Positions 1 to 64,000 of a stretch of 64,000 nucleotides of DNA are shown in pieces. The notes below the pieces were generated by a model. The model was not told where the DNA came from, did not search any database, and saw only the letters and a list, made by a program, of their open reading frames with translations. Location of the stretch: contig CAWBZV010000005.1 of the NCBI GenBank assembly GCA_963793305.1, forward strand, positions 1,440,001 through 1,504,000. The letters are read 5' to 3'. Position 1 is the stretch's first letter. Each line of letters starts with the position of its first letter. The DNA is from an uncultured Gemmatimonadales bacterium. GTDB taxonomy: Bacteria; Gemmatimonadota; Gemmatimonadetes; Gemmatimonadales; Gemmatimonadaceae. The translations under genes were made by a program, and so were the position numbers.

Positions 1-276
1 AGCGGCTTCGTGTACCTGATCAGCCGCCTTGGCGTGACGGGTGCCCGAGCCGAGCTACCGGCGGATCTCCCGGACACAATCGCGCGCCTGCGGTCGGCGA
101 CGACGCTCCCGATCTGCGTCGGCTTCGGGATCAGCCGTCCCGAGCATGCATCCGCGGTCGGCCGCCAAGCGGACGGCATCGTGGTCGGCAGCGCGTTGGT
201 CTCCGCCGCGGGCCGCAGCATCAAGGAGGCGCTGGCCCTGGTGCAGGGGCTGCGTAAGGGTCTCGACGGGTGCTGA
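1..276 (+). CDS. trpA: Tryptophan synthase alpha subunit, C-terminal part (5' end outside window)
   Basis: GFVYLISRLGVTG and VGFGIS...ADGIVVGSALV motifs. Confidence 0.95.
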   Translation, partial: SGFVYLISRLGVTGARAELPADLPDTIARLRSATTLPICVGFGISRPEHASAVGRQADGIVVGSALVSAAGRSIKEALALVQGLRKGLDGC

Positions 277-331
277 GAAGCGCACCCGCGAGACCCAGTC
301 GGTTGGACTGAGCTCGGCTGTTGCCGAGCTC
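258..331 (-). repeat. Double-hairpin palindromic element, copy A (divergent, overlaps trpA 3' end)
   Basis: Hairpin GAGCTCGGC-TGTT-GCCGAGCTC (310-331), core GTCGGTTGGA (298-307, reverse complement TCCAACCGAC), second hairpin 258-296. Confidence 0.7.
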
Positions 332-370
332 TACGCCGTTACGGGGTGACTGTCCCGGGCGTGTTGTAGC

Positions 371-2442
371 GTGGGAACATTCTTAAGACGTTATACCCGC
401 GTAGTCGGATTCGCTGGCTCGCTCCTGCTCATCGCGGCCCTGATCTGGGACCGCTCGTGGGAATCGCGCGGGGTCTCGATGCTCCTGCTCGCCGGGCTTT
501 CCGTCGTGCTGCGCATCGGCCAGATCCCGCTCACCAAATACTCGGCGGTCAATCTGCTGAGCGCCGTCGCCGTCGGCGGCGCGTTGCTCGTCGGCGCGCC
601 GGCGACCGCGTTGGCGCTCTATACGGGCGTGCTCATCGCCGACCTGGTCGTCCTGCGAAAAACCGGCGAGTTCGCCTGGATCAACGCGAGCCGCGAGGTC
701 GTCGCCCTGATCGCGGCGTATGGCTTCTACGCGTGGGTGATGAAGTGGATGGGCGCGCGCACGCTCTCGCCCGACACGGTGCCGGCGGCGGCCCTCTTCG
801 CCGTACTCTATTTCACGCTCAGCCGCGCGCTCCTGTACTTCACGCTCCTGATCCGCGACAAGCTGCTGCCCGATGAGTTGTCGCTCATCATTCGCTACGA
901 GTTGATCGTGTTCGGCGCCGGCGTCGGTGGCGCCGCCGCGGCACTCATCTCCATCGCGTTTTACGGCTTCGGCGCCTGGCCGATGCTCCTCGTGCTCGGC
1001 GTCTCGGGCTGGGTCCTCAAGCGAGTGCTCGAGGAATCCATCGCGGCCGAGGAGTTGAGCAACATCCATGCGGTCGACGAGGTCGTCATGGCCAATGTCG
1101 GGCTCGCCGAGGGATTCGCCTGGATCGAGCGCCTGGGTCATCGGCTGGTGGACTGGGGCACCATGCGGATCTTTCGGCTCGGCGCCGACGGTCTTCGTCT
1201 CGTTTGGCAAAGTGGGCAGGGCCTGATATCGGAGCCCGAGAAACCTGGCTCGGACGGCGCCATACTCCGCCGGCTCGCGCTCGACAGCGGCAAACCGTGC
1301 GTGGTCATCGACGCGTTGCGCGATCGCCGTGTCGAGAACCCGCGTCCCGAGGCGCGAAGCGGGATCGTGCTCCCGCTCAGATTTGGCGACCGCAATGTCG
1401 GCCTCGTGGAGCTCGAGCACCACAAGCGCAGCGCCTATGGCAAGAAGGAAGTCGCCCTGGTCCAGCGCTTCGCGAACCAGCTCGCGACGACGCTGCACAT
1501 CAACGACCTCCGTCAGCCACTGCTCGACGCTGTCACCAGCGTCGGCAGCCAGATCCGCACGCTCGGCGACTCGGCGCGCACGCTCCGTGGCGGCGGCGAG
1601 GGCGTCGCGCGCACGATCGCCGAGATCTCTCGCGGGATCGTCTCCGAGAACGAGGAGCTGGAGCGCTCGCTCGTGGTCACGCGCGCGCTGCACGAAGCCA
1701 CGACCAGCGTCGCCCGCGACGGCAGCGCGGCCGCCGAGGCGAGCCGCCACGCCACCGAGGTCGCGGGCAAGCACCGCGGCACGATCGCCGGCGCCATCGA
1801 GCGCCTCGTCGACGCGAAGGGTTTCGTCGGCGAAAGCTCGTCACGAATCGATGAGCTGGCGAAGACGACCCGCAGCGTAACCGACTGTATCGCGTTGATC
1901 CGCAACGTCGCCGAGCAAACCGACTTGCTCGCGCTCAACGCCGCGATCGAAGCGGCCCGCGCCGGCGAACGCGGCCGCGGCTTCGCGGTCGTCGCTGACG
2001 AAGTGCGTAAACTCGCCGAGCGCAGCGCCCGCGCCTCGGCAGAAGCCGGCGAAATAATCCTCGGTTTCGAAGAGCAGAATGCGCCGCGTCGCCGAGCAGA
2101 TGGAACGCGGCCGCGCGATCGTAGGCGACGTAGAGACCCTATCGGAAACAGCCCTCGGCGCCCTCGACGTAATCGTCGCTTCTACAGCAACCTCCGCCGA
2201 GCGCGCCCAACGCATCGCCCGCGTCAGCCGCGACCAGGAGTCCGAATGCGCCCGCCTCCGCGAGCGCGTCACCCGCATCTCCGAGATCGCCCAACGCAAT
2301 CGCCTGGGCGCCGAGAACGTCGCCGCCACCGCCCGCGACCAGGCGTCCGCCCTCGTCGAACTCGAGGGCGTCGCTCGGGAGCTTGCGCACGGTCGCCGGT
2401 TATCTCGGCAACGTCTCGCGCCGCATTACGTCGGCTGCGTAA
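371..2442 (+). CDS. Methyl-accepting chemotaxis protein with N-terminal multi-TM sensor and GAF domain; two apparent +1 frameshifts (~2078, ~2384)
   Basis: [37 protein letters not shown] signature; coiled-coil continues in the 2079 frame, then in a third frame to TAA 2440-2442. Confidence 0.85.
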
Positions 2443-2515
2443 AGAACCGTTCGCGCCATATTCCCCGGGCGAATCTGCGCGTTGATCGAGCATGCCAGCC
2501 GAAGTAGCGTTCGGC

Positions 2516-2704
2516 GTGAAAATCCGGGATTTGATTCGTATATTGGAGAGAGATGGTTGGTTGCAGGCGCGAACGCGCGGCAGTCACCGCCAGTACAAGC
2601 ACCCGACGAAACGCGGTGTCGTCACCGTCGCGGGTCATGAAAACGATGACATCGCCAAGGGTACGCTGAACAGCGTCTTGAAGCAGGCAGGACTCAAACT
2701 ATGA
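2516..2704 (+). CDS. hicA: HicA family mRNA interferase toxin
   Basis: LERDGW...RGSHRQYKHP..RGVVTVAGH...GTLNSVLKQAGL; GTG start at 2516. Confidence 0.92.
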   Translation: MKIRDLIRILERDGWLQARTRGSHRQYKHPTKRGVVTVAGHENDDIAKGTLNSVLKQAGLKL

Positions 2705-2916
2705 GCCGATACCTGATCGTCATCGAAGAGACCCCGACGGGCTATTCAGCGTATTCGCCGGATCTGCCCGGTTGTGTCGCAACTGGTCGTGATCGTGCCG
2801 AGGTCCAGCAGGTGATGCGCGAGGCGATAGCGTTCCACATCGAGGGGCTGCAACAGGCAGGAGAGCCCATCCCTCGCCCGGTCTCGACATCCGCATACGT
2901 CAACGTCGCTGCGTAG
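2701..2916 (+). CDS. hicB: HicB family antitoxin (short form)
   Basis: YSAYSPDLPGCVATG...EAIAFHIEGL; ATGA overlap with hicA. Confidence 0.92.
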   Translation: MSRYLIVIEETPTGYSAYSPDLPGCVATGRDRAEVQQVMREAIAFHIEGLQQAGEPIPRPVSTSAYVNVAA

Positions 2917-2922
2917 CGCCGC

Positions 2923-3027
2923 CTAACCTCGGCCGAGAATTGCCTGCGAGCCAAGGACGTAGAGTTCGTGTACATCGGCTACGTCGCACGCGGCGCGAAT
3001 AGCGTGTTCGAGCTCCTCGCGGGTCAT
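2923..3027 (-). pseudogene. N-terminal fragment (34 aa) of a DUF6036-like nucleotidyltransferase
   Basis: Hand translation MTREELEHAIRAACDVADVHELYVLGSQAILGRG*, GAGGG SD upstream, stops just after the GSQAILG motif. Confidence 0.65.
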
Positions 3028-3034
3028 AGCCCCT

Positions 3035-3997
3035 CTAGGTCGCCCGTACTATCGCGTCGCGCTCGCTGGGCGAGAGCGCGTCGAGAAAAGGGAGCGACTG
3101 GCGAAGGCGCGTGGCGCGAGCACCAGGGTCGACCAGGAGGCGACGGAGTTTCGCGACCGAGCTCGTTGCCAGAATCCGGTCCCACTCCTCGAGCGTTTTG
3201 CGTTCGCTTGCTGATGCCCGCGACAAGCGTCGCGCGATTGTTCTCCGGGCGCGGGAGACTAAGGTCGGCTCTGACTTCAGTTTCTTCGCGATTGCCTCGC
3301 CGAGCGCCACCGCGCGCGCGTCGAGATCACCGTGCACGCGTGTGTTTCGCCTCGGTCCGGAGGGTTGAACCAACGGCGATAGCGGAGACAGTCCGACGAG
3401 AGGGATGACATCAACAAGCACCTCTCGCTCGGTTGAAGTAAGGGTCTCGAGGTCAGCGTGCGTCAGCTGCCTGACGTCGATCGTGATGTCCTCCTCGGCC
3501 TCCACCGGCGCAAGACTCTGACGAAGTGCCGCAACGTTGGTCTCAATGCTCGTGTCGTGTGCCAGAATGCCAACTACGATCGGGTCACCCGGTCGATCAC
3601 GGCCAGTGGCGACGGAGCCTTCGATCCAGACGTGGGCAACCGGAGTCGGAAACGCCTCTAGCGCGGCTCGTTTTATTCGATTCACGATGCGCTCAAAGTA
3701 GCTTCGCTCGGCAGCGAAGAAGCGCGTCAGTGCCGTCGCCAGCGGGTGTCGACGCGCGATCTGGACGAGTCGTCGAGACCCGCCTCCTATCATCTCGACG
3801 ATTCCGACATCAACCAGTTCAGCGAGTGCGATGCGCACACCGGAGGGGCGGAGGGCCGCACGATGCGCGACCTCACCCGCCGTGATCGGTCCTTCCGTCG
3901 AGGTGAGCACTCGCAGAATACGCACTCGTGCCTCGGTGCCCAAGATACTGTTCAGCGGGCTACGGAGGGCGCTTTGAGCTGTGGCTGTCGGACGCAT
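3035..3997 (-). CDS. wHTH + minimal nucleotidyltransferase-like domain + C-terminal RLRQS.PF domain (putative antitoxin/regulator)
   Basis: N-terminal LGTEARVRILRVL wHTH; WIEGSVATG.DRPGD.I MNT-like motif (degenerate acidic pair). Confidence 0.7.
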   Translation of the reverse strand: MRPTATAQSALRSPLNSILGTEARVRILRVLTSTEGPITAGEVAHRAALRPSGVRIALAELVDVGIVEMIGGGSRRLVQIARRHPLATALTRFFAAERSYFERIVNRIKRAALEAFPTPVAHVWIEGSVATGRDRPGDPIVVGILAHDTSIETNVAALRQSLAPVEAEEDITIDVRQLTHADLETLTSTEREVLVDVIPLVGLSPLSPLVQPSGPRRNTRVHGDLDARAVALGEAIAKKLKSEPTLVSRARRTIARRLSRASASERKTLEEWDRILATSSVAKLRRLLVDPGARATRLRQSLPFLDALSPSERDAIVRAT

Positions 3998-4000
3998 GCG

Positions 4001-4054
4001 GTCGTTATAATGGTTGAATAGCCATTATAATGGCGACAAGGCCGTTATAATGTC
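4001..4054. promoter_or_regulatory. Three palindromic operator-like boxes at 20-bp period
   Basis: GTCGTTATAATGGT (4001), GCCATTATAATGGC (4021, perfect palindrome), GCCGTTATAATGTC (4041), directly upstream of the 3997 start. Confidence 0.7.
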
Positions 4055-4290
4055 AAGAGCCTTGGTGACCGTGAAACGCCTTTGCGTCCTCGAGTACCCG
4101 CAGGGCTTGCTCGCGCGTTACGCCGGGGAAACTGTCTAGCCAATCGGTCAGCGTCTCCCCATCTGCTAGCCATTCGAACAGAGACGCAACGGGCACGCGC
4201 GTCTCCACGAACACAGGTTCGCCCCCTAGAATCTCGGGATTGCTATGCACGACGCGGTCGCCCGTACGCTGCCCCGAATGCTTATCATGA
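4053..4290 (-). CDS. DUF433 family protein (antitoxin-like); start uncertain
   Basis: VHSNPEILGGEPVFVETRVPV..LF..L..GETL..WLDSFPGVTREQ. Confidence 0.8.
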
Positions 4291-4392
4291 TCAATGTGTA
4301 GTTCGTTGGTCTCTATTCCGGCAACGTGTAAGCTTTCGCCGTTCACGCTACACGCGAGTGCAGCCAACTCCATCATCGCCTAGATTTCCCGC

Positions 4393-4741
4393 GTGACGAA
4401 CCGCCAGACGATCAGCCTGCACGGGATGCGGTTTCACGCCCTCATCGGCATTCTGCCCCACGAAGCCGAGTTCCCACAACCGGTGGAGATCGACCTCACG
4501 GTTTGGCGCGACCGGAGCGGGGCCGAGTTCATGGACTATCGTCGCCTCTACGAGATCGCCGCAAATGCCCTTGCCGTTGGCCACGGCCCGTATCTCGAAG
4601 ACGTAGCCGAGCACGTCGCCGAGCAGGCGCTCGGGCTCAACGGGCGTCGATGGAGTGCGCGTGGCGGTGCGCAAGCCGCATGTGGCGCTTCCGGGGCCGC
4701 TGGATTACGCCGAGGTCGTCGTGGAGCGCACGACGAAATGA
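4393..4741 (+). CDS. folB: Dihydroneopterin aldolase; apparent +1 frameshift ~4639
   Basis: LHGMRFHALIGILPHE...QPVEIDL...DYR; the shifted frame gives GVRVAVRKPHVALPGPLDYAEVVVER, TGA 4739-4741. Confidence 0.85.
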
Positions 4742-5160
4742 CGAGCCGCGAGATCGCCTTTGTGGCGCTCGGATCGAACCTCGGGGATCGCGCCGGGTAT
4801 CTGGCAGAGGCCCGCGAGGCTATGGCGGCCCTGCCGGGGACCCGGATCGTTGGCGAGAGCGAGGTTGAGGAGACAGCGCCGATTGGGCCGGTGGGGCAGG
4901 GGCCCTATCTGAATCAAATGGTGGCGTTGGAAACCTCCCTCGCGCCCCACGAGTTATTGTCCCAGTTGCAGGCTATCGAGCACGCCGCGGGGAGAGTGCG
5001 CACGCAGCGCTGGGGACCGCGGACGCTCGATCTCGACATCGTCCAGTTCGGCGATCGCACGATCCGGGATCCGGATCTCGTGGTCCCGCACCCAGAGTTG
5101 CCTCACCGCGACTTCTGGCAACGCGAGCTCTCCCAGCTGCGCACCGGAGCTATCCCATGA
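4738..5160 (+). CDS. folK: 2-amino-4-hydroxy-6-hydroxymethyldihydropteridine diphosphokinase
   Basis: FVALGSNLGDR, RWGPRTLDLDI, VPHPEL. Confidence 0.95.
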   Translation: MTSREIAFVALGSNLGDRAGYLAEAREAMAALPGTRIVGESEVEETAPIGPVGQGPYLNQMVALETSLAPHELLSQLQAIEHAAGRVRTQRWGPRTLDLDIVQFGDRTIRDPDLVVPHPELPHRDFWQRELSQLRTGAIP

Positions 5161-6005
5161 GCGTGTACACCGTCACTCCTCCCCCGAGCGCCCACAACGG
5201 ACGCGCGTCCCGTTCCACGGTCGCGGACTTCGCCTCCAAGAGAGCGAAGGGCGAGCGTCTGGTCGTGGTTACCGCGTACGATGCAATGTTCGCGCGACTC
5301 GTCGACGAAGCCGACGTTGACGCGATCCTGGTCGGTGACTCGGTCGGCAATGTCGTCGCCGGGTACGACAGCACCGTCCCGGTCACGCTCGACCAGATGA
5401 TCTACCACGCGTCGGCGGTGAAACGCGGCTCGTCGCGCGCGTTGCTCATGGTCGACATGCCCTTCCTGACCTATCAGGTGAGCATCGAGCGCGCCCTGCT
5501 CAACTGCGGCCGGGTGTTCCAGGAAGCGGGTGCGCAGGCGGTGAAGATCGAGGGCGGCTCACCGGAGCTCGCGGCTACGATCCAGGCGCTCGTACGAGTT
5601 GGGATGCCGGTCATGGCACACCTAGGCTACACCCCGCAGTCCGTCAACGCATTGAGCGGGCCCCGGGTGCAAGCGCGACTGCCGCAAGCCGCCAATGATC
5701 TCGTCGATGCCGCCAAGCGGCTCGAGGACGCGGGCGCGTTCGCGATCCTGCTCGAGCTGATCCCGGCCGAAGTCGCCGCGCGGGTGACCGCGGCGGTGTC
5801 GGTCCCGACGATCGGCATCGGGGCCGGACCGGAGTGCTCCGGGCAAGTACTGGTACTCCATGATCTCCTCGGGCTGAACGACACGTTCACGCCGCGCTTC
5901 TTGAAGCGCTACGCGGCCCTGGCCGAAGACGTCCGCGGCGCGATCCGCGCGTTCGGGACCGACGTCCGGTCCGGCGCATACCCGGATGCCGCGCACAGCT
6001 TCTAG
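5157..6005 (+). CDS. panB: 3-methyl-2-oxobutanoate hydroxymethyltransferase
   Basis: TAYD, ILVGDS, VKIEGG, HLGYTPQ, TIGIGAG. Confidence 0.96.
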   Translation: MSVYTVTPPPSAHNGRASRSTVADFASKRAKGERLVVVTAYDAMFARLVDEADVDAILVGDSVGNVVAGYDSTVPVTLDQMIYHASAVKRGSSRALLMVDMPFLTYQVSIERALLNCGRVFQEAGAQAVKIEGGSPELAATIQALVRVGMPVMAHLGYTPQSVNALSGPRVQARLPQAANDLVDAAKRLEDAGAFAILLELIPAEVAARVTAAVSVPTIGIGAGPECSGQVLVLHDLLGLNDTFTPRFLKRYAALAEDVRGAIRAFGTDVRSGAYPDAAHSF

Positions 6006-6888
6006 CAAGGGGGGTTTGGGGGAACTCCCCCAAACCCCCTCGCTCGTTCATCGCCCCGATGACCTACGCGCGTTGCTGGCCGAGCATCGCGTGCGGGGCG
6101 GCACGGTGGGGTTCGTCCCGACGATGGGCGCGCTGCACGCCGGCCATCTCTCGCTGGTCGATGCAGCCCGTGCGCGCTCGGACCTCGTGGTGATGAGCGT
6201 GTTCGTCAATCCGCTCCAGTTCGGACCGAACGAGGACTTCGCCGCCTATCCCCGGGACCTCGCGGCTGATCGGGCGCTCGCCGCGTCGCGGGGCGTCGAT
6301 GTCGTGTTCGCGCCTGACACCGAAGCGCTCTACCCCAAGACTGGAGCGGCGCCGGTCCGTGTCATTCCCGAGCTGGACCCGCCACGGTGGGAAGCCGCCG
6401 TTCGGCCCGGACACTTTGCCGGCGTGTTGACGGTCGTGGCGAAGCTCTTCAACATCGTGCGACCCGATGTCGCCGTGTTCGGACAGAAGGATATCCAACA
6501 AGCCACGCTGATCCGGGCAATGACCGCCGCGCTCGACTTTCCGATCGACCTCGTGATCGCGCCGATTGTGCGTGAGGCAGACGGGCTGGCGATGTCGAGC
6601 CGGAATGTCTACCTGTCGGCCGAGGAACGGATACACGCACGCGCGCTGTCGCGCGCGTTGCGCGTGGTCGAGGACCGATGGCGAGCGGGCGAGCGGAGCG
6701 GGAACGCGTTGGAATCGGCGGGAAAGGCGATACTCGCCGCGGAGACCGGCGTCAGCACCGATTATTTCGCCGTCGTGGAACCCGCGCGACTGGAGCCGAC
6801 CCCACAGCCGGGACCAGGTAGTGTGGTGATAGTAGCCGCCCGCGTTGGACGTACCCGCTTGCTGGACAACATTATTCTCGGCGCATGA
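5986..6888 (+). CDS. panC: Pantoate--beta-alanine ligase (start ATG 5986 or TTG 6016)
   Basis: FVPTMGALHAGH, FVNPLQF, RPGHF, FGQKD, GLAMSSRN, RLLDN. Confidence 0.95.
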   Translation: MPRTASSKGGLGELPQTPSLVHRPDDLRALLAEHRVRGGTVGFVPTMGALHAGHLSLVDAARARSDLVVMSVFVNPLQFGPNEDFAAYPRDLAADRALAASRGVDVVFAPDTEALYPKTGAAPVRVIPELDPPRWEAAVRPGHFAGVLTVVAKLFNIVRPDVAVFGQKDIQQATLIRAMTAALDFPIDLVIAPIVREADGLAMSSRNVYLSAEERIHARALSRALRVVEDRWRAGERSGNALESAGKAILAAETGVSTDYFAVVEPARLEPTPQPGPGSVVIVAARVGRTRLLDNIILGA

Positions 6889-7430
6889 CCGAGACCGTCG
6901 AGCTCCCACCGTGGGCGATCGTCAGCGACAAGCGCCGCGCGCACATCGCCCGGGTGACCGCGCTGATCGACGCGTGGGCCGACGCGATGCGACTCGAGCC
7001 GGCCGTGCGCCAGGAGTGGCATGACGCCGCGCGCTGGCATGATGCGCTGCGCGATGCGCCTGAGGCGCTGCTCCGCGAGCTCGCGGTTGGATTTCCGGTG
7101 GCCGACGCTAGCCTTTTGCACGGTCCCGCGGTCGAAGCTCGCCTCCGTCGCGATGGCGAGCACCGGACCGCGGTCCTCGACGCCGTCCGGTGGCACACGA
7201 TCGGACACAAGGGGTGGACACGCACGGGGAAGGCGCTGTTCATGGCCGATTTCCTGGAGCCCGGACGATCCTTTATGAGGGCCGAGCGCGGCTACCTCGC
7301 GCACCAGGTGCCGCACGATTTCGACGGGACGTTCCGCGAGGTCGTCCGGGTCCGGCTGGAGGGGACGCTCCGCGACGGGAAGCCGCTGTTCCTCGAAACA
7401 GTCGATTTGTGGAACTCGATACGCGGCTAA
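6885..7430 (+). CDS. HD-domain hydrolase, YqeK-like
   Basis: KRRAH...WHDA...LHGPA...WHTIG...FMADFLEPGR. Confidence 0.8.
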   Translation: MTETVELPPWAIVSDKRRAHIARVTALIDAWADAMRLEPAVRQEWHDAARWHDALRDAPEALLRELAVGFPVADASLLHGPAVEARLRRDGEHRTAVLDAVRWHTIGHKGWTRTGKALFMADFLEPGRSFMRAERGYLAHQVPHDFDGTFREVVRVRLEGTLRDGKPLFLETVDLWNSIRG

Positions 7431-7810
7431 CCCTCGCCGCACTCGTGCTGCTCGCGTGTGCACGCGACCCCGCGCCTCAGCGCGAGAGCGCGGGCGGTGC
7501 GATCGAAGCGCCTACCGAGCGCATTCGAGTCGAGGTGCTGAACGCGACCAAGGTCCATGGGCTCGCCCGCAGGGCGACCGAGTATCTCCGTGACCGTGGC
7601 TTCAATGTCGTCGCATCGGGCACGGCCCGCGAGCAGCGTGACTCGACGCTGATCATCGACCGCACGAACCATCCCGTATGGGCCGGCCGGGCCGCGCGCG
7701 CATTCAACGGCGCGCGCGTCGAGCTCGCGCCCGACAGCTCACGCTACGTGGACATCACGGTCCTGCTCGGCGCCACGTGGCGACCGCCGGCCGAGCCGTT
7801 CTACCCGTAG
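7409..7810 (+). CDS. LytR C-terminal domain lipoprotein
   Basis: Lipobox LLAC; VEVLNAT..HGLARRATEYLRDRGF...DITVLLG. Confidence 0.8.
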   Translation: MELDTRLTLAALVLLACARDPAPQRESAGGAIEAPTERIRVEVLNATKVHGLARRATEYLRDRGFNVVASGTAREQRDSTLIIDRTNHPVWAGRAARAFNGARVELAPDSSRYVDITVLLGATWRPPAEPFYP

Positions 7811-8806
7811 CTGGCCGCAGGCGGCGCTGATGTCGACGCCGCGACTCTTCCGAATCGCCACCTCGACGCCGCGCTTTCTCAAGGTCCCCGCGAACGCCGC
7901 GGTGGCTTTCGCGCTACTCGGCGTGAAGCCGAGCGCGCCGCCGGGGTGCAGCGGGATGAGGTTTACGAACGCTCCACACTTTCTGGCGAGCGCCGCCAGC
8001 TGCTCGGCCTGCGCCGGGCTGTCGTTCACGCCGCCCAAGAGCACGTACTCGAACGTCACTCGGCGTACCAGCGTCTTCGCGGCCTCGATGAGTTGATCAA
8101 GCGGGTACTTCGTGTTGATCGGCATGAGCTGTTGGCGTAATGCGTCGGTCGGCGCGTGAACGGACAGCGCCAGACGAAACTGCTCAGGTCTCGCCGCCAA
8201 CGCCTGAATGCCGGGCAAAACGCCGACGGTGGACACGGTGATGTGGCGCGCCCCAATGCCGAGCGCGCCCGGATCGTTGAGCAAGGACAACGCAACGTCC
8301 ACCGCCTTCCAGTTCATGAGCGGCTCGCCCATGCCCATGAACACGATGTTGGTCGGGCGGATGCCGAGCAGCAGCATCTCACGCACCTGGCCGGCGATCT
8401 CGAACGGGCGCAAGTTCCGCGCAAATCCCATGGCGCCGGTCGCGCAAAACGCACATTGGAGCGCGCACCCGGCTTGGGACGAAATGCACAAGGTGAGTCG
8501 ATTCTGTTCCGGTATGGCGACGGTCTCGATGCCCTCACCGTCATCGAGTCGAAACAGAAACTTCTCGGTTCCGTCAGAAGAGCGTTGACGGGTGTCAAGC
8601 GTCAGGCGAGGGAGCGAAAACGTGGCGCCGAGACGCTCCCGCAGGGCAACCGGTAGCTCGGTCATGTCCGCGAACGACGCCGTGGGATTCCGCCACAGGC
8701 GGTCCGCGACCTGACGGGCACGGTATGCCGGCTCGCCCGCCTCATGCATGAAGCGTGCGAGCCGTTGTTCCGCTTCGGCGCGCGGCAAGTCGAGCAGGTT
8801 GTCCAT
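7739..8806 (-). CDS. rlmN: Dual-specificity RNA methyltransferase RlmN
   Basis: CISSQAGCALQCAFCATG, VFMGMGEP, DISAACGQL. Confidence 0.95.
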   Translation of the reverse strand: MDNLLDLPRAEAEQRLARFMHEAGEPAYRARQVADRLWRNPTASFADMTELPVALRERLGATFSLPRLTLDTRQRSSDGTEKFLFRLDDGEGIETVAIPEQNRLTLCISSQAGCALQCAFCATGAMGFARNLRPFEIAGQVREMLLLGIRPTNIVFMGMGEPLMNWKAVDVALSLLNDPGALGIGARHITVSTVGVLPGIQALAARPEQFRLALSVHAPTDALRQQLMPINTKYPLDQLIEAAKTLVRRVTFEYVLLGGVNDSPAQAEQLAALARKCGAFVNLIPLHPGGALGFTPSSAKATAAFAGTLRKRGVEVAIRKSRGVDISAACGQLRVERLGRRSPRGAEQDRDVHVA

Positions 8807-8866
8807 GGGTCCCGTGCGGTTAGTTTTCAGTATCTGGATGAAGACTAACCGACCAATCCGGGGGAC

Positions 8867-10633
8867 GTGACGCCCGCTTACGACTCCCCCGCGGCGACCG
8901 CGTTGCGTACGGACTATGCTGGTGCGCTGCGCGCAGCCGATGCGGGCCGGACCGTTCGCCTGGGTGGGTGGGTCCACCGCTCCCGCGATCTGGGCGGCAT
9001 CGTATTCATGGACCTCCGAGACCGCGCCGGTCTCGTGCAGGTCTCCTTCGATCCTCGCTGGACGCCGCCGGAAGTGCTGACTCTCGCGTCATCGGTGGGG
9101 GTCGAAAGCACCGTGCTGATCACCGGCGAGGTCGCGCTTCGCCCATCGGACGCTCGCAATCCCGAGCTCGCCAGCGGCGACGTGGAAGTCCGCGCGCTGT
9201 CGTTGCGCGTGGTCGGGCCGGCGGTCACGCCCGCGATTCCCGTCGCGCGCGGGAAGGGTGAGCAGTTGGCAGCCGAAGAACTGCGTCTTCGGCACCGGTT
9301 TCTCGACCTGCGGCGTCCGGAGCTGCAAGCCAACCTGATATTGCGGCACCGGCTGATGCAGGTGGCGCGCGCGTACTTGAGCAAGAAAGGCTATCTCGAA
9401 ATCGAGACGCCGATTCTCACGCGCCCGACGCCAGAGGGCGCGCGCGATTATCTCGTGCCGTCGCGCGTGCACGAAGGGGAGTTCTACGCGCTTCCGCAGT
9501 CGCCCCAGCTCTATAAGCAGCTGCTGATGGTCTCGGGCTACGACCGCTATTTCCAGATCGCGCGTTGCTTCCGCGATGAGGATCTTCGGGCGGATCGCCA
9601 ACCAGAGTTCACGCAGATCGACATCGAGTCTTCGTTCATCGAGCGCGAAGATATCCTGACGTTGGCCGAGGGTCTCCTCCACGCGCTGTTCGCCGAGGCC
9701 GGGGTCAAGATTCCCGAGCGCTTCGCTCGGATGACGTATGCCGAGGCCATGGAGCGCTACGGGTCGGACCGACCGGATTTGCGATACGGCATCGAGTTGT
9801 TCGACTCGAGCGATCTCTTTCGTGACACCGAATTCACCATCGCGCGGACGGCGCTGGCACACGGGGGACGAGTGCGCGGCCTTCGCGTACCCGGTGGGGC
9901 CTCGTTATCACGAAAACAGGTCGACGAGCTCGAAGCCGTCGCCAAGAGCGCCGGGGCCGCTGGCCTTATCAGGCTCAAACGTGGGACGGACGGGGTCGAA
10001 GGCCCGGCGGCCAAGTTCTTGGGCGGGCGCATGGAGCTCGCCGAAGGTGAGCTCGCGCTGCTCGTGGCTGACCGCGACAGTGTCACGAATCCTGCTCTGG
10101 ATCGTGTACGACAGGAGGTCGCCCGCCGCTTGAGCGTCGTACCGGATGGCGCCCAGGAATTTTTGTGGGTGTTGGACTTCCCGATGTTCGAGTGCGATCC
10201 GGAGACTCGACAGCTGGCGGCCATGCACCACCCGTTCACCGCGCCGCATCCTGACGACGTTGGCCTGCTGGACACTGCTCCCGACCGCGCCCGCGCGGTC
10301 GCCTACGATGTCGTGCTCAACGGCACCGAGCTCGGCGGTGGCAGCGTGCGTATCAGCGACCCTGCGCTCCAAGAAAAGGTCTTTGGACTGCTGGGGATCG
10401 ACGAAGAGACCGCCCGCGCACGCTTCGGCTTCCTCTTGGAAGGCCTCCGCGGCGGCGCCCCGCCGCACGGCGGCATCGCGTTCGGGTTCGACCGGATCGC
10501 GATGATGCTCGCTGGCGCCGGATCCCTGCGCAACGTCATTGCGTTCCCCAAGACGACGGCCGCGCGCGCGTTGTTCGAAGGGGCGCCGTCGGCGGTGCCC
10601 GAAGCCGACCTCGAGGCCTTACACCTCAAGTGA
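8867..10633 (+). CDS. aspS: Aspartate--tRNA ligase
   Basis: PEGARDYLVPSR, ALPQSPQLYKQ, FRDEDLRADRQPEFTQ, PPHGGIAFGFDR. Confidence 0.97.
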   Translation: MTPAYDSPAATALRTDYAGALRAADAGRTVRLGGWVHRSRDLGGIVFMDLRDRAGLVQVSFDPRWTPPEVLTLASSVGVESTVLITGEVALRPSDARNPELASGDVEVRALSLRVVGPAVTPAIPVARGKGEQLAAEELRLRHRFLDLRRPELQANLILRHRLMQVARAYLSKKGYLEIETPILTRPTPEGARDYLVPSRVHEGEFYALPQSPQLYKQLLMVSGYDRYFQIARCFRDEDLRADRQPEFTQIDIESSFIEREDILTLAEGLLHALFAEAGVKIPERFARMTYAEAMERYGSDRPDLRYGIELFDSSDLFRDTEFTIARTALAHGGRVRGLRVPGGASLSRKQVDELEAVAKSAGAAGLIRLKRGTDGVEGPAAKFLGGRMELAEGELALLVADRDSVTNPALDRVRQEVARRLSVVPDGAQEFLWVLDFPMFECDPETRQLAAMHHPFTAPHPDDVGLLDTAPDRARAVAYDVVLNGTELGGGSVRISDPALQEKVFGLLGIDEETARARFGFLLEGLRGGAPPHGGIAFGFDRIAMMLAGAGSLRNVIAFPKTTAARALFEGAPSAVPEADLEALHLK

Positions 10634-11592
10634 CCGATACCGTCGTGACTCAGCGCCTCTCGACCGAAGGCGCCGACTTGTTGACGCTCGCTGGCGTGAA
10701 TGACGCAAACCTGATCGAGCTCGCCCGCCTGTCGGGTGCCAAGGTCGCGTTGCGCGGCGACGCGCTCTCGATCACGGGCGCCGGTGACCAGGTCGACCGC
10801 GCGGCCGGGGTCGCGACGCGCATGATCGAGTCCGCGCGCCAGCGCTCGCCGGTGACGCCCGACGATGTCATGCGGATGCACTCGGAAGACTGGCAACCGT
10901 CGAGTGGGTCGCTCGCGACCCCCGACGTGACGCGCATTGCGTTGCCGGGCGTTCGCAAGGTCATTCAGCCGAAAACGCCAGGCCAGGCCGAGTACCTGGC
11001 GCAGATCGCCGAGAACGACATCGTCGTCGGCATAGGCCCGGCTGGCACGGGCAAGACGTATCTCGCGGTCGCGGCGGCCGTCGACGCCCTGATGCGGAAA
11101 CGCGTCCGTCGCATCGTGCTCGCTCGCCCGGCCGTCGAAGCGGGCGAGAACTTGGGCTTCCTGCCGGGCGACATGCAGGCCAAGGTCGACCCGTATCTGC
11201 GCCCGCTCTACGATGCGCTCGACGAGATGATGCCCGCCGAGCGCATTCAGCGCGCGTTGGAAACCCGAACCATCGAGATCGCGCCGCTGGCGTTCATGCG
11301 CGGCCGCACGCTGGGCAATGCATTCGTGATTCTGGATGAAGCGCAGAACGCGACCAATCTCCAGATGAAAATGTTCTTGACGCGTCTGGGCGTGAACTCG
11401 AAGATCGTGATCACGGGCGACAAGACGCAGATCGACCTGCCGAGACGGGAAGAGTCGGGGCTGATTCAGGTCGAGCGCATTCTGCGCGACATCGAGGGCA
11501 TCGCGTTCCACTACTTCACCGACGCCGATGTGGTCCGCCACCGCTTGGTGCGCGATATCATCAAGGCCTACGCCGTGGACGACGGAGACTAG
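10630..11592 (+). CDS. phoH: PhoH family ATPase
   Basis: GPAGTGKTYLA, RPAVEAGENLGFLPG, RGRTL, DEAQN. Confidence 0.95.
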   Translation: MTDTVVTQRLSTEGADLLTLAGVNDANLIELARLSGAKVALRGDALSITGAGDQVDRAAGVATRMIESARQRSPVTPDDVMRMHSEDWQPSSGSLATPDVTRIALPGVRKVIQPKTPGQAEYLAQIAENDIVVGIGPAGTGKTYLAVAAAVDALMRKRVRRIVLARPAVEAGENLGFLPGDMQAKVDPYLRPLYDALDEMMPAERIQRALETRTIEIAPLAFMRGRTLGNAFVILDEAQNATNLQMKMFLTRLGVNSKIVITGDKTQIDLPRREESGLIQVERILRDIEGIAFHYFTDADVVRHRLVRDIIKAYAVDDGD

Positions 11593-11596
11593 CGCC

Positions 11597-13054
11597 GTGA
11601 ACCTCTGGCGCCAGCTCGACCGGATCGCGCCCCGCGCGGGCGTGCAGCGCACCATTCTGGTGGTGCTCTCGCGCGCCGCGTTGATCGTGGGGTTGAGCGT
11701 GGCGACGGTGTTTATGTTCTCGTTCGGCGACCAGCATAGCCCGAGCGCGACGCATCTCTTCGGCCACTTCCTGTCGGACCTGCTGGTGCTGTCGGTGTTC
11801 GCCGGCACGCTCGCGCTCTATCGCCCGCAACTCTACCAGTCGTTCCGCGCCGTCGCCCTGTTCGCGCTGTTGTTCTTGGGCGTCCTTGGCGTCGCCGCGG
11901 CGGTCGCGCGCGCCGAGACGCCACACGTCGAGTTCATTCCCATCGCGATGATGGGGATCTTGCTCAGCGTGCTGTTCGACCCGCGCGTGAGCGTCTTCGC
12001 GGCGCTCGTCCTGGCGACGTTGATCGACATCCAGCCCGCCTATCACGGCACCGACGCGCCGTTCATTCTCCTCGTGGGCGGCGTCGCCGCGGCGTTCAGC
12101 GTGCGCGTGATCCGGCGCCGCGATCAGGCCTACTATTCGATTCTCGTCACGGCCGCGGCGTATGTCATGGCCGAGATCGCGATCGGGCTGACCAATGGCT
12201 GGCCCGCGCGGCAGATCTGGTGGGGGATCGGGTTCGGGATCGTGAACGCGATCGTGTCGGTCGCGTTGGCGCTCATGCTGCTGCCGACGCTCGAGGAGCT
12301 CACGGGCGTCGATACCTATCTCAAGCTGCTGGAGTGGTCGGACTTGAACCGGCCGCTGATGCAGCGCCTGTCCGTCGAAGCGCCGGGCACGTTCGCGCAC
12401 AGCATGCGCTTGGCGAATCTCGCCGAAGCGGCGTGCAACGCGATCGGCGCCAACGGGCTGCTCTCCCGCGTCGGCGCGTACTATCACGATATCGGGAAGC
12501 TCAAGAAGCCCGAGTACTTCGTCGAGAACCAGCCGCGCGGGCGCAATCCGCACGACAAGCTCAAGCCGGCCACGAGTGCGGCGATCATTCGCAATCACGT
12601 GCGCGAGGGGCTCGAGCTGGCGGCCGAGAACAGCCTGCCGACGGCGATTCGCTCGTTCATCACTGAGCATCACGGTACTGCGCCAATCACGTACTTCCTC
12701 GAGAAAGCGAAAGAGCGCGACGGCACGCCGACGAACCCCGCCGATTTCGCGTATCCGGGGCCGATTCCCCAGTCGGCCGAGACCGCCATCTGCATGCTCG
12801 GCGATGGGATCGAGGCCTCGGCGCACGTGTTGCACGATCCGACGCCCGCCAAGATACGCGAAGTCGTCGATCACATCGTGCGCCAGCGGATCGACCAGGG
12901 CCAGCTGCGCGATGCGCCCCTCACGTTGAAGCAGTTGGAAACCATCAAAGAGCAATTCGTGCGGGTGCTCGTGGGGATGTACCACCACCGGATCGACTAT
13001 CCCACCACCGGCGGCGGCGTCACGTCGGAATTCGCGTCCGTCGCGACCCCGTGA
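11597..13054 (+). CDS. 7TM-HDIG phosphohydrolase (PgpH-like)
   Basis: Multi-TM N-terminus; EAPGTFAHS, YYHDIGK, EHHGT; conserved phoH-HD-ybeY order. Confidence 0.9.
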   Translation: MNLWRQLDRIAPRAGVQRTILVVLSRAALIVGLSVATVFMFSFGDQHSPSATHLFGHFLSDLLVLSVFAGTLALYRPQLYQSFRAVALFALLFLGVLGVAAAVARAETPHVEFIPIAMMGILLSVLFDPRVSVFAALVLATLIDIQPAYHGTDAPFILLVGGVAAAFSVRVIRRRDQAYYSILVTAAAYVMAEIAIGLTNGWPARQIWWGIGFGIVNAIVSVALALMLLPTLEELTGVDTYLKLLEWSDLNRPLMQRLSVEAPGTFAHSMRLANLAEAACNAIGANGLLSRVGAYYHDIGKLKKPEYFVENQPRGRNPHDKLKPATSAAIIRNHVREGLELAAENSLPTAIRSFITEHHGTAPITYFLEKAKERDGTPTNPADFAYPGPIPQSAETAICMLGDGIEASAHVLHDPTPAKIREVVDHIVRQRIDQGQLRDAPLTLKQLETIKEQFVRVLVGMYHHRIDYPTTGGGVTSEFASVATP

Positions 13055-13092
13055 TGCAGCCCGTGATGCAGCCCGTGATGCAGCCCGTGATG
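13048..13092 (+). repeat. 12-bp tandem repeat (CCCGTGATGCAG) x~3.7
   Basis: Seen directly, with degenerate GTGA(T/C)G units continuing to ~13119. Confidence 0.9.
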
Positions 13093-13118
13093 GGGGTTGT
13101 GATGCGGTTCTCTGTGAC

Positions 13119-13544
13119 GTGGCCCGCGTGAGCTTGTCCGTGTCCGTCGCCACCGAAGGCGTCCGCATCCCGTTGGCCCGTTCGCGGGTCGCCGAGATCG
13201 CTCGTACGGCGTTACGCGCGGAGCGCGTACGTGATGCCATGGTGTCGATAGCGTTCGTCACCCGGGCCACCATTGCGCGCCTGAATCGTCGCTATCTCGG
13301 CCACGGGGGCGTGACCGATGTGATCTCGTTCACGTTCGGCGATCCTTTGGTCGGCGACATTTATATCAGCCCGGACGTAGCCCGTCAGAACGCCCGCGCG
13401 CACAGCGTCGGCATACGGGAAGAGCTCGCGCGTCTCGTGATCCATGGCGTGCTCCACGTGACGGGACGCGATCACCCAGAGGGGACCTCGTCGCCGATGT
13501 GGAAACGACAAGAGCGCCTCGTCAAGCGAGTCCTGACCGCATGA
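13119..13544 (+). CDS. ybeY: rRNA maturation endoribonuclease YbeY
   Basis: LNRRY, TDVISF, GDIYIS, IHGVLHVTG.DH. Confidence 0.93.
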   Translation: MARVSLSVSVATEGVRIPLARSRVAEIARTALRAERVRDAMVSIAFVTRATIARLNRRYLGHGGVTDVISFTFGDPLVGDIYISPDVARQNARAHSVGIREELARLVIHGVLHVTGRDHPEGTSSPMWKRQERLVKRVLTA

Positions 13545-14791
13545 CGCCGGCCGCGATCGTCTCCGCCATTGTCGCCGCCGTCGCCACGGCGATCGCCACG
13601 CTCTCCGCCGTCGCCGACACCGCCACGCTGGCGTTCGACGACGACGAAGAGCCTCCGAATCACGCGGAGCACATCGAGCGCAAACGCCTGCACCGGGCGT
13701 TCGCGCTGGTCAAAGTCCTCGCGCAGCTGACGGCGGGCGCCGCCGCCGCCCGCGCACTGGGGCTCCATGTCGGCGGCGGCCTCTGGCGCAGCGCCGGCCT
13801 GATCGTCGTCCTCATCGCGCTCCTCCTGGCCGAAGCCCTCGGCCGTGTGCTCGGCTCTGTGTTCCGCCGCCAGGCGACCGCCCACCTCGCATTCTTCGCC
13901 CAATGGATCGACCGCCTGCTCGCGGTCTATCTGGTCCCCGCCGCACGCCTCGATGCCTGGCTCAGTCGCCAACTCGCGGCGCCGCCACCCGACGCCGAAG
14001 CGCGCGAAGAGCGGTCGGAGCAATTTCGCGAAGTCGTCTCCGAAGTCGCATCGACCGAAGCCAATGTCTCCGGCCCGGGCGCTCAGTTGCTGGAAGGCGC
14101 GCTCTCGCTCAGCGCCATGGTCGTGTCCGACGTGATGGTCCCCCGCGTCGACATCCTCGGTATCAATGTGGCGACCCCGTGGTCCGAGGTCGTCGACCGC
14201 CTCCGCAGCGCCGAACACGCACGGCTCCCAGCGTATGCCGAGACGCTCGATGAGATTCGCGGCGTGCTCTACGCCAAGGATGCCCTGCTATCGGTCATCG
14301 AGGGCACGGAGCCCGAAGCCGGCTGGCAAACCCTCGTGCGCCCGGCCACGTTCGTCCCGACCACGAAGGTGCTCAACGCACTCCTCGCCGAGTTCCGCTC
14401 GACCCGCACGCACATCGCGATCGTCGTCGACGAATACGGCGGCACCGCCGGCCTCGTGACGATCGAGAACATTCTCGAGGAAATCGTCGGCGACATTCGC
14501 GACGAGCACGATGCCGAAGAGCCCGTCGGGAAGAGCCACGAAGACGGCCGATGGTGGGTCGCCGGTCGCGCCTCGCTCGACGACCTGGAAGCGCTCGTCG
14601 GCCACCAATTCGAGACCGAAGACCAGGCCACGACCGTTGGCGGCTGGGTCTATGAGAAGCTCGGCCGCGTCCCACGACCCGGCGAAGAGTTCACGGCCGA
14701 CGGCTTCCGGGTCGTCGTCGAACGCGTGCGTCGCCGCGCGGTCGAGCGGGTGTATTTCGAGCGGCTCACGCCGGCCACCTCGGACATATGA
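13541..14791 (+). CDS. Hemolysin/CNNM family (DUF21-CBS-CorC) protein
   Basis: VMVPRVDI, HARLPAY, IVVDEYGGTAGLVTIENILEEIVGDIRDEHD. Confidence 0.9.
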   Translation: MTPAAIVSAIVAAVATAIATLSAVADTATLAFDDDEEPPNHAEHIERKRLHRAFALVKVLAQLTAGAAAARALGLHVGGGLWRSAGLIVVLIALLLAEALGRVLGSVFRRQATAHLAFFAQWIDRLLAVYLVPAARLDAWLSRQLAAPPPDAEAREERSEQFREVVSEVASTEANVSGPGAQLLEGALSLSAMVVSDVMVPRVDILGINVATPWSEVVDRLRSAEHARLPAYAETLDEIRGVLYAKDALLSVIEGTEPEAGWQTLVRPATFVPTTKVLNALLAEFRSTRTHIAIVVDEYGGTAGLVTIENILEEIVGDIRDEHDAEEPVGKSHEDGRWWVAGRASLDDLEALVGHQFETEDQATTVGGWVYEKLGRVPRPGEEFTADGFRVVVERVRRRAVERVYFERLTPATSDI

Positions 14792-15714
14792 GCCCGTTCG
14801 CCCTCCTCGTACTCTTGCTGCTGCTTGCCGTGAACGCGTGGCTGGTCACGGCCGGCACCGCGATCCGATCGGTGAGTCGGATCTGGCTCCGCCATTGGGC
14901 GCAGCAAGGCGGGCACACCGTTCCCGCCGTCTCGCTGTACCTGTCGCGGCCCGACCAGTTGCTGCTCGCCGCCGGCATCGGCCTCACGGCCACGACCGTG
15001 CTCGCCGGCGCCATCCTTGGCGGCGAGACGTCGACCCACGTCGGGTTGATCGTCGCGCTGGCGCTCGCCGGCGCCGTGATCCTCGTCGTGGGACAACTGG
15101 TCCCGCGGGCGATCGGCCGGCGGTGGGCTAAGGCTCTGGTGCCAGTCGTCGTGCCGTCGCTCCAAGCCGTGGCCGTGTTGACCGCGCCACTCCTCTGGCT
15201 CGCCCGCGCGGCGAGAGCCGGTGTCGAGCGGCCGCGGGACGTCGTGGGCAATGTCTTCCGCGACGCGCACCGCGAGGGCGTGGGACGGGTCGAGGACCAG
15301 GCGATCGTGTCGAGCGTCGTCAAGTTCTCGGACCGCGTCGTGCGCGATGTCATGACGCCGCGCGCGGACGTGTTCGCGATCAACGTCGCGATGCCATCGG
15401 CGCTCGCCGCGGACGCCATCGCGCGGGCGGCCTATAGCCGCGTGCCCGTCTACCGCGGCAGCTTCGATGACGTCGTCGGCATGGTCCATACGTTCGATGT
15501 GCTAAAGGCCAAGGCGGGCGATGCGTTGCCCGTTCGCCCCATCGCCCGCGTGGTTGCCGACGCGTCCCTCACCGATGTCATGGTCACGATGCTGCGCGAT
15601 CGCGTACACATGGCGGTGGTCACGGACGCGTCCGCCCTTAATGTTGGTCTCGTGACGCTCGAAGACCTCCTGGAGACGCTCGTCGGCGAAATCGAGGACG
15701 AGCACGACGAATGA
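14788..15714 (+). CDS. CNNM/CBS domain protein (no CorC domain)
   Basis: VMTPRADV, YSRVPVY, GLVTLEDLLETLVGEIEDEHD. Confidence 0.88.
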   Translation: MSPFALLVLLLLLAVNAWLVTAGTAIRSVSRIWLRHWAQQGGHTVPAVSLYLSRPDQLLLAAGIGLTATTVLAGAILGGETSTHVGLIVALALAGAVILVVGQLVPRAIGRRWAKALVPVVVPSLQAVAVLTAPLLWLARAARAGVERPRDVVGNVFRDAHREGVGRVEDQAIVSSVVKFSDRVVRDVMTPRADVFAINVAMPSALAADAIARAAYSRVPVYRGSFDDVVGMVHTFDVLKAKAGDALPVRPIARVVADASLTDVMVTMLRDRVHMAVVTDASALNVGLVTLEDLLETLVGEIEDEHDE

Positions 15715-16754
15715 GCGACCGGCTGCTCGATGAGTTCCTGGCCGGCCGCCCCGCCGCGCTCGCCCGTGCCGTCAGCGTCGTCGAAAACCATCGACCCGGG
15801 TTCGACAAACTGCTGGGCGCCGTCCACAGCCGGATCGGCCGCGCCCGCCGCGTGGGCCTCACGGGCCCGCCCGGCGCTGGCAAAAGCACGCTGACCGCCC
15901 GCCTTGCCCGCGCATACCGGGAGCAGGAGCTCGGCGCAGCCGGGCTCCATCCAACCGACCAGTCGAGCAGCGCTAGCGCTGCATCGACGCGCCGCGGAGC
16001 GGCGCTCACCGTCGGCGTTCTGGCCGTAGACCCGACATCGCCGTACACGGGCGGAGCGTTGCTCGGCGACCGCGTGCGCATGGAAGCAGTGGCCTTGGAC
16101 CGCGGCGTCTATATCCGGTCGCTCGCCACGAGAGGCGCACTCGGTGGTCTCTCGGCCGCCACGCGCGAGGTCGCTGATCTCCTCGACGCGTTCGGATTCG
16201 ACCGCATCCTGATCGAGACCGTCGGCGTCGGTCAGAGCGAGCTGGAAGTCGCGCGGACCGCGGACACGATCGCCGTTGTCCTTGTCCCGGAATCGGGCGA
16301 CGGGATACAGGCGCTCAAGGCCGGCCTCATGGAGATCGCGGATGTGTTCGTGATCAACAAGGCTGACCGACCCGGCGCGGATCGGCTCAAGCGCGACATC
16401 GACACCGCGTTGCACTATCGCCCGCCGGCGGCCTGGACCCCGCCCGTGATCCCGACGGTTGGCGTCACCGGCGTGGGGCTTAGCGAGCTGCACGCGGCGC
16501 TCGATCGGCATCATCAGTATCTTGTAGAGAGCGGGACGTTGGCCGCCCGGCGCCAATCGCGCCTGCGGGAACGGGTTGTGGACGTCGTCGACCAGCGGCT
16601 CAAAGCTCGTGTCTGGGACGACCCGAGCGCCGCCGAGTGGCTCGCGGCCCGTCTGGCGCCGCTCGCGGCGGGAGAGACGACGCCGTTCGCGGTGGCCGAT
16701 GAGCTGTTGGAACGGCAGTTCAACCGAGGATCCAAGCATGACGGTCACGCATAG
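15711..16754 (+). CDS. meaB: Acyl-CoA mutase-associated GTPase MeaB, with ~25-aa in-frame insertion
   Basis: [45 protein letters not shown]. Confidence 0.93.
15926..16000 (+). repeat. Double-hairpin element, copy B, in frame inside meaB (75 bp)
   Basis: GGAGCTCGGC-GCA-GCCGGGCTCC, core TCCAACCGACCAGTCGAGC (15950-15968), tail GCATCGACGCGCCGCGGAGC. Confidence 0.85.
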
Positions 16755-18429
16755 AACGGGATCATCGGCTACGGCTGATGACGATCGGGCCGAGCTCGAG
16801 CGCCTCCGTAAGGAAGTGGCCGCGTGGCGGGCTCAATACGCGAAGGGCGAGACTCGGGCTATCGGGTTCACCAATTCCGGTGGAGAGGTCGAGCCGCTCT
16901 ATACCGCGCTCGATGTCCCGAATGCCGACCTTGGTGTCCCCGGCGAATTCCCGTTCACGCGTGGTATCCATCCGACAGGCTATCGTGGCCGCCTGTGGAC
17001 GATGCGCCAGTTCGCGGGCTTCGGCTCAGCCCGTGACACGAACGCGCGCTACAAGTTCTTGCTCGCCCGCGGCCAGACCGGCCTCTCCGTTGCGTTCGAC
17101 TTCCCAACGTTGATGGGCTACGACTCCGACCATATTCGAGCGGAAGGCGAGGTCGGAAAGTGCGGCGTCGCGATTTCGAGCTTGCGGGACATGGAGACGT
17201 TGTTCGACGGCATCCCGCTCGACAAAGTCTCGACGTCGATGACTATCAACGGGCCCGCGATCATTCTGTTCGCGTTCTATGTCGCGGCAGCCGAACGCCA
17301 GGGTGTGCCGTCAGAGGTCCTCCGTGGGACCATTCAGAACGACATCCTGAAGGAATACATGGCCCAGCACGCCTGGGTCTACCCGGTGGAGCCGGCGCTC
17401 CGTCTGGTCGTCGATTGCTTCGAATGGGCCGCGAAGCACACGCCAAAGTGGAACACGATCTCGATCTCCGGCTACCACATCCGCGAAGCAGGCTCCACGG
17501 CCGCCCAAGAGCTCGCGTTCACCCTCGCCGACGGCTTCACGTACGTCGAGCGGGCCCTCGCGCGCGGCCTCAATGTCGATGAGTTCGCGGGCCAGCTCTC
17601 GTTCTTCTGGGACGTCCACAACGATTTCTTCGAAGAGATCGCGAAGATGCGCGCCGCGCGCCGCATCTGGGCGCGCCACATGAAAGAGCGCTACGGTGCC
17701 CGTCATCCGCGCTCATGGATGATGCGGTTCCACTCGCAGACGGCCGGCGTGACGCTGACCGCGCAGCAGCCGCTCAACAACATCACGCGCGTGGCCTACC
17801 AGGCTCTCGCCGCCGTCCTCGGCGGCACGCAGTCCCTGCACACGAACTCGATGGACGAGACGCTGGCGTTGCCCACCGAGGAAGCGGTGCAGGTCGCGCT
17901 GCGCACGCAGCAGATCCTGGCCTTCGAGACCGGTGTCCCCAACGTCGTCGACCCCCTCGGCGGCTCGTACTACATCGAATCGCTGACGGACAGCCTCGAG
18001 GCCGAGGCCGAGTCGCTGTTCGAGCAGGTGGCCGCGGTCGGTGGGGTCGTCCGCGCACTGGAGACCGGTTGGCTGCAACGCCGGATCGCCGAGTCGGCGG
18101 CTCGTCAGCAGTGGGAGCAAGAACAGCGTCGCCGGCTGACGGTTGGCGTCAATGCCTTCGAGTCGGAGAGTGGGGACGAGCTGACGATCCCGTTGCTCCA
18201 GATCGACGACACGGTGATCGAGCAGACCGCCCGGCTGGCCGCGTTGCGCGCGAATCGCGATGCCGCGCGCGCGGAACAGGCGCTCGCTCGCCTTACCGCG
18301 ACGGCCGCGACATCCGAGAACGTGCTTCCGGCGATCATCGATGCGGCCAAGGCCGATTGTACGCTCTTCGAGATCCGGAACGCCATGGAGAAGGTGTTCG
18401 GCGCGTATCGCGAGCCGATCTTTTTTTGA
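16738..18429 (+). CDS. B12-dependent acyl-CoA mutase large subunit with isobutyryl-CoA-mutase-type residues
   Basis: [54 protein letters not shown]. Confidence 0.92.
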
Positions 18430-18989
18430 GTGGACCGCGCGGCTGTTTCGGCCAGCTCATCGGCTGCATAGTCGTTGTCGCGGCCCTCGGCGTCGCGTGC
18501 TTTGGGTTCGACGCCTACATCTTGGCTCCGTGGGCGCACGGCAGCGGGCCGTTGCTGACGCGCACATGGGTCGGCCAGTTCCAAACGCCGGAAGGCAGAC
18601 ATGGCGTGCTGGAGCTTCGACTGACGCACGTGATTACCGGTCGCCGCGGCCACGACTGGGACCGACGTGGTAGGGGACTCCTCGGCGGCACGGCCCGCTC
18701 CTGCGGTCTCGCGACCTGGCCGACCTATGATCTCGCCGGTTCGGCCAATCACTCGGCGGACAATGTGAGCATCGTGATCGCACCACCGCGCCCGGCGCCC
18801 AACGGGATGTACTTGCACGAGCTGCGCGGCTCTTGGTCAGGCGACTCCTTGCGACTCGCCGGAGTTCTCGCGGCGTATGCCGGCAACACGAGCACGTATC
18901 ACGGCGGGGCGCCCGACGAGAACCAGCCGACCCACTTTACGCTCCATCCAGGCACTGACGCCGACTTCGATCGCCTGTGCCACCAGTAG
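18426..18989 (+). CDS. Hypothetical membrane-anchored protein
   Basis: TTG overlapping the mutase stop, one N-terminal TM, fills the operon gap. Confidence 0.6.
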
Positions 18990-19717
18990 AATGGTGGAAG
19001 CGGTATTTCGACGGGAAGTATCTCCAGGAGTACGAGCCGATCTTCTCGGCCGCCGAAGATCGCCGGGATGTCGCGCGTCTCATCGAGATGCTCCGTCTCC
19101 CGGTCGGCGCCCGGATCCTGGATGTCCCATGCGGACAAGGACGCCACGCCAGGCTGCTCGCCGAAGCCGGATTCGACGTCACGGGCCTGGACTACTCGCG
19201 CCACTTGCTGCAGCTCGCCAAAGCCGACGGATCCGGCGTCCGCTACGTCCGCGGCGACATGCGCCGGCTATCGGCGCGATGGACGGGGAGGTTCGACGCC
19301 GTCGTCAATCTCTTCACATCGTTCGGGTTCTTTCTCGACCCCGCTGACAACGTCCGGGTCGTTCGCGAATTCGCGCGGGTGCTCGCTCCCGGTGGCGTGC
19401 TCGTGTGGCACGGGGCGAGCCGGGACGGCGTGATGGCGCGGTATATCGCCAAAGATTGGTGGCAAAGCAACGACGGGACGATGATCGCCCACGAGCGCAC
19501 GTTCGATCCGCTGTCCGGTATCATGTCGGTTTACGTCCGACAGGGAGACGCGGAGCGACAGTATCGCATACGCCTGTACACGGCGACGCGTTTGGCCGAG
19601 TTGTTTGCGGCCGAAGGGTTGATTGTCGAGGAGGCATATGACGGTTGGAGCGACAGGCCGCTCGGGCGCCGGACGACGTCGATGGTGCTAGTGGCTCGCC
19701 ATTCGCCTGCGACGTAA
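18977..19717 (+). CDS. Class I SAM-dependent methyltransferase
   Basis: ILDVPCGQGRH, RGDMR, NLFTSFGFF. Confidence 0.9.
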   Translation: MPPVEWWKRYFDGKYLQEYEPIFSAAEDRRDVARLIEMLRLPVGARILDVPCGQGRHARLLAEAGFDVTGLDYSRHLLQLAKADGSGVRYVRGDMRRLSARWTGRFDAVVNLFTSFGFFLDPADNVRVVREFARVLAPGGVLVWHGASRDGVMARYIAKDWWQSNDGTMIAHERTFDPLSGIMSVYVRQGDAERQYRIRLYTATRLAELFAAEGLIVEEAYDGWSDRPLGRRTTSMVLVARHSPAT

Positions 19718-19729
19718 ATTTCCAACGGG

Positions 19730-20143
19730 ATGTCCAGACCAATCCGTGTGCTGGTAGCGAAGCCGGGACTCGACGGCCACGATCGCGGCGCCAAGGTCGT
19801 CGCCGCGGCGCTGCGCGATGCCGGCATGGAGGTGATCTACACGGGCCTGCACCAGACGCCCGAGATGATCGCCACGGCCGCGGTGCAGGAGGACGTCGAT
19901 GTGGTCGGCCTGTCCATTCTGAGCGGCGCGCACATGACGCTCTTCCCGCGCGTGTTGGAGCTCCTCAAGGCCGATGGGCGCGAGGACATTCTGCTCACTG
20001 GCGGCGGGATCATCCCCAAGGACGACATGGAGTCGCTGCACAAGCTCGGTGTCGGCCGCTTGTTCGGCCCCGGGACGACGACCGGGGAGCTCGTGACGTA
20101 CATCAAGGAGTGGTTCGCCGAACGGCAGCGGCAAGAGGTGTGA
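19730..20143 (+). CDS. Acyl-CoA mutase small, cobalamin-binding subunit
   Basis: [26 protein letters not shown]. Confidence 0.94.
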
Positions 20144-21723
20144 CCAGCCGCCTCCGTCAGCTCAGCGACGAGATCCGATCGCTCGACGCGCGCATTGAAT
20201 CCGGCGGTGGCCCGGACAAGATCGAGCGCCAGCATGCGCAGGGGAAGATGACGGCGCGCGAACGCGTGGCCGGTCTCACCGACCCCGGCGCGCGCTTCGT
20301 CGAGATCGGACTGCTGGTCGCGTACGACCAGTACGAGGGCCAGGCCCCGGCGGCTGGCGTCGTCACCGGCATCGGGGTCGTGCACGGCCGCGAAGTCGTC
20401 ATCGTCGCCAACGACGCGACGGTGAAAGCGGGTTCGTGGTGGCCCGAGACGATCAAAAAGATTCTTCGCGCGCAAGAGATCGCCATGCGCTGCCGCGTCC
20501 CGATCGTCTACTTGGTCGACTCCGCGGGCGTGAACCTCCCCTATCAAGGCGGAGTCTTCCCGGGTCAATACGGCGCGGCGCGGATTTTCTACTACAACTC
20601 GATCATGCGGCACTATCTCCGCGTGCCGCAGTTCGCCGCGGTGATGGGACCCTGCATTGCTGGCGGCGCCTATCTGCCGGCGTTGTCCGACGTGATCATC
20701 ATGGTGAAGGGCACATCCTTCATGGGACTCGGCGGGCCGAACCTCGTCGAGGGCGCAACCGGGCAGTTGGTCGACTCCGAGAGCCTCGGCGGCGCGACGA
20801 TGCACACGTCAGTCAGCGGCGTTGCCCATTACATAGCGGATAACGACGCGGCGTGCCTCACGCACTTGCGTGCGCTGATCGACCGTCTCCCGCCGTCTGT
20901 TGTGTCAGCCGGCGGTGCGGTGCAGCCGCGCGACGCCAAGATCCTCTACGAGCTGCTCCCAGCCGATCACCGCATGTCGTACGACATGATCCCGGTCCTC
21001 AAGGCGATCGTCGACGATGGCCAGCTGGATGAGTTCCAAGCCGATCTCGCGCGCGAGCTGATTTGCGCTGACGCCCGCCTCGGCGGGATGCCGATCGGCG
21101 TCATCGCCAATAGACGGGGTCTGATCAAGGGCCGCGAAGGCGAGAAGCCGCGGTTTGGGGGCATTATCTACGCCGAGAGCGCCGAGAAGGCGGCGTACTA
21201 TATCGACCGCTGCGACCGCGAGGGGATGCCCCTCCTGTTCGTGCAGGACGTCTCCGGCTTCATGGTCGGCCAGGAAGCCGAGGAAGAGGGAATCATTCGC
21301 GCGGGCGCCCGCTTCGTCGAAGCGATGGCCACCGCGCGCGTCCCGAAGCTCGTTCTCACCGTCAACCACGCCTCCGGCGCTGGCTACTACGCGATGGCGG
21401 GGCAGGGCTTCGACCCGGATTTCATCTTCTCCTGGCCCACGGGTCGGATGGGAGTCATGGAGGGCGAGTCTGCCGTTCGCGCCGTCCACGGCCCCGCGCT
21501 CGCCGCCGCGAAAGCCGCGGGCCGCGCACCCGCGCCGGCCGTCACCACGGCGATCGAGGGGATGCGCGAGGAATACGACACGCAACTCGACGCCCGCTAC
21601 GCCGCCGCGCGCGGGTTCGTCGACGCCATCGTGTTCCCCGAGGACACCCGCAACGTCCTCATCCTCGCGCTGCGCACCTCACGGCACAACCCGGGTCCGC
21701 ACCTCGGCCCCTTTCTGTTATGA
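20140..21723 (+). CDS. Acyl-CoA carboxylase carboxyltransferase subunit (MCC-beta-like)
   Basis: [44 protein letters not shown]. Confidence 0.92.
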
Positions 21724-23054
21724 AAAAAGTCGTACGCGTAGGAGGCGGTCAGGGATTCTGGGGCGACGATCCCGACGCGCCGCGCCGCCTCGTCGAAGGC
21801 GGACCGATCGACTACCTGATGCTCGACTATCTGGCCGAAGTCACGATGTCGATTCTGCAGAAGCAGAAAGAGCGCGACCCGAAGGCCGGCTGGGCCCGCG
21901 ATTTCGTGGGCGCAGTTCAAAGCGTCCTGCCGTTTGTGGCCCGCGGTCTCAAGATCGTCGCCAATGCGGGCGGAGTGAATCCAAGAGGCTGCGCGGACGC
22001 CGTTCGCGGAGTCGCTCCGGATGTCCGCATCGGCGTCGTCACGGGCGATGACCTGCTGGGCCGCCTCGACGAATTGGTTGCCCAAGGTCACCAGCTGGCC
22101 AACATGGACACCGGTCAACCGTTGTCGACGGTCCGCGACCGGGTGCTCTCGGCGAATGCGTACATCGGGTCGGCGCCGATCGTCGAAGCGCTGCACAAGG
22201 GCGCCCAGATAGTCGTCACTGGCCGCTCGACCGACACCGCATTGACCATGGCGCCCCTCCGCCACGAATTCGGTTGGACCGCAACCGACTATGACAAGCT
22301 GGCCGCGGGAATTGTCGCGGGCCACATCATCGAGTGCGGCGCCCAGTGCTCTGGCGGCAATTGCCTCTATGAGTGGCGCGAGATCCCGGATCTCGCCAAC
22401 GTCGGCTACCCGGTCATTGAAGGCTCGCCCGATGGCTCATTCGTTGTCACCAAGCATCCGGGCACGGGCGGGCGCGTGTCGGTCCACACGGTCACCGAGC
22501 AGTTGGTCTACGAGATGGGCGACCCGCACTCATATATCACCCCTGACGTCGTCGCGGATTTCACGACGATCCGACTCGCCCAAGATGGCGAGAATCGCGT
22601 TCGCGTGTCCGGCATTCACGGCGCTCAGGCGACCGACAAGTTGAAAGTCTCGATAGCCTATCGCGCGGGATACAAAGCCGTGGGCACGTTGGTGTATGTG
22701 TGGCCCGATGCACTCGAGAAAGCCCGCGTCGCGGATCGCGTGCTGCGCGAGCGGTTGGATCGCCTCGGCCTCAAATTCGACAAGATCCTGACGGAGTTCG
22801 TCGGCGTCTCGGCCGCGCATGGCCCCCTGACGCCGTCGACGGATGCACCCGAAGTGCAGATGCGCGTCGGAGTACGAGCCGAAAACAAGGCGGCCGTCGA
22901 GGGATTTAGCCGACAGATCGCGCCACTGGTTCTGAACGGCCCTCCGAGCGTGACGGGCTTCGCGGGGGGTCGCCCGAAGGTCGAAGAAATCGTCGCCTAC
23001 TGGCCAGCGCTGATCGACAAGCGCGTCGTCCAAACCACGGTGACGATCGTCTGA
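21720..23054 (+). CDS. Acyclic terpene utilization AtuA family (DUF1446)
   Basis: [44 protein letters not shown]. Confidence 0.9.
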
Positions 23055-23383
23055 TGCGCATTCCTCTCATCGATATTGCGCACGCCCGATCGGGCGACAA
23101 GGGCGACACCGCCAACGTCGGCGTGATCGCCCTCGATCCAAAGTGGTACCCGGTGCTGGCGAAGTACCTGACGCGCGATCGCGTCGCCCAGCATTTCGCG
23201 GGGGTGATCACCGGCGGCGTCGATCGTTACGAATTGCCGAACCTCGGCGCGCTTAATTTCTTGTTGCACGGCGCACTCGACGGTGGCGGCACTTTGTCGC
23301 TCAAGACCGACGCGCAGGGTAAAGTCTTCTCGACAGCGTTGCTCCGCCTCGTCCTCGATATCCCGGATGCGGAGGTCCCATGA
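23054..23383 (+). CDS. AtuA C-terminal-like small protein
   Basis: AHARSGDKGD.ANVG, LDGGG..SLKTDAQGK. Confidence 0.88.
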   Translation: MRIPLIDIAHARSGDKGDTANVGVIALDPKWYPVLAKYLTRDRVAQHFAGVITGGVDRYELPNLGALNFLLHGALDGGGTLSLKTDAQGKVFSTALLRLVLDIPDAEVP

Positions 23384-24147
23384 TACATGTCCGTGTAGAG
23401 CGACGGAATGACGGGACGATCGGCGTACTGACGCTGGCCCGTCCGGAAAAGAAAAACGCGCTCGACCGCGCGATGGCCGATGCACTCGTCGCGGGCCTGG
23501 CGGAGTTCAAGTCGGACCAGACCGTCCGCGTCGTCCTCCTCGCGGCCGACGGCGCCGACTTCTGCGCCGGCGCCGACCTGGCCGCGCTCGGCGCCATGAT
23601 CGATCTGGGCCCGGAGGCGCACGTCGCCGACGCCGAGTCGCTGGTGCGGGTGTTCATTGCGCTGCGCGACTTGCCCCAGCCCGTGATTGCGGCCGTACAA
23701 GGACACGCGCTCGCGGCTGGCGCGGGTCTCGCGACCGCGGCCGACATCATCCTCGCTCGCGAGGACGCGCGTTTTGGGTATCCGGAGGTCCGCATCGGAT
23801 TCGTCCCGGCTATGACGCTCCCAATGCTGCGCCTCGCCGTCGGCGAAAAGATCGCGGCCGAGCTGGTGCTCACCGGTCGCACGCTGATGCCGGCCGAGGC
23901 GCTGGCGTTGGGTCTCGTGAGCCGCGTCATTCCGAGCGCCTCGTGGGAGGAAGGGATTCGCACGACGCTCGACCGCATCGCGTCGTCGCCCACCGGGCCG
24001 GTGCGCATCACGAAGCATCTGCTCTACGCGCTCGACGATCTCACGTTCGACGACGGCTTGCAGCTGGGTGTGCAAGCCAACGCCGCGGCGCGATCGACCG
24101 AGGAGTTCAGGGCTGGCATTCGCGCGTTTATGACACGACGGCCGTGA
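23380..24147 (+). CDS. Enoyl-CoA hydratase/isomerase family
   Basis: RPEKKNAL, FCAGADL, FGYPEVRIGFVPA. Confidence 0.9.
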   Translation: MIHVRVERRNDGTIGVLTLARPEKKNALDRAMADALVAGLAEFKSDQTVRVVLLAADGADFCAGADLAALGAMIDLGPEAHVADAESLVRVFIALRDLPQPVIAAVQGHALAAGAGLATAADIILAREDARFGYPEVRIGFVPAMTLPMLRLAVGEKIAAELVLTGRTLMPAEALALGLVSRVIPSASWEEGIRTTLDRIASSPTGPVRITKHLLYALDDLTFDDGLQLGVQANAAARSTEEFRAGIRAFMTRRP

Positions 24148-24305
24148 CGCCACTCGCGACCTGGCGGGTCACGATCGCGATCGCCGGGATCGTTGTATTC
24201 ATGTGGGGCGCCAAAACCCAGAATGAAGCCGCGCGGTGGGTCGGCATTGCCTGCCTCGTCCTGGCCTTGGCCCTTCGATTCCTCGGATCCAGACGGCCGC
24301 GTTAG
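24144..24305 (+). CDS. Small two-TM hypothetical protein (53 aa)
   Basis: GTGA overlap with the upstream gene; two hydrophobic segments. Confidence 0.6.
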   Translation: MTPLATWRVTIAIAGIVVFMWGAKTQNEAARWVGIACLVLALALRFLGSRRPR

Positions 24306-24331
24306 CACGGCGGCGTTAGCTTTCGGTCGTC

Positions 24332-26838
24332 ATGAAGGTGCCTGAACTCCTCGCCCCGGCGGGGTCACTGGACGCGGTGCGAGCCGCGGTTGCCAACGGT
24401 GCCAACGCCGTCTATCTCGGCGCGGAACGCTTCAACGCCCGCGACGAGGGCGCGCAGCTCACGCTCGACGAGCTTGCCGATGCGTGCCGCCTGGCCCATG
24501 CGCGCAATGCTCGCATCTATCTGACACTCAACGTGCTGGTCAAGCCGGCCGAGCTCGCCGATGCGCTCGACTTGCTCGGCGCCGCCATCGATGCAGGGAT
24601 CGATGCGGTGATCGTCCAAGAACGTCGGCCTGATCCGCCTGATCAGTGCAGTCTATCCGTCATTGGAGATCCATGGCTCCACGCAGATGACGGTGCATGA
24701 CCCGGCCGGTGCATTGGTTCTGCGCGACCTGGGCGTTGATCGGGTGGTGCTGGCGCGCGAGAACACGCTGGCCGATGTGCAGGCGATCCATTGCGCGGTC
24801 CCTGAGCTCGGCCTCGAGACGTTCATCCACGGCGCGTTGTGCATCTCATACTCGGGCCAGTGCTTCATGTCCGGCATGATCTCCGAGCGGAGCGCCAACC
24901 GTGGCTCCTGCGCCCAGTCATGTCGCAAGGACTATGTCCTCAACGATGCCCTGACCGGCGCTACACTGGACACTGGCTACCTGATCTCGGCCCGCGATCT
25001 CGCCGCGCCCGAGTCGTTAGCCGATGTCGCTCGCTCGGGGATCGTCTGCCTCAAGGTCGAGGGCCGCAAGAAACGCCCCGAGTACGTCGCCGCGGTGACG
25101 TCGGCCTATCGCACATTCCTCGACCGCGTAGCGCGCGGCGAGACGGCCCCGGTGCACGCGGGCGACACACAGCCGCTGGTCCAGATCTTCAGCCGCGGAT
25201 TCACCCCGGGCATGCTCGGCGAGGGCGACCGTGCGGGCCGCGACTACGTGACCCGCACGCACCCTGATCATCGCGGTGTCGTCCTCGGCACAGTCGTCTC
25301 CGCGAGCGCGACTGAGCTCGTGATCGCGCTCGCCGCCGCCGTCGGCCCGATCGCGCCGGGCGATGGCCTCGCATTCGAGCCCCCAGCGGGCGCACCCGGC
25401 CAATCACTGGGTTTCGCGGTCGACAGCGTCCGCACGATCGGCTCCGGCCGTGTCGGCATCGCCACCCGCAAGCATGTCCCTGTCGGCTGGATCGCCTATC
25501 GCACCGCGCAAGCGTCACTGTTGGAGCGCGGCCGCCAAAGCGTCGCGCGCACGGCCATCCCCGCGGCGCCCAAAGTCCGACTCGAACGTCCGGCTCTTCG
25601 GCCAAGCAGGCACGCCGCTCAAGGCGATCTTCACGGCGGCCTCCGGTGCCGTCACAGGCGCTATCACAGGCGCCGTTACCGAAGCCGTCACCGTGCGCAC
25701 TGACGCTACGCTTCGCCCTGCCGAGCGGCGCGTGCTCGACGAAACGCAGCTCCGCGCACAACTCGGCCGGCTCGGCGAAACGCTCTTTGTGCTCGGCGCT
25801 CTCGACCTCGCTGGCCTTTCCGCCGGCCTGTTCCTGCCGGTCAGCGAGCTGAATCACCTGCGGCAGCAAGCGACGGAGCAACTCACGTCGATCCGCGACT
25901 GGTCGCTCGAAGCCACCCGCGCGGAACGCACCGCCGTCATATCTGCCGCCGTAGCCACTGTTCAGGCGCAGGCGCCGCAGGCGCCGCAGGCGCCGAGCGC
26001 CCACGTCCTCTCGGCCACGGTCTATCGCGTCGAAGACGCCCGCGCCGCCGCGGCCGCGGGAGCAACCGAGATCGTGTTTGACCCGTTCCTCCGCAACCCA
26101 CCGCCGCCGGCCGCGCGAATCCGCGCACTCGCCGAGGAGCTGGGCGTCCCGTTCGCGATTCGCACGCCGACGATCATTCGCCCGCCCGAACGCAAGACAC
26201 TCGACAAGTGGCTAGCCCTCGGCTTCCCGATGGTGACGGGCCACCTCGGCCTGGCCCGCGAGCTCGGCGACCGCGCGATCCTGGACTACGCCACAAATTG
26301 CTTCAACCAACACACGGCCGCCGAGTACTTCGGGTACGCCCCGAAGCGGATCGTGCTCTCGATCGAGCTGACAACCGACGAGATGGCCGCCGTCGTCGCC
26401 CCTTGGTCCGGCGCGGGCTTCGCCGCCGTGATCTATGGCCGACCCGAAGGCATGACGATCGAGCACTGCGTGCTCTCGGCCGCATTCGACCGCGAGCCAA
26501 CGACATGCCGCGACCTGTGCGTGCAAAAGCACCCAGAGGTCTCACTGACAGACCCCACGGGCTACACGTTCGCCGTGGCGACGGACAGCGCCTGCCGCAA
26601 TCGCCTCCTGCACTCGCGCCCCATCGAGGCGTCCGAGTTCCTACCCCGTCTCTGGTCAGCCGGCATTCGCTCGTACCACGCCATATTCAACGTGCCGAAC
26701 GATCCGGTCGCCGAGCTGATCGCGGGCTACGCCAGGACGCTCTCGGCCCTCGCCGCGGGCGACGCGCCGGACACGACCGCGCCTCGCCGCGCAGTGGGTA
26801 ACTCATTCACACGCGGCCACTTCGCCCGCGCCGTCTGA
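24332..26838 (+). CDS. U32 peptidase family, long DUF3656-type (RlhA-like); two apparent frameshifts (~24621, ~25585)
   Basis: PELLAPAG, HGSTQMT, HGALCISYSGQC, NRGSCAQSCR, LKVEGR, terminal TRGHF.R. Confidence 0.85.
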
Positions 26839-26890
26839 CAATTGTCGATCCGCTCCGCCTCCGTCCGTCGCTTGGACAACAGGAGGAACA

Positions 26891-27256
26891 ATGACTTGGA
26901 CCGGACGGATACTCAGCACACTCGCGATCATGTTCATGTTGTTTGACAGCATCGGCCATCTGCTGATGCCCGCACCTGTCGCGCAAGCATTCGCGACGCT
27001 CGGCTTCCCAACCAGCACCGCGTTCGGCATCGGGCTCGTCGAGCTCGCGCTGACCGCGCTCTACGCCATCCCGCGCACCTCTATTGTTGGAGCGATCCTG
27101 CTCACCGGCTATCTCGGCGGCGCGATCGCCGCCAAGGTGCGCGTGTCGGCGGCGCCCTTCGACACCGCGTTCCCGCTGATCATCGCCACGATCATCTGGG
27201 CCGGTATCTACCTGCGCGACGCCCGCGTTCGCACGATCTGGGTCAGCCGTCCATGA
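26891..27256 (+). CDS. DoxX family membrane protein
   Basis: LYAIPRTSIVGAILLTGYLGGAIA; AGGAGG SD. Confidence 0.88.
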   Translation: MTWTGRILSTLAIMFMLFDSIGHLLMPAPVAQAFATLGFPTSTAFGIGLVELALTALYAIPRTSIVGAILLTGYLGGAIAAKVRVSAAPFDTAFPLIIATIIWAGIYLRDARVRTIWVSRP

Positions 27257-28011
27257 AGCGCTTCGTGATGATGCACAAGGCCGATGCCCAGGTCGAGGCA
27301 GGCGTCGTGCCGAGCCACGAGCTCATGGCTCGGATGGGTGACTTCGTAGGAGAGATGATGGGCGCCGGTGCGTTCCTGGCCGGCGAGGGTTTAGCGCCCA
27401 CCGCCGAGGGAGTTCGGCTCCACGTATCAAAGGGCAGGCGCACCGTGACGCGGGGCCCGTTCGTCGGCTCGAATGAGCTCGTCGCAAGTTTCGCGATGGT
27501 GCGCGTGCGATCGCTCAACGAAGCGATAGACTGGGCTGCCCGCATCGCCAAGGTCCTCGGTGACGTGGACCTGTACATCGGGCGAGTGAAAGAGCCATGG
27601 GATCTCGGTCTCGCGCCAAAGCCGAGCGGCGCACCGTTACGCTATCTCATCATTCGCAAGGCCGACGCCCAATCCGAGGCGAATGTCGCGCCGGGCCCGG
27701 ACATCCAAGTTGGCATGCGCCATCTGCTCAACGAAATGACAAAGGCGGGCGTGCTCCTCGTCGCCGAGCGCCTGCTGCCGAGCGCGGTCGCCGTGCGCCT
27801 CACGGTGTCGGCCGGTAAGCACCAGGTCATCGATGGCCCATTCGCCGAATCCAAGGAGCTGATCGCCGGCTACTGCATCGCATCAGTCGCCACGCGTGAT
27901 GACGCGGTCATCTGGGCGACGCGCTTCGCCGAGCTATTGTGCCGCTACGCTCCCGCCAACTCCGTCGAGGTAGACGTGCGCGAGTTGGCGGAAGGAACCG
28001 GCTTCGTGTGA
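27253..28011 (+). CDS. YciI family protein (tandem YCII/DGPF domains)
   Basis: GEGLAPT...GPF and DGPFAESKELIAGY. Confidence 0.88.
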   Translation: MKRFVMMHKADAQVEAGVVPSHELMARMGDFVGEMMGAGAFLAGEGLAPTAEGVRLHVSKGRRTVTRGPFVGSNELVASFAMVRVRSLNEAIDWAARIAKVLGDVDLYIGRVKEPWDLGLAPKPSGAPLRYLIIRKADAQSEANVAPGPDIQVGMRHLLNEMTKAGVLLVAERLLPSAVAVRLTVSAGKHQVIDGPFAESKELIAGYCIASVATRDDAVIWATRFAELLCRYAPANSVEVDVRELAEGTGFV

Positions 28012-28048
28012 GCAATGAGACGCGCGATGCCACGATGCTACGTCCTCG
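27991..28048 (+). repeat. Left boundary direct repeat
   Basis: GAAGGAACCGGCTTCGTGTGAGCAATGAGACGCGCGATGCCACGATGCTACGTCCTCG; 52/58 match to 44141 by hand count. Confidence 0.9.
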
Positions 28049-28091
28049 CGGACTGTGCAACTGAACCCGCGAGGGTTGATGGGAGGGAACA

Positions 28092-28487
28092 TTGGACGCG
28101 GCACGCAAGAAACAATTTCGGCAACGAATTGACGAACTCCTCGAGGAGCGGGCCGCCGAGCCTGGCTTTGATGAGCGTGCTCGGCGGCGCTGGCTTGTCG
28201 ATCATCTCGCGGACTATGTCTCCCGATGGCGTGGGTTCTCTGAGCTTCCGATGGCATCGCGAACGCCGCTGACGGACCTGCCTGGGTTTGACGTCGTATC
28301 CGCCGGCTTCGACGCGACCTCGCTAGTGTTCGAGAATCTCCGCGGACCTGATGCGTTGTCAGCGGCTTGGACCGCCATCCGCGCTGCAATGGATGAAGCG
28401 GTTGCTCATGGAGGCAAGGGTGCGACGGCGCGGTTGCATGACAGGGTGGCTGCGCTGCAAGCGCTCCTCCAGTCCGCTGAGGGCTAG
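28092..28487 (+). CDS. Hypothetical protein
   Basis: GGGAGG SD before TTG; 131-aa ORF with no recognised motif. Confidence 0.6.
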   Translation: MDAARKKQFRQRIDELLEERAAEPGFDERARRRWLVDHLADYVSRWRGFSELPMASRTPLTDLPGFDVVSAGFDATSLVFENLRGPDALSAAWTAIRAAMDEAVAHGGKGATARLHDRVAALQALLQSAEG

Positions 28488-29017
28488 ACGTGCCGGTCGC
28501 AGGATGTGAGTGGCCCGCAGGTGAGCGCGGTCGGGAAGTACCGCCTGTCACCGTCGAGGTCTGCGGGCAGGCAGCCTATGGTTGCGGTGGCGGATGGCAG
28601 CCCAGAGCCGTCGAGATCCGGCTGGATCTGATGGAACCCGAAGTCGCCGACGGGCGTATGCACCGTCTCGTGCTGCTCGGCGACGGCGACCTGGATCGCT
28701 GGCGGGATCTGAGACAGGATCCCATGCAGCTGTAGCGCCGAAAGGAACGACACGTATCCGACCGACGGCTGTCCTTCCTGCGACGGGGATCGCGCGAGCA
28801 GGAACGGCACGACGGCGTACGGCGAGAAGTCCGGGTGACGCGTATCAGCCCACAGCCCGCGCACGAGTCGCGTGACCAGCCCTTGTTCCTGGAGGCGAGC
28901 CAGACCACGAGACGCCGTATCCGATGACACGGCCGCGGCGGCCGCGGCGGTGGCGGTCGTGAAGATCGGCGCCCGCGGGGTCACGTCGCGCAAGACGATC
29001 GGGCCGACCTGGGTCAT
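28484..29017 (-). pseudogene. AbiEi-like (type IV TA antitoxin) regulator, probably C-truncated
   Basis: IFTT...LARLQEQGLVTRLVRGLW, YVSFLSALQLHGILSQIP; family likeness ends after QIQPDL (~28620). Confidence 0.7.
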
Positions 29018-29262
29018 GGGCGTGTTCCTGGCGACTCCCCCGTCGGCATGGGATTCAAAATACTGCCGAACTAGCCCAAATAGCCAATTCGACAGTGTAA
29101 TGACATACGGTCCGCTGCTGACCCACAGTCCACTTCTCCTAAACACGCCAGCGGATCCGGGCAGTATCCGTCGGGGCTTAGCGGTAGACGGTCTGTGCAT
29201 ATGGATTCGCCAGCTTCGTTTCGTCGAAATGCTGTGCAGCTCACAGTGACCCGGTGGGCGAC

Positions 29263-29800
29263 TTACCGAGCCGGGGGTGCGTGACTGAGTCGGCGAGGCG
29301 AGCGGGGCATGGCAATCGTCGCCACTCCCGTCAATCGCAGCATCTGGCGCGCGCCGGCGCGTTGCCGGCGGAGGAGGCCGCGCGCGACGAGACGATCGGC
29401 CGCGCCGTGCGCCGCGGCGTATGAGACACCCGTGCTCCGGGCCAGGTCGCGCGCGGTCAGGGGGCCGCTCAGCGCCAGCGTGATGAGATCCGATTCGAGC
29501 GACGGGCCGACGACGGCGCGCACCCGGAGCTCGGGAACGTGGCGCAGCAGCCACGCCGCCGGTCGGATCGCGGTGAGCTTCAGGGACTCGTCGTCATGCC
29601 ACAGACCCCATCGGCGATATACGGGCGCCGTGCTGGCGCGCAGGTCGGATCGTAAGGCGGGAAATCGCTCCATCACGGTGAACAGTGGCCGCGGCCGGGC
29701 GAGCGGTCGGCACGCCTCGATCGCACCGTCGAGCTTTGAGGCGCGGCCGGTCTCCAAGCCGCTGGCTCCCCGGCTGGCGAGCGTGAGCAGTGCGCCGGCG
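29263..29800 (-). pseudogene. C-terminal part of hypothetical gene X with terminal wHTH
   Basis: LTARDLARSTGVSYAAAHGAADRLVARGLL; 29515-29800 homologous to 43092-43377. Confidence 0.7.
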
Positions 29801-29914
29801 TGTGGCGAACGAACTGCTGCGAGCAGACTTGCGACGCTCGGTTAGGTCCTAACCGCCGGGCTTCGGCCATTCCGATCGCGGAAATTCACGCAATCGTCGA
29901 GCAGCTGTTTGAGA

Positions 29915-30691
29915 TCAGCGAGCGGCGCAGTACAATTGCGCCAAACGGGCCACCGCACGTGAATCGCGCAGCGCAGCTGATGTCAGGCCAGAGTAGCGCC
30001 GCAGCATGTCATGAAAAGCAGACCCACTGCAAAAGCCTAGTGTGTCAGCGATATGCTGGATGGGTTCCCCGAGCGCCGCCATCTGCGCGGCGACGAAGAG
30101 GCGACACCAACCAATTGTGGCCTCGGGTGTCGGCAGCGCGAGATTACGAAGCAGGCGATAGAGGCTGCGCTCACTCACTCGAAGGGCCGCGGCCGCCACG
30201 GAGACTGTCGGTCGCAGCTGAGCGTTCATCGTGCAGTAAGTAATGATGGGATGAGCACGCGGTGGGATCCACGGTAGGGCGTGATGGGTTGCGTCCGCGC
30301 AGACCGGCGACAGAAGGCTAGGGCCGAGCGCCTCACCAACCACCCGCTCGAGGTTGTCGACCCGATAGAGCACGACGTGATTCGCGCCGGCTTGTACAGC
30401 GCGAACGAAGAGCGGTTCGGAATCCTCGCAGTCTGTCGTGCACGCAATGATCGGTGTCGTGGGGCGGACGCGATGAGTACAGCAAATCGCCGCATCGATG
30501 GCGGGCTCCTTCGCCACCGACAGTTCGACCACGAACCCCACTACTGCCTCGTGACTCTCCAGCAGTGAGTCGAGGTCGCTCATCTCGATGAACCTGACAT
30601 CGGCGACCGGGGATGCGGCTCGAGCCACCACGTCGTGATACGTGGGGAAAATGCTGACCGCGACCAGAGGCAATGCGAGGCGTGTGATCAT
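29915..30691 (-). CDS. AraC family transcriptional regulator
   Basis: AAAALRVSERSLYRLL...IADTLGFCSGSAFHDMLRRYSGLTS dual HTH; receiver-like N-terminus. Confidence 0.82.
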   Translation of the reverse strand: MITRLALPLVAVSIFPTYHDVVARAASPVADVRFIEMSDLDSLLESHEAVVGFVVELSVAKEPAIDAAICCTHRVRPTTPIIACTTDCEDSEPLFVRAVQAGANHVVLYRVDNLERVVGEALGPSLLSPVCADATHHALPWIPPRAHPIITYCTMNAQLRPTVSVAAAALRVSERSLYRLLRNLALPTPEATIGWCRLFVAAQMAALGEPIQHIADTLGFCSGSAFHDMLRRYSGLTSAALRDSRAVARLAQLYCAAR

Positions 30692-30767
30692 GGTCTCGTG
30701 CTAATTCGCCGGGCAACAATCATAGGCGCCACGTGTCGAATGCGCCAACATCGATTCGCTACCTCCG

Positions 30768-30940
30768 GTGGCACGCTGAGGAACGGCGTGGCACGCTGAG
30801 GAATGACAACTTGTCCGCATGCGATCGTCGAATCGTACAAGTGACGTCCTGTTACACGCGCAGGCGGTGCGCTATGACCTTGGCGCGAGCGCACATGCGT
30901 GACATGGCGCGCTGAGGAACGGTGTGTGGCAGGCTGAGAG
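30768..30940 (+). promoter_or_regulatory. Two pairs of direct repeats, putative AraC sites
   Basis: GTGGCACGCTGAGGAA at 30768 and 30788; TGGCGCGCTGAGGAAC at 30905; TGGCAGGCTGAG at 30927. Confidence 0.65.
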
Positions 30941-31208
30941 ACTGTTCGATCAGCATGGTCTCGCTATGGTGTCGGTCCTTTGCAGTCAACTCGCGGTGTC
31001 TGTACTAGCAAACGCATCAGCCACCGCTGAGGGACGACCCATGGCCTCATCACTGTTCCGTCGCGCAGATCAAGGCTCCGGCACCAGCCACGGCTGGTTA
31101 CGGGTCGCGGCGTTCGCGATCGCGAACCTCGCGGATCGTGACGCTGGCAGCCGTCCGAATCGCGGTCCGACGGAGGCACACTCTCATCCTTACCACGAGA
31201 AGTGACCT

Positions 31209-34200
31209 ATGATTGCGCGCGCCCTCGTCTTTCTGATCGCCGGCGGCTTACTCGCGCTCCGTGCGGGCGCACAACCGCCGCCTCCGGTATGTGATACCTG
31301 CGTCAATCCGGTCACGATCACGATCACCCCGACGACGCCGACGACTGATACGCTGAGATCGCGCAGCGAAACGATCAGCATCTGCGCATCGCCGTTGGTC
31401 AGTGATTCGGCCGAGTGGAACGGCGCGACGATCACCGGTCTCACGATCTCCAACGGCTGCGCCACGAAGACCGCGTCATACACATACCACGTGGGCTCGA
31501 ATAAATGGCAGGCGTGGGGGTGCAGTGGGCTGGGGGGTGGCGACAACAAAGGTGAGTGCATTAATCAGAGTCTGTCGATACAACACCCGGCCCTCGGCGT
31601 GAATCCGAAGGGGACGACCGTTGATGTCGCCGACAGTACGATTGCGAAGGAGCTTTTCACGGTCAGTAACTACGACACGGCGTCGCACACCTATACCCTG
31701 ACGCTGACCTGTACCTCTACCGTGACGAGCTGTAGCGCCTCTCCCGCGAGTTCGATCACGGTCAATCCAGGATTGCAAGGCACGGACACCGTGACCTACC
31801 GCGCTGGTGCCACCGGCACGACTGGCACCATCCAACTCAAGGCCACCGCCGCCGGCAACAGCGATAGCGCGATCGTAACGGTCAGGGCCATCAGCGCGCT
31901 CACGGTGAGCACAGCGTTCATGAACCAGGACGATCAGGACATGACTCGATGTGCCGTGAGCTGCTTCGCCGCGACGACGGGGCTGAGCACAGTTCCGATC
32001 ATTTCGAAAGGGCTGCCACGGGGTATCTCGCTGGTCTACCATGGGGATCGGGTTGCCGTGCGTCCGTTTCTCTACATGGATGTGACGGCCAGCAACAGCA
32101 CGCCCGCACTCCAAGACTTACAGTTGACGGCCCAGTACCAGGTCAATGGCAGCTGGATCGCCATGACGTTCGTAAACGGCGACCGGACGCTGCACTTCGC
32201 GGGAAGCCAGCTGAATGCGAAGCCGGCCGACACCTTCCGGCTTGGCGCGCAAGTAGACGTGAGCAGCCTGGCGAGCACGGCCTGGGCCGCTGCGCCGCTC
32301 AAGATCACGCTCGTGGCGGTATACAGCGACCACCAGGAGTTCTACACCGACTCCTCCCAAACCTTATCGGTGGTCAGCGAGCGCGCGTCACCGATCGCGG
32401 CAGGGTGGTCCGTCGCCGGCGTGCCGCACCTGTACGGCCGATCGGACAACACCGCATCTCAGATTGTCGTGAAGGAAGGCAACGGGTCAACCACGTTGTA
32501 CAACGGCAATAATTGTGTCCCGAACTGCATCTGGATGCCCGCGGGCCCCGGCGTGTTCAGTCGGATTGACTACCTCTGGGGTGCGCCAGACTCAATGGTC
32601 TACATCCGGAGCTACCCGGATTCGACTCGAGAGTATTTCTACGGATCGCGGGTCAACAGTGGCGCCATCGGCAGACGGGTCGACCGGTTCCAGGATACCG
32701 TCCTATTCAAGTACGACACGCTTGGCCGCCTGGACTCGATCACGGACCCCTACCGCACCGCGAGCGGCGCGCACCTGGCGTGGCAGATCAAGTACGGGCC
32801 GAATGGCATTGATTCGATCATCGAGCCCCTCACCGCGGGAGTGAGCAACGCTCGGAAGACGACCGACTCGGTTGACGTGAATCACCTGCTGCGTAAATGG
32901 ACCGACCCCGATGGCGCCTCGACCCGATTCGGGTATGACGCCGACAATCGGCTGAATAGCATCACGGATCGCAACGGCAACACGACGACGTTCAAGTACG
33001 ACACGCTGTGGAAGCTGGACACGATCGTATCGCCGCAGGTGCCGATTGATAACCACGGAACTGGCAGTCCGACGAATCAGTCGCTGATGACCGTCTACCA
33101 AGACTGGCAAGAGGCCGGGGTTCCGTACAAGCACACCAGCGACAGCGTAGCTTCGCAGTGGCAACCCGCGCGGACTGATACGATCCGTGGCCGGACGACG
33201 GACCCTCTGGGATACGTCCACGCGATCCAGCCGGACCGCTGGGGACAGGCGTTAGCGCTGACCGATCCGTTGGGCAATACGATGACCTATGCGCGCGATC
33301 AGAATGGTATGCCGGAGACGGTCACGTATCCGACGGGGGCGCAGGACCAGTTTACTTTCAGTGGCCCGTTGCTCACGCAAAGCACGCCCGCGTATCAGAC
33401 CGTGACGACGTATTACGCCTACGGGCCGTTCGCGATCCCTGATTCCGTTTACGGCACGGGCATTCCGACGACGTACAACTACTTCACGGTCGCCGGCCGT
33501 GGCCGGATCGACTCGACGCGAGTCGGCGCAGGCAATAAAGCGACGCACTACACGTACGATAATTTCTTCCGCGTGACGCAGGCCGTTGATCCGCTTGGCG
33601 ATACGACGCACATGGGCTATGACGCGATCAGCGGGAACCTCGATAGCAGCCAAGCGCTCCCGAGCCAGCGATTGGCGACGACGACCTTCGACCACGTCGG
33701 GCGAGACTCGATCGATGTCGTCACCAGCTATACGATCCGGCAGTCGACCACCAAGCTCTATGACCCGATGAACCGGGTGATCGGGTTGCTCGACGGGGTG
33801 CATACGGGCGACACGATCAAATACCACTACGACAGCCTGTATCTGCGGTCGACGACCGACTTGAAGGGCCAGGTCTACCAGACGACCTACAACCCTCTCG
33901 GCTGGCCCGTGACGCAAGTCGATCCGGCGAATCGGACAACGACCGCGACGTACAATGCGCTCGGTCTCCCGATGACGGCGACGAATCGGCGTGGTCAGAT
34001 GATGACGTACAGCTACGACATCACTGGCCGTCTGACGGGTGTCCACAAGCCGTCAGTGCGGAGCGAAGCAGATGCCGCCGACACGGTCGTGTATTCGGTC
34101 ACGGGCGATGTCGTCAGGGACTCGAACGCCGTGCAGAAGAACGTCACGTACGTCTCAGACGCTAGTAACTGGACGGACTCGACGATCACGTATTTCGTGA

Positions 34201-36028
34201 CGCACGGCACATGGTGGAAGCGGCACTACTTCCACAGCGCCCTTGGACAGATCGATTCGATCGTGTTCACCACGAACGCGACCGGCGCGCCGCCACACAC
34301 GCGCCATTTCGGGTGGGATGCGGCGGCCGGAGTATTGGACAGCATTCTGGGTCGGCACGACTGCGGCAACGCACTTGGGGTACAACGCTCTGTGGATGCA
34401 CACCACGACTACCTATCCCACGAGTGTCATTCGGACAGACAGTATCTCACAGATTCTCGGGCTCGTCTCCTCGACGTATTCGACGACGAACACCTCGGTG
34501 TTCAACCGCGGCTACGACTACGACTCGGCGGGACGGATCACCGAGGTCGATCTCCCCAACGGCACGAGTGAGCTCTACACCTACAACGGGACTGGCCAGT
34601 TGGCCGAGTGGATAACCGGTCACTGGATGGCGTCGGACTCGATTACGTGTTGGAAGACGCATGGGGAGATGGGCTACCCGTGCGGCAGTATCCTAGACTT
34701 CTCCGTGTCGCAGCAGTACGACTATAGCTTCGACCTGGCCGACAACCTCGACACGGTGAAGAACGTCACCGGCGGGACCGACACGCTCGGGGTGTTCGGT
34801 ACCGGCAATACCGATAGCCTGTGGAAGGCGGTATCCGTTACGCACGACAACGACGGCGATCGAGCGACGAACGGAAGCGCGACATCGTACGTCTGGAGCG
34901 CCGACGGGCGGTTGTTGCAGGCCATCACGGCCGCTTCGGGAAATGACACAAGCGTCTACGACTATAACGTGGCCGGGCAACTGACCCGGCGGCAAAAGCA
35001 TGGCGTTGATGACCGATACTATCTCTGGGACCATGGCCAGCTGGTGGCGATCCTCGATCAATGGGCCGAGGACGTTCTCAGCGGAGTACGCGTATTATCC
35101 GGGGACCGATCGGCTGTTCGCGCAGGGGGTGCCATCCCTGAGCACTCTGTCGTATTACGAGCAGGATGGGAAAGGCAATGTCGTCGGCGTGCACACGAAC
35201 GGAGTGGCCAACCAGACGTTGAGCTATGACCCCTGGGGCAACCTCGAGTCGCTCTCCAGCAGTGGCAGCGACACGACGCAGCTGCGGTGGAAGGGACTGT
35301 TGTGGGAGGAGGGGCCGAAGCTCTACTACATGCGGGCGCGCTGGTACGATCCGGTGACGCGCCGGTTCGTGTCGCCTGATCCGTTGGGACTTGCGGCGGG
35401 AATCAATCAGTACGCGTTCGCGGGTGGGGATCCGATCAATGGTTCGGATCCGGGTGGGATGGAGGCGTGCGACGGTGGAGACGACAGTAGTGATGAGTAT
35501 TTTTGCGACCCTGGCGGTGGCGACAACGGGCCGGGCACAGCCGCCACCTGTACGTTGCAGACACCGATCGCCGAATGCTTCGCACCTATCAATAACGATC
35601 CTGCTGTTGTGCTTACCTACGACTGGGCTCAGTACATCGGCATTGGTGGAGATTTCGGAACCACCCTAGTATTGACCACGGACGACTTAGCGATCTACAA
35701 CACCGTTGGCGCAGGGACCGGTTTGGATCAGGGGCCGTCGCTCATGGGAGGTGTCGCAACCTCCGCGAATGCAGTTTCGGATGCCTCAACTACGGTGTGC
35801 GGCGGAGATGGGGCCGCGGCTTGTTATTCGGGCAACCCCAGCGGTAGCGTCTACTTGATCGGAGCACAGTCAGGCGCGGGAGGTCACGGAGGAACCACGT
35901 ATAGCGTGCTGATGTTCAGCCTGCAGACATTTTGGCACCAATTGACAAATTCTGTCAATCAGTGGGCTCAGGGCTTCTTCAATAACCCTTACAACAATCC
36001 CTGTGCTGTCTTCGCTGACGCCTGTTAG
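31209..36028 (+). CDS. Rhs/YD-repeat protein 1 (~1600 aa) with Sec signal peptide; two apparent frameshifts (~34346, ~35080)
   Basis: MIARALVFLIAGGLLALRAGA signal; YD repeats; core LYYMRARWYDP..RRFVSPDPLG..GINQYAF..GDPINGSDPGG. Confidence 0.88.
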
Positions 36029-36239
36029 ATACTCGTATCATTCGTGCAGCTTTACCTTGGGAGTCGCGGACGATTCATGGTTGGCGCGTGGAAGTGAGCG
36101 CGCCAACCGCTCCTCATGATAACGTGCGGCTGGGTCACGACCTAAGGCCGGTCACAAGGATGCACTGCCCTTTGCTTGTCGTTTTAGGTTCGACGCTTAA
36201 AGCAAGGGACTAGTGCCAGGCATAGTCCCGCGCCGCCCC

Positions 36240-36800
36240 TTAGCCCTCGAGGGCCGAGCCACTGACCGCAGCGGCTTCCGCGATCTGACGAAGAACCCCC
36301 AGCAACACCTCGCGCTCGCGCGCGGCCAGATCCATCATGGCCCCGTGCAGCAGTACCGAGCCTACCACTGCGATACCAAGAAAGAGGATGGCTCCTGCGA
36401 CAGGGATCCCGTGCGATACGCCTATAAAGAAAACGACCACGAGCCATGCCAGGAATACACACCAGCTGATGATCGTCTTTAATGAGGGTCCAGCCTCGAC
36501 TCGCACTCGGCTGCCGCCAGACTCAGGAGGGCCCGGCTCGACTGTTCCGCGCCACGCAGGTCGATAAGATGTGCGCCGGCCGAAAATAGTGCCGCCGACC
36601 AGGTAAAATCTGTTGCCGTCTACACGCACCCTGACTCCGGCTTGGTCCAGGGGCGCGGGACACTGGTATGGCGGGTGCCCTCCGTGTCGCAATGTCCCGA
36701 GGCGACTCAAGAGTGCGTCAGGTGATAGGGGAGATGTGAGTTCCACAGCATCACGAGACGGGGCCAGGGACTTCGCGGGAGTGTTATTGATGCCACTCAA
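36240..36800 (-). CDS. Hypothetical membrane protein (2 C-terminal TMs)
   Basis: 186-aa ORF, soluble N-domain plus TM hairpin. Confidence 0.6.
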   Translation of the reverse strand: MSGINNTPAKSLAPSRDAVELTSPLSPDALLSRLGTLRHGGHPPYQCPAPLDQAGVRVRVDGNRFYLVGGTIFGRRTSYRPAWRGTVEPGPPESGGSRVRVEAGPSLKTIISWCVFLAWLVVVFFIGVSHGIPVAGAILFLGIAVVGSVLLHGAMMDLAAREREVLLGVLRQIAEAAAVSGSALEG

Positions 36801-37488
36801 TGGCTAGCTCGCGAGGGTTCGCCGAGAAATATACTTCATGCCCGGATCGGGGCCTGTACGAGCACGCCACGGCGAAGGTGTTGGGCAAACGACAGCCCGA
36901 CCGTGGATTGAGTTACCCGGCGCAGAGCATCCTCGCACCGATGCGCGGGGACGTGTGCTGCCATGACTCTCAGTGCACACCTGCAGGCGGCCCAAAGGGT
37001 GTTTGGACGGTCGGCGTCACGGTACGGAAGTACGAGGTCGGATTGTTCGCGACATTCTTCTTTGAAATCGTATCGGCGCTTTCGCTGGGGCAGGTGTCGC
37101 GGTGGCCGAAGGTTGAGGGGTGCCGTTTGGTGCTCGGTGTCAACTTCGTGCCGATTGCGATCATCGTGTTACTTCTGCGACTGGCTGAACGTCGCGGCAT
37201 GTGAGGTTCTCCGGGCCTGCTTCGTCGCGGCGAGCGTTCCGTCGAGGAACGATGTGGCGCGATCATAGCGTCAACGACCGCGTTTCGAGCTGCCGGCGCG
37301 GTGATCGTCGACCTCATGGATCACTGTTGTGGCACGAGCCCTCCTGATCAAAGCGTGCCCGAAGCCAAGCTTGAGTGGTCGAGCGGAGGATCGGGGTTGC
37401 AGCGCGAACAGCGCGACAGGGCGCAGCCTGCTATTACAGTTCGTAGGCGTGGCGTCGAGCTCTGACGCTGCGGCCTTGACGCATCGCA

Positions 37489-38352
37489 CTAGGGCGTTGC
37501 GCCCGGTAGTCGGTCCGGCGGCTCGGTTGGTCGTCGGGGCGGTGTCGAGGTGTCGGCGACCGCAGTCGGGGCTTCCGTTTGGCCGGCAAGCGAGCGACGT
37601 TGGCGATCGAGGGCGAGAAATGCGCCTCCTGGCATTGACAGGTAGATCCACCAGGGTCCGTACAGCCCATGGCGCACGATGCCGGCTCCGAACAGTTGGA
37701 TGGCCATCCATTGTTGCGTGACTTTGCCCGTGCCCCACTCGATCCCGAACTTGCCAAAGCCGATGAGCGCGACAATGACCCATAACCAGCGCCGCTTAAG
37801 CGGCGACCGCACCACTTGCACGGCCGCATATGCCGATGTGCCCAGCACAACAATGGCAAGCAGTGCGGCAATCAGCCCACCAGGTGATGCATGCTGCAGT
37901 GTAAGCGCGGTACGCGATTGCAGAGACGAGGGCTCGGGCCACGCGTGGAGGCCGACCACTTCCGGCTGATGATCCTCGTCCTCCCACAGGGTTAGCTGGA
38001 TGAGCACCCACGTCCCGCTCGCATGCAGCTGATAAACGATAATCCGCTGGGCCGATCCGGTGTAACTGTCCTTCACATCGACTCCGACAATCTGCAGCGA
38101 GTCCGACTGGCCCTGTGGCACGAGGCGCTGAATCGTCGCAATGCTGTCGACGACTGCATCGTTCATCGCCATCTGTGGTACGAAGAATTTCAGTGCCACA
38201 CGCGCCGGCTGATGTTGCAGAGTGTCGATAAACGCTCGTGCGAACTGATCGGTTGGCGGGGGAACGGATCGCGCGATCATTCCCCTCGACGGCATAAAAC
38301 AGCCCGTGGTCAACATCGCCATCATGACATAGACGTCGCGTGACAGGCGCAT
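37489..38352 (-). CDS. Hypothetical lipoprotein/membrane protein
   Basis: Lipobox-like LTTGC, soluble domain, three C-terminal hydrophobic segments. Confidence 0.65.
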   Translation of the reverse strand: MRLSRDVYVMMAMLTTGCFMPSRGMIARSVPPPTDQFARAFIDTLQHQPARVALKFFVPQMAMNDAVVDSIATIQRLVPQGQSDSLQIVGVDVKDSYTGSAQRIIVYQLHASGTWVLIQLTLWEDEDHQPEVVGLHAWPEPSSLQSRTALTLQHASPGGLIAALLAIVVLGTSAYAAVQVVRSPLKRRWLWVIVALIGFGKFGIEWGTGKVTQQWMAIQLFGAGIVRHGLYGPWWIYLSMPGGAFLALDRQRRSLAGQTEAPTAVADTSTPPRRPTEPPDRLPGATP

Positions 38353-38519
38353 AAGGCCACAATATTTGATGCTCGTTCCGCGAATAGCAACGACGGCCTA
38401 TACAGAGTACTCCATAACGCTGAGGTGAAGGTGTCCGGCAACTCCGATCGCCCGAGCCGGTATACGGTCCTCGCGTCGACGGCAGCCATAGTGGCGCGCG
38501 CGAGGGCGCGGACGCAGGC

Positions 38520-38720
38520 AATCGCGCGGGTTGTGTGAGGCAAGCGCTCGCGGGGCGACACCCGGCGGAGAATCGGTATGGCGAGCGCGGCCTCGCGCAC
38601 GTAACGCGATCGGGTGAGGCCGGCGGCAGCGGCCCACAGGCTGATCGTCTCGTATTCCAGAACGGTGAACGGGACATGCAGGAAGCGGCGCGGCGGCTTG
38701 TGGCTCGGGCGGCGCGCGTG
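38520..38720 (-). pseudogene. MobC-like ribbon-helix-helix remnant (approximate bounds)
   Basis: LHVPFTVLEYETISLWAAAAGLTRSRYVREAAL resembles the mobilisation-protein RHH pattern. Confidence 0.45.
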
Positions 38721-38982
38721 TCGGCTGTCGCCGGCGGGCTGTTCAGGAAGCATGTGCTGGCATCCTCTCGATTGAGGAGAAAGACAAGAACCGGATGCCG
38801 GCATGCTTATGATGGGGCGTCAGTCGACCGTCAGACTTCTAACGGTGCGAAAATGCCGCCGTAGTGAATTAACCGGCCCGCTGGCCGGTCCGGGGTTGAA
38901 GGGGTGACTCACCGGGCAAGGCACCACGCCCGTTCATGACGCTGCACAGCTGGGCGGGACCGGCTGCCGGCCGGGCCTGCGG

Positions 38983-41900
38983 TTGACCAAGGCGGGGTGG
39001 ACAGTCTCGCCGGTGACGCGGCGGTGGCAGTGCTACGGCGCCAACACAGGAACTGATTCCGCCGATGTCACGAGGCTGTGGATCGACCAGTGGGGCGACC
39101 CCTTCCGGATTCGAGACGCGCACGGCGACGAGACAGAACTGACGCGCGCGAATACGACCTACCCGTCGCTCGTGACCTACGCTCGTTACGCAAACGGTCG
39201 AGTTTTCGCCGCGACGTATGATGGGCGCGGCAACCCGCAGACGGTGACCGACTCGTCCTTCTCCATCAGCGGTACGTACCCCACGACGCGCTATGTCTTC
39301 AATCAAACGTACGATTTCGCGACAAAGATCGTGCGCCCGGCGCAGGATAGCATCATGATGGTGTACGATACCGCGTTCGGCAATCGGACGTCGCTGCAGA
39401 CTGGGGCGCTGGCGGCACAGACAGTGAACTTTACGTATTGGGCGGACTCGGTGACGGAGCCAGGCAGAAACCTCCTGGCATCAGTCGTTCAGCCGGTGGA
39501 GTCCCCGAAGGCGGACTCGGTCTATTACGACTTTCTCGGGAACGACAGCAGCGCGGTATCGCCACTGAAAATCAGGGTGCGCACCCATCGGGATTCGATC
39601 GGTCGCGTCGTTAAGGTCATCACGCCGATTGATTCATCGAACTCGCAGACGGACTCGACGCAGTACGATAACATGGACCGAGCCGTCTTCACCTCGAGCC
39701 ATGCGCCTGCCCTGACGCATAACTTCGCGCCCGATACCTCGTTCCTCGGGCAGACCGGCATGATATTCCGCCCGTTCACTGCTGATTCGGCGGCGCTCAC
39801 GGTTACGACAACCTACGACACAGCTGGGGCTCCGATCTCTGTCGTTCGATCCTCGTTGCCCGACTCGAACGCGATCGGGCCAATGCGGACGGACTACGTG
39901 CGCAATGTCGTGGGACGGGTCGTGAAGACCGTGCAACACTTCGGGGGGGAAATCCAGACAGCACAGCGTTTGACAGCACACGATACGACGCCGTTGGCAA
40001 CCCCGTCACGACGGTGACCCGGCGGCACGACATCATCCTTGCAACCTTCGACGCGCTGAACCACGCGGTTCAGCGTGTGTTGCCTGCTAAGGAATACCCA
40101 TTGGATACGAATTCCAGTTGGAAAGTTCTCAATTGGCGGTTCCCGCAGTACTCGAACTGCGCTGATCACACCGGTTACTGCATCCCCGCCGACACGGCGA
40201 CCTTTGCATACGACAGGGTCGGCGACATGACGCTGGCGAACAATGGCGATGCGCAGATCACTCGTGTATACAACTCTGATGGTACGCTCGCGGCCGACAC
40301 ATTGCGTATTCGAGCTTGGGCGGCGGCAGATTTCTCGCTACATGTCTACGGGTTGACCTATACGTACGACCTCGATGGCCGCCGGCTGACGTTCAACCAT
40401 CCAGCGACCATCGCGCCCACCTCGGGCGGTGTGGTCCTCGGGCAGCAGCAATACACGTATGATGGCGGGGGAGTCGGAGTGTTGACTAACGTCACCGACG
40501 TACTTGGTTACGATTTTACGTACCAGTATGACTTGGACCAGCGTGTGGTTCACGTGGGCAGCGAAGCGGCCATCGAGCATTCGACATTCGATGCCGATGG
40601 TCGGTTGCAGGAGCGGGTGGACTCGGCAACAAATGTGTCGCCGGTCGACGGCTGGCAGTACAACACGCTGCACGACAACGTCTACTACTACGATCTCCGC
40701 GGCAACATCGTGCGCGCCAGCGGACGCGATACGAGCGAGCAATTGGAGACGGTCAACGCGTATTCTGGACTTGGTGCGCTCGACGATGGCCTGATCCGGC
40801 CGCTCAACGATCCCAACCCAGGGCAGTTCGATCATACCGACGAGTGGGTGCGCAGCGATGCGTTCGGCAATCCATACCATCGTTGGTCCGATACACGGAA
40901 CGGGGGTACCTACGGAGATAGTGCACAGAGCGCCCTGGTGTTCCGTTACGAGCCGGGCAGCGGTCGGTTGCTCGCTCAAGGTCAGACCGGCGGAGTCCCT
41001 TACTACTCAGACGCTGCCAGCTTCACATACGACTCCAGTGGCAACGAAGTCAGCACGTTTCATACTCGTAACTACTTGTCCGGTGGTATCAACTACAGGA
41101 TCGACATCGGAGTGGACGAATACTACGACGCCGCACAGCACTTGCGGGCCATGGATAAGCGCGAATGCGTGCCGGGGTTCGGACCGGGTGGCTCGTGTGC
41201 AGCCCTCTACTCGACACTTTCCGACATTCCCCATTTCGAGGAATTCCGGTACGACGCGCTTGGTCGCCGAATACTTCAGACAACGCTGGGGGATTCCCTT
41301 TGTGTGGGGGCGGGCGCCTTTCGATCGGGCATTGGCTGCCAGGGCGCGATCGAACGGACGGTGTACGATGGTGATCAGGTCCTATACGAGATCCGCATGC
41401 CGGACAGTGTGGGGATCTCTCCGAGCGATCTCGAGCGGGATACAGGGGCGGTCATAACCTACGAGGACACGACCTTCCAGTTCGGTAGAGTGGGATACAC
41501 GCACGGCCTCGGACTCGACCAGCCGCTCGACATCATCCGCATGGGATATGACACGCTCTTTGCAGGTCCGCAGCAGGTCGTCCCTTTGCGAGACTGGCGT
41601 GGTGGATACGACATCTCCGCATTCGCCCTCGGTGCGCGATACCAGTGCTCGGAGGAGCCTGACTCATTGGCTTTCGCAATGAACGGCGCGGTGCTGTGCT
41701 TTCAGGTCCAGCCTGGGGATCTCCAGTACGGTCTCTTTCACCAGGACCGATTTGTGGGGACACTGGCGTCCCATCAGCCCTACTGGACGGGTAGCCTGAT
41801 CGCCGATAAGCGGGATATGAACAACCGGTTGTACATGCGAAATCGTTACTACGATCCGCAAACCGGGCGGTTTACCCAGGAGGATCCCATTGGTCTGGCT

Positions 41901-42464
41901 GGCGGGTTGAATGCGTACGGATTCGCGGCTGGGGATCCGGTCAACTACTCGGATCCGTTTGGACTCGACCCTTGTATGACGCGAGGTAACTGCACCCAGG
42001 TACAGGGTGGCGAGCGAGAGGGGAACGCGAATGATTTGAAGACGCTCGGGAAGATGTTTGTCTCGGGCCTCAAGATCATGCTCGACCTCTACGTACTCGG
42101 TGCCTTTGAGCCCGAGAAGGAAGTAGAGGCTGGTGCGGCTGCGGCCGCAGAGGAAGGCGCTGCAGGGGCTGAGGCGGCCGAGTGGCCTGCTGCTGCCGAG
42201 GGGGAGACACGCGTGTCGCGTTGGATGAGCGAGGGGGAGTACAAGCAGATGCGTTCGACCGGCACACTTCAGGTTGGAGCGGAGGGAAGGACATCGGTTA
42301 CCCTTCCAGGTGCGCCGAAGCCGGGCGGCACCAGCAACGTTCGGGTAGACTTCAACATTCAGTCAGGTGCGCTTCAGCCCGGCGGGAACATGAATTGGAA
42401 AATCATATTTGGTGGCAACAGGATTCCTATCAATGGAATTCAACGAGTTACCTCTCCGCAGTGA
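38983..42464 (+). CDS. Rhs/YD-repeat protein 2, N-truncated, frameshift ~39945-39968, with TreTu-like ART C-terminal domain
   Basis: Begins mid-YD repeats with no signal peptide; core LYMRNRYYDPQTGRFTQEDPIG...DPVNYSDPFG; tip VSRWMSEGEYKQMRSTG. Confidence 0.85.
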
Positions 42465-42922
42465 TGATTCTCTACCGCTGCCTCGTACCTGCCGGCGATA
42501 GCGGTGAGGATATTGTCAACGCCGTCCGCGGATTCGCCGCGGACGGCACTCTGTCGCATGTCGCCGCATCGGTATCCCCTGATGGGCGAACGGTGCGACT
42601 TCAATCCGCAGAAGGGCAGGCACTGGCCCAGATCGCCGCGCTTGACGAACACGAGGTGGCGGAAATGCGTGTGCTCGGAGAATTTCACTCGTGCTTAGCG
42701 CTGACTCCGATGGAGGAGACGCAGGAATCAACGTTTCTGTGCTGGGAGGTGCTCACTGCGATTGCGGTGTTCAGGCCGTGCGCTGCTTGGATCAGCGATG
42801 CGGCATACAGTCCAGCCGATGTTCAAAAAGTGGCAACGGTCCGTCGTGCTCTGTTTAGCGACGGGGGCGATGGCTATCTGCTCGCGCCGTCCGAACTTGC
42901 CCGGGTTGTTGAAAGCATCTAA
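42464..42922 (+). CDS. Putative cognate immunity protein (start GTG 42461 or ATG 42464)
   Basis: Start overlaps the Rhs2 stop (GTGATG); acidic 152-aa protein. Confidence 0.65.
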   Translation: MILYRCLVPAGDSGEDIVNAVRGFAADGTLSHVAASVSPDGRTVRLQSAEGQALAQIAALDEHEVAEMRVLGEFHSCLALTPMEETQESTFLCWEVLTAIAVFRPCAAWISDAAYSPADVQKVATVRRALFSDGGDGYLLAPSELARVVESI

Positions 42923-43040
42923 TGCGTTGACGGCCCTCCCTTGCGAGGAGCCACTGTCGCGAGGTGCGGCGCGGACGCTGCGGGACCGCCTTGGGTGCGG
43001 ACTCCGATTGCGGCTTGAGGATGACTCGCTCGTGTTTTGC

Positions 43041-43701
43041 TCACGATCTCGCACCGCTGAGACCGATTCGCTCGATGTCCTGGAGGTCTTTGGCGCGCAC
43101 CCGGAGCTCGGGAACGTGGCGCGACAGGCACGCCGCGGGCCGGATCGCAGTGAGCTTCACGGACTCTTCGTCGTGCCAGAGGCCCCATCGGCGATACAAG
43201 GCCGTTGCGCCGGCGCGCAGATCGGATCGTAAGACGGGAAATCGCTCAATGACGGCGAACAGCGGCCGTGGCCGTGCGAGCGGTCGGCATGCCTCGATCG
43301 CACCGTCGAGCTCTGAGGCGCGGCCGGTCTCCGAGCCGCCGGCTCCCCGGCTGGCGAGCGTGAGCAGTGCGCCAGCGACGGCGGATCCGACGCGGGTCGA
43401 CGCGAGCCAGGTCAGTCGCCAGCGCGATGAGCCGCCGGCCATTCACCCAGCCGTGATGCACGGCGAGCCAGGAGGCGGCGCCGACGAATAGCCGCTCATC
43501 CTCGCGCGCTACGCGCGCCGTGCGCACGATCAACGCCTCGACGTCCACAGGCTCGTTGGCTGCTTCGACGCTCAACCAAAGGCCGATCCTCGCCCACTCC
43601 GCCGCAATCGTGGTCAGTGTGTCGGTGACTCTGGTGTCGGGCGAGCGCTTGGCAGGTGGCGCCGTCGTTATCTCACTTTGCCTGCGCGCCAGGCCATGCA
43701 T
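43041..43701 (-). pseudogene. N-terminal part of hypothetical gene X, C-truncated at 43092, frameshift ~43390
   Basis: WARIG...EALIVRTAR...AASWL then the segment shared with 29515-29800; lacks the HTH tail. Confidence 0.65.
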
Positions 43702-43928
43702 TGAGTACCATCACCGCGGGCGCGATCGAGCGTCGACACTTCGAGCCGACGCGTTCTAGAGGCGAGCGTGTGGCCGATAGCGACCAAATCGAGCGCCTGC
43801 TCGATCGCTTCGGTTTCGGTCGCGACACCCAAGATCCGTTTCGCGCGGTCGATCTTCCGCTGCTCGAGCCGATAGGACTTGGTGCGTTTGTGAGCGCGCC
43901 TCGCGTCGCCGCTCGTCGACTTTGCCAT
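43668..43928 (-). CDS. VapB/RHH-like antitoxin, orphan
   Basis: KSYRLEQRKIDRAKRILGVATETEAIEQALDLV; GAGG SD. Confidence 0.6.
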   Translation of the reverse strand: MAKSTSGDARRAHKRTKSYRLEQRKIDRAKRILGVATETEAIEQALDLVAIGHTLASRTRRLEVSTLDRARGDGTQCMAWRAGKVR

Positions 43929-44140
43929 GCGCCTGCCTCAATGTGTCCTTACGTACAACAGTGATAACGTGTGCGTCGCTCAACGGCGGCCCATTATACT
44001 GCCCAACTAGCCGAAATGGCCGGTTCGGCAGTATAGCCGATCGTAGCCTCCTCTCTGGCTTTATGGAGTGGTGCCAAGGTCCTCGGCAACGCAGACTCGT
44101 ATATTGGACGGGTGAAAGACGAGTGGCGACGCACCTCACC

Positions 44141-44198
44141 GAAGGAACCGGCTTCGCGTGAGCGATGAGGAGCGCGATGCCGCGATGCTATGTCCTCG
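44141..44198 (+). repeat. Right boundary direct repeat
   Basis: GAAGGAACCGGCTTCGCGTGAGCGATGAGGAGCGCGATGCCGCGATGCTATGTCCTCG. Confidence 0.9.
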
Positions 44199-44222
44199 GG
44201 CGAGAGGATGTAGCGTCGGGGC

Positions 44223-46174
44223 ATGGCTACGTTGATGGACGCGCTCCAGATCCTGCGCGACACGTTCGGCTACGAGACATTCCGCCCCGGTCAGGAACGC
44301 GCGGTGTGCGCCGTGATCGCCGGGCGCGACGCGCTCGTGGTCCTGCCGACCGGGGGCGGGAAGTCTCTGTGCTTCCAGATTCCCGCGTTGATCTTCCCGG
44401 GGCTCACAGTCGTCGTCTCGCCGCTGATCTCCCTCATGAAAGATCAGGTCGACGCGTTGGTCTCTCGGCAGCTTCCGGCGACGTTTATCAATAGCACACT
44501 CACGCGCCGGGAAATCGCCAATCGCATCGCCCGCGCGCAAAGCGGCGAGCTCAAGTTGCTATACGTCGCGCCCGAGCGGTTCGATTTTGGCAATGCCGCT
44601 GAACGGCTTTGCTCGGCTGGCGTGTCGTTGCTGGCCGTCGACGAAGCGCACTGTATCAGTGAATGGGGGCACGACTTTCGGCCGAGTTACCAACGCTTAG
44701 GCGCCCTTCGCGGCGCCCTCGGCGATCCCCCCGTCATCGCCCTCACTGCGACCGCAACACCTGCAGTGCGCAAGGACATCGCGGCCCAGCTCGGCCTGCG
44801 AAATCCCGAGATCGTGATCACCGGCTTCGACCGTGCGAACTTGAACTATCACGTCGTCACGGCCCGAAGCGACCGCCAGAAAGACAACGTGCTCTCGGAG
44901 CTGCTGAAAACCCACGACACCCCGGCGATCGTCTACGCCTCCACTCGGCGCGCGGTCGAGCGCTTGACGCCGGTTCTAGAAGGCAATGGCATTCCCGCCG
45001 TCGCCTACCATGCAGGGCTCGATGACGCGAGGCGACATCAAGTGCAAGACGCGTTCATGTCGGAACGCGCCAAGGCTGTCGTCGCGACGAACGCATTCGG
45101 CATGGGCATTGACAAGCGCAACGTGCGCCTGGTCGTGCACTACACGATGCCGGGGTCGCTCGAGGCGTACTATCAAGAAGCCGGGCGCGCGGGCCGGGAT
45201 GGTCAGCCGGCCGATTGTTATCTCTTGCACGCGTTCCAGGATCGCTTCACGCACGAATTTTTCATAAAGTGCGCGTATCCCGATCAGCCCCTCGTCGCGC
45301 GCGTGTATGATCTGTTGAGAGCAACCCCAGGATCAGACGCCGAGACGCTCGCCGACCGCGCCGACTGCAAGCCGCAGGAGGTCGACTCTGTTTTGCGGCT
45401 CCTGATCGCGCATCGGGGCGTTCGCCGAAGGCGACGCGCACATGGTTGTACGCCTTGTGGCATCGCCTGAGCAGATCAAGACGGAGGTTGCCGAGACGCC
45501 ACGTGAGGTGCTGCGGGCGATCTGGCGCGTGGCCGGTCAGGCCCTGAAGACAGGCGTGTCCATCGACCTGATGGCGCTCCCGCCTGGCCTCGGCGGGGTG
45601 GAAAAAGTCAGAGGTGTCCTCAGGGAACTGGAGACCGCGGGGTTTGTGGCGACGTTCTGACGCGACAGGTTTGACCAATCGGGATGCGCCGCTAGACGGA
45701 TTCGCCATCGACTGGGACGGCCTGAACCGGCGGCGCCGGGCCGATTTGTCAAAACTGGAAGCGGTACAGCAGTATGCCTACGCCACGACGTGCCGCCGAG
45801 CGTTCGTGCTGCGATATTTCGGTGATCCGGCGTTCAAGGACGCCGGGCGCTGTGCGGGTTGCGACAACTGTCGAGGCACGACGCGCGTACTGGACAAAGA
45901 AGCGCCGCGCCGAAAGGCGAAGCCACGCGCCGACGTTCAGGTGGTCGCGGCAGGCGATACGAAGTTGTACGAGGACATGTGCGCGCTGCGCCGCGAGATC
46001 GCGCGGCGGGAGCACCTGCCCGCGTATTGTGTGTTCGCGGACAAGACGCTGCAGGAGATGGCTGTGCGTCGCCCGCGCTCACGGGACGATCTGCTCGAAG
46101 TCCGCGGAGTCGGCCCGGCGAAAGTAGAAAAATATGGCGAGCAATTCCTGACTCTTATCAGTGGTGCACGATAA
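44223..46174 (+). CDS. recQ: RecQ family DNA helicase with HRDC; two apparent frameshifts (~45420, ~45655)
   Basis: [51 protein letters not shown]...[18 protein letters not shown]. Confidence 0.9.
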
Positions 46175-47391
46175 TGGACGACACCCTCTACTTCACCGAC
46201 CAGCATCTGCAGGTGCGCGAGATGGTCCGCGCGTTCGCCCAGCAGGACATTGCCCCGGTCGCGGCCAAGTTCGACGCCAACTGCGAGTTTCCGTGGGACA
46301 ACGTGAAGAAGATGGCCGAGCTGGGCCTCATGGGCATTCCATGGCCCGAGGAGCTCGGCGGCGCAGGGCTCGATGTGCTGAGCTACATCATCGTGCTCCA
46401 CGAGCTTTCGAAAGTCGACTGCTCGCACGCCATCACGGTCGGCGCCCACACGACGCTCGGAACCTCGCCGATCGTGAACTTCGGGACCGAGGCGCAGAAG
46501 AAGCGCTACGTCCCGCTGCTGGCCAGCGGCAAAGTGTTCGGCTGCTTCGGCCTGACGGAGCCCGGGGCAGGGAGCGATGCCGCGGGTACGCGCACAACCG
46601 CGGTACGGAAGGGGAGCCACTATCTCCTCAACGGCTCCAAGATTTTCATTACGCATGGCGGCGTCGCCGAGGTGGCCGTCGTCACCGCGGTGACCCAGCC
46701 GGGCCTCGGATCAAAGGGGATCAGCTCCTTCATTCTCACGAAGGAGACCTGCGATCTGGATCGGACCAAAGCCCTCGGCGTCGGCCACGACGACTCGCTC
46801 CGACCCATGCCTGGCTTCCGCTCCGGCAAGAAGGAGGACAAACTCGGTTGGCGCGCCTCGGACACCCGTGAGCTGATACTGGAAGACGTTGAGGTACCCG
46901 TCGAGAACCTCCTCGGGAACGAAGGCGAGGGGTTCACGAACTTCATGATCACGCTCGACTCGGGGCGGATCGGGATGGCGGTCCAAGCCCTCGGCCTCGC
47001 CGAAGCGGCCGCCGAGCAGGCGCTCCGCTACGCCACGATCCGGCGCCAATTTGGGCAGCCGATCGCCGAGTTCCAGGGAGTTCAGTTCCAGCTCTCCGAC
47101 ATGGCGACGGAGATCGAGGCCGGCAAGCACCTCGTCTACCACGCCGCGTGGCTCGCCCAGCACGGGCGGCCGTACAGTAAGGCCGCCGCCATCGCCAAGC
47201 TCTTCTGCAGCGAAATGGCGATGCGGACAACCATCAAGGCAGTCCAGATCCACGGCGGCTACGGCTATACCAAGGACTACCCGGTCGAGCGGTTCATGCG
47301 GGACGCCAAGATCTACGAGATCGGCGAGGGGACCTCGGAGATCCAGCGCCTCGTGATCGCTCGCCACCTCCTCCGGGAGTTGGCCGACTAG
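46174..47391 (+). CDS. Acyl-CoA dehydrogenase
   Basis: [45 protein letters not shown]. Confidence 0.94.
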
Positions 47392-47636
47392 GTGCCCCCA
47401 AAGTCGCGCCTAGCGTCAGTTATTTGCTGTTTACGCCAGTCGTCGTTATTAGTACGACAGTTTCTTGAAGTCAGCACTTCATTCGCGCGTTCGCCGCGTG
47501 TGTTTACATTGCATGGAGCCGATGGATCGGTCGGATAACCCCGTGTTGCACCGGGCCGCAAAATGTTGCGCCGCTTCGGGCGGGGTCGCCGTAACCGACT
47601 ACCCTCAGGCGGCGAGCCGCTCCGCCCGTTACCCAG

Positions 47637-49187
47637 ATGAAAAGAGAGATTTTGATCAACGCGACCTCGCGCGAAACGCGGGTCGCTATTTTGGAGGACG
47701 ACCAGCTCGTTGAGCTCCTGGTTGATAGGCCCGACGCCCGCCGTATGGTCGGCGACATATACCTAGGAAAGGTCGAAGCCGTGCTGCCCGGCATTCAGGC
47801 AGCGTTTGTCGATATCGGCACTGAAAAAAGCGCCTTTCTCCACGCCTCCGACCTCGTGTACGACGAGGACGCGGCGGAGGCCGAGGACGCCCAGGAAAAC
47901 GGCGCCGACGACGAGAACGAGGACGAGAGCAAGCGCGCCAAGGCCCCGCCGATCCAGGACGCCGTCAAGCGCGGCCAGCAGATCATCGTCCAGATCTCGA
48001 AGGAGCCGATCTCGACAAAGGGTCCGCGCGTCACCGCGCAGATCTCGCTTGCCGGCCGGTTCCTGGTCTACATGCCGGACGCCACCCGCGTCGGCATCAG
48101 TCGCAAGATCGGCGAGCGGGCCGAGCGGCACCGGCTGCGCGACATGGTGCACGCGGCGTTGCCCGAGAACTCGGGCGGCGTGATCGTCCGGACGGTCGGC
48201 GAGGACGCGACGGAAGAGACCTTCAAACGGGAGCTCACGACGTTGATGAGCTCCTGGAAGAAGATCAACCGAAAAACCCACTTCCTGCGTGCGCCGGCCC
48301 TGGTGCACCGCGAGACCAGCCTCACGCGCGGCATCATCCGCGATCTCTTCAGTACCAAGATCGACAGCTTGACCGTCGACAGTAAGCAGATCTTCAACGA
48401 GATCGTCGAGTACTTGAAGGGTATCGCACCAGACCTGATCGAGCGCGTCAAGTTCTACGAGGAGCCCGTTCCGCTCTTCGACAAGGCGAATATCGAGACC
48501 GAAATCCGCGATCTCTTCAAGCGCCGCTGCGACCTGCCTTCCGGCGGCTACCTGATCATCGAGCCCACGGAAGCGCTCGTCTCGATCGACGTGAACTCGG
48601 GACGCTACACGGGCAAGAAGGATCCCGAGAAGACGATCCTCAAGACGAACCTGGAAGCCGCTCGCGAGGTCGCCCGGCAAATTCGTCTTCGCGACGTCGG
48701 CGGCATTATCGTCTGCGACTTCATCGACATGGAAGCCAAGCAGAACCGCGAGCGTGTGCTCCAAGAGCTGCGCACGAACCTGGGCCGCGACCGTGCGCGG
48801 ACCAAAGCATTCGCCGTCAGCGATCTCGGCCTGATCGAGATGACGCGCCAGCGCGTGCGCCAGAGCCACTTGCAGAGCATGACCGAGCCGTGTCCGACAT
48901 GCCACGGCACCGGTCGCGTCTTCACGCCGGAAGCCATCATCCGCCGCGTCGAGCGCTCCGTGCGCCGCATTATCGTCGAGGGCAAGCGTGACAACTTGGT
49001 CGTCCGCCTGCATCCGGACGTCGCGATGTACGTGCGCGAGCAGGAGCAGGATCTCCTGCGTAAGCTCGAGAAGGGAGCCGGGTTCTCGCTGGAATTCCGC
49101 GACGACCCGTTGCTACGGCCGGACGAATTCAAGATCGTCGTCAAGTCGGCTGGGCGAGATGTCACGCAGCAGTACGCCGTTGCATGA
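47637..49187 (+). CDS. rng: Ribonuclease E/G family
   Basis: GIQAAFVDIG, KEPISTKGPR, SIDVNSG, RLRDVGGIIVCDFIDM, CPTCHGTG. Confidence 0.94.
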   Translation: MKREILINATSRETRVAILEDDQLVELLVDRPDARRMVGDIYLGKVEAVLPGIQAAFVDIGTEKSAFLHASDLVYDEDAAEAEDAQENGADDENEDESKRAKAPPIQDAVKRGQQIIVQISKEPISTKGPRVTAQISLAGRFLVYMPDATRVGISRKIGERAERHRLRDMVHAALPENSGGVIVRTVGEDATEETFKRELTTLMSSWKKINRKTHFLRAPALVHRETSLTRGIIRDLFSTKIDSLTVDSKQIFNEIVEYLKGIAPDLIERVKFYEEPVPLFDKANIETEIRDLFKRRCDLPSGGYLIIEPTEALVSIDVNSGRYTGKKDPEKTILKTNLEAAREVARQIRLRDVGGIIVCDFIDMEAKQNRERVLQELRTNLGRDRARTKAFAVSDLGLIEMTRQRVRQSHLQSMTEPCPTCHGTGRVFTPEAIIRRVERSVRRIIVEGKRDNLVVRLHPDVAMYVREQEQDLLRKLEKGAGFSLEFRDDPLLRPDEFKIVVKSAGRDVTQQYAVA

Positions 49188-49918
49188 TGTTGCTGCGGGT
49201 GGCCGAGGTCGAGAGAGCTGAGCTCTCTCCCTGGGCCGCCGCGGCGTACGCGGAAATCCGGGACAAGGTGCTGGACGAGGCGTTCCCGTGCACGTTCGGC
49301 ACAGTGGCTCAGCGTCGCGGCGAAATTTTGTATGCGTTTATCGACCCTGCCGACCTGCGCGCAATACTGATCGCGTACGCTGATTTTCTCCGACCGTTGG
49401 AGCCGGTCGTTGCGTCGCTCACGCCGTTGGCCGTCGTGATGCCGCCGCTCGCGGGCTTCTCCGAGCGCGAGTATTTCGAGTATGGGTGGAGCCTGCTCCA
49501 ACGGTTGCACGACGAGGACCCGCACCCATGGCCGGAACGAATTCCGAAAGACCCGGATGACCCCACGTGGTCCTATTGCTTCGGCGGTCTCCCCTTATTC
49601 GTGAACTTCAAAACGCCGACCCACACGAAGCGTAAGAGTCGCCGAACCGAGCACTCGTTCATGCTGCTGTTCCAATCGCGCGACGGCTTCGACGTCGTCG
49701 CGGGCGACTCAGTCCAGGGACGCCGCGCGCGAGACCTGATCCGCCGCAAACTGGCGGCGTACGACGCCGTCCCCGTGTACCCCGAGCTCGCCCACTACGC
49801 GACGGCCGCCAACCGCGAATGGCGTCAGTACTTCGTGCCGGAGGACAACGTCCCGCTCGCGGCCGAGTGTCCGTTCCACGTCAGCGCCCCGCGAGCTGCG
49901 CCTTCGTCCACAGAATGA
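49184..49918 (+). CDS. YqcI/YcgG family protein
   Basis: FPCTFG, LHDEDPHPWP..IP.DPDDP.WSYCFGG, REWRQY. Confidence 0.85.
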   Translation: MMLLRVAEVERAELSPWAAAAYAEIRDKVLDEAFPCTFGTVAQRRGEILYAFIDPADLRAILIAYADFLRPLEPVVASLTPLAVVMPPLAGFSEREYFEYGWSLLQRLHDEDPHPWPERIPKDPDDPTWSYCFGGLPLFVNFKTPTHTKRKSRRTEHSFMLLFQSRDGFDVVAGDSVQGRRARDLIRRKLAAYDAVPVYPELAHYATAANREWRQYFVPEDNVPLAAECPFHVSAPRAAPSSTE

Positions 49919-50970
49919 TCTTGAGGCACCGCATCGCCGGCCCCATGTTGACGAACGGCGACGGCTCGTTCGGCTGATACACCTCGGCGGCAATGATCTG
50001 GCCGGGCGGCGGCAGCATCAGCTCATCCGGCCCGCCGAATGGCTCGTTCGTGCCTGCTTGCGGCATATCCGTCGATTTTCCCCAGCCGATCATCGTGCCA
50101 TCCACGACGTAGGCGGTACAGTCGCCATAGCCCAGGATCGTGGTGGGGCCCCGATCGGAATAGACCTTGAGCACGCCGTAGTGGTCGTCGACCACGCGCA
50201 CGCCCGGTATACCTCGAAAGATCTCCGGCGTCTGCATCGCGCCACGGCCCTCGATCTGATCTTGCGTCAAGAATTTCCCGTTGCCGATGCGCTGCCGCTT
50301 CGTAAATCCGATCTCGCGGTAGATGGCCGAGAGCTGCAGTCGATCGGCGACGATGTCGACGACCGCCAACGTCGGCGGGAGCTGCTGCATCGTCACGGCC
50401 ACCGTCGTCGGGTCTGCGTCCCGAAAGTTCGACGGGGACGACCGCGGCGCCGAGGCCGATGCTGCGCGCGATGAGCACCTGGGTGCCGGCTGGCAGATCG
50501 CGCATGCCGTAGGTGCCGTCCGAGCTCGTACGGGTCGTTGACGATGTGCCGAGGAGCGAGATCGTGGCACCCGACACCGGGGCGCCCGTCGCGGAGACGA
50601 CCTTGCCGGTCACGCTCGCGCGGTCGGTCTCGTCGTGCACCGCCACCCTGAGCTCGGGTGAAATCGTACCACTGTCAGTGACGGTGACGGGATAGTACGC
50701 GTTCGACTGACCGTACCGGACTTGCACGAGCACCGACGCGCCGGCGGTCGCACAGATGTGATAGTGCCCGGTCGAGTCGCTCGTCGTATCCCGCGCCACC
50801 CGGATCTCGTCGATCTCGCGCTTCTTCTTATTGACCCGGACCTCGGTCCAGGCAGCCGAGATCGTGGCCTTGGCTACGGGCCGGTCTGCTTCGGCTTCCA
50901 GCACCCGGCCGTCGATGCACGGCTCGGGGGGGAGAGCGAGGGCTATCAAGTTGACAAAGAGTGTTATCAT
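49881..50970 (-). CDS. Secreted protein with carboxypeptidase-regulatory-like repeats and TonB-plug-like C-domain; frameshift ~50422
   Basis: GKVVSATGAPVSGATI, GFTKRQRIGNGKFLT..I, IIAAEVY, C..IILWTK. Confidence 0.75.
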
Positions 50971-50979
50971 ATATAGCCT
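50951..50979 (+). promoter_or_regulatory. Sigma70-type promoter for rplU-rpmA
   Basis: TTGACA (50951)-17 bp-TAGCCT (50974); ATG 8 nt after the -10. Confidence 0.65.
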
Positions 50980-50987
50980 TAGGGGCT

Positions 50988-51308
50988 ATGACATACGCGA
51001 TTATCAGGACGGCTGGCAAGCAATTTCGCGTCGAGCCCGGGAAGAAGGTCAGACTTCCCAGCCTCGAGGGCGAGGCCGGTGCGTCCGTCCGATTCGACGA
51101 GATTCTCGTCGGATCCGATGGCAAGACCGTGCACACGGGAACGCCGCTCGTCAATGGGGCGTCCGTAACCGGCGAGATCGTTCGTCACGGACTCGGCGAT
51201 AAGATCGTCGTGTTCAAGTTCAAGCGGCGGAAGAACTACGCCCGCAAGCAGGGACATCGTCAAGGCTATACCGAAGTTCGCATCACTGACATCGCGCTCG
51301 GAAGCTGA
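50988..51308 (+). CDS. rplU: 50S ribosomal protein L21
   Basis: [31 protein letters not shown]. Confidence 0.97.
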
Positions 51309-51309
51309 T

Positions 51310-51579
51310 ATGGCACATAAAAAGGGTGTAGGCTCTTCGCGCAACGGGCGGGACTCGAATGCGCAATATCGCGGCGTCAAGAAGTACGGTGGCGAGCACG
51401 TCCGCGCCGGGAATATCATCGTGCGGCAGTGCGGCACGAAGGTCCATCCGGGCCGCAACGTCGGCCTCGGCTCCGACTTCACGATCTACGCGCTGATCGA
51501 CGGCGTCGTGAAGTTCGAGCACAAGAACAAGCTCCGCTTCAAGGTGAGCGTGTACCCGTTCGAGCCCACCCCGGCCTAA
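51310..51579 (+). CDS. rpmA: 50S ribosomal protein L27
   Basis: [23 protein letters not shown]. Confidence 0.97.
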
Positions 51580-51603
51580 CGCGTCAAGGTCGTTGTCGCA
51601 TTG

Positions 51604-51633
51604 AGGCGCTCTCTCTACGAGGGCGCCTTTTTT
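51604..51633 (+). terminator. Intrinsic terminator after rpmA
   Basis: AGGCGCTCTC-loop-GAGGGCGCCT followed by a T run. Confidence 0.85.
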
Positions 51634-51723
51634 GTTGACTCGTTGGTGATTGGGGTGTGAGGAGCGCCGGTAAACGTGTCCCTCGCAATGAGACACGGAC
51701 CCGCCACCCTGAGGACCACTTCC

Positions 51724-53915
51724 ATGTTCGAAATGCCACGCAGGCTTCGGTGCGTCGCGCTTGTGCTCCTCGCGGCGTGCGGAGGCAACACACACACACC
51801 TACGGCGACAGCACCGGTCGCCCCTGGGACGATCGTCGGTGCCATTACCAGCACACAAGGCGGCGCGCTCTCCGGCGTACGCGTCGTCGTCACGCCGGGC
51901 GGCGGGACACCGCTCGGCGCCGTCACGACGTCCAGTAACGGCAACTTCGCCGCCACCGGCGTCCCGGTCGCAACGGACGACGGCACCGTCACGCTCTCGT
52001 CGCTTCCCGCGAACTGCGCGACGCCGCCTTCCATTGCGTACGCTGGATTGACCGGCGGTGACACCGTCATCGTCAACGTCACCGTCACCTGCACGACGCC
52101 GGCCGGACCTCCCGGCTCGGTCACCGGCACGGTCACGAGCAACAGCGGCGCCGGACTGGCGGGCGTGATGGTTATCGTCACGCCGAACGGCGGCGCGGCG
52201 ATGAGCCCAGTATCCACGAATTCCACCGGCGTCTACACGGTCACCAATGTTCCCGCGGGCAGTGGCACCGTCGGCGTCAGCGGTCTGCCGGGTTTCTGCG
52301 CGACACCGACGAGCGTCCCCTATACCGGTCTGACGAACACCATGTCCGTCACCACCGACATCGTCGTGCAATGCGTCGTTCCCACCGGCACCGTTACCGG
52401 GACAGTCACGAGCAGTTTGGGTGGCGGTCTCGCTGGCGTCGGAGTCATCGTCACGCCAACCGGCGGCACGCCATTGCCCGCCGTGATGACGACTACGTCA
52501 GGTGCCTACACGATGCACGGCGTCCCGATTGGCGCGGGCACTGTCAGCCTGATCGGCGTACCCGCCACGTGCGCCACGCCGATGCCGATGCCGTACACGG
52601 GTCTCGTGTTCAATGGGACGGTGACGGTCAACGCGCCGGTCGCGTGCACACCACCCGCGTCGCTCACGGTCACCGTCACCACGGTCGTAGGCACGGCCTC
52701 CATTACGGTGACGGGTCCAGGCGGATACCTACACTCGGTCACGTCCACGACGACGCTGACCGGACTCGCCGCGGGGACCTATACCGTATCGGCCCCGACC
52801 TCCGAGCAGCCCGACCCGATCGTGCCGACGATCTATACCGCAACGGTGACGGGGAGTCCCGCGACCGTTTCGGCGGGCGGATCAGCGAACGTCACCGTCG
52901 CCTACGCGCAGGTCGGCGGCACCGGTGGACTGTGGGTTGGCACGACGGGCCCGTCGGTCGTCGGCGAGCTCACGCCGAACCAGCTACGGGCCGGCGGTTT
53001 CCAGAGCTTGTCGCCAGCCGGTGGCTCGAACGCGGCGCTCCGGTTTGTGGCGGCGGCATTCGATGCGCAGGGGACACTCTGGCTGACCGAGCAGGAGAGC
53101 AGCGAGATCTTCGGCTATACGGCCGCACAGCTGGCGAGCGGCAGCGGCAGCTTGTCCCTGCCGGCGTTCACGATCTCGGTCCCTGGCATGACCGGTCTCG
53201 AAGGGCTGGCGTTCGATCCGACCGGCAACCTGTGGATCGCCGCGAGCAATGAGCTCGTGGCCCTCACGCCGACGCAGCTCAGCGCGAGCGGTTCCGTCGC
53301 CACACCGAAGACGATCTCGACGTCCGTGCTTCCGACGTTCAGGCGCGATCGCTTTCGATGCGGGCGGCACCCTGTGGGTGGGTTGCATACCGGCGCCGAA
53401 CTTCTTGTTTGGCCTCTGCGGCTTCACGTCCGCGCAGCTGGCCACGGGCGGGTCGATCGCGCCTCGCGACACCGTTTTGTTCAGCAGCGTCATGCCGGGG
53501 CGGGTGCCGACGGGGTTGGCATTCGATGCGGCGGGCGTGCTCTGGGTGGCGCAGCCCGTGGAGTCCGTGGCGTCCATTCTCGGACAGCGGCCGAATCATC
53601 GGATTTACGGCAAATCAGTTGGTCGCCGGCGGCACGGTGACGCCCGCGTATTCCGTGGGGCTGACCGACGGGCCCCAGACCATCGCGTTCGACGCGAGTG
53701 GGAACCTCTGGATGGCTCTCGAGCAGGGCGTCGTGGAATTCACGGGCGCACAGTTGATCGCGGGCGGGCCACAAGCCCCGGTCAGCAGTGTGTCGGTCGG
53801 GGCGACAACCCCGTTGGCGCTCGCGTTCGACCCACGCCCGGGCAACGTTCCGATCGCCGCCGCCCGGGTACGCAGTGTCACTCCCTTACGGTCCGCGGTA
53901 CGCCGGACGCGGTAG
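51724..53915 (+). CDS. Lipoprotein with three carboxypeptidase-regulatory-like repeats and an NHL/Vgb-like beta-propeller; frameshifts ~53342, ~53585
   Basis: Lipobox LAAC; repeats GTVTS..G..LAGV.V.VTP.GG; repeats AFD..GNLW. Confidence 0.8.
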
Positions 53916-55172
53916 CGTCTTGTAGCGCTCCATCAGCAGGTCTTGGCGCGATGGCGCCTTGACCTGCTGACCGCGCACAAAGACCGCCACGGTCTGCGTG
54001 CTGAACTCGAACGGATCGCCAGACCAGATGACGACGTTCCCGTCGCGCCCAGCCTGGAGCGTCCCGACGCGATCGGCGACGCCGAAGATCTCGGCGGGCG
54101 CGAGCGTGATCGCCTTGAGCGCCTCGTCCCACGACAAGCCATACGCGACCGAGGTCCCGGCCTCCTGCCGGATATTGCGCACGTTGAACGGCGACCCATC
54201 CTCTTCGCCCCCGTTGCCAATGAGCGCCACATTGACGCCGGCCTTGCGGAGCAGCGCGATGTTGTCGTGCCGCTGGCCCAGCTCCTCGAAGCTGTTCGGA
54301 ATGTTGTCCAACGCGCCCGTCAGCACCGGGATCTTCGCCGCAGCCAGTGCCGGCGCCACCTCCCATGCCTCGGCGCCACCGCCGACGATGAGCTTCACGC
54401 CGTACGCCTTGGTGATCGCCATCGCCTCGGTGATGTCGCTCGCCCGGTCGACGAACATGATGAGCGGCAGCCGGCCCTCGACGACGGGAATGAGTGCCTC
54501 GAGATCGGCGTGACTCGCCGACAGCGCCCGCGACTGCGCGCGATCATACGCCGCCTTGTTGGCCGCGTACGTCTTGACGTCGTCGAACAACTCGCGCAGC
54601 CGCGCCGCCATCTCGCCGCGCGTGTACCCTTCGGGCCCTCCCCCTCGACGCCCGAACCCGGCGCTCGTGTTGCCGAACTGCCCGACCATTGCCGCCGACG
54701 ACCGGACAATCATGTCGCTCGACGCGAGATCGACGAATCCCGCCTGTCCGAGGATGACGCCACTGCTTTGCGGGATATCGACGACGCTGGTGACGCCGTC
54801 GTTCCGCGCGGGTTGGATCATGATCGAGAGCGGGTTGAACCCATCGACGACGCGGAACGATGCGGCGACCCCATTTTCGCCACTGGCGCGCTCGTCGGAC
54901 GTACTCGATACCGCCTGAACTTCTTCAACCCCGAGCTCGGTCGCCGAATTGATGAGACCCGGCGTCACCCATTTGCCCGTGGCATCGATCGTCTGCGCAC
55001 CGGCCGGCACGCTGACGTTGGCGCCGACCGCGGCGATCTTGCCGTCGCGGATGATCACGGTTCCATGCTCGATCTTTGGCCCGCTCACCGGATACACCGT
55101 GCCGCCGGTGATGGCGATCGTCTGCGCCCGCGCCGCCGTGGCGGCGACTAGCGCGATCAAGGCGTATTTCAT
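53886..55172 (-). CDS. Amidohydrolase family, secreted, degenerate metal motif
   Basis: DATGKWVTPGLINSAT (no HxH), TLAPAEIFG, W.GDPF. Confidence 0.85.
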   Translation of the reverse strand: MKYALIALVAATAARAQTIAITGGTVYPVSGPKIEHGTVIIRDGKIAAVGANVSVPAGAQTIDATGKWVTPGLINSATELGVEEVQAVSSTSDERASGENGVAASFRVVDGFNPLSIMIQPARNDGVTSVVDIPQSSGVILGQAGFVDLASSDMIVRSSAAMVGQFGNTSAGFGRRGGGPEGYTRGEMAARLRELFDDVKTYAANKAAYDRAQSRALSASHADLEALIPVVEGRLPLIMFVDRASDITEAMAITKAYGVKLIVGGGAEAWEVAPALAAAKIPVLTGALDNIPNSFEELGQRHDNIALLRKAGVNVALIGNGGEEDGSPFNVRNIRQEAGTSVAYGLSWDEALKAITLAPAEIFGVADRVGTLQAGRDGNVVIWSGDPFEFSTQTVAVFVRGQQVKAPSRQDLLMERYKTLPRPAYRGP

Positions 55173-56620
55173 CGTCCAGCCTCCGCCGGCACGTACCCGA
55201 GGTCGAAGTCGGTTCTCCACCGATGGGCCGGATCCGAGCGATCATAGAGCATCGCGCCGTCGATCCAGACCTTCTCGGCGTGCGCGTAGACGCTGAACGG
55301 ATCGCCGGACCACAGGACCACGTCCGCGTCCTTGTTCGCCTCGAGCGACCCGATCTTGTCGTCCAGCCCGAGCGCCCACGCGGGGTTGATCGTCATCCAC
55401 TTCACGGCTTGATCTTCACTCACCGGGATGCCGATGGCCGCGCCGGCCGACATGGCCTTCGCGACTTCCTGATTGAGTCGCTGGTTCCCCTGGGGATCGT
55501 CGGAGTGGATCATCGCCTTCGCGCCCGCGTGATCGACGAGCGCCAGGTTGCCACGCACGGCGTCCTCGGCCTCCATCTTGAACATGCCCCAGTCCGCCCA
55601 GCCGGCCGCGCCGATGTTCTCCTTCGCGAGCAGGTCGCCGATCTTGTAGCACTCGACGCAGTGGTGGAACGCGCGGACGTGATAGCCGAACTCGTGCGAC
55701 ATGTCGATGATCTGCGCCATCTCGTCGGCACGATAGCAGTGCATCTGGACCAGAATGTTGCCCCGCAGCACCTCGGCCAGCGTCTCGAGGCCGAGATCGC
55801 GCTTGGGCGGCTCGCCCTTATGATCGGCGTTCCACTTGTCCCACGAGCGCCGGTACTCCTCGGCGGCGATCCACGCCTTGCGGTAGCCCGCCATGTTGCC
55901 CATGCGCGTCGACGGCCCGCGCTGCGCATACACGCGCTTCGGATTCTCGCCGCAGGCCATCTTCATACCGTACTTCGCGCCCGGGAATTTCATCTCCTGG
56001 ACCGTGCGGGCCGGCACCACTTTGAGAATCGCGCTCCGGCCGCCAATGAGATTGGCGGAGCCCGGCAGCACCTGAATCGTCGTCACGCCGCCCGAGATGC
56101 TGCGCGCGAACTGCGGATCTTGCGGCCAGACCGAGTGCTCGGCCCACACATAGGGCGTGGTCGGATCCGTCGCCTCGTTGCCGTCGGAGTTGGCATCGAC
56201 GCCCGGGGCAGGGTAGTCGCCCATGTGCGAGTGCACATCGATGATCCCCGGCGTCACGTACTTCCCGGTGCCGTCGATGACCACCGCATCGCCAGGCGCA
56301 TCCACGCTCGCGCCCACCGCGATGATCTTGCCGTCGCGCATCACGATCGACCCGTTCTGAATCGTCGGCCCCGCCGCCGTCAGAATCGTCGCGTTCTTGA
56401 TGACCGTCGTCTTCGACGGGAACGGCCGGTAGGTACTCGGATACGGATCCGCGTTGGGAACCGAGAGCGCGCCCGGTCCGGGCTTGCTCTCCGTCGCTTT
56501 CGAAGTGGTCGTCGTGTCCGGCTTCGCCGGCTCCGGGCCTGTTTTGACTTGGACTGGCGCGGGTGTGCACGCGGCCACCGCGCACAGCACGGCCATTGGG
56601 AGTCTATGCATGGGCGCCAA
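55169..56620 (-). CDS. Amidohydrolase family lipoprotein
   Basis: TPGIIDVHSH, KMACGENPKRVY, HSDD, KDADVVLWSGDPF. Confidence 0.9.
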   Translation of the reverse strand: MAPMHRLPMAVLCAVAACTPAPVQVKTGPEPAKPDTTTTSKATESKPGPGALSVPNADPYPSTYRPFPSKTTVIKNATILTAAGPTIQNGSIVMRDGKIIAVGASVDAPGDAVVIDGTGKYVTPGIIDVHSHMGDYPAPGVDANSDGNEATDPTTPYVWAEHSVWPQDPQFARSISGGVTTIQVLPGSANLIGGRSAILKVVPARTVQEMKFPGAKYGMKMACGENPKRVYAQRGPSTRMGNMAGYRKAWIAAEEYRRSWDKWNADHKGEPPKRDLGLETLAEVLRGNILVQMHCYRADEMAQIIDMSHEFGYHVRAFHHCVECYKIGDLLAKENIGAAGWADWGMFKMEAEDAVRGNLALVDHAGAKAMIHSDDPQGNQRLNQEVAKAMSAGAAIGIPVSEDQAVKWMTINPAWALGLDDKIGSLEANKDADVVLWSGDPFSVYAHAEKVWIDGAMLYDRSDPAHRWRTDFDLGYVPAEAGR

Positions 56621-56659
56621 TACTACCGCCCATGCGTGCCGAGGGCTAGAGGCGCCGCG

Positions 56660-57317
56660 TTACACAAACGTCCCGGCGATATCCGAGCAGATCGCATCCA
56701 CGCCGAGCGCGTCCAGCGCGGCAAAGTCGGCGCGTTCGTTGACGGTCCACGCGATGACGCGCCCCCCGGCGTCGTGCACCAGCCGCACGAGATCGCGGTC
56801 GATGAACGACCACTGCAGCCAGTAGTCCCTGGCCCCGGCGTTTTGGAGAGCGCCACCCGGATCGATGAGGTAACTGTCGAGCAGGATGCCCGTCGGAATG
56901 CTCGGCCGAATCGAGGTGACCCTCGCGGCGACCCGGTGGTCAAACGCATGGACCGCGGTCGGCACTCTCGCATAGTCCAACACCTCGATCACGGCCTCCT
57001 CGATCCCCTTGGCTTTCACCTCGACATATACGACCGGCGGCGGTGTAGCCTTCGCCATGCGATCGAGAAGAGCCGCCAGGGTCGGAATCTCGACCCCGGG
57101 CGCCAGCGGATACCGGTGCAGTTCGGTGAGCGTCAGGGTATTGATTAAGGGTCCGTGTCGAATGTTCGGGTCGTGGTGCACGACGACCACCCCATCTTTC
57201 GTCGCGTGGACGTTCGAGCTCAATTCCATGGACCTTCTGCCGTACCGCCAACTCGAAGCCCGGTAACGAGTTCTCAGGCTCCTGGCGCGGGACGCCCCGA
57301 TGCGCGATGATCTCCAC
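56660..57317 (-). CDS. Glycerophosphodiester phosphodiesterase; frameshift ~57214
   Basis: IIAHRG...PENSL..F, VHATKDG..VV.HD, VEVK, AWTVN, GVDAICSD. Confidence 0.88.
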
Positions 57318-57339
57318 TCATGAACGTTAACGTTGGCCG

Positions 57340-57946
57340 ATGACTGGCGTCAGACCTGTGAGGAAGGGCGTCTCTCCAGAACCTGATGGTGCCGGGTCAG
57401 ACGAGGCGATCGACCGGGAATTAATTGCCCGGTGGCTCGCGGGCGACCAACGGGCGGCGACGACGCTCGTGGAGCGGCATGCAACCGCGTTGTCACGGTT
57501 CGCGGCGGCCATGGGTGGAATGACTGGATCTGACGTTCGATGAGCTGGTACAAGATACATTCGTTCGCGCGTTCAACTCGCTGGAGTCGTTCCGCGGCGA
57601 GAGCTCGCTCCGGACGTGGCTCTTCACGATCGAACGCCGGCTCATGCTCGACCGGCGGCGCGCCGAGCGCCGGCGGCCGGAAAAGATGCCGGTGGCGGAA
57701 GGCGATGCCGCGAGCGAGTACACCGCGCTCGATGGGATCGTGGCGGATGAGATGCAGGAGCGGGTGCGCGTGGCGGTCGATCGGTTGACCGCGCTGCAGC
57801 GGGAGGTCTTCACGTTGCGCGTGACCGAAGGGTTGTCGTACAAGGAAATCGCCGATATCGTCGGCTCGACGGAAGGCGCGGCGCGCGTGCACTATCATCA
57901 TGCGATGCGGGCCGTGAAGGAATATCTGGGAGTGCCACATGCGTGA
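57340..57946 (+). CDS. ECF RNA polymerase sigma factor; frameshift ~57537
   Basis: DRELIAR..AGDQRA; DELVQDTFVRA...FRGESSLRTWLF; QREVFTLR..EGLSYKEIA. Confidence 0.88.
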
Positions 57947-58487
57947 GTGTCAGGACGAGACGGTCAAAGACGTGTTGCCCGAGTTCGCCGCGGGTCGCCT
58001 GGGTGCGGCCGACGCGGCTCGTGTGACTGCCCACGTCGAGGCGTGTCCCTCCTGCGCGGCGGAGTTAGCGGTCGTGCGCGCAGCGCACGCTGCGTTCCGG
58101 GCGCCGGCGGTTGACGTCGCCCGCATCGTCGCCGCGCTCCCAACGCCTCCCGCGAAGGTGATCGAGCTTGCGCCACGTATGCGCAAGCGCCGGTTTACCT
58201 CCTGGCGCATTGCCGCGACGATCGCGACGATCGCCGTGAGCGGCGTCTCGATCGGCGTGCTCCAAGGTGTCCTGCGCGACAACAAGCCGCCCGCCGTCAA
58301 GCGGGTGGTCTTGAAGGCGAGTGACGCAGCCGAGGCCTCCGGACTCAGCGTCGGCGGAAGCCTGAACGACCTGAGCGACAAGGAGATGCAGACGCTGCTC
58401 GACAAGCTGGATGAGCTCGACGCGGTCCCGTCGGCCGAGCCTCAACCAGCGGTATCAGGCATGCGCGCGGCCGCTGGAGTCCAATGA
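57939..58487 (+). CDS. Zinc-finger (HxxxCxxC) anti-sigma factor
   Basis: AHVEACPSC plus one TM. Confidence 0.85.
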   Translation: MRECQDETVKDVLPEFAAGRLGAADAARVTAHVEACPSCAAELAVVRAAHAAFRAPAVDVARIVAALPTPPAKVIELAPRMRKRRFTSWRIAATIATIAVSGVSIGVLQGVLRDNKPPAVKRVVLKASDAAEASGLSVGGSLNDLSDKEMQTLLDKLDELDAVPSAEPQPAVSGMRAAAGVQ

Positions 58488-58993
58488 TCGTTCGGCTTGT
58501 ATGGGCGCTGTCGTTGATCGCTACGACCGCTCTGGCACAGGACGCGGCGCAGCAGAATGTGGACTCGTCGCCGGGGCGGAAGGCGCTGGCCCAGCAAATC
58601 CGCCAGCGCTGGCAGCAGATCGTGCGCGATCGCTTGGGCCTGAACGAGGTCCAGATGCGGCAGTTGCAGGAAACCACGCGCCATTTCAACGCGCAACGGA
58701 ACACGCTCAATCAGCAGGAGCGCGCGATCCGCATCGAGATGCGCGATCAGGTGACGGGCGTGGCGCCGACGGATGACAAGCACCTCGCGGCGATGATCGA
58801 CACGGTGCTCGATCTCCAGCGCCAGCGTCTGGAGCTCACGCGGAACGAGCAGCGGGAATTGTCGTTATTTCTGACGCCGCTCCAGCGCGTCAAGTACCTC
58901 GCGCTCCAGGAGCAGCTGCGCCAGCAGATGGAGCGACTACGCCAGGCCTCGCTCGCGCGTGGGCAGACCCCCGAGGACAGCGCCGCGTTTTAG
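58484..58993 (+). CDS. Periplasmic Spy/CpxP-like helical protein
   Basis: Signal peptide; RLGLNEVQ; FLTPLQR motif. Confidence 0.72.
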   Translation: MIVRLVWALSLIATTALAQDAAQQNVDSSPGRKALAQQIRQRWQQIVRDRLGLNEVQMRQLQETTRHFNAQRNTLNQQERAIRIEMRDQVTGVAPTDDKHLAAMIDTVLDLQRQRLELTRNEQRELSLFLTPLQRVKYLALQEQLRQQMERLRQASLARGQTPEDSAAF

Positions 58994-60454
58994 CGCGGCC
59001 AGCACCGCTTCCACCGCCGGCGAGATCCGCGTCAGTTGGGGCACTGGCGGCAACGCCTCATTGCGTAACCCTTCCTCCGCCCGCGCGGCGAAGTCTTTGA
59101 GATCGTTGTCTCGCGCCAACATCGCTAGCAAGCGGTAGGCGAGCGATGCCGTCGAAGGCTGCCCCAGTCGCCGATACCCGTCGCCGAGGCGATAGTAGAA
59201 CTGCGCTTTGAGCCGGGTCCCTATGGGCCCGGACTCGATCGCCCGGCGCCACTCCTCGAACGTGGTCGCGTCGCCATCGTCGCCGGCCAGCCGCAGCAGG
59301 TTGATCGCGGCATTGAGCCGGATGTCCGGCTGCTCCGTCATATCGTAGAGGATGTGCAGGGCATCCCGCGCGCCGGCCCGAGCGCCGATCGCCGAGAGTG
59401 TGCTCGCCAGGTCAGCGAGGGCCCGCATCTGTGAGCGGACGTCATCGTAGCCCGCGAACGCCTCGTAGAGTAACGGCGCGGCGGCCTCGTATTGCCCTAA
59501 CCGCACGGCTATCGCGCCGCGCTCATGGCACGCCCGCGACCGCGTCTCGCGGTGGGCCTCGCGCTCGGGGTTCGCCTCGGCGATCACCTCGTCGAGGATA
59601 TCGGTGGCGGTCTCGATATCCCCCTGCTCAATCGCCAGGTCGGCTTCCGACACGCGAATGCGGAGGGCGCCGGTCGTATCCGACAACATGCGCGCCACGC
59701 GCAATCCGCGCTGGTAGATCGCGCTCGCCTGGCAGATGCGGCCGAGTTGCCGATGGGAGAGGCCGAGCCGCAAATACACGAGCGGGATGCCTTCGTGCTC
59801 GTCGGGCCGATGCGCTTGCTCCAGCAGCGTTTCGTAGACATCGATCGCCAGCGGCCACTCGCCGGCTTCCTCGAGCAGCAGGCCGTAGGCGAACAGGAGC
59901 TTGGGGATCGACCCGACATCCTCCGTCGCGAACTCGCGCATCGCGTCGGTCATCTTGAGGAGGACTTCGTGCACGCGATCGTCATCAACGTCGTCTATGG
60001 CGCGTCGCACCAGCACGTACTCTTTGAGCGTCGGTGTCCGTCCCGTCACGTTGCGCACCGCCCACCGATCGATGAGGCGCAGCGTCAGCAGTCCCGCCGT
60101 CATCTCGCGCCAAATGGGCGAGTTGTCATCGGAGATCTCGGCGACCCGGCGAAAGAATGCCCCGTGCGACAGGCCGCCGCTCGCTGGCTCTTCATCGTCC
60201 TCCACGCCCTCGATCGCCGACATCGGCAGCGGCGGAACGATCTCGGCGGTCAGCGCTTCCGGCTCCGTCGGCGCGCTCGTCTCGACCGGGCGCCAGTAGA
60301 ACTCGAGCTTGACGTTGCCTTGGCTGTCACGCGTGACGCGCTTCTCGCGCACGAATCCGTTGCAGCATTTCGCCGCATCGTCGGCGGCGACCCACGAGTG
60401 CTTCAAGGGCCCGGTGCAGAGATAGATGCCCGCCGGGGTCGAAGCGTCAGCCAT
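58937..60454 (-). CDS. TPR-like helical repeat protein with small N-terminal Cys/His domain
   Basis: Repeats such as YGLLLEEAGEWPLAIDVY and LGLSHRQLGR..QA..IY. Confidence 0.75.
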   Translation of the reverse strand: MADASTPAGIYLCTGPLKHSWVAADDAAKCCNGFVREKRVTRDSQGNVKLEFYWRPVETSAPTEPEALTAEIVPPLPMSAIEGVEDDEEPASGGLSHGAFFRRVAEISDDNSPIWREMTAGLLTLRLIDRWAVRNVTGRTPTLKEYVLVRRAIDDVDDDRVHEVLLKMTDAMREFATEDVGSIPKLLFAYGLLLEEAGEWPLAIDVYETLLEQAHRPDEHEGIPLVYLRLGLSHRQLGRICQASAIYQRGLRVARMLSDTTGALRIRVSEADLAIEQGDIETATDILDEVIAEANPEREAHRETRSRACHERGAIAVRLGQYEAAAPLLYEAFAGYDDVRSQMRALADLASTLSAIGARAGARDALHILYDMTEQPDIRLNAAINLLRLAGDDGDATTFEEWRRAIESGPIGTRLKAQFYYRLGDGYRRLGQPSTASLAYRLLAMLARDNDLKDFAARAEEGLRNEALPPVPQLTRISPAVEAVLAALKRGAVLGGLPTRERGLA

Positions 60455-60774
60455 GGTCACGGAAACTATTTGGTTTTGTGCCGCACACCAGAATGCGGCG
60501 GTGCTGCGACACATCGATACATCACTGTGTACTCGGTGTGGATACCGAGATGTGCACAGCGCCTGCGGCGACCGCGCACAGCGCTACTGTTGCACAAGCG
60601 GCCGAACATGAGACGTTTCACATCAACTCGATCGCGCGGCGACCGCGTACGGCGCCCCGGGCGGACGATCGAAGCGCAAACAGGTTCATGTGAACGCTTC
60701 ATGTCCGGTCGAAGCGCTTCACACGGGCCGGATGTGACAGGCTTCATGTCCGCTCAAGCGCGCACGACCGCGCA

Positions 60775-60820
60775 GTGTCGCCAGACGCTGTCACCAGACA
60801 CTGTCACCAGACGCTGTCAG
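60775..60820 (+). repeat. 13-bp tandem repeat (CTGTCACCAGACR) x~3.5
   Basis: Seen directly. Confidence 0.88.
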
Positions 60821-60849
60821 CGGTCGCCGAAGGCGCTGCGTACTTCGCG

Positions 60850-61725
60850 CTATGCAGGAACAGCGCGCAGCGCGGTCTCCAGAATCTGGCGCACGCGAGC
60901 GCGATCAGCCTCGCTGAGGTCACGAAGCGGTGGCCTAACGGGACCGCCGTACAATCCAACTTCGTCCATAGCCGCCTTCACGCCAGGCACGCCGAGCTCT
61001 CCGACGATCTCGCGAGCGACTGGCGTGAGCTGGTCCTGGAGCTCCCCGTTCTCCCAAACGGCCTCGGTCAGCGCCGGCACGATGAGCGCGACCGCAAGAA
61101 TGCCGCCGCGAACCCCTGCGGCCACGGCACGCGCCAGCGTCCCCCCGTGCCCGGTCAGCACGCTGAACGTATCCGACTGCGCCTCGAGGTATCCGGCGAG
61201 CACGGCGGCGTCCCCGCCCGAGTCCTTGATGCCAATGATATTCGGATGCCCCGCCAGCTCCCGCACAACCGCGGGCGGAATCGCGTAGTGCATGTACTTG
61301 GGTATGCTATAGAGTACGACGGGCGCCCGGCTGGAATCGGCCACGGCCCGATAGTGGGCGAGCAAGGCAGCCGGAGTACTGCTGTCCGGGTAATAGTGCG
61401 GCCCCACGACCAGCACGGCGTCCGCGCCGAGCGACGACGCCTCGGCCGCCCGCCGGATGGTATGCCGCGTCGACTCGGCCCCAACGCCGGCGATGAGCCA
61501 CCGGTCCGCGGGCACGACGTCCCTCGCCGCGGTCAGCAATCGCCGCCGCTCGTCCTCATCGAGCAGCGCCGCCTCACCGGTCGATCCGGTGACGACGATG
61601 CCATGGCACCCGGCGCCGAGATGCGCGCGGATATTGTCGGCGAACGCCCGAATCGCGAGCTGCCCCTCGCCCGCCTCGAACGGCGTGGTCACGGGGGCAA
61701 GGATGCCTTTCAAGACTGAAATCAT
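60850..61725 (-). CDS. Dihydrodipicolinate synthase/class I aldolase family
   Basis: PVTTPF, GSTGEA, VLYSIP, IIGIKDSGG. Confidence 0.9.
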   Translation of the reverse strand: MISVLKGILAPVTTPFEAGEGQLAIRAFADNIRAHLGAGCHGIVVTGSTGEAALLDEDERRRLLTAARDVVPADRWLIAGVGAESTRHTIRRAAEASSLGADAVLVVGPHYYPDSSTPAALLAHYRAVADSSRAPVVLYSIPKYMHYAIPPAVVRELAGHPNIIGIKDSGGDAAVLAGYLEAQSDTFSVLTGHGGTLARAVAAGVRGGILAVALIVPALTEAVWENGELQDQLTPVAREIVGELGVPGVKAAMDEVGLYGGPVRPPLRDLSEADRARVRQILETALRAVPA

Positions 61726-61736
61726 GGGACGAAAAT

Positions 61737-62621
61737 TTAATCGTGCTCCAAGATGCGCGCCGCCAGCTCCCGCACGATCTTCGCGGCGACCCACGGCGTG
61801 ATGCCGGCGGGATCGAGGCCGGGATTGCACTCGACAACGTCCGCGCCAATCACGGTCCCCCGCACGCGCTGAATGATCTCGATCACCTGACGGGTCGAGA
61901 AGCCACCCGGCTCACGGTGCGCCACACCGGGAGCGAACGCGGGGTCGAGCCCATCGAGATCGACCGACACATAGAGCGGCTCGGCGAAGCTGAACACCCG
62001 CCCGTCGGTCCAGTCTCGCATGGTCACGACCTCGACGCCGAATCGATCAGCCTGTTCTCTCAGGTGGCGATTCATCGTACGAATGCCCACCTGGACGAGC
62101 CGATCGGCGAGCCCTTCTTCCATGATCCGCGCGAAAGGACACGCGTGAGAGTACTTGTGCGGCTCCGCCGCACGTCGATGCGCTTCGCGCTCGACTGGTC
62201 GGTTGGAACGGAGCTCGATAGAGCTGAGCTCCGGGGCGAAGTTGTCGTAGAGATCCGAGTGGGCATCGATGTGCAGGATGGCGAGCCGCGGAAACCGCCG
62301 CCGCACGGCCCGGATGAGCGGATACGTAATGGAGTGATCGCCACCGAGCACAATTGGTCTGTTGCTCGAAGCCATCACTGCGGCCATCGCCGCCTCGATG
62401 CGTACCCGGATATCGTCGTCCGTGCCAGTGACGCCCACGTCCCCCGCGTCGATCAGCGTACCCGGCGCCCGCACATCGACCATGGACTCCGTCCAACCGT
62501 TCGTCGCGCTGGACGTGAACGCGTCCCGGATCGCGGCGGGACCTTCCGCGGCCCCGCGCTGAAACGATGAGGCTGCGTCGTACGGAACGCCGAGCAAAGC
62601 GATGCGTGCGTGATCGGGCAT
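61737..62621 (-). CDS. Agmatinase/arginase family ureohydrolase, with ~24-aa in-frame insertion
   Basis: LGGDHSITY, HIDAHSDL, SHACPF, SVDLDGLDPAFAPGV. Confidence 0.92.
   Translation of the reverse strand: MPDHARIALLGVPYDAASSFQRGAAEGPAAIRDAFTSSATNGWTESMVDVRAPGTLIDAGDVGVTGTDDDIRVRIEAAMAAVMASSNRPIVLGGDHSITYPLIRAVRRRFPRLAILHIDAHSDLYDNFAPELSSIELRSNRPVEREAHRRAAEPHKYSHACPFARIMEEGLADRLVQVGIRTMNRHLREQADRFGVEVVTMRDWTDGRVFSFAEPLYVSVDLDGLDPAFAPGVAHREPGGFSTRQVIEIIQRVRGTVIGADVVECNPGLDPAGITPWVAAKIVRELAARILEHD
62161..62232 (-). repeat. Double-hairpin element, copy C, in frame inside the agmatinase-like gene (~72 bp)
   Basis: Minus strand GGAGCTCAGCTCTATCGAGCTCC-GT-TCCAACCGACCAGTCGAGC-GCGAAGC-GCATCGACGTGCGGCGGAGC. 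Confidence 0.85.
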
Positions 62622-62641
62622 GAGGCCCAATATTAGTACCC

Positions 62642-64000
62642 ATGGCGCTGTGGGGCGCGCTCGCGATTGGGATACTCCCTCAGTTCGCATCCGTCGTCGG
62701 CCTCGCCGTCGACAGCTTGCGGGGCGGACCGATGGCCGAGGCCATCGTGGTCGTGAGCGATGGCGGCGGGCGACAGGCGACGACCGACGCCGCCGGCCGG
62801 TTCCGGATCGACAGCATTCCGCCGGGCGTCCATCGGGTCGCGCTCTTCCATCCGCTCCTGGACGCGCTCGGGTTCAGCGTCGCGTCATTGCCGATCTCGT
62901 TCACGAGTGGCGATACCGTCCGTCTCACGATCGCGACGCCCTCAGCGACCGCACTGCTTCGGCGTATCTGCACCGTGGATACCGCCGTCGCGGGCCTCCA
63001 ACCGACGGCGATCATTGGTACCGTGCTCGGTGAGGCCGAGGGTGACACGGTGACGCTCGAGTGGAAGCAAGTCGACGCCAGCAAGCGCCACGGCGTGATC
63101 GAGCGCACCATGAGCCGTCAGGTCACGAGCGGCGCCGATGGACGATTCCGCGTCTGCAGCCCACCCGGCGTCACACAGGGAAGACTCCGCGCGATGCGGG
63201 CCGACGCCGCCACCGGCTGGATGTCGGTCGAGCTCTCGCGCGGCGGTGTGCTGCTGCCGACTCTGCATCTCGTGCAGGCCTCACACACGGGCCGCGCGAT
63301 CGGCCAGGTGGTGGGACCGCATCGCGAGACGGTGCCGGGCGCGACCGTCGAGGTGGCCGATGCCGATACCCGAACGACCACGGACGACAACGGCAAGTTC
63401 GTGCTCGCCGCCTTGCCCGAGGGCACGCAGACGCTGGCCGTGAGAGCCGCGGGCTACGCGCCGACCACGATGGTCGTGGAGCTCGCGGCGGCGACACCGT
63501 GGCAGGGCACCGTACAACTGGGGCCCGCGCCACCGGTCCTCTCGACGGTGCATATTCTCGCGCAACGACTCGCGCCGGCCTATGACGCCGTTGGCTTCAA
63601 CGAGCGACGGCGCCGCGGCATCGGCACGTTCATGGACATCGAGGATATCGACCGCAAGCATCCGCTCAACGCCACCGACGTGTTCGAATCGGTGCCGGGT
63701 CTGTACGTCGACCACTCGTTCCACCCACCGATCATCATGGGAAGCCGCGGGCACTCCAGCGTGATGGGCGCCAGCGGCGTGTGCGTGAATTTGTATGTGG
63801 ACGGCCACCGCGAGTACTTGGAGGCCCCGGCGGATACCGGAAACATGGGCCGTGCCGAGAGCGCGTTCCTGCCGCTCGACATCGAGAAGTACATCGACGT
63901 GTCGGACATCGCCGCCGTCGAGGTCTACAACTCCGAGGAGCTCCCGCCCCAATTCGAGCGCGTCGGCGACGCCTGTCAGACGATCATCATCTGGACCAAA
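62642..64000 (+). CDS. Secreted carboxypeptidase-regulatory-like/TonB-plug-like protein, runs off the window end; paralog of 49881-50970
   Basis: Hand-read open frame MALWGALAIG...TTDAAGRFRIDSIPPG...GFNERRRRGIG...IAAVEVY...CQTIIIWTK. Confidence 0.8.
   Translation, partial: MALWGALAIGILPQFASVVGLAVDSLRGGPMAEAIVVVSDGGGRQATTDAAGRFRIDSIPPGVHRVALFHPLLDALGFSVASLPISFTSGDTVRLTIATPSATALLRRICTVDTAVAGLQPTAIIGTVLGEAEGDTVTLEWKQVDASKRHGVIERTMSRQVTSGADGRFRVCSPPGVTQGRLRAMRADAATGWMSVELSRGGVLLPTLHLVQASHTGRAIGQVVGPHRETVPGATVEVADADTRTTTDDNGKFVLAALPEGTQTLAVRAAGYAPTTMVVELAAATPWQGTVQLGPAPPVLSTVHILAQRLAPAYDAVGFNERRRRGIGTFMDIEDIDRKHPLNATDVFESVPGLYVDHSFHPPIIMGSRGHSSVMGASGVCVNLYVDGHREYLEAPADTGNMGRAESAFLPLDIEKYIDVSDIAAVEVYNSEELPPQFERVGDACQTIIIWTK

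Follow-up and report, generated by a model that had tools for sequence, protein, structure and literature searches.

We describe a family of non-autonomous repeats of 75–95 nt that is confined to one genus of Gemmatimonadaceae and is probably mobile, or was so recently, likely by way of a single-stranded top strand and a putative enzyme acting on it. Two copies lie within enzyme genes of the window, i.e. the whole 64,000-nt stretch of contig CAWBZV010000005.1 (assembly GCA_963793305.1, Gemmatimonadaceae; genome labelled G000) that was analysed (Table 1).

Two in-frame insertions in the window

The 19-base core TCCAACCGACCAGTCGAGC has exactly two matches in the window, at 15950–15968 on the plus strand and at 62189–62207 on the minus strand (0.03 matches expected by chance; 0 of 100 shuffles give two). 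The original prediction had placed one inserted segment in meaB and one in an agmatinase-like gene, both read through in sense with the frame kept, and the ORFs and Pfam matches agree with this. The Pfam MeaB match is split into two stretches, and outside the insert MeaB is 96–97% identical to its nearest homologues; the Arginase match covers residues 9–289 of the 297-aa gene call. Copy 1, sense and in frame, codes for residues ~72–98 of MeaB and is missing in 5 of 5 congeners and in 23 of 23 aligned MeaB homologues (net +75 bp). Copy 2, also sense and in frame, is missing in all four congeners that possess the gene (net +72 bp). Alignment to orthologues thus gives empty sites at both genes, with no equally long loops there, and further copies are found elsewhere in the genome. 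We set the extents of both copies by structure and measured net gain against orthologues: the extents first given, 75 and 72 bp, hold as net gain but not by structure, which spans 80 and 77 nt.

In a structure model of MeaB (overall pLDDT 81.7) the insert, placed between helix 58–70 and strand 101–106, is modelled at pLDDT <50 and without secondary structure; according to this model it is a disordered loop in an otherwise intact fold. RNA runs X19 and X20 contained only 0.04 of the query words. The X19 contig derives from a copy of the element at a different locus, and no contig of either run spanned the meaB insert.

Table 1. Element copies, their parts and their host genes in the window
Feature	Position	Strand	Sequence or type	Evidence
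meaB (methylmalonyl-CoA mutase-associated GTPase), host of copy 1	15711..16754	+		ORF; Pfam MeaB E 1.1e-85
Element copy 1, in meaB	15926..16005 (80 nt)	+	A-type	covariance-model match 97.7 bits, 15921-16008
Copy 1 hairpin 1	15926..15948	+	GGAGCTCGGC-GCA-GCCGGGCTCC	DNA and RNA folds as predicted
Copy 1 unpaired core	15949..15961	+	A-TCCAACCGACCA	columns nearly invariant
Copy 1 hairpin 2	15962..15988	+	GTCGAGCAGCGC-TA-GCGCTGC(A)TCGAC	bulged A conserved; upper stem length variable
Copy 1 hairpin 3	15989..16005	+	GCGCCGC-GGA-GCGGCGC	GGA loop, covarying pairs
Arginase/agmatinase-family gene, host of copy 2	61737..62690	-		ORF; Pfam Arginase E 1.1e-70
Element copy 2	62157..62233 (77 nt)	-	A-type, short hairpin 2	covariance-model match 64.5 bits, 62154-62237
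Copy 2 hairpin 1	62209..62233	-		three-hairpin fold
Copy 2 core	62196..62208	-		three-hairpin fold
Copy 2 hairpin 2	62174..62195	-		three-hairpin fold
Copy 2 hairpin 3	62157..62173	-		three-hairpin fold

A three-hairpin element confined to one genus

The element consists of three unlike hairpins and an unpaired conserved core. It had been taken for a double hairpin; the stretch then called its tail comprises the arm that closes hairpin 2 and, after it, a third hairpin, GNGCSGC-GGA-GCSGCNC. The core A-TCCAACCGACCA is the most conserved single-stranded part and is also present in related families of G003. All seven outer pairs of hairpin 1 covary among copies (7/7), while in hairpin 2 the lower seven pairs are (nearly) invariant and the upper five covary. 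All 56 A-type copies have GGA as the loop of hairpin 3, whose pair 93:101 occurs as C-G (30), G-C (25) or U-A (1) and is never unpaired. Altogether 91.4% of cells are paired versus 24–45% for a slid structure, and 16 of 28 pairs vary on both sides; 0 of 500 shuffles attain this. Orthologous G000 and G004 copies differ by a compensatory change in hairpin 3. The top strand folds with z-scores of –5.25 as DNA and –5.06 as RNA (a second RNA z is –4.30), and C-GNA-G loops, the type of all three hairpins here, make very stable DNA mini-hairpins. No terminal inverted repeats (TIRs) were found: GGAGCTCGG... at one end of the consensus and ...GCGGCGC at the other are not mutual reverse complements.

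Pairing is kept on the top strand of the element only, regardless of the direction of the host gene. Wobbles on this strand are asymmetric (G·U 56 versus A·C 14, P-value = 4e–7), with G·U:A·C ratios of 26:1 in copies that are sense to transcription and 19:0 in antisense copies. Since both orientations show the same asymmetry, the pairing is not maintained in the host transcript, which weakens the earlier proposal of an RNA element acting inside mRNAs. G·T wobbles are better tolerated in RNA than in DNA, and the asymmetry therefore fits an RNA intermediate equally well.

A genome-wide search, as the original prediction had envisaged, gave 103 copies in G000 by nhmmer and, separately, 105 by a covariance model; core matches at ≤3 mismatches number 84. 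Our genus sample comprised six genomes, namely G000 (92% complete) and five congeners, and all but one, the closed genome G003, are incomplete bins (67–95% complete). The covariance model found 34, 16, 13, 2 (marginal) and 60 copies in the congeners, the last figure being one strong copy and otherwise a related family; the counts of 34 and 16 belong to G001 and G004. In 35 genomes of other genera the core 16-mer (≤1 mismatch) has 0–1 match each, and the matches inspected are without hairpins. A 16-mer scan of the whole collection (596 Gb) returned an estimated ~520 stretches, of the order expected by chance, with multiple matches in Gemmatimonadaceae MAG records only. The element is confined to one genus, and its copy numbers there are very unequal. 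It had been put forward as not belonging to a described family, and this impression stands: Rfam gave 0 matches at gathering score in the 64-kb window and chance-level matches only around copy 1 (E 5.8–8.9), and the literature search returned no paper joining Gemmatimonas and MITEs. We found no longer autonomous parent in the genome, nor orphan halves flanking a gene. Related units in G003 form tandem arrays of 7 × 63 nt and 4 × 66 nt. One G000 copy, at C3:1461871, is truncated.

Insertion sites, host genes and orientation

Empty orthologous sites occur in sister species at meaB, the agmatinase-like gene, polA, smc, rplQ, C5:369497 and an MBL-fold gene. At these seven tested sites the insert is missing from every congener, and its size is constant. 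In the reverse comparison, starting from 45 copies of G001 and G004, the G000 site was empty in 26 cases and filled in 16, and 3 gave no call; two G000 copies are common to one sister species each. The empty sites together with this reverse polymorphism indicate that the element is mobile, or recently was. Taken with the ~100 copies, the Pfam-verified hosts and the MeaB model, this sustains the original prediction of a non-autonomous mobile repeat by which proteins gain loops. Species that are ~95% identical differ in their insertions, which allows the process to be followed as it occurs.

We looked for target-site duplications in 17 filled/empty pairs. Sixteen show only 0–5 nt of microhomology of no fixed length, and the 17th sits in a duplicated region. 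Long target duplications were rejected, since repeats in the flanks are confined to 4 of the 103 copies; these four are B-type, and two of them form one tandem duplication. Fourteen A-type pairs were examined again. Similarity of empty sites to the insert ends (2.9 and 3.1 of 10) is that of random 10-mers (3.05 and 2.89), and homology-guided insertion was discarded. Templating of hairpin 1 by the target flank, hinted at by loci L298, L309 and L279, was also dropped: the same variants occur at other loci, and pairs L308 and L292 contradict it. T, TA or GAG is frequent immediately 5' of the element but forms no fixed motif; GAG at the junction in 6 of 8 empty sites is a post hoc observation against a hand-estimated background of 12%, and a mere hint. 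Three "empty" G000 sites retain 4–7 nt of the hairpin-1 arm of the relative, which could be excision footprints or insertion microhomology, and at several junctions a few target nucleotides seem to be replaced.

Within predicted genes we found 31 of the 103 copies, of which 14 lie at least 30 aa from either gene end. Gene positions come from a crude codon-usage caller made for this analysis, so that counts near gene ends are approximate; the host genes of internal copies were confirmed with Pfam. Internal hosts include SMC, PolA, ADH, MazG, MeaB and the arginase-family gene, further hosts are ribosomal protein L17 and, in a sister species, pyruvate kinase, and in all the element lies in frame in at least a dozen conserved genes. 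A length divisible by three is found for 11 of the 13 internal copies, against 13 of the 34 remaining ones (Fisher test, P-value = 0.008). Twelve deep internal copies are sense and two antisense. All three frames occur among the sense copies (5, 4 and 3 copies), hence there is no single conserved peptide; mean hydropathy is –0.9 to –1.4 in the sense frames and –0.1 to –0.8 in the antisense frames.

Copies between tandem genes are also biased, 45 being co-oriented with transcription and 16 anti-oriented; combined with the internal copies, this amounts to 57 sense to 18 antisense (P-value = 7e–6). The stop codon of the upstream gene lies 1–4 nt inside the 5' edge of the element in 15 copies, and roughly 60 of ~5,000 gene ends bear a copy. 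Orientation shows no replication-strand bias (odds ratio of 1.09 for its association with the sign of GC skew), and a strand-asymmetric target motif was rejected as the source of the sense bias (sense/antisense ratios of GAG-type motifs, 0.55–1.0).

Mechanism, alternatives and comparable systems

A search for Y1/RAYT transposases (Pfam PF01797) was negative in 6 of 6 genus genomes, the closed G003 included, and positive in 6 of 14 controls; TnpB (PF07282) was found in 0 of 6. The RAYT/IS200-type mobiliser that had been proposed was thus not detected among the six genomes. PF04986 (IS91 Y2) had no match, in the control genomes likewise, and a reverse transcriptase was found only in G003. IS110 is present in G000, G003 and G005 and is lacking in G001 and G004, which have 34 and 16 copies of the element. 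As the bins are incomplete and mobile genes are often unbinned, the absence of a mobilising enzyme is weak evidence.

Overall, we suggest that insertion would be widespread and that selection would retain harmless copies only. Inside genes these would be sense copies with a length that is a multiple of three, whose peptide, hydrophilic and of low complexity in every frame, may form a disordered loop or a C-terminal tail; outside genes, retained copies would lie at stop codons or just beyond. The hairpins may be the features by which single-stranded DNA is recognised, as they are in IS200/IS605- and REP-type elements. In the most speculative step, the top strand would integrate into the non-template strand that is displaced in transcribed DNA, which would produce the co-orientation with transcription; peptide tolerance does not account for the sense bias outside genes. 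A single-strand, HUH-like mechanism is here without a matching enzyme among the six genomes. It is possible, if rather unlikely, that the repeats belong to an unknown transposition system, a modular superfamily of single-strand hairpin elements in which a non-Y1 enzyme places the top strand into the non-template strand. Its modules would be a variable hairpin 1 with a TCCAACCGAC core and interchangeable 3' modules of 63, 66 or 75–95 nt. Such a system, if real, would explain the sense copies at gene ends and within genes, and it would steadily supply core enzymes of this soil genus with new in-frame segments, from loops and tails to tandem arrays of 21 residues.

We regard it as decidedly unlikely that the element is primarily a functional RNA of host mRNAs (a 3'-end stabiliser, terminator-like or acting in translational coupling), with selection keeping sense copies near stop codons and intragenic copies arising as by-products. 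REP elements do protect mRNA 3' ends and alter translation when near a stop codon, and the co-orientation, the 15 stop codons at the 5' edge and the very stable RNA fold with its tolerated G·U pairs are consistent with such a role. However, G·U prevails over A·C in antisense as in sense copies, the sites are polymorphic both ways between very close species, unlike those of a conserved cis-element, and 14 copies lie deep in ORFs in all three frames; the lack of an Rfam match and the small share of occupied gene ends argue in the same direction. That the repeat is of the REP/REPIN or IS200/IS605 type and owes its movement to a Y1 HUH transposase (RAYT or TnpA) hidden in unassembled or unbinned DNA seems quite improbable. 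G000 is only 92% complete, and a repeat with no TIR, no target duplication, hairpins near both ends, strand-specific pairing and three C-GNA-G loops would suit such an enzyme, yet neither PF01797 nor TnpB is found in the six genomes, closed G003 included, the architecture is not that of two inverted REPs, and no orphan half-elements stand beside any gene. Moreover, IS200/IS605 elements insert with a preference for the lagging strand, whereas no link between orientation and replication direction was seen here. That nothing has moved, with relatives having lost ancestral loops or local duplications, or with spread by recombination or gene conversion between GC-rich sequences, is most improbable given ~100 dispersed copies of the same 75–95 nt in unrelated genes and spacers, the absence of the insert from all 23 MeaB homologues and from all congeners at seven sites, its constant size and a target similarity to the element ends no better than random. 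The replaced nucleotides at several junctions, the GAG at 6 of 8 empty sites and the sometimes duplicated flanks of B-type copies are what this last explanation could draw on.

The closest analogues of the probably mobile element appear to be Rickettsia palindromic elements (RPEs) and hairpin elements of the REP/IS200 type. According to the review PMC10969869, RPEs are short palindromic sequences with no known transposase, found in frame in many housekeeping genes and thought to be fold-compatible. Similarly, the element described here is in frame in unrelated protein genes (at least 14 internal copies), and its MeaB insert is modelled as a disordered loop. Its host, however, belongs to a free-living soil phylum and not to the obligate intracellular alpha-proteobacteria, and, unlike RPEs, it has three separate hairpins, an unpaired core, a sense bias and clustering at stop codons; RPEs have one conserved peptide per family, whereas its sense copies use three frames. 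It is also shorter, 75–95 nt versus ~100–150 nt, and its likeness to RPEs is one of description. According to PMC3337134, PMC3116915 and the RAREFAN preprint, REPs and REPINs are abundant, lineage-restricted, non-autonomous hairpin repeats without target duplication, a REPIN being two inverted REPs with a single-copy RAYT, and REPINs persist in a lineage with copy numbers that vary among relatives. The element shares its abundance, lineage restriction, non-autonomy, hairpins and lack of target duplication with them but has three unlike hairpins, and all six genomes of the genus proved negative for a Y1 gene; 31 of its 103 copies lie within predicted genes, whereas REPs are extragenic.

Members of the IS200/IS605 family are without TIRs and target duplications, have hairpins close to their ends and are active on one strand only. 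Their palindrome-associated elements ("peel and paste") resemble ours in the lack of TIRs and target duplications, the end hairpins and the one-strand pairing; in contrast, our genus is without TnpA or TnpB (6 genomes), no GC-skew orientation bias was seen for the element, and the T, TA or GAG often found 5' of it gives no clear motif that would correspond to the conserved 4–5-nt target 3' of which IS200/IS605 inserts. Mycobacterial interspersed repetitive units (MIRUs) are 40–100-bp repeats of short intergenic spacers that are co-oriented with transcription, abut the stop and start codons of neighbouring genes and can form tandem arrays. The element behaves in a MIRU-like manner (a 45:16 orientation bias, 15 copies with a stop codon at the 5' edge, arrays of related G003 units), a likeness of behaviour across different phyla; to our knowledge, MIRUs are not known for a multi-hairpin covarying structure or for in-frame insertion into conserved enzymes. 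Intragenic ERIC, BOX and other MITEs are described in PMC10969869 as small, carrying open frames and giving occasional in-frame fusions. Classical MITEs have TIRs and target duplications, but the element is without both.

As far as we know, selfish palindromic DNA that invades housekeeping genes in frame has so far been seen mainly as a peculiarity of Rickettsia. The same behaviour now appears in a free-living, GC-rich soil lineage, with an apparently unrelated and much smaller element, and hosts such as DNA polymerase I, SMC, L17, MeaB and pyruvate kinase are natural experiments on tolerated disorder and new segments. We know of no described mobiliser that covers the lack of TIRs and target duplications, the top-strand structure, the transcription-direction bias and the absence of Y1 and TnpB; this combination therefore offers a concrete starting point for finding a transposition mechanism that has gone unrecognised. 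The repeats also break assemblies, as in the RNA-run contigs that end within an element, and they inflate the variation of protein length in gene catalogues from metagenomes.

Anatomy and distribution of the repeat

The original prediction placed two related DNA segments in meaB and in an agmatinase-like gene. Both genes indeed read through the respective stretch, and the window contains the exact 19-base core common to the copies twice (0.03 expected). In a pairwise alignment the homology covers ~75 nt and stops at the element edges. The predicted architecture, a double hairpin plus tail, gives way to three hairpins upon alignment of copies and folding. Hairpin 1 is variable in sequence and is directly followed by an unpaired conserved core, (T)CCAACCGACCA; hairpin 2 combines a constant base, GTCGAGC...GC(A)TCGAC, in which an A bulges out, with an upper stem that varies in length; hairpin 3 reads GNGCSGC-GGA-GCSGCNC. 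Folded independently, both window copies adopt this same structure (z of –5.25 and –4.79 as DNA, –5.06 and –4.30 as RNA).

Genome-wide (5.72 Mb in 26 contigs, 65% G+C, 92% complete), the core is present 84 times at ≤3 mismatches. A nucleotide HMM found 103 copies, and a covariance model trained on 56 copies found 105 (E ≤ 0.001). The copies form two subfamilies. Both window copies belong to type A (77 copies, ~75–83 nt). In type B (26 copies, ~95 nt) the 5′ boundary is sharp, and hairpin 1 differs from that of type A and is highly conserved. A weakly matching third variant keeps hairpin 1 and the core, carries a CTTCGT...CCCGAAGCG stem and has no hairpin 3. Two copies on different contigs (L210 at C6:1476 and L230 at C21:7241) have identical flanks, which indicates a duplicated region or overlapping contigs. 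Several small contigs, among them C21 with its four copies, are lower in G+C (62–63%).

At ≤1 mismatch, the core 16-mer occurs 82 times in this genome, 32, 15, 10, 1 and 1 times in five congeners, and 0–1 times in each of 35 genomes from other genera of the same family and order. The single matches inspected (in the congener G002 and at four loci of other genera) had no surrounding hairpins. Across a public genome collection, single 16-mer matches were found at chance level in many phyla, and multiple matches solely in Gemmatimonadaceae bacterium records. The covariance model returned 34, 16, 13 and 2 (marginal) matches in congeners and 60 in G003, a closed genome; only one of these 60 is strong, the remainder representing related families. 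These relatives retain hairpin 1 and the core and differ in their 3′ parts. Among them, a 63-nt unit forms a tandem array of seven copies (97% alike) and a 66-nt unit one of four. The 63-nt relative lies in frame and in sense inside the barrel domain of pyruvate kinase and inside a class-I glutamine amidotransferase, and an ABC-transporter ATPase carries, close to its start, the seven-copy array in frame and in antisense, as 7 × 21 residues. The element is part of a wider superfamily within the genus.

Empty sites and insertion junctions

The main reading of the original prediction, a mobile repeat adding loops to proteins, is supported by the many copies, by empty orthologous sites and by in-frame hosts. 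The meaB insert is missing from all five congeners, and the insert of the agmatinase-like gene from all four that have the gene. A DNA search found the sites in polA, smc, rplQ (L17) and at C5:369497, as well as that of an antisense copy in an MBL-fold gene, empty in every congener with two flanking matches. The net gain is 75 bp in meaB, polA, rplQ, the MBL-fold gene, C5:369497 and C5:355385, and 72 bp in the agmatinase-like gene. The B-type copy at C3:1515057 is common to this genome and the congener G001, and the A-type copy at C5:355385 to this genome and the congener G004; both sites are empty in the other congeners. In a reverse test, the flanks of 40 loci with 45 copies from G001 and G004 were compared to the genome of the window, where 26 copies (13 A, 13 B) had an empty site and 16 (6 A, 10 B) a filled one, with 3 unassigned, the classes being automatic and several B-type cases lying in duplicated regions.

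None of 23 aligned MeaB homologues has residues in the insert columns, the nearest being 96–97% identical elsewhere. Two further data sets, a second sample from the source study (X2) and an unrelated peat metagenome (X3), also contain contigs with the filled meaB allele; no contig joined across the insert. A 516-nt contig from a soil metatranscriptome (X19, record 1) matched window positions 15926–15972 and carries an element copy from another locus of a relative; it could be a transcribed copy or DNA carry-over.

The element lacks terminal inverted repeats, and its insertion neither duplicates the target site nor depends on homology. In copy alignments the element ends are not inverted repeats. 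The other two statements follow from the junctions: among 17 filled/empty pairs with a usable single-gap alignment, 16 had microhomology of no constant length, 0–5 nt (the remaining pair is from a duplicated region), empty sites resembled the insert ends no more than random 10-mers did, and long flank repeats accompany only 4 of the 103 copies, all of type B. Of eight empty sites, six have GAG at the junction, and hairpin 1 is often preceded by T or TA, which is a hint at most. A search of the assembly for orphan halves or a longer parent element found none.

The flank repeats (4/26 B-type, 0/77 A-type) are diverged second copies of the last ~25–37 nt of the upstream gene, stop codon included, in the order gene end, 22–29 nt, element, repeated gene end; one is also present in G001 (L256) at the site orthologous to C3:1515057. 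In other B-type copies (L228 at C19:10109, L225 at C14:29959, and L288 in G001) a different hairpin-forming sequence of ~60–70 nt is nested in the hairpin-1 loop, which suggests that elements insert into each other. Three sites scored as empty in this genome (C6:54961, C22:16890 and C14:39897, compared with L298, L309 and L279) keep 4–7 nt identical to the hairpin-1 5′ arm of the G001 or G004 copy. Excision may have left these nucleotides behind as a footprint, or they may stem from microhomology during insertion.

Placement in genes and predicted effects on host proteins

Gene calling relied on a simple model of codon usage, which yielded 5,068 genes (87% coding) and recovered meaB and the agmatinase-like gene. 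By these calls, approximate near gene ends, 26 sense and 5 antisense copies of the 103 lie wholly inside a predicted gene, 19 sense and 10 antisense copies overlap a 3′ end, and 38 are intergenic. With at least 30 codons of the host gene required on each side, 12 sense and 2 antisense copies remain (P-value = 0.013). Copies between tandem genes are mostly co-oriented (45 versus 16, P-value = 0.0003), and 14 each lie between convergent and between divergent genes. Internal and tandem copies combined give 57 versus 18 (P-value = 7e–6). The sign of GC skew shows no association with orientation (odds ratio 1.09), and strand asymmetry of GAG-type motifs does not explain the bias. The stop codon of the upstream gene falls 1–4 nt inside the 5′ boundary in 15 copies; 10 further copies are read through to a stop 2–53 nt past the 3′ end and would form C-terminal tails.

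A Pfam scan of 30 of the 31 hosts with a copy inside found families in 25. In rplQ, the 75-bp insertion lies three codons ahead of the stop, and the gene still ends in its own final codons and stop. Element length ranges from 70 to 87 nt (modes 78, 76 and 75) and is divisible by three in 11 of 13 internal copies versus 13 of 34 outside coding sequence (Fisher test, P-value = 0.008). Among internal sense copies each of the three frames is in use (5, 4 and 3). The peptide encoded is hydrophilic and of low complexity in every sense frame, with A, R, S, E, P, G, T and Q abundant (mean hydropathy –0.9 to –1.4, 9–14% hydrophobic residues); hydrophobicity is higher in the antisense frames (–0.1 to –0.8, 18–28%). 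In an AlphaFold2 model of the window MeaB (mean pLDDT 81.7, pTM 0.80), the 25-residue insert is the only long low-confidence, unstructured stretch (pLDDT <50 at residues 76–95), between the P-loop helix (58–70) and the next strand (101–106). We infer that whether an insertion survives selection depends on its length, orientation and position.

Loci and host proteins of the element and its relatives (window positions, or contig:position with locus number)
Feature	Location	Strand	Basis
meaB, host of element copy	15711–16754	+	
Arginase/agmatinase-family gene, host of element copy	61737–62690	–	
Third-variant loci, genome of the window	C3:1492736 (L174), C4:100900 (L178), C5:664782 (L194), C5:914647 (L197), C5:168190 (L186), C3:849159 (L165)		
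Flank-repeat loci, genome of the window	C3:634749 (L163), C5:191159 (L187), C6:62175 and 62388 (L211/L212)		
Related-unit loci, G003	L318/L329, L319, L328, L331		
SMC	Internal, in frame, inside hinge domain	Sense	Pfam
DNA polymerase I	Internal, in frame, between exonuclease domains	Sense	Pfam
Zinc alcohol dehydrogenase	Internal, in frame, inside ADH_N	Sense	Pfam
MazG; ArsR-AHSA1 protein; BNR-repeat protein; SGL-family protein	Internal, in frame	Sense	Pfam
Nitrile hydratase beta; 813-aa methyltransferase protein; MeaB; arginase-family protein	Internal, in frame	Sense	Pfam
MBL-fold protein; transketolase-like protein	Internal, in frame	Antisense	Pfam
Ribosomal protein L17; aspartate-semialdehyde dehydrogenase; SdhB-like iron-sulfur protein	C-terminal tails		Pfam
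Two ECF sigma factors; PAP2 phosphatase; others	C-terminal tails		Pfam

Strand of the conserved structure and relation to known elements

When 56 A-type copies were aligned with MAFFT without structural input, standard pairs filled 91.4% of cells versus 24–45% with partners slid by 1–3 columns, 16 of 28 pairs had changes on both sides, and none of 500 column shuffles reached any of five measures; copies within a genome are related, so that these figures partly mirror subfamily structure. Pair 93:101 of hairpin 3, for example, is C-G in 30 copies, G-C in 25, U-A in one and unpaired in none. The signal extends beyond subfamily structure, since hairpin 1 stays paired in many different sequences and hairpin 3 shows two compensating changes between the C5:355385 orthologues of this genome and G004.

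G·U or U·G cells outnumber A·C or C·A cells (56 versus 14, P-value = 4e–7; 22 versus 0 in hairpin 2 alone), and therefore pairing is kept on the written strand, not on its complement. The ratio is 26:1 in copies co-oriented with transcription and 19:0 in antisense copies, the same whichever strand the host transcribes; hence the conserved structure is that of the element's own top strand. This asymmetry is the main argument for propagation of the element through a strand-specific single-stranded intermediate, and against upkeep of the hairpins in host mRNAs. The loops are of the C-GNA-G type (GGA in 56/56 copies of hairpin 3; GCA, GAA or GGA in 46/56 of hairpin 1), and loops of this type form unusually stable DNA mini-hairpins.

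As originally predicted, the element is not a described family: no Rfam family matches it, and the literature searched offered nothing fitting (no paper on Gemmatimonas and MITEs, none useful on Gemmatimonadetes and REPs). MIRUs are placed between genes, and the element resembles them in lying there. In anatomy, its hairpins, its single active strand and the lack of inverted ends and of a duplication make it similar to REP/REPIN and IS200/IS605-type elements, but the transposase that defines them was searched for in the genus genomes and not found, and the element is not built of two inverted REPs as a REPIN is. Closest in behaviour are the Rickettsia palindromic elements, whose frequent insertion in frame into metabolic genes is on record (PMC10969869). 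The element belongs to none of these groups. The small mobile hairpin repeats described here, which colonise coding sequence in frame, constitute a new and well-defined family; the kind of element is known, the present variant is not.

No mobiliser candidate emerged among Y1/RAYT, TnpB, reverse transcriptase, IS110 and IS91 Y2 proteins in six genus genomes, five of them incomplete bins. Y1/RAYT (PF01797; positive controls worked) and TnpB (PF07282) were found in none of the six, and IS91 Y2 gave no matches in genus genomes, the control genomes being equally silent. IS110-type genes occur in the genome of the window (one partial match), G003 and G005, with none in G001 and G004; their presence does not track element abundance. 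Reverse transcriptase is confined to G003, where two of its genes and two IS110-type transposase genes lie within ~16 kb (C1:238173–254045; L270, L271, L313, L315), likely a mobile-element island.
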